A stretch of DNA of 64,000 nucleotides from Candidatus Poribacteria bacterium (GCA_965242965.1 OZ251518.1:1088001-1152000), one strand, 5' to 3'; positions 1-64,000 are shown, counted from the first letter of the stretch. Program-made: numbers and translations. Notes: generated by a model from the letters alone, not told the origin.

Positions 1-1983
1 AAAGCGTTTCACCTTCTCGGCGACTTTGCGCGGCGGCAAAGTGTCCCACTCCTCAAGCAGTTTTTCAAACATGCTGACGGGCCCGCACCGTTCCATCTTT
101 CGGAGTTGCCCGAATCGGCTCAATTCGGCATAAGTCATCCCCATATCATCCTCGTCTCTTTGCGTGTAGGTTTCGGTGATAGGTTCTAATTCGGCGGTTG
201 GCGGTGCCTCAACAATTTCGGCGAGGGTGGTATAACCGAGGTGGTGTTGGGCCCACTGCAGAAATCTCCGAAGATCACGCTTGCTGATTCCGCCGATGGG
301 ATTGATGTCGCCGCTGCTGCAATCATATTTTGTGAGGTAACCGCGCAGTGCTTCGTCAACGTTGCCTGTGCCGAGGACGAGCAGCGTTCCCTGTCGGTTA
401 CGCACCCAGGGTAAGGTTTGCGCGAACAAATAGCTGAGCACCATCCGCAGGCGCGCTTGGATATTTTGGAGTGCTTGATTCTCCGTGTGTGAGCCGCCCT
501 CCACTTTGAAACGCGGTGTTTTTTGGGTAATGCGCGTAAAAAGTGTTTTCAACGCAGTAACGAGCGCGTCCATATTGATGTCCAGATGATACGCGCCGAT
601 TTGTTCTGCCAAGCGTTTCGCGCGCCGTTGCGTCTCGCGGGAACTATTCTCCGTGCCGAGGTAACAGGTATAGAGCAGCCGATTCGCTAGCACACTCGGT
701 ACTGTGAAAACATCGGGGGTTTCGTCGCCGCGCAGCCACCGCCTTACGTCAGCGATAACCGTCGCCTCCTTTTCGCGAACGGCTCTCGCGACGAGTTGGC
801 ACATTGAACCGACGAGCGTTGCAACTGCCCCGCTATCCGCGCCGCCGGAGAGCGGAATGAAGTAACCTTCGGCACCGGAACGACGCAGGTAATCCCACAG
901 CCAACAAGCGGGCCCAAGCGCAATCTCCTCTTCAGGGATGTGATACCGCGGCTCAATAGGAGTGGTGTTATGAAAGCGAGACAGCGACTTCTCTCCTACC
1001 GGCGAATTCTGCTCGGATGCAGTGAACGGCGACTGCAATTCTGTAAATCCTGTAAATCCTGTAAATCCTGCTTCAAAATCGACATCAATCTGTGGCAGTT
1101 TCTCCGTTTGACTTGCCTGCACGGTGCGACTCGCCTTGGCCCCGCGATAGGAACGGACATCGTGCAAGTTCACCGTTGCCGTGACGACTTCCACATCTGA
1201 TAGCGAGAATTGTGAACCTTGCGCGAGGAGCTCGCCGTTTTGCGCAATCAGTGCGCAGCCGTCAAAATAGAGGCGGCCCCCATCGCAACCCTGCTGGTTC
1301 GCGTAAAGGTAAACGCCGCCGTTTTTCTCAGTTGCGTTCCGGATAAGCGCGATACGCGTATCCAATTTGCGTAACTCATGGTGTGAACCGGAACCGTTGC
1401 CGATAATCTCAACGCCGGCATTACCGAAGTGGATATGCGGACTCATCGGCGCGAACAACTCCTCGCATGTTTCCGATGCCAAGAGGGTATCGCCGAGGGC
1501 AATGGCGGCGATGCCGATAGGCACGGTGCATTGCCCGGTAATCGCGGCAATCTCGCGGGGGAGGCGATAGGGTTCGGTTTGCCACCCGTGCTGCCATGCG
1601 GCGAACCACCGCTGTTCGCGATAGTTGCCATCGCCCGCGAGAATCAGTTTTGGACGAATAAGCAGCAGCTTGCCATCTAACACGAAGACGCGGCAGTTGT
1701 ATCGGACATTCTTGTGCATCACCGGCATGCCGATGTCACAGAGGATGCCGTTGCTGTGGCCGCCTTCAAGAATGCAAGCGAGTGCCTCCCAACTGTGCCA
1801 GAGGGTATCCTGCTCCAAAAAATGGTCTTCGCAAGAATAGCCGGTGACTTCCAACTCCGGCCCTAACCGATACCGCGCGCCGCGCGCTTTGGCGATTTCA
1901 ATTGATTCAATAATACGCGCCGTGTTCCCTTCAAAGTCAAGGCTCCACTGGTTGAGGTTGCACGTTGCAAGAATCGTTTTCAT
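1..1983 (-). CDS. nadE: Glutamine-dependent NAD(+) synthetase, eukaryote-type (3' end runs off window)
   Basis: Manual translation from ATG 1983: MKTILATCNLNQWSLDFEGN...GARYRLGPELE (nitrilase-like glutaminase domain), ETCEEL, LSGGADS P-loop, QNIQARLRMV, GYLTKYDCSSGDINPIGGISK. Absent from the ORF track because it is open at the edge. Confidence 0.95.
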   Translation of the reverse strand, partial: MKTILATCNLNQWSLDFEGNTARIIESIEIAKARGARYRLGPELEVTGYSCEDHFLEQDTLWHSWEALACILEGGHSNGILCDIGMPVMHKNVRYNCRVFVLDGKLLLIRPKLILAGDGNYREQRWFAAWQHGWQTEPYRLPREIAAITGQCTVPIGIAAIALGDTLLASETCEELFAPMSPHIHFGNAGVEIIGNGSGSHHELRKLDTRIALIRNATEKNGGVYLYANQQGCDGGRLYFDGCALIAQNGELLAQGSQFSLSDVEVVTATVNLHDVRSYRGAKASRTVQASQTEKLPQIDVDFEAGFTGFTGFTELQSPFTASEQNSPVGEKSLSRFHNTTPIEPRYHIPEEEIALGPACWLWDYLRRSGAEGYFIPLSGGADSGAVATLVGSMCQLVARAVREKEATVIADVRRWLRGDETPDVFTVPSVLANRLLYTCYLGTENSSRETQRRAKRLAEQIGAYHLDINMDALVTALKTLFTRITQKTPRFKVEGGSHTENQALQNIQARLRMVLSYLFAQTLPWVRNRQGTLLVLGTGNVDEALRGYLTKYDCSSGDINPIGGISKRDLRRFLQWAQHHLGYTTLAEIVEAPPTAELEPITETYTQRDEDDMGMTYAELSRFGQLRKMERCGPVSMFEKLLEEWDTLPPRKVAEKVKRF

Positions 1984-1984
1984 G

Positions 1985-2279
1985 AGCAGGATTTCCAAGA
2001 GTGAGCAGGATTGAGCAGGATTTACAAGATTATCAAGATTTCGCAAGATATGAGCAGGATTTACAAGAGTATCACGATTAGGAGCAGGATTTTCAAGAGA
2101 AGACAAGATTTCACAAGATTAGGTTTCTGGTGCGCCGGCCCGGTTGGGCAGGCCCCGGGGCATTGGTGCATCATGCCCTAGAATCGTGGTAAATCATGAT
2201 AATCGTGCAAATCCTGCTCCTAATCGTGGTAAATCGCGATAATCGTGCAAATCCTGCTCCTAATCCTGCAAATCTTGCT
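1985..2279. repeat. Foldback element, copy 1: 9-mer satellite arms around a GC-rich core
   Basis: Left arm of (A)GGATTTAC(A)-like 9-mers, core TGGTGCGCCGGCCCGGTTGGGCAGGCCCCGGGGCATTGGTGCATCA, right arm of reverse-complement 9-mers; flanked by CATG on both sides. Confidence 0.85.
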
Positions 2280-3571
2280 CATGTCTTCTGTGGCTTCTTA
2301 CGCGCCGCGGGAAACAGGATATTGTTTAGTATCAACCGATACCCCGGCGAATGTTTGTGCAAATCCAAATTCGTCGGAATTTTGCCTTCGCCGACGAGGT
2401 GACGGTAATCCTCCGGATCGTGCCCCCCAAGGAACGTAAACGTGCCTTTGCCGAGTTTGCCGTGGATATACTTCGCATAGTTTGTCCCTTCTACCTGCCC
2501 CAGAATCGTGATAGAACCGCGGATAGTAGCCATGTTAAACGATGTCGTCTGCCCAAGATAACCGGGGACAACGCTCACATGATTTTGCGTGAGCATCGTT
2601 GGAATCGGATCGTGCTTAGCAGCGAACTCAAACAAGGTAAAATCCTCAACCCCACTCTGTGCATCCATGTCCGGACGCGGATTGTCTATATCCGAAAATT
2701 CATAACGGAACGGATTCGTGTAGAGCGTGAAATTTTCAAACGCGAGCGTCCGCTGAAAGTCTAATTTTGCCTGTCCGTTCGCATCTATCGGCGTTCCATC
2801 TAATTCCGGTGCGACGATGTCCACGGCACCACCGCCTGTCGCCAGCGCGATGTCCAGCGTTTCGGGTGCAGAGCACATCGCGAAGATAAATCCGCCGTTG
2901 GTGATGTAGTCCGCAATCATCTGTGCTGTCTGTCCTTTGTGGCGTGCGACGCGCCGGAAACCGGCTTCGTCGGCGGCTTTCTCAAACATCAGCATCCGCT
3001 GCTGATACCAGACCTGGGTGGAGAAAGCGGCGTGGAATTTGCCGTGCTGCCCAGTGAAATCCTCGTGATGGAGGTGCAGCCAGTCGTAGCCTTGCGTCTG
3101 TAGGATGCCGTTCTGCACGTCTTTATCCCAAATTTCGTCGTAAGGAATTTGCGCGTAATCCAGCGCGATTTTAACGGCATCGTCCCAAGGGTCGCGATAC
3201 GGCGAATGCTCTGATGGCGCGTAGACTGCAATCTTCGGTGCTTTCTCCAACAGAATCTCGTCCATGTTGTTGCTCTGAAGGACCGAATCTTTGATAGTGT
3301 TGTATTCAGCGAGGCTCATCGGTTCAAAACGCACGTCCATGAGTGCGGCGCGCACGCGCACGTTTTGCGCATCGGGAAGGACGAACGCGCCGCCGCGGTA
3401 GTTTAACCACCAATAGCATCGATATTCACGCGGTGCTTCTAACGCCCAGTAGGTGAGCCCGTAGGCTTTGAGATGGTTTGTCTGCGCGCCGCTTTCCATC
3501 GGAATGATGAGCCATTGTGCGGCGGCGGTATTCATTAGTAGGAAAAAAAAGCAGAAGTAAAAATGTTTCAT
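2279..3571 (-). CDS. Secreted conserved hypothetical protein (family often annotated 'asparagine synthetase B' in Bacteroidota; GATase-like fold)
   Basis: Signal peptide; motifs NHLKAYG, WLLNYRGG-like, PWDDAV, YDWLHLHHEDFTGQ, FAMCSA, GGHDPED, SPGYRLILNN. Confidence 0.75.
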   Translation of the reverse strand: MKHFYFCFFFLLMNTAAAQWLIIPMESGAQTNHLKAYGLTYWALEAPREYRCYWWLNYRGGAFVLPDAQNVRVRAALMDVRFEPMSLAEYNTIKDSVLQSNNMDEILLEKAPKIAVYAPSEHSPYRDPWDDAVKIALDYAQIPYDEIWDKDVQNGILQTQGYDWLHLHHEDFTGQHGKFHAAFSTQVWYQQRMLMFEKAADEAGFRRVARHKGQTAQMIADYITNGGFIFAMCSAPETLDIALATGGGAVDIVAPELDGTPIDANGQAKLDFQRTLAFENFTLYTNPFRYEFSDIDNPRPDMDAQSGVEDFTLFEFAAKHDPIPTMLTQNHVSVVPGYLGQTTSFNMATIRGSITILGQVEGTNYAKYIHGKLGKGTFTFLGGHDPEDYRHLVGEGKIPTNLDLHKHSPGYRLILNNILFPAARKKPQKT

Positions 3572-3585
3572 TAGTCGTTACTCCG

Positions 3586-3835
3586 AGTAGGATTTAGAGC
3601 AGGATTTTGAACAGGATTTGCACGATTATCAAGATTTCACAGGATTAGGAGCAGGATTTGCACGATTATCATGATTTACCACGATTCTAGGGACTGATGC
3701 ACCAATGCCCCGGGGCCTGCCACAACCGGGCCGGCGCACCAGAGCCCTAATCTTGTGAAATCTTGAAAATCCTGCTCTAAATCGTGATAATCTTGTAAAT
3801 CCTGCTCATATCTTGGTAATCTTGTAAATCCTGCT
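3586..3835. repeat. Foldback element, copy 2 (inverted relative to copy 1)
   Basis: Same 9-mer arms; core TGATGCACCAATGCCCCGGGGCCTGCCACAACCGGGCCGGCGCACCA is the near reverse complement of the copy 1 core. Confidence 0.85.
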
Positions 3836-3858
3836 CCGGATTTGCAAGATGACTATCC

Positions 3859-6762
3859 TCAATTGGAAATCCGGCTCACAACGACAGGCTGATGCCCGAA
3901 TACTACCTGTCCGTGATGCATTAACGGCATTTCGCTAGTTTCAGGGTTCAACGTATCAACTGTCCAGAGCTGCCCGTTGTTCTCATACAAAATCCAGCGG
4001 CCCTCAGGGGGCATCCAGACAGGGTGGCTGCCGCCGTATCGTGTCAACTGCAGTTCTGTCGGGACACCGGTGGCTGAATAGGTGACGAGCCAAATCTGTT
4101 GCGTCGCTTCAGTAGGAAGTTGCGCTTGGGAAGACTCTCCTACAACGGGTGCCTCGGGGCCGACAATGCGGGTAAATACGAGCTGATTCGGATTTGCTGG
4201 AGACCAGGTTGGCTCACTGTCCGCATACGGGGAAACCACAAGGGGCTCAATGCTTTTCTTGACCTGGTCAAACGCATAGATATTTCGCGAAAGGTCGGCT
4301 TCCGCCGAATTTTCAATCGTTCCTTCCGTGACATAGGCGAGTAGGCTTCCGTCCACATTCCACGCCGGTGTGAAGTTACGCTGCGCGGTTGAAGGAACAA
4401 TAAACTCCTCTTCACTCTGAAGGTGCCGAATGACGACACGGTGCCGTTCTCCGAACTCGGCGCGGGTGTAGGCGAGGTAATTCGCATCTGGTGAGAGGGC
4501 AGCCTCGCGCGCCATCGCCCGTGCGCTCAGCACCACGCGTCCCTGCGGTGCAGCGTTGTCGTGAAGGATAATAGCACCTTCCGGTCCTTGATAAAGCAGC
4601 GTGCCATCGCTTGCCACCGTGGGATTAGAGCCGGGACCCAACGCTACCAACCCTGCCACGGCGGAGAGATGCCAGACAACGTTGTCGTAAGCAAAGTAGA
4701 TGATTAACCGTTCTTCCAACGGCAAACCTGATGCCGAAGAGGTCAAGACTGGAGAGTCTTTCCTACCCGCGGGCATATCCGCAGGTGAGGTAACAGCGTC
4801 AAGTATTCTGCTGTCGCCGGCAAGTGCTTCTTGTGTCGGTTTAAATTCTTGTGCCTCAACGAATTTCCAGCCTGCGCCATCAGCCTGCCATAGGAATCCT
4901 ACTCCCTTCGTCCAATATTTCCATTCTTCGTATTGCTTTCCGTTGCGGGTGAACCTGAAAACATCCGCCGGTTGTCCGTACCGCCTCTGAATCTCCCATC
5001 GGCCGCCATCTTCGATTTCCGCCATCGTGCCATTTTCGTCAATGTAAGATGCGAATATCTCAATATCAATATGTGCTGTCGTGCGGCCGGGGTATACGGT
5101 GACAAGCGTTGGCTCACCGCGCACAGGGAAACGGGTGCCGTAAATCCCCACACCATCGGTGATGCCGACATTCCCATCGCCGTTTCCATCGATGACTGCC
5201 ATCACGTAGTAACGCCCCGGTAGCACATTGACGTGGTAAGTTCCGTCGTCTGTCAACGTGATAGGCATCGGCACCGGTGACTGGAAGTCCGACGTATAGG
5301 CGAGACTTAAAACACCGGAAACCTCTTTCATATTCGGCACCGGCGGTTTTCCATCGAACGTGATTCTGCCGGCAATGCTCCCCTGTTTGATATCTGTCTC
5401 AATGCCGGGCAACGCGGTTTGGAGTTGTCCGTTCGCATCATACCTTGCGCTGATGATGATGTCAACGGTGTGCTCTGCCTGTCCTTCGGAATGCGCTTTC
5501 GTTAAGACTAACGGCGTGGGCTGTTGCGCCGTGATGTCTGTGGTCCCGTAGCCGCCTAATCCATCGCCTTCGCTGTATTTGCCGTTTCCATCGGCATCAA
5601 GCGTTGCGATGAGATAGTATTCGCCGGGTGGGAGTTTGAGGCGAAACGTGCTTCCCGCATCAGTTTCGGTACTCGCGAGCGGCCTGACGAAGCGCGAGTC
5701 GGCGTAGGCGTGAACCCGCGCCTGCGCGGCTTGCGGCGGAGACACCGTGCCGATAACCTCAACTAGGGTTTCGCTTTTTTCAAGCATCGCCTGATACTCT
5801 TCGTTCTTACGAACAGCGTCATACGTCGCGGTAATGGCTATCCTTAAATCTTCTGTCCATTTATTAGCAGCGACTAGCACAGGCTGTGGCATCGCGCCGC
5901 GCGCCTGTAGGTTATCAACCCCATAGAACCCGAAATCGTCCCCGGCATCCAAAGTATTCGTGCCGTTGTTATCCAGAATCGCCATGAGGTAATACTTGCC
6001 GGGTGCCAAGTTGAGCGTCCATTCGCCGGAAGGCTCCACTCGCGCGATGCCGGCACGGTATTTCCACGACAAATCGGTGTAGGCGAGGATTAAAGCGTGA
6101 CGTTCCAAAGCAGGATTTACAGGATTTACACGATTTACAGGATTTCCAAGATTTCTAGGATTTCCAGTGTTACGATTTCCGCCAAGTATTAGGCTCCCGC
6201 GGCATCCACTGGTTGCTTTGCTCAGTGCCGTCTGAAATTGCCGGAGTTCACTGGCTCGATATTCGGAGGCAGGCACAATCTGAACCGCGCCATCAATTAT
6301 CTGGACACGGCCGGTTATCGGGATGTGAACGCCGTGAATCTTTTGGTTCTCCTGCAATTCGACGACCTGCTTCTTTTGTCCCTTGTCCCCCCACGCCGTG
6401 ATACCGAAATAGCCGATTCCATCGCCGCCATCAAACTTACCTGATTTGTCGGTATCGACATAAGCGACGAGATAATACCGCCCCGGCTCCACGCCGAGGT
6501 TGAACTTCCCATCGCTGTGCTGCGGGATACCCATGAGGTAGAGCTGCGTTAGCCCTTCATCCCGATAGACAGATACGTTCGCGTGGGAGACATCTTGCCC
6601 TGGCCACACAACTTTGCCAGCGATTATCGCTGTCATTCGTTTCGTTGTTCCGCGGTTTTGTGCGTTTGGTGCCGAAGGTATCTGTGAGAGCGCGGCAAGC
6701 GGATAGAGCGCAATGCATATTAGCGGTAGTAGGCGTAGCAATCGTTTCATACTTTTCTCCAT
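3859..6762 (-). CDS. Secreted multidomain protein: four repeated beta-sandwich domains with DxDxxG loops plus C-terminal TolB/PD40 beta-propeller
   Basis: Signal peptide (MKRLLRLLPLICIALYPLAALS); PGxYYxxAxxDxxxxxxxxxxDxxGxYG-like motif x4; SPDANYLAY, PAWNVDG, EPTWSP, HPVWMP repeats. Confidence 0.75.
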   Translation of the reverse strand: MEKSMKRLLRLLPLICIALYPLAALSQIPSAPNAQNRGTTKRMTAIIAGKVVWPGQDVSHANVSVYRDEGLTQLYLMGIPQHSDGKFNLGVEPGRYYLVAYVDTDKSGKFDGGDGIGYFGITAWGDKGQKKQVVELQENQKIHGVHIPITGRVQIIDGAVQIVPASEYRASELRQFQTALSKATSGCRGSLILGGNRNTGNPRNLGNPVNRVNPVNPALERHALILAYTDLSWKYRAGIARVEPSGEWTLNLAPGKYYLMAILDNNGTNTLDAGDDFGFYGVDNLQARGAMPQPVLVAANKWTEDLRIAITATYDAVRKNEEYQAMLEKSETLVEVIGTVSPPQAAQARVHAYADSRFVRPLASTETDAGSTFRLKLPPGEYYLIATLDADGNGKYSEGDGLGGYGTTDITAQQPTPLVLTKAHSEGQAEHTVDIIISARYDANGQLQTALPGIETDIKQGSIAGRITFDGKPPVPNMKEVSGVLSLAYTSDFQSPVPMPITLTDDGTYHVNVLPGRYYVMAVIDGNGDGNVGITDGVGIYGTRFPVRGEPTLVTVYPGRTTAHIDIEIFASYIDENGTMAEIEDGGRWEIQRRYGQPADVFRFTRNGKQYEEWKYWTKGVGFLWQADGAGWKFVEAQEFKPTQEALAGDSRILDAVTSPADMPAGRKDSPVLTSSASGLPLEERLIIYFAYDNVVWHLSAVAGLVALGPGSNPTVASDGTLLYQGPEGAIILHDNAAPQGRVVLSARAMAREAALSPDANYLAYTRAEFGERHRVVIRHLQSEEEFIVPSTAQRNFTPAWNVDGSLLAYVTEGTIENSAEADLSRNIYAFDQVKKSIEPLVVSPYADSEPTWSPANPNQLVFTRIVGPEAPVVGESSQAQLPTEATQQIWLVTYSATGVPTELQLTRYGGSHPVWMPPEGRWILYENNGQLWTVDTLNPETSEMPLMHHGQVVFGHQPVVVSRISN

Positions 6763-7004
6763 TAGCAGGATGCGTCGTCTTCTTGGTGCGGGTATCGTGC
6801 CAAGTTCGGCGGGACCGGGAGATACGTCCGTCCTTTCTTCCGCTCCTCTATTTCCTGCGCTACCAAATAATCGTGAAGTTCGTCAAGGCTATTGAATTCG
6901 GCGTTGAACTCCCGTTTCATCTGATAGTATTCTTCGAGAATCGGATCTGTGTAAGTTTCCGGATCGAAGTCGGGAATCGGATATTTTTGAGGCGTTTCTT
7001 TCAT
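6762..7004 (-). CDS. Small hypothetical protein (80 aa)
   Basis: GGAGG RBS ~8 nt before ATG 7004; DPILEEYYQMKREF-type small protein; stop overlaps the next start. Confidence 0.65.
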   Translation of the reverse strand: MKETPQKYPIPDFDPETYTDPILEEYYQMKREFNAEFNSLDELHDYLVAQEIEERKKGRTYLPVPPNLARYPHQEDDASC

Positions 7005-7126
7005 TGTCATTTCCTCCATTAGGGTTGTCGGTGTGCAGACAGTGGCGAGGCGAAACCTTGACCGAGGTCTGCCGCGAAATAACTGACAACCCGTATTGAA
7101 ATAGGCACGCTGTCTTCTTCCCATAT

Positions 7127-7155
7127 ATTTTAACATAGAATACCTTTTTTTGCAA
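7127..7155 (-). promoter_or_regulatory. sigma70 promoter for the leftward operon
   Basis: TTGCAA-17-TAAAAT with TG extension on the minus strand. Confidence 0.65.
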
Positions 7156-7171
7156 ATTGAGGCAAATTCGT

Positions 7172-7841
7172 TGTAGGCGAGACCTCCCGGTCTCAATGTT
7201 CCCGTAGCGCGGGGGGCTGTCCCCCGCGATCGTTCGTCTCAAGATGCCGTCTTAGGTCCTTTAGGACCTACATGTCTATAGAAAAACGTGTTGTGCTGTT
7301 TTCAAGGTCCTTTAGGTCCTTAATAAAACACGCGCGGTGTGTCAAAACCTGTTAAGGACCTAAAGGACCTTAGGGTTCTTCGCAGCCTCACGTGCTATAG
7401 ACATTAAGGTCCTACGGACCTAAAACCGTTTTTTTCATCGTAGGGCGAGGGCCTGTCCCTCGCCAGCGTTCCTGCACGCGCCAGGCCCTGTAGGTCAGGA
7501 TCGCCTGATCCTGACCTGTTTGTGATCAGGCAATCACAAACTACAGAGAGGGGAAAACGAAAAAAAAAGGTATTCCTCGTAGGGCGAGGGCCTGTCCCTC
7601 GCCATGCGTTTTGGTGTCAGAACGCCTCCCCCCTGTAGGTCAAGATCGCCCGATCTTGACCCGTTTGTGATCAGGCGATCACAAACTACAGAGGTGGGCC
7701 CGATGCCTTCGCGGTAGGAGGGACATCCTTGTCCCGATACGAAAAATCGAGACCAGAGGTCTCTCCTACTCCAGCGTTCGCGGGGGACAGGCCCCCGCGC
7801 TACGGTAACCGGCACGGTTTCTTGAGTTATGAAACATCCTC
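7172..7841. repeat. Mosaic REP array with TIR at right end
   Basis: GTAG-hairpins (GGCGAGGG-CCTGT-CCCTCGCC; CGCGGGGG..CCCCCGCG; GTCAGGATC-GCCT-GATCCTGAC), CTATAGACAT-AGGTCC hairpins, TTATGAAACATCCTC end. Confidence 0.9.
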
Positions 7842-7846
7842 AGTAA

Positions 7847-7875
7847 ATTATAACACAATTCGCTGAAAATGTCAA
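7847..7875 (-). promoter_or_regulatory. Consensus sigma70 promoter firing into the REP array
   Basis: TTGACA-17-TATAAT with TG extension on the minus strand. Confidence 0.75.
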
Positions 7876-7881
7876 AATAGG

Positions 7882-7911
7882 TTGCAATTTATTGCCAAAT
7901 TAAGGTATACT
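7882..7911 (+). promoter_or_regulatory. sigma70 promoter, probably leaderless, for the R-M gene
   Basis: TTGCAA-18-TATACT, ATG 6 nt downstream, no SD. Confidence 0.6.
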
Positions 7912-7917
7912 TAAATC

Positions 7918-10900
7918 ATGCCAACTCTCACCCTCAAACCGACGCATAAATCCATAGTTACCTACTACGATGCCCTGCACCAGTATCGCCGCCACGGTGT
8001 CTCCCACGAAACCGCAGTGCGCGCCGCCTTTCAAGCACTCCTCGAAGCATGCGCCCGGCAACGCGACTGGACGCTCATCTGCGAATATACGCGCCGCCTC
8101 CCCGGCAGCAATGCCATCCGCCTTGACGGCGCACTACTCGACGAACACAGCCTCCCCCGCGGCACGTGGGAAGCGAAAGGCATCAAAGGCACGCTCCGCG
8201 CCGAAATCGATAAGAAATTCGCCGCCGGGTATCCGCAGGACAACATCCTCTTCCAAACGCCAGAACGCGCGATTCTCTACCAAAACGGCGTGGAAGTGCT
8301 GGACGCAGACATCACCGAGGGTGAAACGCTTGTCACCGTGCTGCAGACATTTTTCGCCTACGAACGCGAACATGCCGCCGAATGGGATGCCGCCATCGCT
8401 GAATTTAAGGTGCGCGTGCCAGAACTCGGCCGTGAAGTGGCGGCACTCATCAAGCAGCAACACCAAACCAATGCGCGCTTCCGGACAGCGTTCGCCGATT
8501 TCCATCGTCTCTGCCAAGCCGCCATTCACCCGAACCTCTCCACGGCGGCGGTGGAGGAAATGCTCATCCAGCACCTCTTGACAGAACGCACCTTCCGCAC
8601 CGTTTTCAATACGCCCGACTTCACGCGCCGAAACGTCATCGCGCGGGAGATAGAGAAAGTGATTGACGCACTCGCATCCAAGGCGTTTAGCCGCGGCGTG
8701 TTCCTTCAGAAACTCGACCGGTTTTATCACGTCATTGAACGTGAGGCGGCGACACTCGTGGACTTTTCGCAGAAACAGCATTTTCTGAATACCATCTACG
8801 AGCAGTTTTTTCAGGGGTTCTCCGTGAAACAGGCGGACACGCACGGCATCGTCTACACGCCGCAGCCCATCGTCGATTTCATGGTGAAGAGCGTTGACGC
8901 GCTGCTCAAAACGCAGTTCAATCGTTCCCTCGCCGATGCAGGCGTTCATATCATCGATGCGTTCGTCGGCACCGGCAACTTCATCGTCCGGCTGATGCGC
9001 GAGATACCCAAGACGCAACTTGAACCGAAATACCGCGCCGAGCTCTGGTGCAATGAGGTGCTGTTGTTGCCTTACTACATCGCCTGTCTCAACATCGAAC
9101 ACGAATTTTACGAGGCGACAGGGGAATATCTACCGTTTGAAGGCATCTCCCTCGTGGACACGTTTGAGTTGGCGGAAGAACGGCAGTTATCGCTCTTAAC
9201 GCAAGAAAACACGGCGCGTGTGGAGAAGCAGAAAGCCTCGCCGATGTTTGTCGTCATCGGGAATCCACCGTATAACGTCGGACAGCAGAACGAGAACGAT
9301 AACAACAAAAATCGGCGGTATCCGGCGATGGACAAACGCGTGCAAGAAACCTACGCGAAAGACTCCACCGCCACCAACAAAAACGCGCTCTACGACACCT
9401 ATGTCAAGGCACTCCGTTGGGCTTCCGAGAGGATCGGCGAACAGGGGATTATCGCGCTCGTCACGAATAACAGTTTTCTTGACAGCACCTCGTTTGATGG
9501 CATGCGGAAACACCTCGCTGAGGACTTTGACGAAATCTATGTCGTCGACTTGGGTGGCAATGCGCGGCGTGATAAACTCGTCGCTGATGCGAGCGTTTTT
9601 GGCATCCGCGTCGGCGTGAGTATTAATTTTTTCGTCAAGGGCACGGCGAGGGACAGGCACCAGGGATTACGTAGCGCGGGGGCCTGTCCCCCGCGATCGC
9701 TGCATGGCGAGGAAAATTCCGCCCGCATCTTCTATTACCGCACCGATGACGCGTGGAACAAACACCAGAAATTCGATTTCTTGACGCAAACTGAACACGT
9801 TGGGAACGTAGACTGGCAAACGCTAGAACCCGATGCACGAAATACCTGGCTCACCGAGGGACTCACCCCTGAATTTTTGACGTTCATGCCGATAGGGAGC
9901 AAAGCGGCAAAACGGGAGAAAAAGGAGCCTGCCGGGGTGATATTCCACCAGTTCAGCAACGGTGTGCAAACAAGCCGTGATGCATGGGCTTACAATTTCA
10001 ACCGAGAAACGCTCATCGAAAAGGTGAAAGCCACAAGTGACACTTACAATACGGAGATGCTCCGGTGGCAGAACACCCCCGAAACCGCGCGTTCAAACAT
10101 TGATGACTTTGTGGTAGACGATAACACCAAAATCAAGTGGAGTTCAGGGCTCAAACAGAAATTATTGAGTGGACAACGTGCTGAATTCTCGCCCGAAAAC
10201 ATGCGGCAGGCTCTCTTCCGGCCCTTTACGAAAACGAACTTGTTCTTTGACAACGTCCTCACGCACCGAAGATCCATTTTTCCGGTAACCTTCCCGAATC
10301 TAGAAACCGAAGGGGAGAATCGCGTGTTTTGTGTGAGTTCCGTTGGCGCACTGAAACCGTTTCATGTCTTGATGGTATCCGCGATGCCAGATTACCATTT
10401 AACCGGTGATTCTCAGTGCTTCCCCTTCTACATTTACGATGAAGATGGGACAAACCGCCGCGAAAACATTACCGATTGGGCACTGCAAAACTTCCGTTCG
10501 CACTACGACGACGAAACTATCACGAAGTGGGATATTTTCAACTATACCTACGGCATCCTGCATCATCCCGAGTATCGCGAACGTTACGCCGCCGATTTGA
10601 AGCGAGATCTGCCGCATTTTCCTTACGCCCCTGATTTCTGGGCATTTGCGAATGCCGGTGCAAAACTCGCCGAACTGCACGTCCATTATGAGGCGCAGCC
10701 GGAATATCCACTCACGTTTGTGGAAGATGCGACGAAGCAACTGGATTTCCGCGTCAAGCGGATGAAGTTCTCCAAAGACAAGACATCGCTTATCTATAAC
10801 GAGTTTTTGACGTTGTCGGGGATTCCTGCGGAGGTATTTTCGTATCGCTTGGGGCAGTATTCGGCGTTAGAGTGGGTAGTGAACCAGTATCGTGTGAAGA

Positions 10901-11040
10901 CAGATGCGCGGAGTGGTATTGTGAACGATCCGAATGATGCGGCGAATCCGCGTTATATTGTGGAACTCATCGGTTCGGTGATTACGGTGAGTTTGGAGAC
11001 GTGTAAGATTGTTGAGGAGTTGCCGTCGTTTCGACGGTGA
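7918..11040 (+). CDS. Type IIG / type ISP-like restriction-modification enzyme (nuclease + N6-adenine MTase + specificity domain, no helicase)
   Basis: N-terminal RLDGAL...WEAK PD-(D/E)xK; GIVYTPQPIVDF; DAFVGTGNF (motif I); GNPPY (motif IV); GVQTSRDAW, FRPFTK, GAKLAELHVHYE of the ISP C-terminal domain. Confidence 0.9.
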   Translation: MPTLTLKPTHKSIVTYYDALHQYRRHGVSHETAVRAAFQALLEACARQRDWTLICEYTRRLPGSNAIRLDGALLDEHSLPRGTWEAKGIKGTLRAEIDKKFAAGYPQDNILFQTPERAILYQNGVEVLDADITEGETLVTVLQTFFAYEREHAAEWDAAIAEFKVRVPELGREVAALIKQQHQTNARFRTAFADFHRLCQAAIHPNLSTAAVEEMLIQHLLTERTFRTVFNTPDFTRRNVIAREIEKVIDALASKAFSRGVFLQKLDRFYHVIEREAATLVDFSQKQHFLNTIYEQFFQGFSVKQADTHGIVYTPQPIVDFMVKSVDALLKTQFNRSLADAGVHIIDAFVGTGNFIVRLMREIPKTQLEPKYRAELWCNEVLLLPYYIACLNIEHEFYEATGEYLPFEGISLVDTFELAEERQLSLLTQENTARVEKQKASPMFVVIGNPPYNVGQQNENDNNKNRRYPAMDKRVQETYAKDSTATNKNALYDTYVKALRWASERIGEQGIIALVTNNSFLDSTSFDGMRKHLAEDFDEIYVVDLGGNARRDKLVADASVFGIRVGVSINFFVKGTARDRHQGLRSAGACPPRSLHGEENSARIFYYRTDDAWNKHQKFDFLTQTEHVGNVDWQTLEPDARNTWLTEGLTPEFLTFMPIGSKAAKREKKEPAGVIFHQFSNGVQTSRDAWAYNFNRETLIEKVKATSDTYNTEMLRWQNTPETARSNIDDFVVDDNTKIKWSSGLKQKLLSGQRAEFSPENMRQALFRPFTKTNLFFDNVLTHRRSIFPVTFPNLETEGENRVFCVSSVGALKPFHVLMVSAMPDYHLTGDSQCFPFYIYDEDGTNRRENITDWALQNFRSHYDDETITKWDIFNYTYGILHHPEYRERYAADLKRDLPHFPYAPDFWAFANAGAKLAELHVHYEAQPEYPLTFVEDATKQLDFRVKRMKFSKDKTSLIYNEFLTLSGIPAEVFSYRLGQYSALEWVVNQYRVKTDARSGIVNDPNDAANPRYIVELIGSVITVSLETCKIVEELPSFRR

Positions 11041-11345
11041 AAAAACGCCGTCCTTTCACGGAACGATCGCGAGGGACAGGCCCCCGCGCTACGGTATCCG
11101 GAACGGCTCCCTTTACCGTAGGGCGAGGGCCCTCGGATGCCACACGCGCATGCGAGCGGGTTCCCCTCGCCATGCTGCGATTACCAGGGTCTGTAGGTCA
11201 GGATCGCCTGATCCTGACCCGTTTGTGATCAGGCGATCACAAACTACAGAGGGGGGGAAACGAAAAAAAACGCCACCCCCTCACTCCAACGATCGCGGGG
11301 GACAGGCCCCCGCGCTACGATAAAAAAAACGGTTCTTGAACCATC
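11038..11345. repeat. Mosaic REP array
   Basis: Same GTAG hairpin modules as 7172-7841. Confidence 0.85.
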
Positions 11346-11385
11346 GCGGGGGAAATTGGAATTTTGATTGAATTGTGAAAAATAT

Positions 11386-11414
11386 TTGACATTTAACGAA
11401 AAATATGATATAAT
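11386..11414 (+). promoter_or_regulatory. Consensus sigma70 promoter
   Basis: TTGACA-17-TATAAT, TG extension; followed by CATATCG-N8-CGATATG inverted repeat (11427-11448). Confidence 0.75.
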
Positions 11415-11493
11415 ATACGTAACCTGCATATCGTCACCTTGCGATATGAAATTGTCAAACCGAAACAACGAAGTTGAAGAGGAGACAAAGACA

Positions 11494-12255
11494 ATGAGAA
11501 AAGCCTATTTTGTTTGCGCAGTGCTGCTGATGCTGAGTTTTTCCCTATCGGCGTTTGCGCAAAACGCGCAAGAAGAACACCTGCTCGGCTGGTGGCTCTT
11601 TGATAGCGAGAAAGACGAGATGGGGAATTGGGATGACATCGCCCTACACGGTGCCGAACTCAAGGACGGGCAACTCGTCGTTGAAACCGGCAGATGGGCG
11701 CACGCGCTTGAATATTCCGGTCCCGACATTGAAGAGAAAACCTTGATGTCGTGGGTAGCGTTGGATAACCTCGCCGCAACGGCAGGCTCCGCGCTGACGC
11801 TTGACAAGGAAACCGAAGACCAGTTCAACGGCATCGTCTACGCTGAACGGGAGCCGAACCAGTGGATGTCCGGCAGCAGCTGGTTTCACCGCACCGAAGA
11901 TTTCCCGAAAGCGTTCAACGAAAAAAAGGAAGGCGAGATGGTTTTCTTAGCCTTCACTTATGAGAATGACGGCGGGGATTACAAGGTCTCGGGGTATCGC
12001 AACGGCGAGAGCCTCGGCAGCTATACGAAAGGGGAACTCAAAACATGGCCGACAGGCGATGCCGAAGCGATTTGGGGCAAGCGGCATACAAACGGCTTGG
12101 GTGGCCCCGGTGAACTGAACGCGCATATCGAAGAATCCCGTATCTATGCGGTTGCTCTGACACAGGACGAGATTCAGACTTTGGAAATCGGCACGCTTTC
12201 AGTCGATGCGCAGGGGAAGCTTGCTACTCGGTGGGCATCGTTGAAGGCGAAGTAA
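11494..12255 (+). CDS. Secreted LamG-like jelly-roll protein with KLAxxWxxLK tail
   Basis: GAGGAG RBS, signal peptide ending AFA, LLGWWLFD, IEESRIYAVALTQDEI, tail SVDAQGKLATRWASLKAK. Confidence 0.8.
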   Translation: MRKAYFVCAVLLMLSFSLSAFAQNAQEEHLLGWWLFDSEKDEMGNWDDIALHGAELKDGQLVVETGRWAHALEYSGPDIEEKTLMSWVALDNLAATAGSALTLDKETEDQFNGIVYAEREPNQWMSGSSWFHRTEDFPKAFNEKKEGEMVFLAFTYENDGGDYKVSGYRNGESLGSYTKGELKTWPTGDAEAIWGKRHTNGLGGPGELNAHIEESRIYAVALTQDEIQTLEIGTLSVDAQGKLATRWASLKAK

Positions 12256-12258
12256 CGT

Positions 12259-12690
12259 GAGGGGGTTTCATAAATCGACCAACGTTGCGGTGAAAAAACG
12301 CGCCCTCTCACCGTAGGGCGAGGGCCTGTCCCTCGCCAGGCAACGATCTGAGCAGCAAACAGCCGGAGTCTCTGGGCCGCGGGCGTTTTCCGCAAAGGTT
12401 GAGAGATCGCGGGGGAAACCCGCTCGGATGCGCGTATGGCATCCGAGGGCCCTCGCGCTACGATGAAAAACGCGTCCCCTCACCGTAGGGCGAGGGCCTG
12501 TCCCTCGCCATGCAACGATCTGAGCAGCAAACATCTGGGGTTTCTGAGCTGCGGGCGTTTTCCGCAAAGGTTGAGAGATCGCGGGGGACAGGCCCCCGCG
12601 CTACGGTGAGAGAAAAGCCGCCCCTTTACCGTAGGGCGAGGGCCTGTCCCTCGCCATGCCTAAGGTCTGGAAGACCTTAATGTCTATAGC
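12259..12690. repeat. Mosaic REP array starting with TIR
   Basis: GAGGGGGTTTCATAAAT then duplicated GTAG hairpin blocks and a CTATAGACATTAA-type hairpin. Confidence 0.85.
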
Positions 12691-12716
12691 ATCCTGCATC
12701 TACCGGGCCCAGTCTC

Positions 12717-13403
12717 ATGGCACAATTTCGCACCTGTCTCGTGCAGGTTTTCATCCCATTTTTATTGCTTATCGTGTTCGCCGCAATTGGCGCGGCGGAA
12801 GAAGCACGCTGGACATTTGACGATACCGCCGCTGACTGGGTTGCCGCCAACGGCACCTGGGAGGTGCAGGACGGTGTCTATAAGCAGACGACGCGGTGGG
12901 GAAAAGCGATGCACGCGCTCGTAGACAACGACGTATGGACGGACCACGAGCTCTCGGCGAAGGTGCGGATTGAGGCAGGGCATTGGGCAGGCATCGTCTT
13001 TCGCGCGCAGAACGAGTTTGAATACTACGTGTATCTCCTCTGTCCGAAAGAGAACAAATCGGAGTTGTGGCGGCATCGGCGCAGTACGGCATTCAAGGAT
13101 GGGTTTGAAGGGCGCGACGAGATCGAGCATGACATTGAACCGATCGGTCTCACCCTTACCAAACAAGAGTGGTTCACTTTGAACGTGCGTGCCGAAGGCG
13201 ACCGGATTACGGTGGCGATTAACGGCATCCAACAGGGGGTCTTCACAGACAGCACTTATCCTGCGGGAACGGTAGGGCTGTGGGCATGGGATACGCAAGC
13301 CAGTTTTGACGATGTCAGCGTTACCGATGAACTAACGCCTGTCACACCGGTTGAACCGCGGGAGAAACTTGCGATTTCGTGGGCGGATTTAAAGCGGCAG
13401 TAA
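12717..13403 (+). CDS. Secreted DUF1080 / concanavalin-like domain protein with KLAxxWxxLK tail
   Basis: Signal peptide, WAGIVFRAQ, GTVGLWAW..ASFDDVSV, tail PVEPREKLAISWADLKRQ; paralog of 34623-35276. Confidence 0.8.
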   Translation: MAQFRTCLVQVFIPFLLLIVFAAIGAAEEARWTFDDTAADWVAANGTWEVQDGVYKQTTRWGKAMHALVDNDVWTDHELSAKVRIEAGHWAGIVFRAQNEFEYYVYLLCPKENKSELWRHRRSTAFKDGFEGRDEIEHDIEPIGLTLTKQEWFTLNVRAEGDRITVAINGIQQGVFTDSTYPAGTVGLWAWDTQASFDDVSVTDELTPVTPVEPREKLAISWADLKRQ

Positions 13404-13407
13404 TCTG

Positions 13408-13630
13408 AGGGTGTTTCATAAATTTATCCCTTGAGGGGAGGCGCATCGGGCCCATCTCTGTAATTCGGGTGCGCCTGCACCCGAACGGTTCAGGAGCAGG
13501 TGCTCCTGAACTACTCTGAGGGTGTTTCGTAAATTTATCCCTTGAGGGGAGGCGCATCGGGCCCATCTCTGTAGTTCGGGTGCGCCTGCACCCGAACGGG
13601 TCAGGAGCAGGCGCTCCTGATCTACAGGGG
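13408..13630. repeat. Tandem ~110-bp TIR+REP units
   Basis: Two copies of GAGGGTGTTTC(A/G)TAAATTTATCCCTTGAGGGGAGGCGCATCGGGCCC...TTCGGGTGCGCCTGCACCCGAA. Confidence 0.85.
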
Positions 13631-13670
13631 ATACGGTCTGACAGAACATTCACTATTTAGGAGATTATTC

Positions 13671-14138
13671 ATGGCAAATGTAGGAAGTGCCGCGCCGGCG
13701 TTTACGTTAACAGGCGCGTTGAACAACGAAGATGTTGAAGTTTCGTTAAGCGATTATGAAGGCAAAAACTTAGTGGTGCTTTTCTATCCACTCGCTTTTT
13801 CGCCGGTTTGCGCGGAGCAGGTTCCGGATTTCAACGCGAACCTTGCCGCTATCAAAGCGAAAGGTGCGGAGGTTATCGCCATCAACCGCGATTCGACCTT
13901 TGCGCACAAGGCGTGGAGTGCGGCACTCGGTGGTGTCGATTTCCCGCTTCTCGCGGATATGAACCTTGCTGTCTCCAAGGAGTTCGGCATGGCATTGGCG
14001 GAAGTCGGCATTACGACGCGCGGTGTTTTTATCGTTGACAAGGGGGGCGACATCGCTTTCAAACACGTGGAAGATGCGCCGCCGGACAATACGCTGACTG
14101 CCGAAGAGGTGCTGAGCGAGTTGGATAAATTGCAATAG
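13671..14138 (+). CDS. Peroxiredoxin (AhpC/TSA family, AhpE-like)
   Basis: FYPLAFSPVC peroxidatic motif, FPLLADM, RGVFIVDK. Confidence 0.88.
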   Translation: MANVGSAAPAFTLTGALNNEDVEVSLSDYEGKNLVVLFYPLAFSPVCAEQVPDFNANLAAIKAKGAEVIAINRDSTFAHKAWSAALGGVDFPLLADMNLAVSKEFGMALAEVGITTRGVFIVDKGGDIAFKHVEDAPPDNTLTAEEVLSELDKLQ

Positions 14139-14163
14139 GTGCTGCTGCTGTATATTTCGCGCA

Positions 14164-14610
14164 CCGTAGCGCGGGGGCCTGTCCCCCACGGATATCTCGC
14201 GCATCGTAGCGCGGGGGCCTGTCCCCCGCGATCGTTGGAGTGCGCGAGCACTGGCGAGGGACAGGCCCTCGCCCTACGGTAAAGGGACGGCTTTTCTCCG
14301 CCCGTAGCGCGGGGGCCTGTCCCCCACGATTGTTCGGTAGACCGAGGCATGGCGAGGGACAGGCCCTCGCCCTACGGTGAAACGGAGACGGCCTCCCCAA
14401 CCGTAGCGCGGGGGCCTGTCCCCCGCGATCGTTGAATTGCGCGAGCGATGGCGAGGGGGGGTGACGTTTTTTCATCGTAGCGCGGGGGCCTGTCCCCCGC
14501 GATCGTTGGAGTGCGCGAGCACTGGCGAGGGAAACCCGCTCGCATGCGCGTGTGGCATGCGAGGGCCCAAGCCCTACGGTAAAGGGACGGCTTTTCTCCG
14601 CCCGTAGCGA
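14164..14610. repeat. Mosaic REP array
   Basis: Multiple CGTAGCGCGGGGGCCTGTCCCCCGCG / GGCGAGGGACAGGCCCTCGCCCTACG pairs. Confidence 0.9.
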
Positions 14611-14624
14611 CGCGTCATTTTAAC

Positions 14625-14654
14625 TTGACACCACGGATATGCATGTGGTAAACT
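14625..14654 (+). promoter_or_regulatory. sigma70 promoter for tRNA-Gly
   Basis: TTGACA-18-TAAACT with TG extension. Confidence 0.6.
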
Positions 14655-14663
14655 ATTAACAGT

Positions 14664-14735
14664 GCGGGTGTAGCTCAGCGGTAGAGCGTCAGCTTCCCAA
14701 GCTGAGGGTCGCGGGTTCAATTCCCGTCACCCGCT
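14664..14735 (+). tRNA. tRNA-Gly(CCC)
   Basis: Acceptor GCGGGTG/CACCCGC, anticodon arm TCAGC-TTCCCAA-GCTGA, GGTTCAATTCC T-arm; CCA not encoded. Confidence 0.95.
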
Positions 14736-14918
14736 TCATTCAGAGTTGTCCTGAACGCGTATGGCGTGGGACAGGCCCTCGCCATGCCGCAAGGTAGGAG
14801 AGACCTCCCGGTCTCGATGCACTTGATGTGCCTATCGGGACAAGGATGTCCCTCCTACCAACCAGAAAAAAAGCAAATTCGCGCTACAACAGCGCGCGGA
14901 CCGGAGATAGAGAAAACC

Positions 14919-16043
14919 ATGGCACAAAGAAATCGACTCACCAAAGAGGAAATCCAAGAAGATAAGTTCGTTGAGGTGACGCTGCAGGCTTACGCGTTCC
15001 TGAGGGAGAACCTTCGCTCCATCATCATCGTCGTTGGCGTAGTCATCGTTGCGGTAGGCGGCTATGCGGCTTATCATCAAAATCAAGAGAACCGCCGTGC
15101 GGAAGCCTCCATCGCGCTCAACGCGGCAACGGAGGCGTATCAGAATGCTGAGGAAAGCCTTTTCGATTCAGCAAAGTTGACAGAAGGCGAGGAGGCACTG
15201 AAACAGGTGCAGCCGCAACTTCAGTCGGTGTTTCAGAAACACCCGAACACCGAGTTCGCCGACAAGGCGCGCTATCAGTACGCGAAAACCCTCTACTATC
15301 AGGGTGATTACGCCGGTGCGCGCACGCAGTTCCAAGCGATTGTCGACGCGCCGCAACCCGATAATCAGATTTACAGTCTCTACGCGCAAAAAGCGATAGG
15401 CAACTGCTATGAGCAGGAAGGTGACTACGCGAACGCCATCGCTGCGTATCAACCCAAGGCATTCCAACCTACGCCCCGGGTCTCGCCGGAAATTCGTCAA
15501 TATGTGCTTGCCAACGCCAAATTCAGCCAGGCACTCTGCTATGAAAAACAGGGCGAGCTGGAAACGGCGCGCGCCACCTACAAAGAGATTCTGGACGAAT
15601 TCCGCAGCACGCTTGAGGCGGGAGTTGCCCAGAAAAGCATGGAGAGGGTTGCAGAGGCGAAAGCGGTTATCGCCGCTATTAACGAAGAGGAGCCCTTCAC
15701 CGTTGCGAACGCCGAGCAACTGGAGGCAGAGCAACGTTATTTTGAGGCATTCGTTGCGTATACGGATGCAATCCGCACCTATAAGGTGAACAAAGACATT
15801 GAGAGCGGCTTGTCTTCAGAATTGCGGAAGCAGATTGGGCGTTTTGAAAAACGTGCTACCGCGATGATAAATAACGTGCAAGCCGCCCAGCGCGCCGACA
15901 CCGAAGGACAGCAGGGCACTTGGCTTTACAACTATAACCAAGTTGTCGAATTTGAGCATCTCGGATTAAGTCGCCGTCTCTACGAAAACGCAAGTCTGCA
16001 CTACAAACGTCTCACAACCGCGCCAAACGGCGAAGAAGAGTAA
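14919..16043 (+). CDS. Membrane-anchored TPR protein (YfgM-like N-terminus)
   Basis: KEEIQEDKF, single TM helix, TPR helices; the upstream ORF extension is REP-derived. Confidence 0.8.
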   Translation: MAQRNRLTKEEIQEDKFVEVTLQAYAFLRENLRSIIIVVGVVIVAVGGYAAYHQNQENRRAEASIALNAATEAYQNAEESLFDSAKLTEGEEALKQVQPQLQSVFQKHPNTEFADKARYQYAKTLYYQGDYAGARTQFQAIVDAPQPDNQIYSLYAQKAIGNCYEQEGDYANAIAAYQPKAFQPTPRVSPEIRQYVLANAKFSQALCYEKQGELETARATYKEILDEFRSTLEAGVAQKSMERVAEAKAVIAAINEEEPFTVANAEQLEAEQRYFEAFVAYTDAIRTYKVNKDIESGLSSELRKQIGRFEKRATAMINNVQAAQRADTEGQQGTWLYNYNQVVEFEHLGLSRRLYENASLHYKRLTTAPNGEEE

Positions 16044-16048
16044 ACCTT

Positions 16049-17086
16049 ATGAAACTTAAGAAATCTGTCTCACTGTTCGCACCGTTAGCACCGTCTGTTT
16101 CCCGAACATGGCTGACACTTGGTGCTTTCCTGATATGCCTGTCTCTGTTATCGGTGCCGTTCGCTAACGCCGCGCCGACCGGCAGACTCGCTTATGCCGT
16201 GAACGGCTTTGACGAGAATCTGGGCCGCTTTGACTGGAACCTCTACACCACCGTGCTGCGGGGCACCAAGGACTTCAAAGGACTCCCGCTGAATCATAAA
16301 GGAATGTATCCATCGTGGGGACCGCGGGGAGAACTGCTCTATTTCGTGCAATGGGATGCCGGGCAGGCAGACATCTATTCCATTAACCCCAGCAGCCCGA
16401 AAAATAAGAAACGCATCACCGAAATTTCTGGGACGTATCGGTTCCTTTCTGCATCGCCGAATGGGCAAAAACTCGCTTTCAGCGGGTGGACGATGGAGCA
16501 GGTGCCGCAGGAAAACCAGATCTGGGTGCTTGATGTCCCTAGCGGGGAAATGGAAGCAGTGACAGAGGTGCCGCACTTCGGATGGCCCTATTCTTTCTGG
16601 GGCATCTCCTGGGCACCGAGCGGAAAACGCCTCGTCTTCTCACTCGCCAGACCCGGGTGGTTGGAGCAACTCTATCTATTAGACGTTGAAACCAAAGAGA
16701 TAGAAATCTTAACCGAACTCAACAAAGACTTCTATCCCGTGTGGGCACCCGATGGCAAACGCATCCTTTTCCTCCGATGGAACAGGGAATTTGACACGTT
16801 CTGCACGATTGACGTTGAGACGAAAACGATAGAACCGCTGTTCGATGTTGACAAAGCCACCGGCTACTGGGGGGACTGGGCACCCGATGGCGACTACATC
16901 GTCTATTCGCGGTGGGGTACCCTCTACGTCTATGATTTCGAGACGATGGAGACAGAAGAGCTGCTAGAAGTAGACGGTAGCATTTTCGTCGTCTCGTGGC
17001 TGCGGGATATTACTAACCTGCCTGTCGAATCTCGGCACAAACTGGCGACGACGTGGGGACAATTGAAGCGTCCTGACAACAAGTAG
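16049..17086 (+). CDS. Secreted TolB-like PD40 beta-propeller protein with KLATTWGQLK tail
   Basis: Signal peptide, PSWGP/SPNG/WAPSG/WAPDG repeats, tail PVESRHKLATTWGQLKRPDNK. Confidence 0.8.
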   Translation: MKLKKSVSLFAPLAPSVSRTWLTLGAFLICLSLLSVPFANAAPTGRLAYAVNGFDENLGRFDWNLYTTVLRGTKDFKGLPLNHKGMYPSWGPRGELLYFVQWDAGQADIYSINPSSPKNKKRITEISGTYRFLSASPNGQKLAFSGWTMEQVPQENQIWVLDVPSGEMEAVTEVPHFGWPYSFWGISWAPSGKRLVFSLARPGWLEQLYLLDVETKEIEILTELNKDFYPVWAPDGKRILFLRWNREFDTFCTIDVETKTIEPLFDVDKATGYWGDWAPDGDYIVYSRWGTLYVYDFETMETEELLEVDGSIFVVSWLRDITNLPVESRHKLATTWGQLKRPDNK

Positions 17087-17094
17087 GAGCCGCA

Positions 17095-17451
17095 ATGATG
17101 AAATTATTAAGCGTATGCCTTTGCATCGGCATTCTGCTTACGACTCTTCCGGCGTTCGCCGCTCTGAGTGTGGCAGATCTTGAGCAAATCCGCACAATCG
17201 TTAGAGAGGAAAATGCCGCCTTCGAAGCGCGGATGCAGGTGCAGATTGATGAGTTGCACACCCGACTTGATGGGTTGCAAACGCTGATAGAGATCCAGTT
17301 GGCGTTAGTGGCTTTCATCGCGGTTTTCATCTGTATTCCACAGATTATCGTGGCAATGCGGCGCAAAAAGGAACGCGAACTTGAGGAGAAAATCGAGGCA
17401 TTGCAAGCGGAAATAAACGCGCTCAAACAGCGATGGCTCGTCGGCCCCTAA
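17095..17451 (+). CDS. Hypothetical signal peptide-coiled coil-TM-coiled coil protein
   Basis: AFA|ALSVADLEQI, TM IQLALVAFIAVFICIPQIIV, RRKKERE; paralog of 52215-52766. Confidence 0.7.
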   Translation: MMKLLSVCLCIGILLTTLPAFAALSVADLEQIRTIVREENAAFEARMQVQIDELHTRLDGLQTLIEIQLALVAFIAVFICIPQIIVAMRRKKERELEEKIEALQAEINALKQRWLVGP

Positions 17452-17475
17452 CGCGGCTGCCGAGAGGAAAAAACG

Positions 17476-19905
17476 ATGTTAACCGGCGTTGAAACAGTCC
17501 TTGAATACGATAAGATTAAGGTGCTGCTGAAAAAGTATACCGCTTCGCAGCTCGGTGCGGCGCGCGTTGAGGCACTGATGCCATCGGACGATGTCGCCAC
17601 GGTGCGGCAACAGCAGAAGCTGTGCAGCGAAGCGAAAACTTTCCATCAGTTCCACGGTGGGATTCCGTTGGGCGGTTTAAAGCACATCGGAAGTTCGCTG
17701 CGTCACGCCGCCAAGGTAGGTTCAATTTTAGACGCTGAGGAGCTCATCGATATCGGCAAAGTTGCACGGATTCCATCGGATATCCACCGCGCGTTCGCCA
17801 AACGCAACCGGGACGATTTTCCACACCTCTGCTCTATCATAGACGCGCTTCCGAGGTTTCCTGCGTTAGTGGAAGCAATTGCCGATTGCATCAGCCCAGA
17901 TGCCGAAATTTTGGATAGAGCCAGTCCCACCCTGCGCGCTATCCGCAGAAAACTGTCAAGTCTCCGTCAAAACATCCATGAAAAATTAGAGGCGATGCTT
18001 CGCTCACCGGATTACCTGAAATCGGTTCAAGAACCAGTCATCACCTCGCGGAATAACCGCTACGTCCTGCCGATTAAGCAAGAAGCGCGCGCGTTTTTCC
18101 GCGGTGTCGTCCAAGGGCAATCGACGAGTGGTGCCACCTTCTTTATGGAACCCCTGGCCATCGTTGAGATGAACAACGCGCTCCATGAAGCAGCCGAAGC
18201 CGAACATCGCGAAATCCGACGCATCCTTTTGGAACTCGCAGACGTGGTGCGTGAGAACCTATCAGAACTTGAATACGCCTTGGAACTGCTGGCGGAACTC
18301 GATTTCCTGAATGCGAAGGCACGCTTCAGTCTCGCGTTGAACGCCGTTGAACCGGTGTTAAATACCGATGGCGTTGTTAAACTTGTTGACGCGCGGCATC
18401 CATTACTTGAATTCCACCTTAAAAAGGCAACACCGCCGCCGACAGGACAGGGGGGTAAACCCACCCCAGTGCGCGTCGTGCCGACGAACATCCATATCGG
18501 CAAATCGTTTAAAACACTCGTTATCACCGGCCCGAATACTGGCGGCAAAACTGTCGTCCTCAAAACAGTAGGATTATTGGCACTGATGGCACAATCGGGT
18601 TTGCACATCCCGGCGGCGCACGGCAGTCAAACCGCCATCTTCCATCAGATTTTTGCCGATATCGGCGATGAACAGGGGATTGAACAGAATCTGAGTACCT
18701 TTTCCTCGCACATCACGAAAATCGCTGCGATGCTGGACAGGCTCGCCGATGCTGACGATACGCACTCTCTCGTGTTATTAGACGAAATCGGTGCTGGCAC
18801 CGACCCGAGTGAAGGGACTGCTCTCAGCATGGCACTCCTTGATTGGCTCGCGCAGCACAAGGCGAACACCATCGTCACGACGCACTACGGCGCGCTCAAG
18901 GCGTATGCGCATGCTCAACCGCAGATGGAAAACGCCTCTATGGAGTTTGACTGGACAACGCTCCGGCCAACGTATCGCGTGCAGGTAGGCGTGCCGGGCA
19001 GTAGCAACGCCATCAAAATTGCGGCGCAACTCGGTATCCGCGATGAGGTGCTTGACGAAGCGCAAACCCACCTCGGCAACAATAACGTCGCTGTCGAAGA
19101 ACTGCTCGTAGAACTGCAAGAGCAAAAAGATGCGCTGGAAATCGAACGCGCTCTTCTTGAAAAGAAAATCCGCGAGGCGGAGAAGACAACACAAAAACAT
19201 GAGCAGTTAGTCCAAAACTTTGAAACCGAACGAAAAATCATAAAAAAGCAGGCTGAAACCGAGGCGATGGACATCGTTTCCAATGCCCGGCGCACCGTAG
19301 AGAAACTCATCGCCGATATCCGCCGCGAAAATGCCTCTAAAGCGAGCATCCAACAGGCGTTCTCTCAAATCGAAACCGCGAAAAAACAGCTGAAACCTAA
19401 ACCGAAACCGCAGCGCAAAAAACCGCAGAAATTCGCCACGCCGAAAGTTGCTGTCGGCGATAAGGTGCGTATCAAAAAATTAAACCGATTCGGGGAAGTT
19501 ACCGCAATCGCGCCGAAGAGCAACAGCCCGCTGAAAATCGTGGTAGGCAACATGCATGTCCAAGTCGCTTACGCCGAGATCGACCAGGTGCAGCCGAAGA
19601 GTCAGGTGGCAAACATCTCTGCTTCCGTGCTGGACATTCAGCATCAAAAGGCGAGCACCGTCCAGAGTGAACTCAACATTCGCGGCATGCTGGTGCACGA
19701 GGCGTTAGACATCACGGATAAATACTTGGACGATGCGTATCTCGCCGGCATGCCAACGGCGCGCATTCTGCACGGTAAAGGGACCGGGGCGTTGCGCACT
19801 GCTGTCCATGAGGAATTGCGCCACAATCCGCGCGTCACTAAGTATCAGTTCGCACCGCAGAGCCAGGGCGGCGAGGGAGTTACCGTCGTTACGTTCAAAG
19901 ACTAA
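17476..19905 (+). CDS. mutS2: Endonuclease MutS2
   Basis: ITGPNTGGKT, DIGDEQGIEQNLSTFSSH, LLDEIGAGTDP, C-terminal Smr HGKGTGALR. Confidence 0.97.
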   Translation: MLTGVETVLEYDKIKVLLKKYTASQLGAARVEALMPSDDVATVRQQQKLCSEAKTFHQFHGGIPLGGLKHIGSSLRHAAKVGSILDAEELIDIGKVARIPSDIHRAFAKRNRDDFPHLCSIIDALPRFPALVEAIADCISPDAEILDRASPTLRAIRRKLSSLRQNIHEKLEAMLRSPDYLKSVQEPVITSRNNRYVLPIKQEARAFFRGVVQGQSTSGATFFMEPLAIVEMNNALHEAAEAEHREIRRILLELADVVRENLSELEYALELLAELDFLNAKARFSLALNAVEPVLNTDGVVKLVDARHPLLEFHLKKATPPPTGQGGKPTPVRVVPTNIHIGKSFKTLVITGPNTGGKTVVLKTVGLLALMAQSGLHIPAAHGSQTAIFHQIFADIGDEQGIEQNLSTFSSHITKIAAMLDRLADADDTHSLVLLDEIGAGTDPSEGTALSMALLDWLAQHKANTIVTTHYGALKAYAHAQPQMENASMEFDWTTLRPTYRVQVGVPGSSNAIKIAAQLGIRDEVLDEAQTHLGNNNVAVEELLVELQEQKDALEIERALLEKKIREAEKTTQKHEQLVQNFETERKIIKKQAETEAMDIVSNARRTVEKLIADIRRENASKASIQQAFSQIETAKKQLKPKPKPQRKKPQKFATPKVAVGDKVRIKKLNRFGEVTAIAPKSNSPLKIVVGNMHVQVAYAEIDQVQPKSQVANISASVLDIQHQKASTVQSELNIRGMLVHEALDITDKYLDDAYLAGMPTARILHGKGTGALRTAVHEELRHNPRVTKYQFAPQSQGGEGVTVVTFKD

Positions 19906-19949
19906 TTCTCCAAAGGCCTAATTCTCTAAAGGCCTAATGCTCTAAAGGA
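19902..19949. repeat. 16-bp tandem repeat x3
   Basis: CTAATTCTCCAAAGGC / CTAATTCTCTAAAGGC / CTAATGCTCTAAAGGA. Confidence 0.8.
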
Positions 19950-19962
19950 AAGACACAATATC

Positions 19963-21777
19963 ATGAACCGAAATCGGGCAAACACCCACATTCCGCGCGA
20001 GCTGGTTGATGAAATTCGGACGCGGAGCGATATTGTCGAAGTTATCTCCGAGTGCGGGGTGCCGCTGCGTGTCGCCGGCCGCGATTACAAGGCACTCTGT
20101 CCGTTTCACGACGAGAAAACGCCTTCTTTTAGCGTCTCCGTGGAAAAGCAGATTTTCTACTGCTTCGGCTGCCAGACTGGCGGCAATGTCATCTCCTTCG
20201 TGCAAAAGTATGAAGGGAAGTCGTTCCTCGAGACCATCACGTGGTTAGCCGACCGGCTCAACATCTCGTTACCGAGTCAGGACGCGCGCAGCAGTGCCAA
20301 TCGGAAAAAGTTCACATCGCTAGAGGAACTGAATCGCTTTGCGCTGCAGTATTACCACCGGCAACTGCTCACCAAAAATATCGGAGACCAGGCGATGCAC
20401 TATCTCCGGCACCGCGGTGTGAAACCGCAAACGTTCAAGCTGTTTCAACTCGGGTATGCAAAATCCGCCCGGCGCGATTTAGTCAAAGCCGCGACAGATG
20501 AAGGCTGGACTATCCAGCAACTCGTCGATGCAGGGTTAATCAAAAACGAAGAGCACGGCCCGCAAGACAGGTTTTGGGGCAGGTTGCTCTTTCCAATTCA
20601 GAATGAGCGTGGCACCCCGGTCGGCTTCGGGGGGCGCGCGTTATCGGAGGAACGTCAACCGAAATATCTGAATTCGCCGGAAACAATGTTGTATAACAAA
20701 AGCAAGGTGCTCTACAACCTTGACAAGGCGCGGCAAGCGATTTACAAAAAGGGGCGCGCGCTTCTCGTGGAAGGTTACATGGATGCGCTGATGCTTTACC
20801 AACACGGAGTTGAGAATGTGGTTGCCGCCTGCGGCACGTCTATGAGCGAAGACCACGCCGTTTTGCTAAAGCGGTTTACTCCGGAAGTTATCCTCGTTTA
20901 CGATGGAGATAGCGCAGGGGTCCAAGCGGCACAGCGCGGGTTGCACCGTCTCTTAGCGGCCGGTTTACGGGTGCGAATCGCCTTAATGCCAAACGGCGAA
21001 GACCCGGATTCGTTTACACGTGAGCATGGCGCGGAGGCGTTCGCGGCACTCACCGATAAGGCGATAAACCTGATCGAATTTCAGATTCAGACCGGGGTTC
21101 AACAGCAGAACCTCCACCGCGTTGATGTCAAAACGCAGGTGGCCAAGGAGATTTCGGCGACGTTGATGCATATCCAGAATCGCATCGAACGGAGCGAATA
21201 CGTAAAATACGCGGCAAAGGAACTCCATGTCAGTCCGGACATTTTGTGGCACGAATTGCGAGACTTGGGGCTTAAAGAGACACCCGCGCCTTACCGCACT
21301 CGGACAAAGAAGCCTGCCGCCGAAAAATTGTCGCCACGCGCGCAAATTGAAAGCCAACTGATTGAAGCGTTAATCCAAAGTCCGACGCTGATCTCCTACA
21401 TCAAGACACAATTTCACTACGCGGATTTTACGGAACCGAAATTCGTCCAGATTGCACAATTGTTATGGGAAGCAAGCGCGGAAAACGAGGGGTTTGATAT
21501 CCAAAACCTTCTCAACGACTGTCCTGATGAGCAGTTGAGGGCATTCATTTCCAACGCGTTGCTCCGCAAAACACCACCGCATTTACAAGCGCGAGTAGAC
21601 GGCTGTCTCCGCAAGTTACGGCATTTCATCTTCAAAGACATGGAGCAGCGCGTTCGTTCGCATGCCATCGCCGAAGGGGCTGACGAGTTCGAGACGCTCA
21701 AGGAACTTGTAAAACTGTCAGACCAGCGGCGCGCCCTTGACGCACAGCCGATTCATGAACCCGGCGCGTATGAATAG
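19963..21777 (+). CDS. dnaG: DNA primase
   Basis: CPFHDEKTPSF...CFGC zinc finger, KYLNSPET, VEGYMD, YDGDSAG TOPRIM. Confidence 0.98.
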   Translation: MNRNRANTHIPRELVDEIRTRSDIVEVISECGVPLRVAGRDYKALCPFHDEKTPSFSVSVEKQIFYCFGCQTGGNVISFVQKYEGKSFLETITWLADRLNISLPSQDARSSANRKKFTSLEELNRFALQYYHRQLLTKNIGDQAMHYLRHRGVKPQTFKLFQLGYAKSARRDLVKAATDEGWTIQQLVDAGLIKNEEHGPQDRFWGRLLFPIQNERGTPVGFGGRALSEERQPKYLNSPETMLYNKSKVLYNLDKARQAIYKKGRALLVEGYMDALMLYQHGVENVVAACGTSMSEDHAVLLKRFTPEVILVYDGDSAGVQAAQRGLHRLLAAGLRVRIALMPNGEDPDSFTREHGAEAFAALTDKAINLIEFQIQTGVQQQNLHRVDVKTQVAKEISATLMHIQNRIERSEYVKYAAKELHVSPDILWHELRDLGLKETPAPYRTRTKKPAAEKLSPRAQIESQLIEALIQSPTLISYIKTQFHYADFTEPKFVQIAQLLWEASAENEGFDIQNLLNDCPDEQLRAFISNALLRKTPPHLQARVDGCLRKLRHFIFKDMEQRVRSHAIAEGADEFETLKELVKLSDQRRALDAQPIHEPGAYE

Positions 21778-21803
21778 CCGCGCCGAAATAAAGGAGGAAA
21801 CCC

Positions 21804-23321
21804 ATGATGAATTTCAGAGATGAGCTTCCTGTCGATTCTTGGGAATCCGACAGCGTAGATGAATCCGATTACGAAGATGAGGTTTACTTGTCTTCGGAAC
21901 CGACGAGTTACCGCGATGACCCGGTCAAAGTCTACATGCGCGAGATGGGGAAATTTCCGCTGCTGAACAAGAAGCAGGAGGTGGAGCTCGCGCAACAGAT
22001 TGAGGCGGGGCATCGGGCCGCCCAGGCAGCGACTTTTGACACGCCGCTCGCTATTATCGAGATTCGGAAACTCCTCTATAAAATCGTGACGGCGAAAAAG
22101 CGCGCCTCCGATATTATCGATATGCCTGTCCCTAGCACCTCCACTCAGAACAAAGAACGCAAACTTCAAGACCACGTGAAGAGAGCGTTGAAGGTGATAG
22201 AGACATTAGAGGAAGAACGGCTCACGGCACCCGGCACCAAGGGGCAGCCGCCCACCGCTGTGTGGCGTGGCCACGCTAAGCTCATCGCGCAGCTTGATAA
22301 ACTGAAGATAGACAGGGAGGAAATTAGCAAAATTTCTGACCTGGTGAAGCAGGCGGAGGGACAAATTAGCAAGTGGGAAGAGGAAGCGCGCTCGCTGAAG
22401 GAGAAACACGGGATTCCTGATGCGTGCCTCACTGAACTTCCGAGTGACGAACTGTCCACCGCGCATCAAGCCGCGCGTGTGCAGATTATCCGTATCCTGC
22501 GCAACATTCGGCAGCAGATGAACGAGATCGGCGTTTCGCGCGAGAAACTCCGAGAGTTAACGCAGGAGATTGACAAGGGTGAAGCCGCCGCGCAGGGTGC
22601 CAAAATGGCCATCGTTGAAGCGAACCTCCGCCTCGTCGTCAGCATCGCGAAGAAGTATCGGCACCGTGCCGCCGGGTTGGAATTCCTCGACCTGATTCAG
22701 GAAGGCAACATTGGCCTGATGCGCGCCGTCGATAAATTCGATTACCAGCGTGGCTATAAGTTCAGCACTTACGCCACGTGGTGGATTCGCCAGGGCATCA
22801 CCCGCGCCATCGCCGACCAGGGGCGAACCATCCGCATCCCTGTCCACATGCACGAACGGATTAACAAAATCCGCCGAGTGCAACGTTCGCTTCTCCAAGA
22901 ACTGGGTAGCGAACCCACTGTGGAGCAAATTGCCGCCGACATGAAAATCGCTGTCAGCAAAGTCAGCGAGGCGTTAGAAGTCGCACCGGAAACCATCTCG
23001 CTGGAGACACCCATCGGCGACGAAGACGACAACTCCATCGGCGAATTCATTGAGGACACGACTATCAATTCGCCGGTGAAAGAGGCGGAATTGAACATCC
23101 TCAAGGAGCAAATCCGTGAGGTGCTCAACGATTTAAGCGAAAAGGAACGGAAGGTTATCGTCCTCCGATTCGGCATTGAGGGTGGGTACCCGAAGACGCT
23201 TGAGGAGGTAGGGGCCCAATTCAAGTTAACACGGGAACGCATTCGGCAAATCGAGGCGAACGCGCTCCGCAAATTGCGTCATCCGACTCGAAGCCGGAAA
23301 TTACGCGATTTCTTGCATTAG
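21804..23321 (+). CDS. rpoD: Primary RNA polymerase sigma-70 factor
   Basis: [60 protein letters not shown]; directly after dnaG. Confidence 0.96.
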
Positions 23322-23472
23322 CGTGGAGCAATCAAGACCGGGAGGGCTCTCCTACGTCCACTCAACTTTGTCGGGCGAGGGATAGTTCTCCCTCGCCACG
23401 CCGCATTTGCATCAAATTGGGCATCAAATCCGTTTCGCGCCATTTTTCTCTCGCACGGAGGTGATTTTCCAC

Positions 23473-24078
23473 ATGGCTTACAGCAGTTTTACGTTAAACG
23501 AAGTCATCGAAACGTTTGAATTAGACATCGTTGACTCCGAAGATTTCTTTGCTGAAGTGGAACCGGTGGCACCGAGTGCGCATCTCACCACCGCGTTGGA
23601 GCGGAAGGTGCAACTGGCGAAAGCGATTAACACGGAAAAGGCGCGCTCGGAGTTGATTGTTACCGAGGTCCTTGTGGAACTCCGCGAGCAGCTGGACAGG
23701 CGCATCAGTCTGTTTTCAGGCATTGACTTCAGCGTTGATGCCAATGATGGCTTGATAGGCGTGTGTGACTTTCTCGTCAGTCTGTCGCCCGTGCAACATC
23801 TGTTACAAGCACCTGTCATCGCGCTTGTCGCGGCAAAGCGGGATGACTTTTTATCCGGGCTCGGGCAATGTGTCGCTGAAATGATTGCTGCCCAACGCTT
23901 TAACGCCAAAAGGGGGAATGATATTCCTGCTGTTTATGGCGCGAGCACAACCGGTTTAGATTGGCAATTCCTGAAATTAACAGAGAAGCGGTTGGGCATC
24001 GATGCGGCGAGTTATGCTATCCGCGAATGCGACAAAATCCTCGGCATTCTCGTCAGCATGGTGGCACAGAAAGTGTAA
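23473..24078 (+). CDS. PD-(D/E)xK nuclease-like hypothetical protein (MAYSxFTL family)
   Basis: GGAGGTG RBS; EKARSELIV, GVCDFL, GLGQCVAEMIAAQRFN, YGASTTGLDWQF; VAAK where VEAK is expected. Confidence 0.7.
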   Translation: MAYSSFTLNEVIETFELDIVDSEDFFAEVEPVAPSAHLTTALERKVQLAKAINTEKARSELIVTEVLVELREQLDRRISLFSGIDFSVDANDGLIGVCDFLVSLSPVQHLLQAPVIALVAAKRDDFLSGLGQCVAEMIAAQRFNAKRGNDIPAVYGASTTGLDWQFLKLTEKRLGIDAASYAIRECDKILGILVSMVAQKV

Positions 24079-24115
24079 TCCGGATAGGCATTTCGCGGAC
24101 GAAAGCAAAAAAAAT

Positions 24116-24144
24116 TTGCTTTTTAGTTAGAAATATGGTATAAT
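24116..24144 (+). promoter_or_regulatory. sigma70 promoter upstream of MITE and tRNA pair
   Basis: TTGCTT-17-TATAAT with TG extension. Confidence 0.7.
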
Positions 24145-24149
24145 TATAT

Positions 24150-24337
24150 GAGAGTGTTTCATAACTCTGTTTCGGTATTTATCCCGCCTTGGAGGGTGGG
24201 CGAATACCGGCAGGTATTGGGCCCATCTCTGTAGTTCGGGAGCGCCCGCTCCCGAACGGGTCAAGATCAGGCGATCTTGACCTACAGGGGGGATGCGGTC
24301 TGTCACCGCGACGTTAAGCGATATATGAAACACCGTC
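24150..24337. mobile_element. MITE-like element with degenerate TIRs carrying a REP doublet
   Basis: GAGAGTGTTTCATA ... TATGAAACACCGTC; internal GTAGTTCGGGAGC..GCTCCCGAAC and GTCAAGATC..GATCTTGACCTAC. Confidence 0.7.
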
Positions 24338-24354
24338 AATTATATGCTGATAAA

Positions 24355-24427
24355 GGGCCTATAGCTCAGTGGTCAGAGCCGCCGGCTCATAACCGGCTGG
24401 TCCTAGGTTCGAGTCCTAGTAGGCCCA
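24355..24427 (+). tRNA. tRNA with CAT anticodon, probably tRNA-Ile2 (lysidine)
   Basis: Paired G1-C72 (GGGCCTA/TAGGCCC), GCCGG-CTCATAA-CCGGC; not initiator-like. Confidence 0.85.
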
Positions 24428-24442
24428 TCTCACGTTTTTTGT

Positions 24443-24515
24443 GGGGCGTTAGCTCAGGGGTACGAGCGCTACCTTCACACGGTAGAAGTCACTGGTTCAA
24501 ATCCAGTACGCCCCA
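24443..24515 (+). tRNA. tRNA-Val(CAC)
   Basis: GGGGCGT/ACGCCCC acceptor, CTACC-TTCACAC-GGTAG anticodon arm. Confidence 0.93.
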
Positions 24516-24553
24516 TCGTTTCCATAGCATCCCCGCGAGCAAAGGAGGCACCG

Positions 24554-25657
24554 ATGGATAACACAGCAGATATTGAAGTTGCACAACAGTTGCGCACGAC
24601 ACTTCCCCCCTTTGTCCTGTCAGGTGTTCAGGCGATTGATTGTGATATTCACAATGAAGTGCCATCGTTAGAGACGCTTTTTCCGTATCTGTCTGATTTC
24701 TGGTGCGATTATTGTAGCATCTCCGGCTTCGGCGGTCCCGATGCAAACGATTACCCGCGCGGGGCACCGATAACGACGCATCCCGATGCGAAACCGCCTT
24801 GGGAAGTTGAATTGACAGATGTTCGCGAGCAATTATTGGATAGTTGGAATTTGGCATACGGCATCCTCAATTGCGCCTATCGTGTGCAAAGTGTGCATAA
24901 TCCAGACCTGGCGGCTGCCCTTGCACAGGCGATAAACGATTGGCAGATAGCGCAGTGGCTTGAGCCGGAACCGCGTCTCCGCGCGTCTTTAGTGATTCCG
25001 AGTCAACTGCCTGAACTCGCTGCCAAAGAAATTGCGCGCGCTGGGGAGCATCCGGGGTTTGTGCAAGTGATTTTGCCGGTGCGTTCGCGCACCCCCTACG
25101 GCAATCGGCTGTATCATCCGATTTATGAAGCGGCGGTGCAGCAGAACCTCGCTATCGGCATCCACTACGGTGGCGCGCCCGGCAATCAACCTTCACCGAC
25201 AGGGTGGCCCTCTACCTATTTAGAGGAATACAGCGGGATGACGCAGGTTTTCCAAGCGCAGGTGATTAGCCTCATCGCGGAGGGAGTCTTCGATAAGTTT
25301 CCTGAACTTCGCGTCGTCCTGATTGAAAGCGGTTTTACGTGGCTCCCGGCGATGATGTGGCGCATTGATAAAGAGTGGCGCGGGCTCCGCAACAACACGC
25401 CGTGGGTGAAGCGGCCGCCTTCTGAATACATGCGGGAGCATATTCGGTGCACCTTGCAACCTGTCGATGCCCCGCCACATCCGAAACAACTTCTCCAGAT
25501 TATCGGGCAACTTGAATCCGAGGAGATGGTGATGTTTTCAACGGATTATCCGCACTGGCAGTTTGACACGCCGCAGGACGCGCTTCCATCGACACTGCCA
25601 CCTGGACTTGCCCGCAAAATTCTGTATGAAAACGCGCGCGCGTTCTATCAACTTTGA
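24554..25657 (+). CDS. Amidohydrolase_2 family protein (subunit 1 of putative dinuclear oxygenase)
   Basis: IDCDIH, GIHYGG, IESGFTWLP, FSTDYPHW. Confidence 0.85.
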   Translation: MDNTADIEVAQQLRTTLPPFVLSGVQAIDCDIHNEVPSLETLFPYLSDFWCDYCSISGFGGPDANDYPRGAPITTHPDAKPPWEVELTDVREQLLDSWNLAYGILNCAYRVQSVHNPDLAAALAQAINDWQIAQWLEPEPRLRASLVIPSQLPELAAKEIARAGEHPGFVQVILPVRSRTPYGNRLYHPIYEAAVQQNLAIGIHYGGAPGNQPSPTGWPSTYLEEYSGMTQVFQAQVISLIAEGVFDKFPELRVVLIESGFTWLPAMMWRIDKEWRGLRNNTPWVKRPPSEYMREHIRCTLQPVDAPPHPKQLLQIIGQLESEEMVMFSTDYPHWQFDTPQDALPSTLPPGLARKILYENARAFYQL

Positions 25658-25673
25658 GTGGAGGCAAAACGCA

Positions 25674-26741
25674 ATGGCAAACATGACTCCCAAACATTCA
25701 AAATTTCCGGTCATTGATTGTGACATTCATAACGCCGTCGCCCCGGGCGGATTGCAGCCCTACTTATCCAAACGGTGGCAGGAACACCACAAAAACTTCG
25801 GGTTGCGCGGCAGACCTGGCGGTTATTATCCGCGCGCCTTACCCCACGCCGCCCGACACGATGCGTGGCCCCCTTCCGGAGTCCGTCCCGGTGCCGACTT
25901 GGGTTTCCTGCAGCAACAACTTTTAGACGCGTGGAACATTGAATACGGCGTGCTGAACCCGTTAATTTCTGTCGCCGAAGAACTGAATCTCGATTACGGT
26001 GCCGCGCTCGCGCAGGCAGTCAATGAGTGGCAGGTCGCGGAGTGGTTGGAGCCTGAGCCGCGGCTGCGCGCCTCCATCGTCGTGCCTTACGAAGATGGCG
26101 AATTAGCGGCAGCGGAGATTCACCGTTGTGGCCCGAACCCTGGATTCGTCCAAATTCTGCTCATCGCGCGTTCAAAGGAACCGCTCGGCAACCGCAAATA
26201 CTGGAAAATCTACGAAGCGGCGGCGGAATATAACCTCCCCATCGGCATTCACTTTGGCGGTGTCGCCGGGCCGATTACCGGCGCAGGCTGGCCCTCCTAT
26301 TACATTGAAGACCACGGTGGCATGCCGCAGGCATTCCACACGCAGGTGAATAGTTACGTTTGCGAGGGTATTTTTGAACGCTTTCCAACGCTCAAAGTTA
26401 TCCTGATCGAAGGCGGTTTCGCGTGGCTGCCACCGCTCATCTGGCGGTTAGATGCGACGTGGAAGAGAATGCGCGGCGAGGTCCCGGCACTTAAACGGCA
26501 ACCGTCGGAATACATCCGAGAGCACTTCTGGCTCAGCACGCAACCGATGGAAGAACCACCGAAGCGGGAGTATTTTGAGCAATTGTTGGAGCAGATGGAC
26601 ATGAACGACAAACTCATGTTCGCGACAGATTACCCGCATTGGGATTTTGATGCGCCGGATCGGGCTTTGCCAAGTTTCCTCAAACCTGAATTACGCAGGA
26701 AGATCCTTTCGGATAATGCGCGTGCGCTCTATCAGTTTTAG
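25674..26741 (+). CDS. Amidohydrolase_2 family protein (subunit 2)
   Basis: GGAGG RBS; IDCDIH, GIHFGG, IEGGFAWLP, TQPMEEP, FATDYPHWDFD. Confidence 0.85.
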   Translation: MANMTPKHSKFPVIDCDIHNAVAPGGLQPYLSKRWQEHHKNFGLRGRPGGYYPRALPHAARHDAWPPSGVRPGADLGFLQQQLLDAWNIEYGVLNPLISVAEELNLDYGAALAQAVNEWQVAEWLEPEPRLRASIVVPYEDGELAAAEIHRCGPNPGFVQILLIARSKEPLGNRKYWKIYEAAAEYNLPIGIHFGGVAGPITGAGWPSYYIEDHGGMPQAFHTQVNSYVCEGIFERFPTLKVILIEGGFAWLPPLIWRLDATWKRMRGEVPALKRQPSEYIREHFWLSTQPMEEPPKREYFEQLLEQMDMNDKLMFATDYPHWDFDAPDRALPSFLKPELRRKILSDNARALYQF

Positions 26742-26759
26742 GTGTGTTTTTCACCTAAG

Positions 26760-27046
26760 GGCATCGAGACCGGGAGGTCTCTCCTACGGGGAGGTTGCAT
26801 CGAGACCGGGAGGTCTCTCCTACCTGTAGGGCGAGGGCCTGTCCCTCGCCATTAACATGAGGGTGTTTCATAATTCCGTTTCGGTATTTATCCCGCCTTG
26901 GAGGGAGGGCGAATACCGGCAGGCATCGGGCCCACGTCTGTAGTTCGGGATCGCCTGATCCCGAACGGGTCAGGATCAGGCGATCCTGACCTACAGTGGT
27001 GAGGCGGTCTGCCAGCCAAACGCATGGCGAGGGACAGGCCCTCGCC
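26760..27046. repeat. Mosaic REP array inside the oxygenase cluster
   Basis: GAGACCGGGAGGTCTCTCCTAC x2, internal TIR, GTAG hairpins. Confidence 0.85.
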
Positions 27047-27065
27047 AAACTCATCAAAAAACCAA

Positions 27066-27491
27066 ATGGCGAAATACATAGTTGCAACCCCAGACGAAAT
27101 TCCGCCGGGCGAACGCAAAATCGTTGACATCGGCGGCCGCTCCATCGGCATTTTCAATATTGATGGCGAATTTTTTGCTATCCGGAACAGCTGCCCACAC
27201 CAAGGCGGACCGCTCTGTAAAGGGCACGTTACCGGCTTCTTAAAGTCGCCCGCGCCCGGAACGTATACCTATACCCGGCAAGGCGAGTTTCTGCGGTGTC
27301 CGTGGCATAACTGGGAATTTGACATCAAAACTGGGCAATCGTGGTGGAACCCGACGCAGCGGCGCGTCCGCAAATACGATGTCCACGTAGAGCGCGGCGA
27401 GGACATCTCCGCATCCGAAAAAGGCCCTTACGTCGCCGATACGTTTCCCGTGACTGTGGAACAGCAGTATCTCGTCATTGAAATTGCGTAA
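27066..27491 (+). CDS. Rieske [2Fe-2S] ferredoxin
   Basis: CPHQGG...CPWHNWEFD. Confidence 0.92.
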   Translation: MAKYIVATPDEIPPGERKIVDIGGRSIGIFNIDGEFFAIRNSCPHQGGPLCKGHVTGFLKSPAPGTYTYTRQGEFLRCPWHNWEFDIKTGQSWWNPTQRRVRKYDVHVERGEDISASEKGPYVADTFPVTVEQQYLVIEIA

Positions 27492-27528
27492 TTTGCGCGG
27501 AGTTTTTCTTCACGGAAACCTTAACGCT

Positions 27529-28875
27529 ATGAAACTTACCCCCTTTTTCAGCAAAACTTGCCTCCTCCCGTGCCTCTGTATCGCGCTTATCCTGATGATC
27601 TCCAATGCGGCGGCAGAACGTTACACCTATCCCAGTGGCGGACAGATAGTCACGCTGCAAGGATTACCCCTCAATTTAACGCATTTCAACGCCAGAGCCA
27701 ACGGCTACATTCCGGATAAAGGCGGTAACGATTTTATCATTATGGAGCAGTTTAATCGCAACTGCGGTCCGAACAGCGTTCAGATGGTGCTTTATTATTA
27801 TAGAAACCATCGGCGGCTCAAGGACATTTGGGCGGCGGGGGATATCCATACGGTTGCGTTGGGGACACGGGCCGACAAACTGCGGCGCGCCCTAAACGAA
27901 TTGGACGTGCCGACACATTGGTATACCGAAAAGACGCTTGACGATGTGCGCCGCTATATCCGCAATAACCGGCCGCCTATCCTTCTCCTTAGGCGTTCAA
28001 ACACCGGTTACCATTGGGTAGTCGCCGTCGGTTACGATACGCAGTTAGACAAATTTCTCATCGCCGATCCGCAGGGCCGATTTCAGTGGTGGGCATCGGC
28101 AGAGCTCCAAGCCGGCTGGGACTTGCGCTGGCAGACAGCGTTTGAGAACAAAGAAGCGGCATGGTATGAATTCCAAATCGATGTCGGCCCGTTTGCCAAT
28201 CTCACCCTCAAGCGGAATACGGTAGTCGTGCCGTTGGAACCGCCCTCGTTTGAGCGCAGGTATCATCCCTATTGGACAGACATGCAGGCGATAGAGATTT
28301 ATGGCAGCAGTGGCAATAATTTCTGGCGAGAAACGCGCACGTGGGAAGAGACGGTGAACTTTGACAATCCGTTCGTCCTCGCGCAAGTATCCGATATTGA
28401 GCTCGTCAGTTCTACTGCTACTGCGCGGCTAGATGGGTGGGAGCGCGTCGGCGATAGTTCTATCCGCCTCTGGGGAGAGGTTGGGGACGGGTTCGTCCTG
28501 CACGGCAGAATGTGGGTAATCGTTCGCACTTTCTACTTTAACAACGGTGCCGCTGCGCCTCCAGTAACTGCGCCGCTCACGACAGAAACCGCTTTGTTGC
28601 CTAACTATCCCAACCCGTTTAACCCAGAGACGTGGATACCTTATCAACTCGCATCGCCTGCCGATGTCACGGTATCCATCTACGCCGCGGATGGGAAATT
28701 AGTGAGAACTTTGGAACTGGGTTATCAACCGGCGGGTATCTATCAGAGCCGGAGCCGCGCGGCGTATTGGGACGGCTGCAATGCGCAAGGTGAACGCGTG
28801 GCAAGCGGTGTCTATTTCTATACGTTCACGGCTGGTGATTTCTCGGCTACCGGCAAGATGTTGGTAAGAAAATAG
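27529..28875 (+). CDS. Secreted C39-like cysteine peptidase with T9SS type A / FlgD-Ig-like C-terminal domain
   Basis: Signal peptide; Q....CGP, HWVVAVGYD, IADP; LLPNYPNPFNPETWIPYQL...SGVYFY...KMLVRK. Confidence 0.8.
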   Translation: MKLTPFFSKTCLLPCLCIALILMISNAAAERYTYPSGGQIVTLQGLPLNLTHFNARANGYIPDKGGNDFIIMEQFNRNCGPNSVQMVLYYYRNHRRLKDIWAAGDIHTVALGTRADKLRRALNELDVPTHWYTEKTLDDVRRYIRNNRPPILLLRRSNTGYHWVVAVGYDTQLDKFLIADPQGRFQWWASAELQAGWDLRWQTAFENKEAAWYEFQIDVGPFANLTLKRNTVVVPLEPPSFERRYHPYWTDMQAIEIYGSSGNNFWRETRTWEETVNFDNPFVLAQVSDIELVSSTATARLDGWERVGDSSIRLWGEVGDGFVLHGRMWVIVRTFYFNNGAAAPPVTAPLTTETALLPNYPNPFNPETWIPYQLASPADVTVSIYAADGKLVRTLELGYQPAGIYQSRSRAAYWDGCNAQGERVASGVYFYTFTAGDFSATGKMLVRK

Positions 28876-28877
28876 TG

Positions 28878-29100
28878 CGATCGCGGGGGACAGGCCCCCG
28901 CGCTACGGTTTGCAAGGCCGTCTCTTTTTACCGTAGGGCGAGGGCCTGTCCCTCGCCGTGCCTCGGTCGAGAAGGAAACGGCCTTTGTCGGCGTGCGTTT
29001 TTCGCGCGGGTCGAACGCTCGCGGGGGACAGGCCCCCGCGCTACGGTTGGTGAGACGGCCTTGCCTAGACCCGTTCGGGATCAGGCGCTCCCGAACTACA
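28878..29100. repeat. Mosaic REP array
   Basis: Same GTAG hairpin families. Confidence 0.85.
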
Positions 29101-29123
29101 ATTTTTTTATTCGCATTTTTAAT

Positions 29124-29152
29124 TTGACAAAAACGTAAAAAAATGGTATAAT
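29124..29152 (+). promoter_or_regulatory. Consensus sigma70 promoter
   Basis: TTGACA-17-TATAAT with TG extension. Confidence 0.75.
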
Positions 29153-29208
29153 TAAGACAGTGTTTAATTTTCAATCATTTTTTCATCAATTTAAAGGAGA
29201 AAAAACTA

Positions 29209-29367
29209 ATGAGAATCCTATTCTCTCTCATTTTCGCGGGCATTGCTGTCCGCTTGAAACCTACCGTCACCGCGTTATTGCAGCACCCGCTGCAAAGATT
29301 CCGCGCGCATGCGCCCGCCGGTGACGCATCCAACCTGAAGACCCCCCCTCTCATCTACGCGCGTTAA
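29209..29367 (+). CDS. 52-aa ORF with strong RBS; possible out-of-frame N-terminus of the downstream large protein
   Basis: AAGGAG RBS, ATG 29209, C7 tract at 29342-29348 in the overlap with the open downstream frame. Confidence 0.45.
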   Translation: MRILFSLIFAGIAVRLKPTVTALLQHPLQRFRAHAPAGDASNLKTPPLIYAR

Positions 29368-29441
29368 CTCCTGCAACTCTTAGCAGGAAGGCGCAGAAGG
29401 ACGGGGGACAACCGCGGTCCGCCGCGCGCATTCCTTCCGTT

Positions 29442-32400
29442 TTGATAGGCTGCCTACTGCTCACATTCGGGCTGCTGACGGTGCTTGCACCGCCGGGAGA
29501 GAGCCACGACGCATTCACGCGACAGGATATCGATTCTGATGCCGATGATCACCTCAATGACAGGCCAGGGGAAAGGGATATCGGCAAACGGTTGGTAACC
29601 CATGCGTTGCCAGCGACATCGTTTACTTCGGTGGCGGAATCGGCCCACGGCCACAGCCATGGGTTTAATATTGATGCCTTCTTTGGTGGCAATACGACCG
29701 CTATCCATCCGAAGCATTTTGAGATTGAGTGGATACGGGTCTATAAAAATCCGAAAACCACGCCGCTGATAAATACCGATGACGAGGATGGCGAGGACCT
29801 TTGGGTCGAAGGTGACAACTTTGAATCAGGCTTGGCCCTTCCCTTGACCCTCACGAGTCGTGTTATTGTGCCGCCCGGTTTTCCAAACCGGCGCGCGCGG
29901 GTTTTCCCGTCCTTATGGAAGGACTATAAGCAGATCGTGGATAAAAACGTTGCCCTGGATGACGTGGATGACACCTACTTCTGGGTTGATATCGATCCGA
30001 CGAGCGGCGAACTGATAGAAGATAAGAGCAAACCCGGCAACAGTGGGCGTGTCATGCCCGGGCAAAATGATACGGTAGTCCCCGGGGATATCGTCGCCAT
30101 TGCCATCAACGTCAAACTGACTTACTATACAGCGGTAAGGGAATTCGTGGTTCCGAATACGAAGGATCCGGAAGAATTTGCTAACGAAGCCCGTAGCGTC
30201 GATTGGAGGCAAAATGATTTGCCATTATGGTTCAAGGAAGGTCAAAAGGGGCCCGATCGAGGCGATGTCTGGGCGCGCAATTACGGCCTTACCGGTGTCG
30301 GACCCACTGCCGATAAGCCTCTAGGTCGAATCGATGAAATCGCCGGCGGGTCGATAGTTGCAGCCGTGGGCATTGAGCATGTCGGGATCCTGAATCCCAA
30401 TTACCCACTGGAACGCCACATAGGGAGTGGGCTGGTAAACTGGACCGTGACAGACTTCGCGGCCAGCCATAGGGACTGGGGGCATACGGGAGAGGATGGT
30501 TACCATACCATCGTCTACCAATTTACGGTGACAGAGGACCATCTTGAATTGAATGACTTGTTGCACGGGTGGTTGGCCGGGGATGGCACTACCGTGAGCC
30601 CGTTCAATGTCCCACACCGTAACAAAGGGCAGCCGCATTACCACGGTGCTGATTTCGATACCGTGAATTACCCCCACGGTCTCACCTACCAAGAAATCAC
30701 AACCCTGCGTGCGAGCACACTCGCCGATCACGATCCGGAGTTTGGATTCGCCGTGTCATTTAATTCTAATAACTATACCGCCGGTCAGCGATTGCGTATC
30801 TTTCACGACGTGTCTGCGTTTATAACGGGCGGACCCTACGCCGCCTTTCCAGAAGGCAGCAGCACAGCTGTCGACGACGATCCGGTAGTAACCCAGGCTG
30901 ACGTCAACTTATCTGGTACTGATCAGATTAAGTACACGTACGCGCAGGGTGATGGGGTAACTCTCAAGAGGACGCAATATCGGAGCCACAGGAGGACTTT
31001 TAAGGCTGATGAGGCGAATCGTTTCATCAGCCAAGGTCGCACCACCATCAACTACGCAGGTCGATACACACGCGGCGAGGTGCCTTTCCACGGTATCAGA
31101 AATATAGACCTTGACAGAAACAGCGATGGTCTTATTGACTACTTGCCAATAGTTGATATCGAGGCGGACAGCACCAATGCAAATGGTCGCGTCCGGCACT
31201 ATGCTGTCTCGGATGGTTTTTATGAGCACCATGCGGCGACGAGGTTTCCTCACTACTTTCCGCCCACGTATGATGGCACTATCGACTATCCGGCGGTAGT
31301 GATGCCTGTCGCCGCGATGACAGAGATAGTCGTGCCATCGGGGACACAAACCGGCCCGTTTACGTTGACATTGCAGTTCCAGGAGGACTACAGTGCAGTC
31401 GGGCATGGGAAAAGCCCTGCGTTTCATGATTTGACGAACGAAGAGCTGCTCACGACGCTTCAAACTGCGCTGTCTGCAGATGTTGGGGATAGCACGGTGA
31501 CGGTGAGCCGTCCTGACGCGGTGGATGCGTGGTTGCGGTATCCGGTGAGGGTGGTGCCCCCGCTCGGCTTTAAAGGCGCGCTGACGTTCCAAGTGCCGGA
31601 AAATACGGTGTTTGCCCACCTTGACCCGCTCGGCAATTTGGCTTCAAACAGTGTCACGGTGCAGGTAGACACGGTGCCGCCGGTAGACACGCTGCAGGTA
31701 GTTGTAGATGAGATTAAGGTCGTTGAGCCGGAAGGCGGTGCGTATCTTGCAGGGAACGAGATCTCCGTTGAAGTGTCGTTTGCGCAGGATGGGTTGACGT
31801 TTGAAGGCGAAAATCCGCCGTATGTGACAATCTACCTCGGCGACAAAGACGTGCCGGCAAATGCGCGGCATGCGACGTGGCAGAAAGGCGCGGAGCGTTC
31901 AGGTTCGACGATTGTGCCGTTTGCGTATGTTTTGCAAGCGACCGATCCGCCGGCTGCGTCGGTGAGCGTAGATTTAAACACTCTGTCGATTCCGCGTGAG
32001 ACGACGTTGATGTCTGGGGCAGGTCTTGAGCGTGCTGGGACGGCAGATCCGGCGGTGGATGTGGGTGAGGTTGCGCCGGTACCGGACACGTCCACGGATC
32101 TGGTGGTTTCTGTCAGCGATCCGTCCGGTGAGCGGCCGGTGGCGACAACTGTCGATGTGCAGGTGATACCGGTGATTTACATTCCGCAGGATGATGCTGT
32201 CTCAAAAGCGGTTGCATCAACTGTGCCGCGTTCTCCGGTCGTTTTCAACGAACTGGGGAATGGCAGTGATGCAACAAATGACTGGCTGGAATTCCGCAAT
32301 GTCAGCGGTTCAGATGTCTCTCTCAAAGACTGGGAGCTCTCCGTTGTCGCCGATGGAAAAAAGGAAGATACCTCCCTCATCGTCTTCCCGGATGTGAGTG

Positions 32401-33890
32401 TGCCGGCAAACGGTTTGTTATTGATAACAAACATGCCTTCGGACAAAACGCCACTCGCAGGCGGTGCCAATAAAGGGTTATCGCATGCATCTTTAGTGGA
32501 TGCGGGCCTCTCGCTGCCCGATGATGGCAAATTCCTGTTGATTCTCCGGAATGCCAAGGAGAAACTCGGCTTGGATGAAGCGTTCATTGATGTCGCCGGT
32601 GGCGGCGGCAGTGATACGGATGCGTTCATTCGTGACGAGACAGGCGATTATGATACGCATGTCTGGCCCTTGCAGGTCTTGGAATCCCCCGGTGATGCCA
32701 CTGAAGATGCGCTCAGTTCAGGCAAAGTCTGGCAGCGCGCGAAAGCGGATATCATTGGGTATCATCAAGCTGCCTGGGCGGAAGCCGCCTTCACCGGTAT
32801 CGGTTACGATAGAAAAGTGACGCAGTCGGCTGCCACTGCGGGCACACCGGGCTATCCGAATGGCGCGGTGAAAACGGAGGCATCTACGCCAAAAGGTGCG
32901 GTGACTATCAGCGAAATCATGTTTGATTCCGAAGGTGGCACATTGCCGCAATGGATCGAGTTGTATAACAAATCCAAAACCGAGGCACTGAACCTGAATC
33001 GCTGGCAGTTAGAGATTCAGAATCGGAATTCCCACGACTTGGTTGGCAGACCCATCGTCACCTTGACGCTGCAAGAGAAAGTGATTCAACCGAATCAAAC
33101 CCTCTTGATAGTGGCCGGCGATGCCCGTGCTTCCTCGACAGAAGTCTTCCCGGCAGATCGCGTCTACAACCTCCTGAAACTGCACGAGAAGAATCTCCGC
33201 ATCAAAACGCCGCGAGATACCTTCTTGAGTGGCGAGGGATTCTATCTGAAGTTATCCGATCGAAACGGGACGAAGATAGACGAAGTCGGGAACATCGATG
33301 ACAATCGTCGCACCGACGATGCGCCGGTGTGGGTGTGGCCCACGAATCGTCGGGATGGCGCGCGCAGTTCTGTCGTCCGTCGTTATGATAAAGGCGCGGT
33401 GGCACGCGATGGGATGCTGAAGTCCAATTGGGCATTAGCGGCGCATTTCAATAAATTTAAAGTGGAATCGCTGCACTACGGTCATGCCGATGACATTGGC
33501 ACGCCGGGGTATCGTCAAGGCGGTGCATTGCCCGTGGAATTATCGAGTTTCACCCTCACGCGTACTGATGCCGGTCCGGTTGTCGTGACTTGGACAACCG
33601 AGTCTGAAGTCGACAACGCCGGATTTAATCTACGTCGGAGTCTGAAACGCGAGAGTGGTTTCACGTTGTTGAATCCTGTGCTCATCGCCGGTGCCGGCAC
33701 GACAGGCGAGCGTCAAACTTACACGTTCACCGATACCTCTGCGAAGCCTGGGGTCGAGTATTATTACCAGATCGAAGAGGTTTCGTTAGGTGGGCGGCCG
33801 GAGGTATTGCGGACGCGTTACTTACCGGGTCCCGTTTCGCCGACGAATCGTTCGTTGACAACGTTTGGTGAAGTCAAGCAGCGGGAGTAA
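29442..33890 (+). CDS. Large surface protein with Ig-like and two lamin-tail domains, FN3-like end and variant C-terminal motif
   Basis: VVFNELG..DWLEFRN, VTISEIMF..QWIELYN, GTPGY, LPVELSSF..WTTESEVDNAGFN, tail PVSPTNRSLTTFGEVKQRE. Confidence 0.8.
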   Translation: MIGCLLLTFGLLTVLAPPGESHDAFTRQDIDSDADDHLNDRPGERDIGKRLVTHALPATSFTSVAESAHGHSHGFNIDAFFGGNTTAIHPKHFEIEWIRVYKNPKTTPLINTDDEDGEDLWVEGDNFESGLALPLTLTSRVIVPPGFPNRRARVFPSLWKDYKQIVDKNVALDDVDDTYFWVDIDPTSGELIEDKSKPGNSGRVMPGQNDTVVPGDIVAIAINVKLTYYTAVREFVVPNTKDPEEFANEARSVDWRQNDLPLWFKEGQKGPDRGDVWARNYGLTGVGPTADKPLGRIDEIAGGSIVAAVGIEHVGILNPNYPLERHIGSGLVNWTVTDFAASHRDWGHTGEDGYHTIVYQFTVTEDHLELNDLLHGWLAGDGTTVSPFNVPHRNKGQPHYHGADFDTVNYPHGLTYQEITTLRASTLADHDPEFGFAVSFNSNNYTAGQRLRIFHDVSAFITGGPYAAFPEGSSTAVDDDPVVTQADVNLSGTDQIKYTYAQGDGVTLKRTQYRSHRRTFKADEANRFISQGRTTINYAGRYTRGEVPFHGIRNIDLDRNSDGLIDYLPIVDIEADSTNANGRVRHYAVSDGFYEHHAATRFPHYFPPTYDGTIDYPAVVMPVAAMTEIVVPSGTQTGPFTLTLQFQEDYSAVGHGKSPAFHDLTNEELLTTLQTALSADVGDSTVTVSRPDAVDAWLRYPVRVVPPLGFKGALTFQVPENTVFAHLDPLGNLASNSVTVQVDTVPPVDTLQVVVDEIKVVEPEGGAYLAGNEISVEVSFAQDGLTFEGENPPYVTIYLGDKDVPANARHATWQKGAERSGSTIVPFAYVLQATDPPAASVSVDLNTLSIPRETTLMSGAGLERAGTADPAVDVGEVAPVPDTSTDLVVSVSDPSGERPVATTVDVQVIPVIYIPQDDAVSKAVASTVPRSPVVFNELGNGSDATNDWLEFRNVSGSDVSLKDWELSVVADGKKEDTSLIVFPDVSVPANGLLLITNMPSDKTPLAGGANKGLSHASLVDAGLSLPDDGKFLLILRNAKEKLGLDEAFIDVAGGGGSDTDAFIRDETGDYDTHVWPLQVLESPGDATEDALSSGKVWQRAKADIIGYHQAAWAEAAFTGIGYDRKVTQSAATAGTPGYPNGAVKTEASTPKGAVTISEIMFDSEGGTLPQWIELYNKSKTEALNLNRWQLEIQNRNSHDLVGRPIVTLTLQEKVIQPNQTLLIVAGDARASSTEVFPADRVYNLLKLHEKNLRIKTPRDTFLSGEGFYLKLSDRNGTKIDEVGNIDDNRRTDDAPVWVWPTNRRDGARSSVVRRYDKGAVARDGMLKSNWALAAHFNKFKVESLHYGHADDIGTPGYRQGGALPVELSSFTLTRTDAGPVVVTWTTESEVDNAGFNLRRSLKRESGFTLLNPVLIAGAGTTGERQTYTFTDTSAKPGVEYYYQIEEVSLGGRPEVLRTRYLPGPVSPTNRSLTTFGEVKQRE

Positions 33891-33963
33891 TGTCTCGCTG
33901 TTGTTCCATATCTCGCGCGGGCGGTGGCCTATTAGGTTGTCGCCCGCGCGTTTTTTTCATGCA

Positions 33964-34524
33964 CCGTAGCGCGGGGGCCTGTCCCCCGCGATCTCTCGAC
34001 CTGCCGACATCTGTAGTTCGGGAGCGCCCGCTCCCGAACGGATCCAGAGCAGGTGCTCTTGCTCTACAGAGATAAACCGCTGCAGAGCTTCTGAAAAATT
34101 TTTCACGGGTATGATCGCGGGGGACAGGCCCCCGCGCTACGGGAAAAAAAAGCGTGCTGTTTACCGTAGGGCGAGGGCCCTCGCATGCCACACGCGCATC
34201 CGAGAGGGTTCCCCGCGCCATGCCAATCGTCTGAAGCAGGATTTACAAGATTTTCAAGATTTCACAGGATTAGATCTCTGGTGCATCGGCGCGGTTGTGG
34301 CCTGCCACGGGGTATTCGATGCATCAGCGTCTATAATCGTGATAATCGTGATAATCGTGTAAATCCTGCTCATATCTTGCTAATCTTGTAAATCGTGTAA
34401 ATCCTGCTCCTGCTTGGCATGGCGAGGGCCTGTCCCTCGCCCTACGGTGAAAGGGAGGCGTTTTTTTAACCGTATCGCGTGGGGGCATGTCATCGCGCTG
34501 TTGAACGATTTATGAAACACCCTC
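33964..34524. repeat. Mosaic REP array containing foldback element copy 3 (~34236-34409) and a right TIR
   Basis: GTAG hairpins; AGCAGGATTTAC arms around TGGTGCATCGGCGCGGTTGTGGCCTGCC core; TTATGAAACACCCTC. Confidence 0.85.
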
Positions 34525-34560
34525 GTTTAACGCAAACCAAAGAAAATTTCCAGTTACGTT

Positions 34561-34589
34561 TTGACATTTTTTCGTGGTAATGGTATACT
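34561..34589 (+). promoter_or_regulatory. sigma70 promoter
   Basis: TTGACA-17-TATACT with TG extension. Confidence 0.75.
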
Positions 34590-34622
34590 ATTTGCAATAT
34601 GAACGCTATAGGAGGAAACGTG

Positions 34623-35276
34623 ATGAAAAACATGGCGATAATTTTAAGCCTCATGTTCCTGGGCTTGCCCGCGTGGAGCGGAACGCAACTCTGGGATTTT
34701 GAGGAGAAGCACGATGACTGGGAAGTCGCCAACGGTGACTGGGCGATAAAGGGCGGTGTCTACCAAGTAGAGAAAGGTGGAAAAGCCGAACATTCCCTCG
34801 TCGGTGAAGAGAAGTGGGATGACTACACCGTCGAGGCGAAGATCCGCCTAGACGAAGGCAACTGGGCAGGCGTAGTTTTCCGGGCGCAAAGCGAGATGGA
34901 ATACTACATCTACTACCTCAACGTCCAGAACAACAAGTCCGAACTGTGGAAGCACAGCAAGGGCGCATGGGACACGCGCGTCGCTATCACCAGCAACATT
35001 CCCGCCGCCGGAAAACTCAAAATAGAGAACGGCGAGTGGTTTGATGTGAAGGTGAATGTCGAAGGGAACACCTTCCAGTTGCACATCAACGGTGAACTGC
35101 AGGATGAAAAAGAGGACGGCACCTACAAAACCGGCATGATAGGGGTGTGGGCCTGGGAGACCGGGGCGAGTTTTGACGATGTCACGATTACGGGAGATAA
35201 CGTCAAAGATACGCTTGCCGTCGATGCACGTGAAAAGTTGGCAACGACATGGGGCCGGCTGAAACGGGTTGACTAG
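34623..35276 (+). CDS. Secreted DUF1080 / concanavalin-like protein with KLATTWGRLK tail
   Basis: AGGAGG RBS, signal peptide, WAGVVFRAQ, GMIGVWAW..ASFDDVTI, tail AVDAREKLATTWGRLKRVD. Confidence 0.8.
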   Translation: MKNMAIILSLMFLGLPAWSGTQLWDFEEKHDDWEVANGDWAIKGGVYQVEKGGKAEHSLVGEEKWDDYTVEAKIRLDEGNWAGVVFRAQSEMEYYIYYLNVQNNKSELWKHSKGAWDTRVAITSNIPAAGKLKIENGEWFDVKVNVEGNTFQLHINGELQDEKEDGTYKTGMIGVWAWETGASFDDVTITGDNVKDTLAVDAREKLATTWGRLKRVD

Positions 35277-35292
35277 AACGGGTAACGAACCC

Positions 35293-35321
35293 TGTAGGCG
35301 CGGTTTTCAACCGCGCCTACC
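35293..35321. repeat. Single palindromic REP (GTAGGCGCGGTT..AACCGCGCCTAC family)
   Basis: Relatives at ~48077-48101, ~54411-54439 and ~63218-63241. Confidence 0.7.
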
Positions 35322-35381
35322 GGTGGAAAATTGTGGCATTTGCGTCAGGCATGCGGGATTTGATACCGGGAGGAACACCAC

Positions 35382-36200
35382 GTGACACACTTAACCGAAA
35401 CGCAACAACAGCAATGGCAGGAGCAAGGCTTTCTGCTCCTGAAACAGGTGCTGAAACCGGATGAGATTGAGACGCTTTTAACGGCTGTGGATAAGGTTAT
35501 CGAAACTTATCTTCAGAAAACGCCGAAGATGAAAGGCGGAACAGGCGCGTATACCATCATTCGCGCAATTGAGCAGACAGCCGCGCTGGATATGCTCACC
35601 GATCATCCGCGCACTTTCGGCACTATCCTCGCGCTCATGGGGCCCTACCTCCAAATCATGGGGACGCAGATTTATGTCCGGCACCCTGAACAAGAAGCAC
35701 TGATGGCGTTTCATACGGATGCCGGCCCCTCACTGCAACGCATCCATCCGCATCCCGAAAGCCTCCCGCTGCAATTCAAAGTCCAATTTTTCTTGACAGA
35801 TCTTTCTGCGCCGAACCAGGGCAATTTTATGTGCGTGCCGGGAAGCCACAAACACCCGTTCCCCGAGAACGCGTTCGCGAAAGGCACCTATCCCGATGGT
35901 GCGATGCAAGTCCTCGCAGCGGCAGGAGATGCAGTCATTTTCCCGTGGGCGTTATGGCACGGTGTCGGCCCGAATCGGACAGAACGGATTCGGAAAAGCG
36001 TCACGTTCCGGTACGGACAAATGTGGTGCCGCCCTTACGATTATGACACGCTACCGCCCGATGTGCTCGCGCGTATGACACCGCGCCGACGACGGTTGTT
36101 TGGCGAACTGGGTGAAAACCCTCATCCAACCGACTACTATAAACCGCAAGATCAGCTGGAGGTGATTTACGGCGATGAGTGGGCCAGTCGTAATTTTTGA
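35382..36200 (+). CDS. Phytanoyl-CoA dioxygenase (PhyH) family Fe(II)/2OG dioxygenase
   Basis: FHTD HxD motif, VPGSH, LWHG, RKS. Confidence 0.9.
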   Translation: MTHLTETQQQQWQEQGFLLLKQVLKPDEIETLLTAVDKVIETYLQKTPKMKGGTGAYTIIRAIEQTAALDMLTDHPRTFGTILALMGPYLQIMGTQIYVRHPEQEALMAFHTDAGPSLQRIHPHPESLPLQFKVQFFLTDLSAPNQGNFMCVPGSHKHPFPENAFAKGTYPDGAMQVLAAAGDAVIFPWALWHGVGPNRTERIRKSVTFRYGQMWCRPYDYDTLPPDVLARMTPRRRRLFGELGENPHPTDYYKPQDQLEVIYGDEWASRNF

Positions 36201-37099
36201 AACAGGTCGCGGAAGATGGCATCGCGGTTGACACCCGTCGCAACGCGCATGAAGTGCCGGCTGTTATCAAAACTCCACGTCATTCCATCTGTCAAGATGG
36301 GGCTGTGGACGACCTCGGTCGGCACCCAACTGTTGTCGATGAGATACGCTGTCGCCGAGATATCCCAAATGACTTTTGACCAGGCGTAGTGCTCGCTATG
36401 GTAATCTTTGAAAATTTTGACGAGATAATCGCCGACTTTGCCTTGGCCCTGGACATAGCGTTCCATTTCCGCCACAGTCGTCAGCAGGTGCGAGACAACG
36501 CCGCGGGCAGGGAGATGCACAAACGGGACACCGCAATCCAAAACTATCTGCGCGCTCAGCACATCTTGTTGCAGATTGAACTCTCGCGTGTGAGGCCAAT
36601 ACAACGGATTGCCGCCAAGCCAGACGACGACTATCCGCTCAATGATTCTCGGTTCCATTAAAATGGCGGCGGCGACATTCGTGATAGCACCGATGGCAAC
36701 GACGTAGAGCGGTTCGTCTGTATCGGTGGTTTCCATGGCGCGCGCCACCATGTCGGTTGCCGCCTCGCTCACCCCCGGTGTCTCGGCATCCGAAAGGAAT
36801 GTGGTTGAACCGCGGTAGACTAACCCGGCGGTGGGGGTATCTAAAAAGTCCAAAAGCCGCAGAATTTCATCGTAACTCTTCTCCATCCCCTCTTCGGGGC
36901 CGGAGGAACGGTTGTTATGAAAAGGCGCGGCGTATATCGCCTCAACGTTGAGTTGTTCCGGCGATAACAGCGCATGGACGACTGCAAACTGGTCATCGAT
37001 TTCGTTATAGGTATCGGTGTCAAGCACCATGCGGACGCGCCCGGTAGGGGGTTGTAGCATCGATAGGCGTTTTGTATCAGATAGCGTCGGGAATTTCAT
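36167..37099 (-). CDS. Inosine/uridine-preferring nucleoside hydrolase family protein
   Basis: LDTDTYNEIDDQFA, IGAITNVA, VWLGG, EFN. Confidence 0.88.
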   Translation of the reverse strand: MKFPTLSDTKRLSMLQPPTGRVRMVLDTDTYNEIDDQFAVVHALLSPEQLNVEAIYAAPFHNNRSSGPEEGMEKSYDEILRLLDFLDTPTAGLVYRGSTTFLSDAETPGVSEAATDMVARAMETTDTDEPLYVVAIGAITNVAAAILMEPRIIERIVVVWLGGNPLYWPHTREFNLQQDVLSAQIVLDCGVPFVHLPARGVVSHLLTTVAEMERYVQGQGKVGDYLVKIFKDYHSEHYAWSKVIWDISATAYLIDNSWVPTEVVHSPILTDGMTWSFDNSRHFMRVATGVNRDAIFRDLFQKLRLAHSSP

Positions 37100-37157
37100 A
37101 TTTGAACCTTCCAATTTTTCATTATTGCAGGAATTGTATCACATTTATCAGATTTTG

Positions 37158-37186
37158 TTGACATAAATCGATTTTTGTAGTATAAT
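37158..37186 (+). promoter_or_regulatory. Consensus sigma70 promoter
   Basis: TTGACA-17-TATAAT. Confidence 0.75.
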
Positions 37187-37191
37187 TAAAA

Positions 37192-37400
37192 GAGGGTGTT
37201 TCATATTTCGATGTGTTCGGTAGGAGAGACCTCGGGGCTTGATTTCCGGTAGGAGAGACCTCCTGGTCTCGATGTGCCCGTAGCGCGGGGGCCTGTCCCC
37301 CGCGATCGTTGGGTAGACCGCAGCATGGCGAGGGACAGGCCCTCGCCCTACGGTGAGGGGAGGCGTTTTTTACCGTAGCGCGGGGGGCTGTCCCCCGCGA
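37192..37400. repeat. Mosaic REP array starting with TIR
   Basis: GAGGGTGTTTCATAT then GTAGGAGAGACC, GTAGCGCGGGGG and GGCGAGGG modules. Confidence 0.85.
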
Positions 37401-37431
37401 GCTCCATCGTCAAGATACGTTACGAATAAAA

Positions 37432-38091
37432 ATGAAAATCTGCCTGCTTCTGCCAGCCTACAACGAATCGCACCGGATAGGACAGGTAATTCAGGAGGCA
37501 TCCGCCTTCATTAGCGACATCGTCGTGATTGACGACGGTTCCACAGACAGCACCAGCACAATTGCGGCGGACAGCAGGGCAATCTGTTTAAGGCATACAC
37601 CGAATCGCGGCAAAGGCTTCGCGCTCCGAAAAGGTTTTGCATACGCACTGGCTAACAACTACGACGCAGTCTTCACCATGGACAGCGATGGACAACATGC
37701 ACCGGCGGATATCCCTCGCTTTCTGGAACACTTCGCACGCACGCAGCCCGATATTCTCATCGGCGCGCGTGTTAGCGCGAGAGAGACGATGCCGCTGCAT
37801 CGGCGTATCAACAACGCCTTCATTTCGTGGGTTGGTTCACAATTATGTGGGCAAACAGTGCCGGATTTCCAGTCTGGGTATCGGCTCATTCGCGCCGCAG
37901 TTTTGGAGCAGGTGCAACTAGAGACAGAACGCTACGAGACAGAGTCAGAACTCCTGATTCAATCCGGGCGGCGCGGGTTTCGCATCGAGAGTTTACCGAT
38001 TGCTGCACGCTATGGCGATTACCGCAGCGACATCAAACCGCTGCGCGAGATATGGCTTTTTACGAAATTATTGGTGAGAAGCTTGCGCTAA
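37432..38091 (+). CDS. Glycosyltransferase family 2 (DPM1-like)
   Basis: PAYNE, DDGSTD, NRGKGFAL, MDSDGQH, DFQSGYR. Confidence 0.92.
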   Translation: MKICLLLPAYNESHRIGQVIQEASAFISDIVVIDDGSTDSTSTIAADSRAICLRHTPNRGKGFALRKGFAYALANNYDAVFTMDSDGQHAPADIPRFLEHFARTQPDILIGARVSARETMPLHRRINNAFISWVGSQLCGQTVPDFQSGYRLIRAAVLEQVQLETERYETESELLIQSGRRGFRIESLPIAARYGDYRSDIKPLREIWLFTKLLVRSLR

Positions 38092-38119
38092 ATGAACCGC
38101 TGTCGTTTGGAAAAGGAAT

Positions 38120-39151
38120 ATGAACATACTGCGTCACACGGTGAACGGTTTTCTAATAGGCGTTGCAAACATTATTCCCGGTATGAGCGGCGGCACGCTG
38201 GCACTTGTTCTCGGGATTTATGAACGGCTCATCGCCGCACTGCGCAACATCGGGCTCGCCACCGTCAAAAAGGGGCTTCGGACGCTTACCTTCAAAAGGA
38301 GAGCCTTTGAGGAGGCACTAGCAGAACTGCGCCGCGTGGATGCCGGATTCCTCGCCTTATTAGGCAGTGGCGCGATTGCCGCTGTGTTGCTCTCTTCAAA
38401 ACTGATAGTCTATCTGCTGAATCATCACCACGACGCAACATACGGTTTCTTTTGTGGGTTGATTTTGACATCTATCCTCATACCGATACGGATGCTCAAC
38501 AAGTTTGGCGGCAAGGAGTTGTTGGTGTTGCTTATCGCCGTTGCCCTCATCATAGGGATTTCGATTGGGACAACGAGCCAAGATAACGGCGATAACAGTT
38601 TACGCAGCGAGATATCAAACCATCAGGAACCGTTATTGAACGTCTTCCTAACAACAAAAATGTTTGCGTGCGGTGCTTTGGCAATCTCTGCCATGATTTT
38701 GCCCGGCATCAGCGGCTCGTTTCTGATGCTCGCGTTCGGTGTCTATTTTCCATTGCTGAACGCGATTGACGGGGTTACTGCAGGGGTATCGGCACTCGTC
38801 GCCACCGGGCAAATGCCGAATGCCGCGCTATGGGGAGATTTACTCACGCTTGCCTCCTTCGCGCTGGGATGCCTGTTTGGACTGGTGGCATTTACACGGC
38901 TGCTCACTTATCTGCTACACCGATATCGCAACCTGACTATCGCCTTTCTGATAGGGTTGATGGTAGGTTCACTTTACGGGTTATGGCCGTTTCGAGAATT
39001 TATGATAGTTGATGGCGAACGGGTGGATACCGCGCACATCCTCCCACAATTAGATGCGAACCTACTCATCACGCTGGTGCTGTTTTTGGGGGGATGCGGC
39101 GTGATTCTGTGGTTCGCGCAATTAGAAAAAGGACAGCAAAGGGGAAACTAA
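38120..39151 (+). CDS. DUF368 family membrane protein (putative undecaprenyl-phosphate translocase)
   Basis: GVANIIPGMSGGTLA and AMILPGISGS duplicated motifs. Confidence 0.9.
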   Translation: MNILRHTVNGFLIGVANIIPGMSGGTLALVLGIYERLIAALRNIGLATVKKGLRTLTFKRRAFEEALAELRRVDAGFLALLGSGAIAAVLLSSKLIVYLLNHHHDATYGFFCGLILTSILIPIRMLNKFGGKELLVLLIAVALIIGISIGTTSQDNGDNSLRSEISNHQEPLLNVFLTTKMFACGALAISAMILPGISGSFLMLAFGVYFPLLNAIDGVTAGVSALVATGQMPNAALWGDLLTLASFALGCLFGLVAFTRLLTYLLHRYRNLTIAFLIGLMVGSLYGLWPFREFMIVDGERVDTAHILPQLDANLLITLVLFLGGCGVILWFAQLEKGQQRGN

Positions 39152-39159
39152 GCAACGCC

Positions 39160-40035
39160 TTGCGATATACAAAGATAGGGCTTTTTGTCAACACTTCTAA
39201 AGCGAACGCCGCCGAGATTGTCGCAGAAGTGTCGGCGTGGCTGCAGCAGCGAGATGTCACGCCGCTCCTTGCCGATGAACACGCCGCGGCACTCGGGCAC
39301 CCGAAAACCGGGATGCAAATAGCAGACCTTGGTGCACATGCCGACATGCTACTCGTCCTCGGCGGGGACGGAACGTTGCTCAGCGCAGCGCATACGCCTG
39401 GCATCGAAAACGTGCCACTCCTCGCCATTAATATCGGGACGCTCGGTTTTTTGACTGACGCTTCGCTAGCAGAACTTTACCCAACGTTGGAGGCAGTGCG
39501 GCGAGGGGACTATCGCGTTGAGCACCGGATGATGTTAGAGGTAATTGTAAACGGAACGTTCCGCGCGTTCGCGCTCAACGATGTCGTTATCCGGCACTAT
39601 ACGCGGCTCATCGAATTAGATGCCTATATTGATGGTGAGTTGTTTATTCCCTATACCGCCGATGGACTCATCATCGCAACGCCGAGCGGTGCCACCGGAT
39701 ATTCCCTCTCATGCGCTGGGACGATTGTTGCACCGCAGTTGGAGGCGATACTGTTGACACCTATCGCGCCGCATAGCCTCACCGTGCGGCCTTTCATCGC
39801 GCACGGCAACGCGGAGATTACCGTCAAGATGCGTTCCGCTTACGAAAGCGTTGATGTTTTCGTTGACGGCCAACGCGAGACGCACAGCCTTGAGGCGGAA
39901 GCAGTAATTCACGTGCAGAAGGCGGAACGGACTATTCAACTCATTCGTTCACGGCAGCATAACTATTACCGGGCCCTGCGTGAAAAATTGATGCTCGGAG
40001 AAAGTGTCAAGAGGAAAGCCGATAATACCAAATGA
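39160..40035 (+). CDS. nadK: NAD(+) kinase
   Basis: LGGDGTLL, GTLGFL, ALNDVV, DGLIIATPSGATGYSLS; TTG start inferred. Confidence 0.93.
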   Translation: MRYTKIGLFVNTSKANAAEIVAEVSAWLQQRDVTPLLADEHAAALGHPKTGMQIADLGAHADMLLVLGGDGTLLSAAHTPGIENVPLLAINIGTLGFLTDASLAELYPTLEAVRRGDYRVEHRMMLEVIVNGTFRAFALNDVVIRHYTRLIELDAYIDGELFIPYTADGLIIATPSGATGYSLSCAGTIVAPQLEAILLTPIAPHSLTVRPFIAHGNAEITVKMRSAYESVDVFVDGQRETHSLEAEAVIHVQKAERTIQLIRSRQHNYYRALREKLMLGESVKRKADNTK

Positions 40036-40162
40036 ACCTGAGGCGTTTGCAAGCGTCTGAATCCTAGCAACCTATTCGTTTCCCAACGTTTGCAAACAGG
40101 GCACTACCCGGCGAACGCATCTCAACTTACAGCGGCGAGCCAGATCAACATAATTTGATAAA

Positions 40163-40358
40163 CATGCAAGTCTTGACAACGTCAAGACGGCCTGAAAAGA
40201 CAACCCGCACCGCACGAAAGCAGCCGAACAACCGCTAGGAACAACAAAAACATGCAAGTCTTGACAACGTCAAGACGGCCTGAAAAGACAATCCGCACCG
40301 CACAAAAGCAGCCGAACAACCGCTAGGAACAACAAAAGCCCGCTAGGAACAACAAAAA
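40163..40358. repeat. 88-bp tandem duplication plus partial third copy upstream of recN
   Basis: Units start at 40163 and 40251; each has hairpin GTCTTGAC-AAC-GTCAAGAC; CCGCTAGGAACAACAAAA x3. Confidence 0.9.
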
Positions 40359-42089
40359 ATGATAGAGGTGCTTTCAATCCGCAATATCGCCCTAATTGAC
40401 GAACTAGAGTTGGAGTTCGCACCGGGGTTGAATATCTTCACCGGGGAAACCGGTGCCGGCAAATCTGTCATCCTCAAGTCGATGGGCATCGTCCTCGGCG
40501 AGCGTGCCACTGCAGACATCGTCCGCGAAGGGACAGACGCTGCGACAGTGGAAATCGGTGTCGCCCCCTCCGCAGAACATCCGTTTTGGGAGGTAGACGC
40601 TGCCGCCGTGCTTGATGCTGACGATACCGCCATTCTCACGAGACAGATAAGCGCGAACGGCCGAAGCCGATGCCGTCTCAACGGACATATCGCGAATTTA
40701 AGACAACTTCAGTCACTGGGGACATTGCTTGTTGATATCCATGGGCAACATGAGCACCAATCGTTGTTCCGCACCGAAACGCACCTCCAACTCCTCGACG
40801 ATTTCGGCGACTGCGGTGAACTGCGACAGCATGCTGGGAAACTCTATCAGCATCGACAAAAGTTAAGACACGAGGTACGGGAGTTAACACAGACGGTGCG
40901 AACCTCCGAACGCGAAAAGGAACGCCTTGAATTTGAGTGCGCCGAGTTGGAAGCGGCGAATCTCGTCGAAGGCGAGGACGAAACACTCGCCGCCGAAGCG
41001 CGGTTGCTGAGCAACGCCGAGGCGTTGTTTGAAACCGCCAATCTCGTCACGATGCAATTGGAGAGAGGCCGGCGCACACGGCACGCGGCATCGGAGCCCG
41101 CTGTATTAGAACTCCTGAAAGCAGTATCCAAATCCCTCGGCAAATTGTGCGAGATGGACACCAGCCTATCGCGGGTGCATGAACGGTTAGACTCCGCGCT
41201 GTATGAAATAGAGGATATCGCCGCGCATCTCCGGGAGTACGCGAACACGGTGGAGTTCAATCCAATGCGCCTCAACGAAATTACCGAACGCTTGGAGCTC
41301 ATCTCAAAAATCCGGCGACGCTACGGCAACACTATTGAAGAAATACTAGCATACCACGCCGATGCATCGCGGCAGTTGCAAGCGTTACACTTCGGTACCG
41401 AGAAGATTGAGAAACTGAACGCGCAGATTGACGAAGTAACACAGGAGGCGCAGCAGGTATGTACCGCCCTCTCCGCGAAACGGACACAGGTTGCCAAACG
41501 TCTCTCCCTTCTCATTGAACGGGAATTACGGACGCTGGGGATGGACAAGGCGAGATTCATTGTGTCGGTTCAACCTAAGGAAGACGAAAACGGCGCGCTG
41601 CAGATTGACAGCAAACGCTACACCTTCGGGCTGGATGGCATGGATGCGGTGGAATTCTTAATTGCGCCGAACGTCGGTTCGGAACCGCGGCCTATCGCTA
41701 AGATTGCATCCGGCGGGGAACTCTCGCGTGTCATGCTCGCGCTCAAAACGGTGCTTGTTCAAGTCGACGATATCCCGACGCTCATTTTCGACGAGATTGA
41801 TAGCGGTATCGGCGGCAAAGTCGCCGATGTCGTCGGAAAAAAACTGAAGCAACTCGCTGAATTTTCACAAGTGATTTGCATCACGCATCTCCCCCAGATC
41901 GCTCGGTTTGCCGATAAGCATTTCCGGGTGGAGAAGAAAGTCTTCAGCGAACGGACGCTCATCACGGCGAAACCTCTCACACCGGAAGAACGCGTTGAAG
42001 AAATTGTCAGGATGCATGGCGGTGAAGAGACTGAAGCCGGTCTCGCGCACGCCCGAGAACTTTTGGTTGTTCGCGAGGCGTTCGATTAG
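40359..42089 (+). CDS. recN: DNA repair protein RecN
   Basis: TGETGAGKS, DIHGQHEHQ, ASGGELSR, FDEIDSGIGG, ITHLPQIA. Confidence 0.97.
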   Translation: MIEVLSIRNIALIDELELEFAPGLNIFTGETGAGKSVILKSMGIVLGERATADIVREGTDAATVEIGVAPSAEHPFWEVDAAAVLDADDTAILTRQISANGRSRCRLNGHIANLRQLQSLGTLLVDIHGQHEHQSLFRTETHLQLLDDFGDCGELRQHAGKLYQHRQKLRHEVRELTQTVRTSEREKERLEFECAELEAANLVEGEDETLAAEARLLSNAEALFETANLVTMQLERGRRTRHAASEPAVLELLKAVSKSLGKLCEMDTSLSRVHERLDSALYEIEDIAAHLREYANTVEFNPMRLNEITERLELISKIRRRYGNTIEEILAYHADASRQLQALHFGTEKIEKLNAQIDEVTQEAQQVCTALSAKRTQVAKRLSLLIERELRTLGMDKARFIVSVQPKEDENGALQIDSKRYTFGLDGMDAVEFLIAPNVGSEPRPIAKIASGGELSRVMLALKTVLVQVDDIPTLIFDEIDSGIGGKVADVVGKKLKQLAEFSQVICITHLPQIARFADKHFRVEKKVFSERTLITAKPLTPEERVEEIVRMHGGEETEAGLAHARELLVVREAFD

Positions 42090-42194
42090 CATGGATACGG
42101 AGAACTGAATTGCTCGGATAAGCAGGTAAGCCTTGACAACATCAAGACTGCCTGCTAAAGTCATCCCTGCTGCAAAGGAGCAGCGAAACAGCAT

Positions 42195-45100
42195 ATGGCG
42201 AAAGACGAAAGATTTACACAAGCTGAGGGAACAAATGTATATACGGGCTGCGAATTGCTGGTGAAAGGCGCGTTGGAGAGCGGCGTGAGTCTTCTCACCG
42301 GCTATCCCGGTTCTCCGCTGGCCGAAGTATTTGATGTCATCCAGCGCAACGCCGCGCTCTTTAAAGAGAACGGTATCGTCGCGCAGATAGCCAACAACGA
42401 AGCGTTGAGCATCGCCCGGCTAAACGGCTCGCAAATGGCAGCGACGCGAGCGATAGCGTTCATGAAGAGCGTTGGGTTGCACGTCGCCGCCGATGCACTC
42501 GCGATTAGCAACCTCGCCGGCACTACCGGCGGGGCAGTCGTTGTCGTTGGCGATGACACCTGGGGACATAGCACGCAAGTACCAGCAGACTCTCGGTTCC
42601 TCGCGCGACACCTCTATACACCCCTGATAGAGCCCAGCTCCTTTCAGGAACTCAAAGATTGGGTGGACATCGCCTTTCAGGTATCCAAAGCGGCGAACCT
42701 CTATGTCGTGCTCCTCGCAACACAGAATCAGGCCGATGGCGGAGGAAATGTTGAACTGCACCCAAACGTCTATCCTGAGATAAACCGGCGGAACCCTACT
42801 ATTTTGGATACGGCACTGATTGACGCGTCAAACCGCGTCGTCTTACCCCCGGACACGGCGCGTATTGAGCGGGAAACGTTAGAGGAACGGCTGCCACAAG
42901 CACTTGAAACCGCCCGCGCCCTGAAGTTGAATGTGATTACATGGCCAGAACAAGGGACAGGCACTCACGCTACGCGAAAAAGAGATGCCTCGCACGAAAA
43001 CGAAAAATACGCGTTTGGGTTCGTTACGGCAGGATTCGCCTACAGTTATTTGCGCCACGCTCTCCGCGAATTGAACGTCCTAGACGACATCCCTATTCTT
43101 AAACTCGGAATGACGCATCCGCTTGACACCGACATCGTGCGAAAATTTGCCGAACGGGTTGAAGCATGCTACATCGTGGAAGAGAAGCGTTCCTTGCTCG
43201 AAAATGAACTCAAGGCACTTCTCACACAGATGTATCAAAACGGCGAACTGACGCAGCACGTGAAGGTGTGGGGAAAGCAGTTTCCAGAAAGGCTGCCTGG
43301 GCTACCTGCGGAAGCGGGATTGGATACGTCTCTCCTCATCCAACGGCTCGCGCCGCTTTTCAAGCATCTTGCAGCCAGGGGGCAGCCCCCCGCACTACTG
43401 GCTAATGCGCACATTTTTGATAGGGAAACGGCACTACAAAAGCGGGTATCCGAACAGCAGTTTGACATCCCGCAGCGCACCCCGACATTCTGTCCCGGCT
43501 GCCCGCATCGCGATTCGTCCAGCGTCCTCCTCCAAATCACGGAGCAGTTCATGGATGCCCATTACATGAAAAAACAGCATAACTCGCCCACGGTAGATTT
43601 GGTGTTTCACGGTGACATCGGCTGCTATTCAATGCTCAAATACGAACCGTTTCCGCGCTTGATGCACAACCTCTCCGCGATGGCACTCGGCGGTGCCGCT
43701 GGTGCCGGCATTGACGCGTTCATCGAAAACAAACAGGTAGTCTTCATGGGCGATTCCACCTTTTTCCACGGCGGCATGGCAGCCATCTCCGACTCCATCA
43801 AAAACGGACAGGACATCGCCTATATCATCTTGGATAATCAAACCACAGCGATGACAGGACACCAACCGACACCGGCAGGTGACACCGATATCCTCGGCAA
43901 TCCGACGTTCGCGCAAGATATCGAGAAAGTGGTGCAAGGACTTGCCGGCGACTCAGAAATAGACATCGTCCGGACGAACCCGGAAAACCGCGATACCTAC
44001 AAAAAATATCTGGAGAAAACGATACTCAAGCCCGGTGTCAAAATTGTCATCGCCGATAAGGAGTGCGCGATTACCTATCATCGCCGATTGCGGCGCGAAG
44101 CACAAAAAACGATAGCCGAAAACGGGTTTCTCGCACGCGAGAAACATATCAATATCACCCACGAAGTCTGCGAGTTCTGCCTTGAATGCACCAAATCCAC
44201 CGGCTGTCCCGCATTGAAAATAATCCCTACCGCCCGTGGTGATAAAATCGGGATTGACATGTCCACGTGTGTCACCGATGGCGCGTGCGCGCGGATTAAG
44301 TCGGCATGCCCGGCTTTTGAAGAGGTGATTATCACGCGCAAACGGCCGCCAAGGCCTAACACCGAAAACGGAGGCAGTGACAACGTCAATAACGTCAATG
44401 ACGACTTACGCAGAGAGATACTGCCACCATCAAAAACGCACGCCGAACGCCTCGCGAACAACGAAAAACGGCTGTCAAGGCCTCACACCAAAAACAGAGT
44501 CAAAAACAGAGTCATTGACAACGTCAATGACGACTTACGTAGAGAGATACTGCCACCACCAAAAACGCACGCCGAACGCCTCGCGAACGACAAAAAAACG
44601 TGGAGTGCTTATGCTGCAGGGGTTGGCGGCATGGGTATCGGCACAATCTCGAAAATCCTCGTTGTCGCAGGGCATTTGCAAGGCTACGATGTCACTTTCT
44701 GTGATAGGAAAGGCTTGGCAATTCGTAACGGCGGTGTCTACACGCACGTCACCTATAGCCAGCCCGGTGTTCCTGCCGCGCCCATCATCCCCTACGGCAA
44801 AGCAGATTTGGTGTTAGGACTCGACATTTTAGAGGCGGTGCGCGGTATCAATGCGCATTCCTTCTTTCGGGTTGCATCTCCCGAACGCACTGCCGCCGTT
44901 GTCAATACCGCCAAGACAGAGACAATGTCCACACTCATCGGTAAAGACGAGTTTGACATTGAACAACTGGAAGCCGCCCTGAAGGCGAACACGGATGCAG
45001 AGGTGTACTTCGGCGAAGATCTTTTTGCTATTTCTGAGCAATTGTTCGGCAACAAGGTGTATGCAAATATGATGATACTCGGCACTGCCTTCCAGCGCGG

Positions 45101-46019
45101 GCTGATACCGCTGGAATTAGAGCCTATCCATCTCGCGATGAAGCAGATGGTGCGGCCTGCCGATTTAGAGACGAACCTGAAGGCGTTCAACGTTGGGCGA
45201 CAGTTGGCTGTGGAAGGTAAGCCCCGCGCGCAACGGGAAAAGGATGGGGACGCGCCGCAAGGTTACGCTGCACTGTTGGCGGCGAAGCGCGAGATTTTGC
45301 AACGTCAGAGCGGCCAAGGCCTTGGAAAATTATATCTGTCCCGAACCGGCAAACGCCTCGCACAAGACTATCAGTCGCTCGTTGAAACCACCGTCGCAAG
45401 GCTGGACTTGGATGACGACACGCATCGAACGCTTGCCCTTTACATTTACGATATGGTGCAGTTTGAGGACATCGCTTACGCGCGCCGATACGCCGAAAAG
45501 GTGCTGCACGTGCACGCGCACGATTCCGAAGCACAGAAGTATCGCGCCACGAAGGCGGCGATAGACGCGCTGCATCGGGTAATGTTAATCAAAGACGAAG
45601 TCTACGTCGCGCAGCTGCTAACCAGCGAGGAGAAACTGCATCGCGATAAGCAACGCTACAACGTTGACGAGGCGAACGGCGATAGGATACACTACGTCCA
45701 TATCAATCGTCCCCGGTTCACCGTGATGGGTATTGACTTTGAGACGGATATCAACACGCGGAATTGGCAGCTCAATCTCATGAAGCGGATGAAGTTCCTC
45801 CGACGATGGCTCTCGCACTGGCATGCCAAGGAGAAAGCGTTCCGAGACTGGTATCTTAACCGCGTGATTGATACCTTCGCGCCAACCGAGGGTGAAAGTT
45901 ACGACACCCATGTCCGTGCTATTCAAGCGGTGGAGACAGTGCGCGGCTATCGTGAAATTCGCTATCCCAAGATGGAACAGGCGAAATCCGAGGTTGAAAG
46001 GCTTTTGAAAAAATCTTAG
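42195..46019 (+). CDS. Fused indolepyruvate:ferredoxin oxidoreductase (alpha + beta + C-terminal domain)
   Basis: GYPGSP, FCPGCPH, GDIGCY, MGDSTFFH, DNQTTAMTGHQP, CEFCLEC, GVGGMG, IKDEVYVAQL. Confidence 0.9.
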   Translation: MAKDERFTQAEGTNVYTGCELLVKGALESGVSLLTGYPGSPLAEVFDVIQRNAALFKENGIVAQIANNEALSIARLNGSQMAATRAIAFMKSVGLHVAADALAISNLAGTTGGAVVVVGDDTWGHSTQVPADSRFLARHLYTPLIEPSSFQELKDWVDIAFQVSKAANLYVVLLATQNQADGGGNVELHPNVYPEINRRNPTILDTALIDASNRVVLPPDTARIERETLEERLPQALETARALKLNVITWPEQGTGTHATRKRDASHENEKYAFGFVTAGFAYSYLRHALRELNVLDDIPILKLGMTHPLDTDIVRKFAERVEACYIVEEKRSLLENELKALLTQMYQNGELTQHVKVWGKQFPERLPGLPAEAGLDTSLLIQRLAPLFKHLAARGQPPALLANAHIFDRETALQKRVSEQQFDIPQRTPTFCPGCPHRDSSSVLLQITEQFMDAHYMKKQHNSPTVDLVFHGDIGCYSMLKYEPFPRLMHNLSAMALGGAAGAGIDAFIENKQVVFMGDSTFFHGGMAAISDSIKNGQDIAYIILDNQTTAMTGHQPTPAGDTDILGNPTFAQDIEKVVQGLAGDSEIDIVRTNPENRDTYKKYLEKTILKPGVKIVIADKECAITYHRRLRREAQKTIAENGFLAREKHINITHEVCEFCLECTKSTGCPALKIIPTARGDKIGIDMSTCVTDGACARIKSACPAFEEVIITRKRPPRPNTENGGSDNVNNVNDDLRREILPPSKTHAERLANNEKRLSRPHTKNRVKNRVIDNVNDDLRREILPPPKTHAERLANDKKTWSAYAAGVGGMGIGTISKILVVAGHLQGYDVTFCDRKGLAIRNGGVYTHVTYSQPGVPAAPIIPYGKADLVLGLDILEAVRGINAHSFFRVASPERTAAVVNTAKTETMSTLIGKDEFDIEQLEAALKANTDAEVYFGEDLFAISEQLFGNKVYANMMILGTAFQRGLIPLELEPIHLAMKQMVRPADLETNLKAFNVGRQLAVEGKPRAQREKDGDAPQGYAALLAAKREILQRQSGQGLGKLYLSRTGKRLAQDYQSLVETTVARLDLDDDTHRTLALYIYDMVQFEDIAYARRYAEKVLHVHAHDSEAQKYRATKAAIDALHRVMLIKDEVYVAQLLTSEEKLHRDKQRYNVDEANGDRIHYVHINRPRFTVMGIDFETDINTRNWQLNLMKRMKFLRRWLSHWHAKEKAFRDWYLNRVIDTFAPTEGESYDTHVRAIQAVETVRGYREIRYPKMEQAKSEVERLLKKS

Positions 46020-46057
46020 TCCAAGAACGGCATCATCCACTTACATAGGTTTACGTT

Positions 46058-46951
46058 ATGCAACAAACCACCCTTCCTGAACGCATCGCGAATAACGAAA
46101 GAATCATTACAGGACATACGCGCATCATCGGCGTAATCGGCGCACCGGTGGAACATAGCCGTTCGCCGCAAATGCACAACGCTGCCCTCGCAAAAGCCGG
46201 GTTGGACTATGTCTACGTGCCTTTTCACGTACGTCCCGGCGATATTGCGCGCGCGCTGGAAGGGTTCAAAGCACTCAACGTCGTCGGAATCAACGTCACG
46301 CTGCCGCATAAAGCGGCAGTCCTGCCGTATCTCACTTCGATTTCGCGGGAGGCGGCACTCATCGGGGCAGTCAACACGCTGAGTTTTCGCGATGGAGAGA
46401 TTCACGGCGATAACACGGACGCGGAAGGATTTCTGCGGGCGTTGCGGGAAACGGAAGGCGACGATGTCAAGCACCGACTTTTCCGAGAAGTTGTCGTGCT
46501 TGGTGCCGGTGGGGCAGCGCGTGCTGTCGTCGTCGCACTGGCACTGGCAGGCGCGAACCGCATCGTCATCGCTAACCGGACAGCGACAAAAGCCGTCGCC
46601 TTAGCCGAAGAGATGCAGGCGAAGACAGACGTTACCATGCACGGGATGGGACTTACCGACGCGCGCGTGGACGAAAGTGTGCGCAATAGCACGCTCCTCG
46701 TCAATACCGCAACCGCCAGCATGGATGCAAACGCGCCGATGCTCATTGACGACTCGGTGCTATCGCCGCGCACCTTCGTCTATGACATCGTCTATACGCC
46801 GCCTGTCACGCCGTTGATGCACGCCGCCGCGAAACGTGGGTGCAAAACCCTCGGCGGCATAGGCATGCTCGTCCATCAAGGGGCCATCGCCTTTGAAAAA
46901 TGGACAGGCATCAAACCCTGTCTCGTAACACTCAGGAAGGCACTTTCGTAG
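46058..46951 (+). CDS. aroE: Shikimate dehydrogenase
   Basis: HSRSPQMHN, NVTLPHK, GAVNT, NTD, GAGGAARA, NRT, MLVHQGA. Confidence 0.96.
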   Translation: MQQTTLPERIANNERIITGHTRIIGVIGAPVEHSRSPQMHNAALAKAGLDYVYVPFHVRPGDIARALEGFKALNVVGINVTLPHKAAVLPYLTSISREAALIGAVNTLSFRDGEIHGDNTDAEGFLRALRETEGDDVKHRLFREVVVLGAGGAARAVVVALALAGANRIVIANRTATKAVALAEEMQAKTDVTMHGMGLTDARVDESVRNSTLLVNTATASMDANAPMLIDDSVLSPRTFVYDIVYTPPVTPLMHAAAKRGCKTLGGIGMLVHQGAIAFEKWTGIKPCLVTLRKALS

Positions 46952-47031
46952 AAACGTCTATAGACATTAAGCCGCTACGCGGCTTTAGCGGAACTGGAAC
47001 TTTTCCTTCGTTAACGACACATTACAAAAAT

Positions 47032-47322
47032 ATGCAAGAGAAAGAACAACAACATCAGCAAGCCATTCGATTCGTTATCCTCGGAGTCCCCTATTCCATC
47101 AGGCCCAGCGATGACTTATCGGAAGATGATATTCTCGAACTCATTGAATACGTCAAAGGACTCGTCAATTCCTACAGCCAAAAAGGGTTTGATGAGCAGA
47201 AGATTCCGTTGCTCGTCGCCTTCCACATCGCCGATGAACTTCGGCGGCTCCAGGCATCTTATGAGACACCGCTGTATCGGTTAGTGGAAAAACTGCATAT
47301 AGCGATTGAGGACGCGGAATGA
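47032..47322 (+). CDS. zapA: Cell division protein ZapA-like
   Basis: ILGVPYSI..., LLVAFHIADEL, coiled tail; ~96 aa. Confidence 0.65.
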   Translation: MQEKEQQHQQAIRFVILGVPYSIRPSDDLSEDDILELIEYVKGLVNSYSQKGFDEQKIPLLVAFHIADELRRLQASYETPLYRLVEKLHIAIEDAE

Positions 47323-48080
47323 CCAGGGTGCCTGCCGCGCAACGGGATGGAAGCAAAATGCCCTATCGTGCCATCATCTTCGATCTGTTCGGGACTTTAG
47401 TCGGAAACTTCAGCCGCAGCGAAAACGACAAAGTTATCGCGCAGCTGGCGGAAATCCTCAACCTGCCTTATCCGAAATTCTGGCAACGCATGGGAGAAAC
47501 CTACGTTGACAGATGCCTAGGCAGATACGCTGGCTTAGCCGAGTTCGCGCAGTCTCTCTGTGCAGAACTGGGTATCAAAGTAGAGACTGCGCAGCTCAGC
47601 AACGCGACCCAACTTTACGATGCATTCATCGCGAACGCGCTTATGCCTGAACCAGCGGTTTTAACTGCGTTAGATACGCTGAAAAACGACGGCATCACGT
47701 TGGGACTTATCAGCGACTGTGTGCCTGCTGTGCAACGGCTCTTCCCGAAATCGCCGCTAGCCAAACGGATTGATACCGCTGTTTTCTCCTGTCAAGAACG
47801 GATGATGAAGCCGGCACGCGGCATCTATCAGCGCGCGTGCCGCCGATTACACGTGCAACCAGCGGAATGCCTTTACGTCGGGGACGGTAGTAGTCAAGAA
47901 TTGACTGGGGCTGCAACAGCGGGGATGGTGCCTATCTTAAAACGAACGGAACTCTCCGATGTCTACGATGCGCGCAGACCGGATGTGGAAAATTGGCAAG
48001 GCCCTGTGATTGACGAGATACGCGAGGTTTTTGACTTTGTTAGCGGAGCCTTTGTTAACGGAGAACGTCAAATTCCGTAG
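47319..48080 (+). CDS. HAD-superfamily hydrolase
   Basis: FDLFGTL, LISD, MKP, YVGDG. Confidence 0.88.
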   Translation: MTRVPAAQRDGSKMPYRAIIFDLFGTLVGNFSRSENDKVIAQLAEILNLPYPKFWQRMGETYVDRCLGRYAGLAEFAQSLCAELGIKVETAQLSNATQLYDAFIANALMPEPAVLTALDTLKNDGITLGLISDCVPAVQRLFPKSPLAKRIDTAVFSCQERMMKPARGIYQRACRRLHVQPAECLYVGDGSSQELTGAATAGMVPILKRTELSDVYDARRPDVENWQGPVIDEIREVFDFVSGAFVNGERQIP

Positions 48081-48134
48081 GCGCGGTTTCAAACCGCGCC
48101 CACCGGTTTCGTGCCGATTCCTGCCTATTTGGAA

Positions 48135-48920
48135 TTAAAACCGCCTTTTCAGTTCACCCCAGCGCACCGGCAGTTTATCCAACGCTTCAACCGGAAAAAC
48201 CTTGTCCATCGCTTGGTTGACTTCGGCTTCCGTAAGCGCGACGTTCCAGATGGCGACATCGTCAATGATACCGACGTAGTGTTCGCGGTTACCCTCGCTA
48301 TTTCTGCCGATGGAGACAGGCACGTCGTTGGTATCAATCTTGCCTTTCGCGGCGGTTTCCACCTTCACTTCGCCATCGTAGTAGAGTTTCATCTGGTTTC
48401 CATCGTAGGTTGCGGCGAGGTGCGTCCACTTTTTCGCCGGCAGCTGCGGGCTCGGGCCGTTGCCGCACCGTTTCTCTGTCCCCTTGTCAACAGAGATGAT
48501 GAAACCAACTTTCCCGTTGGAACCGCCTTGCTGATAAAACCCGTATACCATCCATGGGGCGGTATCGCCAGCCCAGGTCTTGACAATCATGCGGAGCCAT
48601 TCGTTAGTGAACTGCGTCGGGTAGAACCAGCCCATCAACGTCACCTCATCCGTGATGTCAAGAGAGGGAGCATCGGGGACTTCTACCCAACCGCCGGCAT
48701 CGCCGCTCAGTTCAACAGCATTGCCGTATTTCCCCTTCGTCCACTTCGCTTTGTGAAGCGTGCCATCGTTTTCATGCCGAGACCGGTCCTTCGCCGTGTC
48801 GCCTTTGCCCTCATCAAAAGAGAGATACAGCACCAGCTCTGCCTCGCGGACAGCATCGCTCACCGTTCCGCTGAGAACGATGAAGCCGAGTAACATCAGC
48901 GTTATCGCGAAAACTTTCAT
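48135..48920 (-). CDS. Secreted LamG domain protein with KLxxxWGELK tail
   Basis: Signal peptide, LYLSFDEG, WTHLAATYDG, IDDVAIWNVALT, tail PVEALDKLPVRWGELKRRF. Confidence 0.85.
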   Translation of the reverse strand: MKVFAITLMLLGFIVLSGTVSDAVREAELVLYLSFDEGKGDTAKDRSRHENDGTLHKAKWTKGKYGNAVELSGDAGGWVEVPDAPSLDITDEVTLMGWFYPTQFTNEWLRMIVKTWAGDTAPWMVYGFYQQGGSNGKVGFIISVDKGTEKRCGNGPSPQLPAKKWTHLAATYDGNQMKLYYDGEVKVETAAKGKIDTNDVPVSIGRNSEGNREHYVGIIDDVAIWNVALTEAEVNQAMDKVFPVEALDKLPVRWGELKRRF

Positions 48921-49077
48921 CGAAATTCCCTCCATTACGTCTTAACGTCGCGCGATTGCGTTGAGTAATAGCAGCAATCGCACATGCCGTTTTGTTTTGA
49001 GATTTTTGGAAGAATACTGCAAGGTGCAATGTTTCTCATTTTACCATAAAAACATTTTGAGGTTAAGAATTATTTCA

Positions 49078-49300
49078 GGGTGTTTCATAAATTTATCCCT
49101 TGAGGGAGGCGCATCGGGCCCACCACTGTAGTTCGGGAGCGCCTGCTCCCGAACGGGTCAAGATCAGGCGATCTTGACCTACAGGCCTGGCGCGCGAGCG
49201 ATGGCGAGGGACAGGCCCTCGCCCTACGTGAAGGGGCGGCGTTTTTTTCACCGGCGCGCGGGGCCTGTCACCGCAACGTTGAGCGATTTATGAAACACCC
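49078..49300. mobile_element. MITE (223 bp) with perfect 15-bp TIRs and TCA direct repeats, carrying REP modules
   Basis: TCA|GGGTGTTTCATAAAT ... ATTTATGAAACACCC|TCA. Confidence 0.85.
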
Positions 49301-50299
49301 TCAATTATTTTTTCCCTTAATGAGTTTGCTTTTTTCCAGATAGAAATGCGTTGTCACAATCGCCCAAATCGGTGCCAAGAACGCCGAAATGAACAACTTT
49401 ATCACGAGCATTACCGCGACTATCCACAAACTGGGGGCATGCTCCAACGTGAGCCTTACGTAACCGCCGACGAAGAGCGTATAGAACTTTGACGACAGCA
49501 ATATCTCTCGCATCGGCGCGAATTCTGGCACGGCGATGGAAAACATTGACAACGTTAAACCGAATAGCACAGCGGTAAACACTATGCCTGCCGCTAACAA
49601 TCCCAAATAGACGACGGTAAACCTTCCCCACGCTTCTCCCACCAATTCGTAACTTCGGCGAAGCGCGGGAATAACCCGCAAGTCTTCAACGATGAGACAC
49701 TGGTTGTAGAGACTCCAATGCACCGTCCAATAGACAATAACAGCCACGACGGTGAACAAGATTACGGTAACATCACCCGATGGCGGAAATCCGAGATACG
49801 CCTTGTTTGACGTAAGGAGCGTCACGGCTACCCCGCCCGCGATGAATCCGGGGGCAACTAAGAAAAAGTAGGCACCTAAGACAGAACCGATTTTGCGTTT
49901 TGCCTGATGCCACACACCGCGCGCAGTGACGTTCTCACCACGCCGAAGTTGGACTATGGTGATGGCAAGAGGACACATTGCCAGCAGTATGAACGGATAG
50001 TTATATGCCGAACCCCCGAACCCCGCGCCCGACTTGACTCCTATTGATGTCGGACTCTCTTTTGTATCTATGCCGAGGATTGTGTCAAAAATCCATGAAA
50101 CTTCTGTGCGCGGCGGGAGATAGGGACTGAAAAGCCCAGCAAGTTCAGCGATGCCCAAGCAAATGATAACCGGAATCATCACGCGCCACAACAGCCCGAA
50201 ATGCGTCACATAGAACCGAAATGTCGTTGAAATCATCCCCGGATGCCGATGCATGCCAGAGGCTTCAGGCATGTTATTCAACTTAGTCAACAGACTCAC
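49301..50299 (-). CDS. Multi-pass membrane protein (GDPD-membrane-domain-like)
   Basis: Many TM helices; ALRRSYELV..WGR, PIWAIVTTHFYLE. Confidence 0.7.
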   Translation of the reverse strand: MSLLTKLNNMPEASGMHRHPGMISTTFRFYVTHFGLLWRVMIPVIICLGIAELAGLFSPYLPPRTEVSWIFDTILGIDTKESPTSIGVKSGAGFGGSAYNYPFILLAMCPLAITIVQLRRGENVTARGVWHQAKRKIGSVLGAYFFLVAPGFIAGGVAVTLLTSNKAYLGFPPSGDVTVILFTVVAVIVYWTVHWSLYNQCLIVEDLRVIPALRRSYELVGEAWGRFTVVYLGLLAAGIVFTAVLFGLTLSMFSIAVPEFAPMREILLSSKFYTLFVGGYVRLTLEHAPSLWIVAVMLVIKLFISAFLAPIWAIVTTHFYLEKSKLIKGKNN

Positions 50300-51197
50300 C
50301 TCCGTAGTGAATAATCATCATCTCCAGATCAAACGCTTCCTTCCGAATGCGCAGGTCGAAGTAGAGCAGCATACTACCGATAACCCAAATCGGTAGTGTG
50401 AACGTATCCGTTACGAAACTGATGAGTGCTCTAAGGGTTTCCGTGCGGAGGCGGAGGTCGTAATCAGAGAAAAATGCTCCCTGGAAACTCTGTTGGATCG
50501 TTTTCGGTAAATGTTCTACCTTAGTGAACGTTGTCAATTCAAGAACGATTACTAGAGAAGTCTCAAGAATAACATCAATTGTGGTACTGAGCAGCACAAT
50601 CGCGAACGCAATGCCGCAGACGCGCCACCACGTGCCTTGCACCAATTGTTTGCTCCGTTTCAATGCACGCCACACAGATTTCTCTTCGATTAAAATAGCG
50701 AAAGCCCAGAACATCCAAGAAATCGTGAAGTAGAGCGCGACTGGGAAAACACACAATAAAAAACTAATTATGGTGACACGGAAACCTCTGGCTTGTTCAT
50801 CAAGGAATAACATGAACAAGGCAATGATGCAAACAAACGATGTAAAAGCGAGGAACCCCCACAGAAAAGAGCATCCGAAATAAGAGCGAACCGCTTTTCT
50901 GACGTATCTCCATCCCGCTTGCGCCGTGGTGTGTTCGCCTAAATAGACTGTGCTGCTGGCAGCACCTAACGCGCCCCCAACCGCGGTGGTAATGACACAG
51001 GAGATGACAAGAGTTAGGAATAGCGAATCCGCAAAGAGAAATTCGTTCAATAAGGATAGCCCAAAATAGAACGCAATAATCCGCAAAAACAGCCGAAAAT
51101 GCTTCCGATAGAGGCTAAACGTCGTATCCAAAATCTCCGCAAATCCCATCGGGTGGAGGATGGACGGTTCGCGTTCGCGCGCTGCGAGTTCTAGCAT
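50283..51197 (-). CDS. Multi-pass membrane protein, paralog
   Basis: PMGFAEILDTTFSLYRKHF, ALKRSKQLVQGTWWR, LLYFDLRIRKEAFDLE. Confidence 0.75.
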   Translation of the reverse strand: MLELAAREREPSILHPMGFAEILDTTFSLYRKHFRLFLRIIAFYFGLSLLNEFLFADSLFLTLVISCVITTAVGGALGAASSTVYLGEHTTAQAGWRYVRKAVRSYFGCSFLWGFLAFTSFVCIIALFMLFLDEQARGFRVTIISFLLCVFPVALYFTISWMFWAFAILIEEKSVWRALKRSKQLVQGTWWRVCGIAFAIVLLSTTIDVILETSLVIVLELTTFTKVEHLPKTIQQSFQGAFFSDYDLRLRTETLRALISFVTDTFTLPIWVIGSMLLYFDLRIRKEAFDLEMMIIHYGGESVD

Positions 51198-52177
51198 GCT
51201 TCCTCCAGATAGAGGCGCGTCGTCACAATCGCCCAAATCGGGACGAGGAATGCAAAAATTAACCCTCTGACGAGGAGTATTGCCACCGTCGTCGGAACCG
51301 GTAAATTGGCTACACTCACCTCGACATTGGCACCGAGAAACAGCGTGAAGAAATTGAAGGGGAGCAACATCTCGCGGACAGCCGAAAGTTCAGGCACAGC
51401 GATGGAAAACAGCAGCAACGCGAGCCCGAGGAGAACGGAAATAAGCGTTGAGGTTACCCAGGAAGTCACGAGGTAGATGCGGAAAAATCGCCACCAATTC
51501 CTTTTTACCAACGCATAACTGCGCCGGAAAACTGATAGCACGGAGTGTTTCTCAAGCATGAGGCACGGATTATAGAGGCTGCAACACACGAGGACATAAC
51601 AGTGCACGATGGGGGTAACCATAAAAATCAGGTCAATAGGGACAGCTCGGAACATGTTGAGATAGGAGAAGAGATAGGAAAAGCCGACAGAAATCCCGTC
51701 TAAAATAAGCACCAAGACGAGGTTCGTTCCCAAAACCTTCCAAATGTTGCGTTGAGTGTGCCGCCAGGTCTCCCTCGCGGTTATTTTTCCCTTGGCTACC
51801 GCGAACGATAACGGACAAAGGACGAACAGGAGCAGATTGTAGTAGTAATAGCTGACATTTCGGAAATTCCGAAGGTCAAGGCTCCAAGTCCACGCACTTC
51901 CATCGTCTTTCGTTGAGGTGAAAGAGGGAAGGGGACTGAATATCCAAGCAGCCTCGGCCTCGCGTCGCGGAAAGTCCATGGTGCTGATGCCGCTTACTGT
52001 ATCAACGCGCCATGCAAATTCGCCGGTAGTGGTGAAAGACATCGCGCCCGGTAAAAACAGCGCAATGTCGACGCAGGGCGCGAGGAGAACGACAGGTAGC
52101 ATAATCCGCCACAACAGCCAGAATTGGCTGCGATATGTCAATACGACGGTTCTGGTAATTCCTGCTGACTTGTCCAT
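51191..52177 (-). CDS. Multi-pass membrane protein, paralog
   Basis: FRRSYALVKRNWWR, PIWAIVTTRLYLE. Confidence 0.7.
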   Translation of the reverse strand: MDKSAGITRTVVLTYRSQFWLLWRIMLPVVLLAPCVDIALFLPGAMSFTTTGEFAWRVDTVSGISTMDFPRREAEAAWIFSPLPSFTSTKDDGSAWTWSLDLRNFRNVSYYYYNLLLFVLCPLSFAVAKGKITARETWRHTQRNIWKVLGTNLVLVLILDGISVGFSYLFSYLNMFRAVPIDLIFMVTPIVHCYVLVCCSLYNPCLMLEKHSVLSVFRRSYALVKRNWWRFFRIYLVTSWVTSTLISVLLGLALLLFSIAVPELSAVREMLLPFNFFTLFLGANVEVSVANLPVPTTVAILLVRGLIFAFLVPIWAIVTTRLYLEEAC

Positions 52178-52214
52178 TTTTTCGCTCCGTTGAGACAGAT
52201 GCGGGAATCCGGTC

Positions 52215-52766
52215 TCATTCCGTTGCAGAAGCACTCGGTGCCTGATGCTGCTTGAGCGTCTCTAATTCCTGTAGGACAGCTGCAAGTTGCGCTTGAAGTG
52301 CTTCAATCAATTGTTGTTGCATTGCAATTTTCTCGTCTTGTTCGCGCTCCTTTTTCCGCTCGCGGAGCAATGGCAAACCGATGATGCCTGCCACCAACGC
52401 CACCATCAACCCGAAGTTAAAATTCAAGCGCAGGTTCACATCGCCAAAACGGTCCCTTATCCCTTGGGATTCAGTCTCTATCCGCTTATTCGTCTCGTCA
52501 ATGCGTAGAGTAACCTTTGCGCCTTCTTGCCCGACGAATTCCTTCGTGCGCGCCTCCGACTCCTTGATGTCTTGCTGCGTGCGCGCCTCCGATTCTTTGA
52601 TGTCTTGCTGCGTGCGCGCCTCCGATTCTTTGATGTCTTGCTGCGTGCGCGCCTCCGACTCCTTGAACATACGGGTAAGTTTCTCCCAATCCGCAACGCT
52701 CAAGTCCCCCAACGCTGAACTACTTATCAGCAAGAGGCCTACTAACAAAAGCGTCCAAAATTTCAT
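52215..52766 (-). CDS. Signal peptide-coiled coil-TM protein with 11-aa tandem repeats
   Basis: GGAGG RBS; ALG|DLSVADW; (KESEARTQQDI) x3.7; TM; RERKKERE. Confidence 0.75.
   Translation of the reverse strand: MKFWTLLLVGLLLISSSALGDLSVADWEKLTRMFKESEARTQQDIKESEARTQQDIKESEARTQQDIKESEARTKEFVGQEGAKVTLRIDETNKRIETESQGIRDRFGDVNLRLNFNFGLMVALVAGIIGLPLLRERKKEREQDEKIAMQQQLIEALQAQLAAVLQELETLKQHQAPSASATE
52545..52666. repeat. 33-bp coding tandem repeat (3.7 copies)
   Basis: CGTGCGCGCCTCCGA(C/T)TC(C/T)TTGATGTCTTGCTG units. Confidence 0.95.
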
Positions 52767-52854
52767 CTTTTTGCCTCCACATAAAATTTGATAATAGTAT
52801 ACCCGAATGTCAGATCCAATATCAAGTATTTTTCGTTGCGCCGCCAAAAATCGC

Positions 52855-52883
52855 TTGCCTTCCGCCGAGAGTTATGCTATACT
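52855..52883 (+). promoter_or_regulatory. sigma70 promoter, probably leaderless
   Basis: TTGCCT-17-TATACT with TG extension, ATG 6 nt downstream. Confidence 0.6.
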
Positions 52884-52889
52884 TTTCGC

Positions 52890-53867
52890 ATGTCCTTTTT
52901 GAAGAAGCACGTTCATCTCCCCATACTTTGGAAGCGCGCGAGGGATAACCTTGTCTATCAAATCGTCCGCGGCTTCGGATGGTGCTGCCGACATCTTCCA
53001 AAATCGTGGGCGATGCGCCTTGGCAGCGGCACAGGCAAACTGCTCTATCGTTTACTCAAAAAGCGACGGCAAATCGCTCTTAATAACTTGCAGATTGCGT
53101 TCGGCGATACGGCATGCACTGCACAGCCGCAAGAGATTTGCAAAGCGAGTTTTATCAACCTCGGCAAAACTTGCATCGAATTCCTACGGTTTCCGCTGTT
53201 TGACGCGGAGAATATCTGGCGCGAGGTTACCGTAGAAGGCGCGGCACATCTCCACACCGCTTTAGCACAAGGAAAAGGTGCCATCGTCTTTCTACCACAC
53301 TTCGGGAATTGGGAGCTCCTCTCGCTGGTTTACGGCGCGCTTATCCCGAATCAGGCGAAAGCCATCGCTTTTCCGTTGAAAAACGCGAAACTGAACGCCT
53401 ATATCTGGAAATATCGCCAACACCTCAGTTTGGAATTAATTCCACGGAAACGCGCCGTGCGCGAAACTTTGCAAGCACTGAAGAAGAATTATGCCATCGG
53501 GTTCTTCGCAGATCAGAACGCCGGACGCGAAGGCGTGTTTGTCGATTTTTTCGGAAAACCGGCTTCCGCTGTGCGGGGTCCTGTCGCGCTTGCGCTGAAG
53601 ACCGGGGCACCGCTCCTCTTCTCCCTCGCCATCCGTCAACCCGATGACAGGCACGATGTCCACATTTTACCGCCGATGCAACTGAAAACCTCCGACAATT
53701 TTGAACGTGACATTGCAGATTACACGGCACGCCTGCAGAAGCAGTTAGAGTGTTATATTCGCCACTACCCGGCGCAGTGGTTGTGGCTGCATAATCGGTG
53801 GAAGACGCAGCCGCCTCCCGGATGGCAGGCGCAGCGTGGCAGAAATGAAAATGAGGGTGTTTCATAA
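52890..53867 (+). CDS. lpxL: Lipid A late acyltransferase (LpxL/HtrB family)
   Basis: PHFGNWE, FFADQ, VFVDFFG, PAQWLWLHNRWK. Confidence 0.85.
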   Translation: MSFLKKHVHLPILWKRARDNLVYQIVRGFGWCCRHLPKSWAMRLGSGTGKLLYRLLKKRRQIALNNLQIAFGDTACTAQPQEICKASFINLGKTCIEFLRFPLFDAENIWREVTVEGAAHLHTALAQGKGAIVFLPHFGNWELLSLVYGALIPNQAKAIAFPLKNAKLNAYIWKYRQHLSLELIPRKRAVRETLQALKKNYAIGFFADQNAGREGVFVDFFGKPASAVRGPVALALKTGAPLLFSLAIRQPDDRHDVHILPPMQLKTSDNFERDIADYTARLQKQLECYIRHYPAQWLWLHNRWKTQPPPGWQAQRGRNENEGVS

Positions 53868-54375
53868 ATCCGTTGGCGCGCCCTCCCGGTCTCGATGCGA
53901 GCGATGTCCCGGTAGGAGAGCCCTCCTGGTCTCGACGCGAGCGATGTTCCCGTAGGAGAGACCTCCTGGTCTCGACGCGTTTTGTTGCTGTTTCTATCGG
54001 GACAAGGATGTCCCTCCTACCTGTCCCGATTTCTTCCGGTAGGAGAGACCTCCCGGTCTCGATGCAATAGGGCGGCGCGCAGCCCGAGGGCGCGCCGGCA
54101 GAAAGCCCCCCCTTCATCGTAGGGCGAGGGCCCTCGCATGCCACACGCGCATGCGAGAGGGTTCCCCTCGCCATGCGTTTGGCTAGCAGACCGCATCCCT
54201 CCTGTAGTTCAGGATCGCCTGATCCTGATCCGTTCGGGATCAGGCGATCCCGAACTACAGAGGTGGGCCCGATGCGCGGTATCCCCCTCGCTTTTCTAGA
54301 GGGTTCTCCTACCGGGGGATGCATCGAGACCGGGAGGTCTCTCCTACCCGGAAGCAATTGAGATATGAAATACCC
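53855..54375. mobile_element. TIR-bounded mosaic REP element (521 bp)
   Basis: GGGTGTTTCATAA ... TATGAAATACCC; internal GTAGGAGAGACC, GTAGGGCGAGGG and GTAGTTC modules. Confidence 0.75.
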
Positions 54376-54477
54376 TCAGAATGAAAATAGGACAGACGCA
54401 GTATAACCGCGATAGGCGCGGTTCCAAATCGCGCCTATCGGTAATGAGGGGTTTGAGGAACGTCGAAAAAAATTGTG

Positions 54478-54506
54478 TTGCATGAACGTGCAAATTATGT
54501 TAAAAT
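54478..54506 (+). promoter_or_regulatory. sigma70 promoter for ctpA
   Basis: TTGCAT-17-TAAAAT with TG extension. Confidence 0.55.
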
Positions 54507-54547
54507 AAAGATACGTTTGTAACTTCAAATGACAGAGAGGCAAAACC

Positions 54548-56119
54548 GTGAAAAGATACACATTATCGTTCATCGTCATCCTTGCCGCTATCGGCATCCC
54601 GTTTCTGATTATCCACTCCAGTGAAAAAGAGGCGATGAGTGGCGATGAACGCATCACCCGCGCGATGCTGAACCGCGCGCTCATGAACGCCGTCCGCATC
54701 GCGGAAAACAATTACTACGAACAGGTGGACAGCGACGAGATGTACCTCGGCGCGATTAAAGGCGCGCTCGCGGCCATCGGTGATCCGTATACTTACTACA
54801 TCTCCGAAGCAGAACATCAACGTTCCGTTGAGAATCTCTATCACGCGAGCTTCCCCGGAATCGGCATCAATATCTATCAAGATCATCGTGGGTTCATCCA
54901 GATTTCCAACCCGATACCCGGCACTCCCGCTGCATCACACGGGCTCCGCGCCGGTGATTACATCACTAAAGTCAATGGCACGCGCATCCATCTCTCCGAG
55001 AAAACGGGGATGACGATCACCGATGTCGTTGATATGCTGCGCGGACAACTTGGCACAGAGGTGACGATTACCGTGCAACGCGAATCCCTGAAACCCTTTG
55101 ATGTCACGCTCAAACGCGCTATAATTCGCATTCCCAGTGTCACGTCAACCATGCTAGAGGATTCTACCGGCTATATCCACATTAAGAAGTTCATCGGGAC
55201 AGACAGGAAATCGGGAACGGAAAAGGAATTTAACGATGCGCTTGCCGCGCACCAAGCCGCCGGCATGAAGGCACTCATTCTCGATTTGCGGGACAATCAG
55301 GGCGGCCTCCTCAACACCGCCTATCACATCGCCGATGCCTTCATTGACAAGGGCCTCATCGTCTCAACACGCAACGAACGTCGGCGTGAATTTAACGAGG
55401 AATACCCGGCAAGTCCAAACCTTTTATGCGATGCCGAGATTCCGCTGGTTATCCTCGTGAATGAATATAGTGCCAGTGCCTCCGAAATCGTCGCGGGCGC
55501 GGTGAAAGATACACGCCGCGGTATCCTCGTCGGACAGAAAACCTTTGGAAAAGGGATAGTCCAGAAACGCTATCCGCTGGGGCCCTCGGACACCATCGGG
55601 ACAATGTCCCTGACGATTTCCACCTACTACACCCCGAATGGCACCTCCATCCATAAAGAGGGAATTACGCCGCACGTCGCTGTGTCCCTTCAAAAATATG
55701 GGCGCATTGAACAGACGATGCAGCGGATGGCCGCCGAAAAAAACGCAGTGGAAGATTTCGTCATAAAATGGATTGCCGATGAGCGCGAGAGGACAGGCGA
55801 AACGCCGAAAGCGTTTGAGAAACTGGAAGCCGCGCTGCCGACATTACAGCAATCCCTGGCGGAAGACAGCATCCGCGTCGGAATGCGATGGTTAAAGTTG
55901 CGCGCCGAACAGGTGTTTAACAGCAAAGTCGGCATTGAACGCGTCGTCAATTTAGAATACGACACGCAACTGCAGGAAGCAATACGCATTCTCAAAGCAG
56001 GCGAGATTGACAAATACCTCAACCCGGCAATTGAAGAAGATATCGAAGAAGATGCCGAATCTCTCTCCGCCGTTGAGAATAAGAAGCCGCCCGAAAGCAA
56101 AGATGCCGCTGAGGAATAA
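54548..56119 (+). CDS. ctpA: C-terminal processing protease (S41A, PDZ)
   Basis: DPYTYY, GIGI, LDLRDNQGG, SASASEIVAG, KTFGKGIVQ, YYTPNG. Confidence 0.93.
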   Translation: MKRYTLSFIVILAAIGIPFLIIHSSEKEAMSGDERITRAMLNRALMNAVRIAENNYYEQVDSDEMYLGAIKGALAAIGDPYTYYISEAEHQRSVENLYHASFPGIGINIYQDHRGFIQISNPIPGTPAASHGLRAGDYITKVNGTRIHLSEKTGMTITDVVDMLRGQLGTEVTITVQRESLKPFDVTLKRAIIRIPSVTSTMLEDSTGYIHIKKFIGTDRKSGTEKEFNDALAAHQAAGMKALILDLRDNQGGLLNTAYHIADAFIDKGLIVSTRNERRREFNEEYPASPNLLCDAEIPLVILVNEYSASASEIVAGAVKDTRRGILVGQKTFGKGIVQKRYPLGPSDTIGTMSLTISTYYTPNGTSIHKEGITPHVAVSLQKYGRIEQTMQRMAAEKNAVEDFVIKWIADERERTGETPKAFEKLEAALPTLQQSLAEDSIRVGMRWLKLRAEQVFNSKVGIERVVNLEYDTQLQEAIRILKAGEIDKYLNPAIEEDIEEDAESLSAVENKKPPESKDAAEE

Positions 56120-56220
56120 TCTCCAATTCACCAAATATGTAAGGGCGGATGGCGTTAACTATCCGCCCAATACCTTATGCCACAGCTGTTCATGGACTGT
56201 AATCCCTCACCAGCGTCAAA

Positions 56221-58143
56221 ATGCCCCAAAAATCATCCAACGTCATTACCAAAAAAGCGATAATTGTTGGCCTCATCCTCGTCATTGTCAATGCGTATTG
56301 GGTGGGGATAGCCAGCGAACTCTGGTACGCAGTCTACACGCTGGTGTCGCCGTTCTCCAACGCTGTTTTTACGTTAGTGGTGCTGCTCGCGATCAACGTG
56401 CTGCTGCGGAAAATCTCGCCGAACATCGCCTTTACCGCCGCCGAATTGCTCCTCATCTACATCATGGTGACGATGGTCTCCACGATTTCCGGCCATGCAA
56501 TGATGGCAATCCTGATGGGCACCCTCGCGCATCCTTTCTGGTTCGCTAGTGCCGAAAATGAGTGGGCACAACTCTTCCTGCACCATATCCCCGCGTGGCT
56601 CACTGTGCATGACTACCAGTGGTTAGCTGGCTATTACGAGGGGGAATCAAGCATTTATTGGGCAGAGCACCTCCGCATTTGGGTTAGACCGGCTCTCACC
56701 TGGTCTGGGTTTATTTTCCTGCTTTACGGTTCACTGCTTTGTCTGGGGTTGCTCCTCCGTAAGCAGTGGATGGAGCGCGAGAAGCTGAGTTTCCCGTTAA
56801 CGCAGCTGCCGTTGCAGATGACGACGAATCGGAACTTCTTCCGTTCCCGCGCACTCTGGTTGGGATTCGGCGCGGCTGCGCTCCTCCGCGTCATGGCGGG
56901 CTTGCACGATATATTTCCTGTTATCCCCGCGCCGCCGCCAAACTATCGCTTGGACCAGCATTTCACTGAACGTCCGTGGAACGCCATCGGCTATGCCTCC
57001 ATGTCGTTTAACCTCGCGATTGTCGGGTTAACCTATTTCATGCCGCTGGATCTCGCGTTTTCAACGTGGTTCTTCTTCTGGCTCACCCGTGCGGAACGCG
57101 TCATTGCAAGTGCCGTCGGCGTGACGAACATCAGCGTGCTACATTTCAATGACAGAGCCTCTGGTGCGTGGGTGGGCATCGCTGTGCTAACGCTTTGGAT
57201 GGGCCGGCGGCACTTCGCGCGCTTCTTCCGACACATCTTCGGCAGAGAACGCGGTGACGATACGCGCGAACCTTTCACCTATCGCACGACAGCGGTATTG
57301 ACTGTTGTCAGTGTCGGGCTCGTGTTTGCGTTTTGCTACGCCGCCGGGATGTCGTTGTGGGCGATTGGCGTTTTCTACGCGCTGTTCATCGCGTTCGCGC
57401 TGGCAATAGGACGTGTGCGCGCTGAACTCGGCCCGCCTTACCACGAAGTCATCGGTATCAACCCGCGCCAGATGATGGTGAGTATATTCGGCACACGCCA
57501 CTTAGGCGCGGCGAACCTCACCGTGATGACGTTCCTCTACGCCTTTAACCGATGCAACCGTTCGCATCCAATGCCGAATCAGATAGAATCGCTGCGCATT
57601 GGCGAACGCGCAAGCATACCGGGGAAAACCTTGCTGTTGGGAATGGCACTTGCCATCGGCGTTGGCGCGCTCGCGACATTCTGGACTTACTTGCAAGTCG
57701 CGTATCACTACGGCGTGCTGGCGCGATGCCAAGGGGTTGTCGGACGATTCGGATGGGAGAGTTTCAACCCACTCCAGAGCTGGCTCCAGCATCCAAAAGA
57801 ACCAGACCTCGGGGCGGTGGCGTTTATGAGCGGCGGCCTCGCATTTGTCTTCCTCCTCCATTTTCTGCGCACCCGATTGCTGTGGTGGACACTCCATCCC
57901 TCCGGCTATGTGCTTTCTGGCGCATCATGGGGCGGCCTCATCTACTTCTGGTTCCCGGTGATGGTGAGCTGGCTGATCAAGTTCCTCATCCTCCGTTTCT
58001 CCGGCTGGCATACCTATCGCAAAGCGATTCCGTTTTTCCTCGGACTTGTTTTGGGCGACTTCATTCCGCGAAGTATACTGAGCCTCATCAGTTTCGCGCT
58101 GAATCTTTACATGCCTTCCTCCGGCGCGGGACATACCTTATGA
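56221..58143 (+). CDS. Polytopic membrane protein (DUF6785/DUF6784-like putative peptide transporter)
   Basis: ELLLIY, QWMEREKLSFPL, RVRAELG, WTLHPSGY, PFFLGLVLGDF. Confidence 0.7.
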   Translation: MPQKSSNVITKKAIIVGLILVIVNAYWVGIASELWYAVYTLVSPFSNAVFTLVVLLAINVLLRKISPNIAFTAAELLLIYIMVTMVSTISGHAMMAILMGTLAHPFWFASAENEWAQLFLHHIPAWLTVHDYQWLAGYYEGESSIYWAEHLRIWVRPALTWSGFIFLLYGSLLCLGLLLRKQWMEREKLSFPLTQLPLQMTTNRNFFRSRALWLGFGAAALLRVMAGLHDIFPVIPAPPPNYRLDQHFTERPWNAIGYASMSFNLAIVGLTYFMPLDLAFSTWFFFWLTRAERVIASAVGVTNISVLHFNDRASGAWVGIAVLTLWMGRRHFARFFRHIFGRERGDDTREPFTYRTTAVLTVVSVGLVFAFCYAAGMSLWAIGVFYALFIAFALAIGRVRAELGPPYHEVIGINPRQMMVSIFGTRHLGAANLTVMTFLYAFNRCNRSHPMPNQIESLRIGERASIPGKTLLLGMALAIGVGALATFWTYLQVAYHYGVLARCQGVVGRFGWESFNPLQSWLQHPKEPDLGAVAFMSGGLAFVFLLHFLRTRLLWWTLHPSGYVLSGASWGGLIYFWFPVMVSWLIKFLILRFSGWHTYRKAIPFFLGLVLGDFIPRSILSLISFALNLYMPSSGAGHTL

Positions 58144-59180
58144 CACCCCTACTAACTGTCAACGGCATGACCAAACGGTTCACAGTAGACGGAACGCCGG
58201 TTGTCAACGCCGTGAGTTTTGCAGTGTATCCCGGCGAAATCTTCGCGCTGTTGGGGCCGAGCGGCTGCGGCAAAACCACAACCTTGCGCCTCATCGCGGG
58301 TTTTGAAAAGGCAGATGCCGGCACAATTTCTATGGAGAAACGGGTCCTTGAGAATCGCGAAAACCACGTCCCACCCGAAGCCCGCGGCATCGGGTTTGTC
58401 TTTCAGGACTTCGCCTTGTTCCCACACAAAAACGTGCTTGACAACGTCGCCTTCGGACTCAGAAAGGTGCAGAAGAAAACACGGCACGACAGAGCCATGG
58501 AAGTTCTGGAAATGGTGGGATTGACGGCACTCCACGAACGGATGCCGCATCACCTCTCCGGCGGCGAACAGCAACGCGTCGCGTTGGCGCGCTCCATTAT
58601 CGCGCGCCCACAACTGCTACTGTTAGATGAACCGTTCTCAAACCTTGACCCGGGGTTGCGGCAAACTACACGCGAAGAGGTGCGCGCACTCCTAAAAGCA
58701 GAAGGCATCAGTGTGGTGCTGGTTACGCACAGTCAAGAGGAAGCGTTAAGTTTCGCCGAACGGCTAGCCGTGATGAAGGAGGGAACTGTCGTCCAAATCG
58801 GCACGCCTGAAGAGGTGTATCAGCAACCGAAAACGGCGTATGTCGCCGATTTCCTGGGGCAAACCAACTTTATCCGAGCACCTGTGAAAGATGGAATCGC
58901 CGAAACTCCGTTCGGCAGTGTCCCAATAAGCGCGCTTTGTAAGGGGACGACTCCCTCAGTGCTCCTCGCCATTCGTCCCGAATGCATCACAATGGCGGCT
59001 GATTGTGAAGGGAAAGGCGGCCGCATTATCGGCCGCGCCTTTAAAGGACACGCTTTCCTCTATCAGGTTGAGGTGGACGGAAAGCCATACTTCGTCCAAA
59101 CCCACACCGATTGTCCGTTTCAGGTTGGCGATAGCGTGGTGTTAAAAGCGGCCTCGGCAGTGCCGGTCGCGGCGGATTAA
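58140..59180 (+). CDS. ABC transporter ATP-binding subunit (FbpC/PotA-like)
   Basis: GPSGCGKTT, LSGGEQQRVALAR, LLLDEP, TOBE tail; ATGA overlap with the upstream gene. Confidence 0.93.
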   Translation: MTPLLTVNGMTKRFTVDGTPVVNAVSFAVYPGEIFALLGPSGCGKTTTLRLIAGFEKADAGTISMEKRVLENRENHVPPEARGIGFVFQDFALFPHKNVLDNVAFGLRKVQKKTRHDRAMEVLEMVGLTALHERMPHHLSGGEQQRVALARSIIARPQLLLLDEPFSNLDPGLRQTTREEVRALLKAEGISVVLVTHSQEEALSFAERLAVMKEGTVVQIGTPEEVYQQPKTAYVADFLGQTNFIRAPVKDGIAETPFGSVPISALCKGTTPSVLLAIRPECITMAADCEGKGGRIIGRAFKGHAFLYQVEVDGKPYFVQTHTDCPFQVGDSVVLKAASAVPVAAD

Positions 59181-59195
59181 CCGCGGGACAGAAGC

Positions 59196-59611
59196 ACTGC
59201 ATCGAGACCGGGAGATCTCTCCTACGGGGACAGAAGCACTGCATCGAGACCGGGAGGTCTCTCCTACGGGGACATCGCTCGCATCGAGACCGGGAGGTCT
59301 CTCCTACCGGCGTGCATCGGGCCCAACTCTGTAGTTCGGGAGCGCCCGCTCCCGAACGGGTCAGGATCAGGCGATCCTGACCTACAGAGGTAAGGAGGTC
59401 TGATAGCAAAACGCATGGCGAGGGCCAGTCCCTCGCCCTACGTGAAGAGGCGGCGTTTTTCTCATCGTAGCGCGGGGGCCTGTCCCCCGCGACGTTGGAC
59501 GCATGGCGAGGGACAGGTTTTCCCACCGCCCTACGTGAAGAGGAGGCGTTTTTTTTCATCGTAGCGCGGGGGACAGGCCCCCGCGACGTTGAGCGAGTTA
59601 TGAACCCCCTC
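59196..59611. repeat. Mosaic REP array flanked by 21-bp direct repeats
   Basis: GATTAACCGCGGGACAGAAGC at 59175-59195 and 59612-59632; right end TTATGAACCCCCTC. Confidence 0.85.
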
Positions 59612-59613
59612 GA

Positions 59614-61734
59614 TTAACCGCGGGACAGAAGCCCCCGAATCTCATGAATTCCCTGAATCATCCGCTGAAACGCTTCCGCCAATAACGCAAGTTGCGCGCG
59701 GACATCGGCATCATCACCTGCCGCCAATGCATCGTGAACGCCGGGGAAAATCACCGCCGCATAACCTGTATTCAGCCCCGGGGCGTAGATGAGATGTTTA
59801 AACCACGGCCGCAAAGGTAACCCTGCCTCACTCGTCAAACGCCGCTCCAATTGATACAACCGCCGGTTTATCGCAGCGACGTTCGCGACGTTCCCGGATG
59901 TCAGGACAATCTCAACCTCTTGATGCAGTGCCATCGCCGCTGCCTCCCATTCTATGAGGAGTGCCTCTAACCTCTCAATTTCGGCGGCTATTTTGGTTTC
60001 TGAACCGGAATTTTGCAGAAGTTTCAACGGTGTCCCGAGGTCTGCCGCATAAGTTGCGTAATCAAACGGCAAGATATCGGCGTTTGCCAGTTGCAACGCG
60101 AGCAGTCCCCAAATTTTCGCCATCGCCGCCTGATACTGAAAGGTTGCATCGCCGAAGTGTGTCATCCAATAAAAGTTGTCCTGCATGGCGTGATAAACAC
60201 CGTAGGGGCCATCAAACCCCATGCTCAGCGATGGAATGCCGACGTGCCCGATAAATGGCGAATGGTCCGAACCGCTACCGAGGTTGCCGACTTGCGGGAC
60301 TTCTTTCCCTTGCCGCGTCTTCCAACTCTCATGAACCGATTTGAGGGTGCCCGGGTCGATGACATTTTGTGTTACATCGCGAACCAACTGCCGCAGCGAG
60401 GGAACAGCACTGACATACAGGTTACCCCCCGTGGCGGCGATGTCAACGTTGAGATAAGCGACAGCCTTCTCCTTCAACGTCGCTTTCAGTTCTTCCACCC
60501 ATTCAGTTGAGCCGAGGATGCCGAATTCCTCCGCATCCCACGCGGCGAAGACGATTGTCCGCTTCGGACGCATCCCCTCCTTTGCGAGTTCTCCCATGCA
60601 TCGCGCGACTTCTAATAGCGAAGTGGTGCCACTGCCCGGGTCTGCCGCACCGTAGACCCAGGCATCGTGGTGATTGCCTAAAATCACCCACTCGTCTGGG
60701 AATACCGTGCCTTCTAAAGTGGCGATGACGTTGTAAATCGGACGAATGCTGTGCTCGCAACGCACCTTGAGGTGAACCTTCGCCGGCCCGGGGCCGACGT
60801 GATACGCGAACGGCAAGCCGCCTTGCCATGCCGATGGCACGTTCGGTCCTGCGAGTGCTTGCAGCAACGGTTTGGCATCGCGATACGCCAGCGGCACGAC
60901 AGGGATTTGCGGCAGGTCCGTCGCTTCAGCGATAGTCAGTCGCTCAGCGTCTTGCGTCGCCGCCCAGCCGGGAGTCAGCGGATCGCTGGCGTGTTGGAAG
61001 ATATATTTTACCGTGCCACGCTGAATTGCATCGGCGGAACGCCAGGGGCCGCGGGGATAGACATCGCCGCGCATGTAGCCATCATCCGCCGGATCGGAGT
61101 AGAGGATTAAGCCTACCGCGCCGTTGTCGCCTGCCACTTTCGCCTTGACACCTCGATAACTGCCGCCATACCGAGCGATGCATATTTTACCCGCAACCGA
61201 GATGCCTTGTTCCTCAAGCAGTTGGTAATCCTTCGGCAATCCTTTGTTAACGTAGACGAGTTCCGCTGTCACATCCCCATCGGGTGAGTAGGCGTTGTAA
61301 CCCGGCACAATCTCGGTTTCATAAGAGTCTTTGTCCCACTCCCAACTCTCCTCTTTTCCGATGGCTTGGTAGTGTGTCGGGGAGACCATCTCCACTTTCA
61401 CCTCAAGCGGGTGCGGCAGGTAGACGTGGTATTCGTAAAGTTGCACCTGCAAGCCGTAACTCTCAAATTCGGCTTGCAGATATTCCGCTACCTTTCGGCT
61501 ATTCTCGGTGCCGGCAAGGTGCGGTTCTTCGGTGAGGTGCCGTAATTTCTGGCGGCACATCTCCGGTGAAACGCGTGCTTGAAACGCGGCTTCAGCGTCT
61601 CTTTGGGTAACGGCATTTTCCGCCGTGAACCCGCGGATCCCTGAGGCATCGCGTGTGAAAAGCATGATAAGTCCAAGGAGGCAAATGAGACACGCGCCCC
61701 GTTGCCAACGTTGGAATGTTGTTATCGTTATAAT
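59614..61734 (-). CDS. M28B glutamate carboxypeptidase II-like peptidase (PA + TfR dimerisation domains); start uncertain
   Basis: PHLAGT, GNHHDAW, GAADPGSG, WDAEEFG, NVD, GSGSDH, YH; in-frame signal peptide lies upstream of ATG 61665. Confidence 0.88.
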   Translation of the reverse strand: MITITTFQRWQRGACLICLLGLIMLFTRDASGIRGFTAENAVTQRDAEAAFQARVSPEMCRQKLRHLTEEPHLAGTENSRKVAEYLQAEFESYGLQVQLYEYHVYLPHPLEVKVEMVSPTHYQAIGKEESWEWDKDSYETEIVPGYNAYSPDGDVTAELVYVNKGLPKDYQLLEEQGISVAGKICIARYGGSYRGVKAKVAGDNGAVGLILYSDPADDGYMRGDVYPRGPWRSADAIQRGTVKYIFQHASDPLTPGWAATQDAERLTIAEATDLPQIPVVPLAYRDAKPLLQALAGPNVPSAWQGGLPFAYHVGPGPAKVHLKVRCEHSIRPIYNVIATLEGTVFPDEWVILGNHHDAWVYGAADPGSGTTSLLEVARCMGELAKEGMRPKRTIVFAAWDAEEFGILGSTEWVEELKATLKEKAVAYLNVDIAATGGNLYVSAVPSLRQLVRDVTQNVIDPGTLKSVHESWKTRQGKEVPQVGNLGSGSDHSPFIGHVGIPSLSMGFDGPYGVYHAMQDNFYWMTHFGDATFQYQAAMAKIWGLLALQLANADILPFDYATYAADLGTPLKLLQNSGSETKIAAEIERLEALLIEWEAAAMALHQEVEIVLTSGNVANVAAINRRLYQLERRLTSEAGLPLRPWFKHLIYAPGLNTGYAAVIFPGVHDALAAGDDADVRAQLALLAEAFQRMIQGIHEIRGLLSRG

Positions 61735-61831
61735 TGTTTTTCACCTCTTTCTAGGTTTTGCCTTCTTTCTAGGTTTTGGATAGATAATAGCATATTTCCT
61801 GCACGTTTTCAACGCCAAAACGGATAAAAAT

Positions 61832-61860
61832 TTGACATCCTCCTTTTTTTGTGGTAAAAT
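61832..61860 (+). promoter_or_regulatory. sigma70 promoter
   Basis: TTGACA-17-TAAAAT with TG extension. Confidence 0.7.
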
Positions 61861-61885
61861 ATATTTTTAATGAGAAGAGAGATGT

Positions 61886-62115
61886 CACCGTAGGGCGAGG
61901 GCCTGTCCCGCGCCATCATAAAATTTTGCCGTTTTCACCGTAGGGCGAGGGCCTGTCCCTCGCCATGCCCAGAGACCGTAGTTCGGGAGCGCCTGCTCCC
62001 GAAACGGCAAGAGCGGGCGCTCTTGCCCTACAGAGTGGGGCGGCCAGGTCACCGTAGGGCGAGGGCCTGTCCCTCGCCATGCAACGATCGCGGGGGACAG
62101 GCCCCCGCGCTACGG
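61886..62115. repeat. Mosaic REP array in the 5' leader of the response regulator
   Basis: CACCGTAGGGCGAGGGCCTGTCCC x3 and other modules. Confidence 0.85.
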
Positions 62116-62162
62116 CCGATACTGGGCCCCCTGGCGCGCAGGTCCTAACCAATAAGAATGCC

Positions 62163-62850
62163 ATGCAAGCAAAAATTTTAATCGTCGAAGACGAACGCGA
62201 TATTGTCGAACTCCTACGCTATAACCTGCAGGCAGCAGGATTCAAAACCGAGTATGTCCGCAACGGTGCTGACGCACTCCGACGCGCCGTTGAAAAACCA
62301 CCAGACCTCATCCTGTTGGATCTCATGCTCCCGGAGGTAGACGGGCTCATCGTCTGTAGTTTATTGAAAAGCGACCCGAGGACTAAACATTCCTATTGTC
62401 ATGCTCACCGCCAAGATTGAAGAAGAGGATAGAGTCAAGGGGCTTGAGCTCGGCGCAGATGACTATATCCCCAAACCGTTTAGTCCCAGAGAGGTAGTCC
62501 TGCGAGTCGCCGCTGTCCTCCGCCGTATCAAAATCGGACAGGAATCCGAAGAAACGCAGAAAATCCAGACGCAGGGGCTCACCATCGATCTGGACAAACA
62601 TCAAGTGCTGGCAGCCGACAGGACGATAGAGCTCACTGCCACGGAGTTCAAACTCATCACCCTGTTTGCACGCTCACCGGGCCGCGTCTTCACACGCGAT
62701 ATCCTCATGGAGGTTATCTGGGGACAGGATTACTACGGCATCGACCGGACGGTGGATACGCATGTCAGTCGCCTCCGCCGAAAACTTGGTGACCTTGGTA
62801 AGCACATTGAGACTGTCCACGGAGTCGGGTATCGGTTTCGCGAGGTTTAG
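62163..62850 (+). pseudogene. Frameshifted OmpR/PhoB-family response regulator
   Basis: ILIVEDE, LLDLMLP in one frame; IPIVMLTAK, GADDY, wHTH RTVDTHVSRLR in the next; break at ~62388. Confidence 0.8.
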
Positions 62851-62851
62851 T

Positions 62852-63030
62852 GAGGGGGTTTCATAAATCGTTCAACGTCGCGGGGGACAGGCCCCCGCGC
62901 TACGATAAAAACGGCCCCCTCACCGTAGGGCGTGGGCCCTCGCATGCCACACGCGCATGCGAGCGGGTTCCCCTCGCCAGTGTTCGCATAATCCAACGCT
63001 CGCGGGGGACAGGCCCCCGCGCTACGGGAA
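62852..63030. repeat. Mosaic REP array starting with TIR
   Basis: GAGGGGGTTTCATAAAT directly after the stop codon. Confidence 0.85.
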
Positions 63031-63268
63031 AATCGGCGATGGAAAACGATAAACGGAGAAAATTGGATGCCAAACAACGAAAACACACTCACCGTCGCAT
63101 TTCTTAACGTTCTACGTCCGATGCGGCACTCTTGGAACGTCGCGGCGCACCCTATTCGGCCGTTCCACGAAAATTCAGATTGATGGTGGGAAAAATCGCG
63201 GCGCGCACGGTAACCCGGTAGGCGCGGGGACAAACCGCGCCAAAAACAGTGATAAAAGGAAAAACGCT

Positions 63269-63802
63269 ATGCTTCTTGACTGGATTTCAGGCACTCCCCT
63301 TGGGAACGAGACGTTCCTCGAAGTTTGGGAGTGGGTTCATATGTCATATAATTGCTTCATCATCTTCAACATTTTTCGGTTTACGTTTCACGTCATGCGC
63401 GGGGCAACGGAGGAATTCATTGAGCGGAGTCGTCTCATGCGATTCGTCATCCGTAGGTGGCGTCCGATCTTCGCCGTGCATCTGATCTGCTACGCGCTCA
63501 GCGGTGCGTATAACAATTGGTTTCTTATCGCAATCTTCATCGTCGGGTTAGTGTTGGTGACAATCAACCTTATCCTGCAATTCAGTCTTGAACGGCTGGA
63601 GCGACAAATCGCAGAGTATGACAGAATGGCGGAGGAGCGGAGGCGGAAGAAAGCGGCACCAGAGGAAGACGCGGAAACCGACGATGCCGATAGCGATGGA
63701 AACGGCGATGGAAACGGGGACAAAAACGCGGACAGAGACGCGGACAAAGACACGGACAGAAACGCGGACAGAAACGCGGACGCGGATAAGAGAGGGGATT
63801 AG
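63269..63802 (+). CDS. Hypothetical membrane protein with acidic 4-aa-repeat tail
   Basis: AAGGA RBS, 3 hydrophobic segments, 12-bp repeats ~63695-63784 (DGNG/DKNA/DRDA). Confidence 0.6.
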   Translation: MLLDWISGTPLGNETFLEVWEWVHMSYNCFIIFNIFRFTFHVMRGATEEFIERSRLMRFVIRRWRPIFAVHLICYALSGAYNNWFLIAIFIVGLVLVTINLILQFSLERLERQIAEYDRMAEERRRKKAAPEEDAETDDADSDGNGDGNGDKNADRDADKDTDRNADRNADADKRGD

Positions 63803-63824
63803 CCCTCGCGTCATGGACTGAACA

Positions 63825-64000
63825 ATGGCAACGCATATCAAGACGCGAGCCGTGTCGGTTGCGCTATTTCTTTCACTGTTATTCCAGCTGTCCGGCTTCA
63901 GCCAATTCGCCGATTTGCCGCGCGATGAGAAGACGGTAGACATCGGGTTTGCCGGTGATGGTGCTTCGCAGACGTTCACCGTGACAGCCGTGGTGCCAGT
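63825..64000 (+). CDS. Secreted protein, N-terminal part (runs off window)
   Basis: MATHIKTRAVSVALFLSLLFQLSGFSQ... open to the edge. Confidence 0.55.
   Translation, partial: MATHIKTRAVSVALFLSLLFQLSGFSQFADLPRDEKTVDIGFAGDGASQTFTVTAVVP

Follow-up and report, generated by a model that had tools for sequence, protein, structure and literature searches.

C-terminal sorting signals govern how bacteria decorate their surfaces, and to our knowledge the recognition of each new class of such signals has brought with it a new enzyme or translocon. In the PEP-CTERM/exosortase, LPXTG/sortase, GlyGly-CTERM/rhombosortase, and PGF-CTERM/archaeosortase systems, a short motif lies near the C terminus of proteins that have N-terminal signal peptides, form large paralogous sets, and are lineage restricted; in these tripartite signals the motif is followed by a membrane-spanning helix and a cluster of basic residues. 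The T9SS type A domain, folded and 70 to 100 residues long, occupies the extreme C terminus of Sec-exported proteins whose folds are many and unrelated; a genome has tens to hundreds of such domains. Dockerins are C-terminal modules through which many carbohydrate-binding or enzymatic modules attach to a shared cohesin scaffold; they are duplicated calcium-binding modules of 60 to 70 residues and may also be internal. Peptides bound by strand addition (the beta-signal, the TonB box, the colicin TolB-binding epitope, and PDZ ligands) have no structure of their own, carry a key aromatic residue, and may adopt a hairpin or strand conformation. The beta-signal terminates in an aromatic residue, and the TonB and TolB boxes are N-terminal; we know of no case in which any of these peptides marks 2 to 3% of a proteome. 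In Poribacteria, an uncultured phylum that is dominant in many sponge microbiomes, T9SS-type domains were reportedly seen in 2014 without any machinery.

Here we describe a tag of about 20 residues, similar in length to the strand-addition peptides, at the end of six proteins encoded in a 64,000-nt stretch of DNA from a sponge-associated poribacterium (the window; all feature coordinates are positions in it). The nearest EF-Tu genes (87, 82, and 80% identity) belong to Candidatus Poribacteria assemblies, which bears out the phylum suggested beforehand. The original prediction had listed six such tails. A regular-expression scan of the whole window in all six frames recovers exactly those and matches nowhere else, and every one of the six motifs ends 2 to 5 residues ahead of the stop.

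The first carrier is an exported Laminin_G_3 protein (PF13385; 11494..12255, plus strand) with a signal-like N terminus; its longest frame opens at 11368, and its likely start is 11494 (MRKAYF...). Its tag, VDAQGKLATRWASLKAK (12202..12255, plus strand, from the invariant Val to the stop; motif at 12199-12246), was found by both the regular expression and the profile described below, with a profile score of 34.2 bits. The second, an exported DUF1080 or 3-keto-disaccharide-hydrolase-like protein (PF06439, 3keto-disac_hyd; 12717..13403, plus strand), ends in VEPREKLAISWADLKRQ (13350..13403, plus strand; motif at 13347-13394; both methods, 30.7 bits). An exported PD40 beta-propeller protein (PF07676, also supported by alignment; 16049..17086, plus strand), one of 14 PD40 paralogues, ends in VESRHKLATTWGQLKRPDNK (17024..17086, plus strand; motif at 17021-17068; both methods). 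A giant lamin-tail-domain protein (PF00932; 29442..33890, plus strand) ends in VSPTNRSLTTFGEVKQRE (33834..33890, plus strand; motif at 33831-33878), which only the regular expression finds. Another exported DUF1080-like protein (PF06439; 34599..35276, plus strand) ends in VDAREKLATTWGRLKRVD (35220..35276, plus strand; motif at 35217-35264; both methods, 38.4 bits). The sixth carrier, on the minus strand, is an exported Laminin_G_3 protein (PF13385, 96.8 bits; 48135..48935) with 221 homologues, to which NCBI gives the name "LamG domain-containing protein" of Candidatus Poribacteria; its tag is VEALDKLPVRWGELKRRF (48135..48191, minus strand; motif at 48194-48147; both methods). Pfam thus agrees with the folds proposed earlier for all six bodies (LamG, DUF1080, PD40, and lamin-tail).

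Five of the six tails follow the form V-[ED]-P-x-G-K-L-[AT]-T-T-W-G-x-[LI]-K, which is followed by an extension of 1 to 6 mostly basic residues, and match a profile of this Trp form (built from 87 tails; threshold of at least 10 bits, no more than 25 residues from the stop). The single consensus that the original prediction offered for all six needs a correction: the tail of the lamin-tail giant, in which Phe replaces Trp, falls below the threshold and belongs to a distinct Phe subtype. Genome-wide, the Phe form occurs on 31 such giants, always at the extreme C terminus. The Trp-form profile matches 123 reading frames in the genome, 122 of them within 9 residues of the stop and one at 20. Equal occurrence at internal positions had been named beforehand as an outcome that would speak against a sorting signal; in the 4,972-frame whole-genome gene set, the core regular expression gives 103 matches within 12 residues of the stop versus 8 internal ones. 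Reversed sequences gave 0 C-terminal and 4 internal matches, and five shuffles gave 0 to 1 and 1 to 6, respectively. The motif is far beyond chance.

Within the Trp-form tag the Trp is invariant, and T-T-W-G and Val-10 are strictly kept. Codon usage at conserved positions is varied (six synonymous codons for Leu, four for Thr, and four for Gly), and selection therefore acts on the peptide and not on the DNA. After the last Lys come 1 to 11 residues (mode of 3, in 48 of 122 carriers), with a single outlier of 23; Arg is the most frequent residue in this extension (119 occurrences). Among 122 carriers, Arg is the final residue in 55, ahead of Lys (15), Gln (14), Tyr (10), and Phe (6). The tag is not an outer-membrane-protein beta-signal, since only 16 of 122 carriers end in Phe or Tyr and 55 end in Arg.

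The profile was found in all 121 Poribacteria genomes searched (8 families and 19 genera), whereas among 811 genomes from six other phyla it gave one weak partial match in each of 7 genomes, about the chance rate; the two of these matches that lie in Bacteroidota are an internal GH3 motif. This count, which the original prediction had proposed, shows that the tag is restricted to the phylum Poribacteria. In a collection of 1.84 billion proteins, the tag lies at the end of the sequence in 146 of the best 150 of 971 significant cluster representatives. A match to an already characterized model had been foreseen as the end of any novelty. NCBIfam gave no match on the six whole carriers and no sorting-signal model on 55 tails at E values up to 10, its one weak match (E of 0.037) being to a ribosomal protein S16 model, and Pfam finds nothing on the tails of the window carriers and the cluster representatives. 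A profile of this kind would offer a cheap and immediate predictor of the surface or secreted proteome of Poribacteria.

The carriers are exported proteins. A crude signal-peptide test, which is not a dedicated predictor, was passed by 112 of 123 carriers compared with 857 of 3,257 other frames (26%), in line with the N-terminal signal peptides noted earlier; of the 11 carriers that failed, one is a gene fragment and most look signal-like on visual inspection. Compartment targeting, which the original prediction had entertained, is unlikely because the carriers bear Sec-type signal peptides, and for the same reason we rejected encapsulin or microcompartment targeting, in which the cargo is cytoplasmic.

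Once the tags are removed, the 123 carriers fall into 29 unrelated BLAST clusters with at least ten Pfam folds, which bears out the claim of a portable tail on unrelated folds. Representatives include Laminin_G_3, PD40, LRR+fn3+LTD, CBM_4_9, CBM9_1, NPCBM, F5/8 type C, HmuY, and GH43_C2-like proteins; 14 of 28 cluster representatives have no Pfam family. About 150 exported proteins per genome are tagged, mostly sugar-binding or lectin-like modules plus giant adhesin-like proteins, and CBMs, HmuY, and LRR/fn3/LTD giants function extracellularly in other bacteria. These lectin-like modules and giants are candidates for contact with the host matrix and with food polysaccharides. One could argue that the tail is no address at all but was inherited from one expanded family or is a structural element of the domains. 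One LamG/DUF1080 cluster accounts for 57 of the 123 carriers, and 53 of the 123 have another carrier no more than two genes away, so recent duplication accounts for part of the count. However, the diversity of bodies, the conservation of the tag among the 14 PD40 paralogues whose bodies are only about 20% identical, the existence of near-identical bodies with and without it, and its predicted lack of packing in the models of two folds leave this explanation scarcely credible.

Those two models are of the PD40 carrier (AlphaFold pLDDT of 83.1) and the minus-strand LamG carrier (88.4). In both, the body is predicted confidently, and the tail is not: residues 321-345 of the former have a pLDDT of about 46, and residues 245-266 of the latter about 47. 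The models thus depict the tag as a free, unpacked extension of otherwise complete domains. Across the last 40 residues, no 15-residue Kyte-Doolittle mean exceeds 1.53 (average, 0.54), in agreement with the earlier statement that there is no transmembrane helix. Unlike the tripartite signals, the tag has no hydrophobic stretch, and with no helix, only 1 to 11 residues after the motif, and no model match, we rejected a PEP-CTERM, LPXTG, or GlyGly-CTERM type. The description of the tag as amphipathic did not hold up, its mean helical hydrophobic moment being 0.28 (at 100 degrees). An amphipathic-helix membrane anchor was rejected on this value and on the shortness and low confidence of the helix in the AlphaFold models.

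The cationic, Trp-containing tail might still bind lipopolysaccharide, the membrane, or an envelope polymer directly, with no protein reader. The mean net charge from the Val to the end is +2.6, and the invariant Trp and the Arg-rich extension would suit such an anchor. However, the two conserved basic positions are specific for Lys (143 Lys versus 3 Arg and 141 versus 5 in 146 representatives; 102 versus 3 in this genome) in an Arg-rich context, which plain electrostatics would not require. The low hydrophobic moment and the strictness with which T-T-W-G and Val-10 are kept, too great for a generic lipid binder, also argue against direct anchoring, which we regard as very unlikely.

The genome has a second class of C-terminal endings, 43 proteins with T9SS-type C-terminal domains, one of which is encoded in the window: a C39-like peptidase (27478..28875, plus strand) with a FlgD_ig / Por_Secre_tail domain and no tag. 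None of the 43 carries the tag, so the two endings are mutually exclusive. A 925-residue paralogue of a tagged LamG carrier is 86.6% identical to it as far as ...GFLTA, beyond which the tag gives way to WD40, cohesin, and a T9SS-type domain. Carrier-like bodies are also contained in five further T9SS-type-domain proteins, in four of which cohesin and/or dockerin modules precede the domain, and in a metagenomic homologue of the minus-strand LamG carrier, dockerin and a T9SS-type domain replace the second half of the tag. The tag and the T9SS-type domain thus alternate on common body families. The cargoes differ: those of the T9SS-type domain are large multidomain proteins with cohesin and dockerin, whereas those of the tag are small single modules and lamin-tail giants. 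At about 20 residues and predicted to be unpacked, the tag is far shorter than a T9SS domain, as had been pointed out. We rejected it as a T9SS type A domain (TIGR04183 / PF18962) on the lack of any NCBIfam or Pfam match to that family and on a comparison with 17 T9SS-type domains of the genome that found no relation (hhalign probability of 0.14%), so a shared route is suggested by analogy only.

We tentatively favor the explanation that the tag is a portable C-terminal address on Sec-exported Poribacteria proteins that is read in trans by an envelope component for surface display. Hanging from the body as an unstructured extension, it would be recognized by a cell envelope component shared by all carriers, and its most likely job would be to bring them to the cell surface and keep them there, through passage across the outer membrane, attachment, or both. 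It may work like the T9SS C-terminal domain with which it coexists, from outside that family, and the putative reader would be an outer-membrane or surface machine. The tag peptide, used as bait, would offer a handle for the discovery of this reader.

An alternative hypothesis, which we consider somewhat unlikely, is that the tag has no role in export and is a docking peptide that binds noncovalently to a common envelope receptor or scaffold, so that many small lectin modules are plugged onto one platform, as in dockerin-cohesin assembly or the binding of the colicin epitope to TolB. Most carriers consist of one binding module of 200 to 300 residues and have no enzyme part; such modules make most sense when assembled. 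Modular docking already exists in the genome, which has 13 cohesin modules and dockerins that occur only in proteins with T9SS-type domains, and the WD40-cohesin stretch that takes the place of the tag in the 925-residue paralogue resembles a Rosetta-stone fusion. The tag itself is no dockerin (no PF00404 match on any of 34 carriers scanned) and differs from one in being always terminal. The first half of the tag is in register with the hairpin unit VAVDPxGRATVVW of unrelated propeller-like repeat proteins (whose Pfam matches are below cutoffs, except for one stretchless SBBP match), and its hydrophobic moment is higher in a strand conformation (0.41) than in a helical one (0.26), which makes binding by strand addition plausible. 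However, the hairpin unit resembles the tag only weakly, perhaps through convergence, no family of receptors turned up, and docking modules need no terminal position, whereas the tag always lies within a few residues of the C terminus.

That closeness to the free C terminus would also suit recognition by a PDZ domain, and the window encodes a PDZ-containing S41 peptidase (54548-56119). The tag might then be a propeptide or degron for a periplasmic C-terminal-processing protease. S41 peptidases are widespread, however, and the tag is found in one phylum only; C-terminal-processing proteases prefer apolar ends, whereas the tag ends variably, for the most part in Arg, Lys, or Gln. It would also be uneconomical to maintain a 17-residue motif on about 150 proteins just to cut it off, and we find this explanation highly improbable.

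Returning to the tag as an address read in trans, the genes that adjoin carriers are repeat-derived frames, oxidoreductases, PhyH genes, sulfatases, and further carriers, and no cognate machinery gene was found in these neighborhoods. In this genome, which is 94.7% complete, sortase PF04203 has no match (3 of 14 controls match), nor does YkuD (PF03734; 7 of 14 controls match); a peptidoglycan link of the Lpp type was rejected on the latter result and because other residues follow the conserved Lys. The GldM and PorP/SprF profiles have no match in the genome but none in any control genome either. The genome does encode an SprA-like protein of 2,207 residues (159.6 bits, below the cutoff of 200), 14 PorV_fam frames above the cutoff, and three C25 peptidase giants. 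The SprA-like gene is single copy in 61 of 61 genomes, the PorV family is present in 121 of 121, and C25 genes are likewise universal in the genomes searched; this supplies candidate machinery for the favored explanation and bears on the 2014 observation of T9SS-type domains without machinery. Of 19 loci examined for the SprA-like gene, only 3 have a tag carrier next to it, and no cognate machine gene was seen beside it in those 19. The 112 positions that neighbor the 14 PorV-like genes (up to four genes away) include three carriers, roughly as many as the share of carriers in the whole gene set would predict.

We speculate, while considering it quite unlikely, that the tag belongs to a new kind of sorting system for bacteria with two membranes, a mini-signal free of membrane helices with specialized readers from the expanded PorV-like barrel family and possibly with C25 peptidases as sortases, in which the cargo would pass an SprA-like translocon or be ligated covalently to the surface. 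Any ligation would proceed via the Lys-specific position at Trp+4. If this is true, the tag would be a second, much smaller class of signal for a T9SS-like machine, on 2 to 3% of a phylum-wide proteome.

A six-frame scan of the window recovered, each in its place, all six C-terminal tails quoted in the original prediction and found no further occurrence; every one ends 2 to 5 residues short of the stop. Pfam matches bore out the folds proposed for the six tagged proteins (carriers A to F): A and F contain Laminin_G_3, C is a PD40 propeller, D is a lamin-tail-domain giant, and B and E resemble DUF1080/3-keto-disaccharide hydrolases. The signal-like hydrophobic N termini that had been described are present on all six. 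The grouping of the tails under one motif stood in part: all six are found, but the tail of D scores below the profile threshold used here and belongs to a separate Phe subtype. A region search with the atypical tail of F against 5.8 billion proteins matched only F itself, and an ESM Atlas look-up with the tail of E gave uninformative scores of at most 0.79.

The source assembly (5.70 Mb, two contigs) contains many more copies. A loose regular expression applied to frames of at least 60 residues gave 89 matches, 87 of them within 11 residues of the stop. A tail profile built from those 87 sequences, with matches counted at 10 bits or more and no more than 25 residues from the stop, detected the main, Trp-type tag in 123 frames, in all but one case within 9 residues of the stop. 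Terminal placement was part of the original claim, and the tag core is indeed far commoner at the end of proteins than inside them: the core expression matched 103 times terminally and 8 times internally in a set of 4972 frames, compared with 0 terminal and 4 internal matches in reversed sequences and 0 to 1 terminal and 1 to 6 internal matches in five shuffles. Conserved positions are encoded by all synonymous codons (six for Leu, four for Thr, four for Gly), and this free variation points to selection on the peptide, not the DNA, and rules out a DNA-level element such as a 3′ RNA element. The Phe subtype, with the consensus G-P-V-S-[AP]-x-N-R-x-L-T-T-F-G-[EA]-[VL]-K-x-x-[EK], is borne by 31 lamin-tail giants of 611 to 2214 residues and has a spacing from Val to the aromatic residue identical to that of the Trp type. 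Five other LRR/fn3/LTD giants, one of them a fragment, carry the Trp-type tag.

Numbered from Trp at position 0, the Trp-type tag reads Leu (−12), Ala or Pro (−11), Val (−10), Glu, Asp, or Ser (−9), Pro or Ala (−8), Gly or Asp (−6), Lys (−5), Leu (−4), Ala or Thr (−3), Thr and Thr (−2 and −1), Trp (0), Gly, Ala, or Ser (+1), any residue (+2), Leu, Ile, Val, or Met (+3), and Lys (+4). Val at −10 occurs in 111 of 122 tags in the genome and in all 146 database representatives drawn from the best 150 of 971. In the same 146 representatives, Lys outnumbers Arg 143 to 3 at +4 and 141 to 5 at −5, and the ratio at +4 within the genome is 102 to 3. The stretch beyond the last Lys is 1 to 11 residues long (mode 3, 48 of 122 tags; a single outlier has 23) and is rich in Arg, which is the commonest residue there (119 occurrences) and the final residue of 55 of 122 proteins. 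Both basic core positions are therefore Lys specific despite Arg-rich surroundings. Where the tag begins is shown by a LamG carrier, o29810, that ends ...GFLTA-VDAQDKLATSWGKIKRLR; its 86.6%-identical paralogue diverges right after ...GFLTA, running on with SEPTP... and 678 more residues.

As originally stated, the tag lacks a membrane helix (no 15-residue stretch has a mean hydropathy above 1.53). Its mean net charge is +2.6. "Amphipathic," the term first applied to it, is a poor description, since the hydrophobic moment of the core is low whether it is treated as a helix or as a strand (0.28 in both cases); the first half has a moment of 0.26 as a helix versus 0.41 as a strand. That the peptide is itself a direct lipid or polymer anchor strikes us as improbable.

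Once stripped of their tags, the 123 carriers fell into 29 BLAST clusters, including one of 57 members (LamG/DUF1080), one of 14 (PD40), and 14 singletons. Pfam matches among 28 representatives comprised Laminin_G_3, PD40, LRR+fn3+LTD, CBM_4_9, CBM9_1 (twice), NPCBM, F5/8 type C, HmuY, a GH43_C2-like domain, and a weak DUF4960; 14 of the 28 had no Pfam family. The 14 PD40 paralogues share only about 20% identity in their bodies and have kept the tag. Nearly half of the carriers fall into the single LamG/DUF1080 cluster, and yet, with 28 further clusters bearing the same ending, we regard a mere family tail as scarcely credible. The association with export that had been predicted extends to the whole genome: 112 of 123 carriers passed a signal-peptide test, compared with 857 of the 3257 other frames that reach 200 residues. 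The test was crude and home-made and, for carriers and background frames equally, used the most favorable of several candidate starts. Of the 11 carriers that failed, one is a gene fragment, and most look signal-peptide-like on visual inspection.

Neither Pfam nor NCBIfam has a model that covers the tail. The motif strings were absent from the literature searched (8.4 million papers), and no description of the tag was found among the papers listed on Poribacteria with signal peptides, LamG, or type IX secretion. The genome also encodes 43 C-terminal domains of the T9SS type (TIGR04183), every one of them terminal, including that of a C39-like peptidase encoded in the window (27478-28875, + strand). 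None of these 43 proteins carries the tag, and the idea that the tag is a truncated T9SS domain was rejected (hhalign probability 0.14%; the profiles are unrelated). The T9SS-type domain proteins examined consist of cargo, a cohesin and/or a dockerin, and then the domain; they include the window peptidase and proteins at C1:2330141-2332915, 1530349-1534440, and 2782877-2787001 of the source genome, G000, among others. Together with the 13 cohesin modules in the genome, this arrangement suggests a cellulosome-like surface network.

The two endings meet on the same bodies. The LamG paralogue of o29810 runs on into WD40, cohesin, and T9SS-type domains, carrier-like bodies are embedded in five further T9SS-type domain proteins, and a metagenomic homologue of F retains I-A-V-E-P and then continues into a dockerin and a T9SS-type domain. 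Since body families occur with either ending, the tag and the domain cassette are alternatives to each other at the ends of similar modules, which is the strongest argument for the tag as an address of a function comparable to that of the T9SS-type domain. The leading interpretation at present is a tag for sorting or anchoring, and within it we tentatively favor a signal for export or surface display. The tag is of the same kind as known C-terminal sorting and docking signals and is unusual among them in having neither a membrane helix nor a folded domain.

AlphaFold models of F (51-row alignment, pLDDT 88.4) and C (14-row alignment, pLDDT 83.1) have confident bodies, whereas the tag, modeled as coil and one short helix, has a pLDDT of about 46 to 47. 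In these models, then, the tag packs on neither the LamG nor the PD40 fold, and the idea that it is the closing strand of the PD40 propeller was rejected, since the predicted structure of C leaves it unpacked. A peptide that docks non-covalently on a partner is possible, if somewhat doubtful. Matches of a library-wide profile search included three unrelated repeat proteins from other, GC-rich organisms (P0150, P0178, and P0249) with a unit, VAVDPxGRATVVW, that shares register with the first half of the tag. All three weakly match the propeller repeats SBBP and BNR_4, below the cut-off save for one SBBP match given without a stretch. At most, this resemblance hints that the tag could form a hairpin.

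Candidate machinery was sought among T9SS-related genes. Kamke et al. 2014 (PMC3909097) reported the T9SS-type domain, and no Por structural genes, from single-cell genomes. In G000, we detected a SprA-like protein of 2207 residues (159.6 bits, below the cut-off of 200), whose gene is single copy in 61 of 61 genomes sampled, and 14 PorV-family frames, four above the cut-off, from a family found in every one of 121 genomes. The genome further encodes three C25 peptidase giants, one followed directly by a PorV-like gene; T9SS-type domain matches lie in open frames of equal length at neighboring coordinates. Loci with these parts include C1:3451181-3457804, outside the window, C1:1073052-1073981, which precedes the window by 14 kb, and 13 others. 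Poribacteria thus encode T9SS-like parts that were not found in the 2014 single-cell study. Searches for GldM and PorP/SprF gave no match in the genome, nor in any control genome. The genome also yielded neither a YkuD transpeptidase nor a sortase. Fusions with peptidoglycan-directed domains occur in two of the PorV-like barrels, one with SPOR (591 residues, C1:897908-899680) and one with an SLT lytic transglycosylase (616 residues, C1:4400694-4402541).

Nothing found here connects these genes with the tag, and no machine is seen beside the carriers. The SprA-like gene has a carrier next to it in 3 of 19 loci, without conservation, and the surroundings of the 14 PorV-like genes, taken to a distance of four genes, contain three carriers, about the number that we calculate from the carrier share of all genes. 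For one of the 14 PorV-like paralogues, the best conserved, a complex of the barrel (residues 24 to 310, 27-row alignment) with the tail alignment was predicted; the score of 0.00, obtained without controls, speaks neither for nor against binding. Neighbor families included no dedicated gene; they comprised repeat-derived frames, PhyH, lamin-tail giants, and others, among them clusters that are Gfo/Idh/MocA-like, sulfatase-like, and formylglycine-enzyme-like, as named by sequence appearance only. One BLAST cluster of Arg/Pro/Gly-rich translations accounted for 149 of 524 neighbor frames, which do not look like genes but like frames that run through interspersed repeats. A PDZ-bearing C-terminal-processing peptidase of family S41 (window 54548-56119, + strand) is a conceivable reader of C-terminal tails, albeit for a role in processing or turnover that we consider very unlikely.

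The tag is found throughout the phylum. The closest EF-Tu genes come from assemblies of Candidatus Poribacteria (87, 82, and 80% identity), and homologues of F are named LamG domain-containing protein [Candidatus Poribacteria bacterium] at NCBI. The tail profile matched every one of 121 Poribacteria genomes, which span 8 families and 19 genera. Most have at least 66 scored matches each, out of 80 to 358 first-look candidates; the smallest count was 15 from 40 candidates, in a 3.8-Mb genome. Outside the phylum, where a genome was counted if it had any match at an E value of ≤0.01, positives numbered 0/86 in the phylum of a Calditrichaceae genome, 0/151 in that of an Acidobacteriota genome, 2/151 in Bacteroidota, 1/121 in the phylum of Lujinxingia, 3/151 in that of a Desulfotignum genome, 1/151 in Chloroflexota, and 0/10 among single genomes. 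These seven are single partial matches (best E value, 5e-4), about what chance predicts at this threshold. The two from Bacteroidota (L082 and L083; genomes G399 and G499) are an internal GH3 glycosidase motif, NPSGKLTTTWP, that mimics the middle of the tag; the Myxococcota match is partial and 14 residues from a stop, and those from Desulfobacterota lie inside 40-residue frames. Planctomycetota and several candidate phyla were outside the range searched, so the absence applies to the phyla searched. Among 1.84 billion cluster representatives, 971 matched at an E value of ≤0.001, and 146 of the best 150 have the tag at the end.

Several other genes of the window deserve mention. A TPR protein of the TPR_21 type (14766-16043, + strand) ends 5 bases upstream of the tagged PD40 gene C (16049-17086, + strand), a pairing that is reminiscent of TolB with CpoB. 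Genes for PhyH-type dioxygenases recur beside carriers, one in the window (35382-36200, + strand) and eight paralogues elsewhere making up a nine-member cluster among the neighbors. The window also encodes a 640-residue protein with DUF6785 and DUF6784 (529.8 bits; 56221-58143, + strand) and a type ISP restriction-modification enzyme (7918-11040, + strand) with a coupler, an N6 methylase, and a Type_ISP_C specificity domain (337.8 bits).
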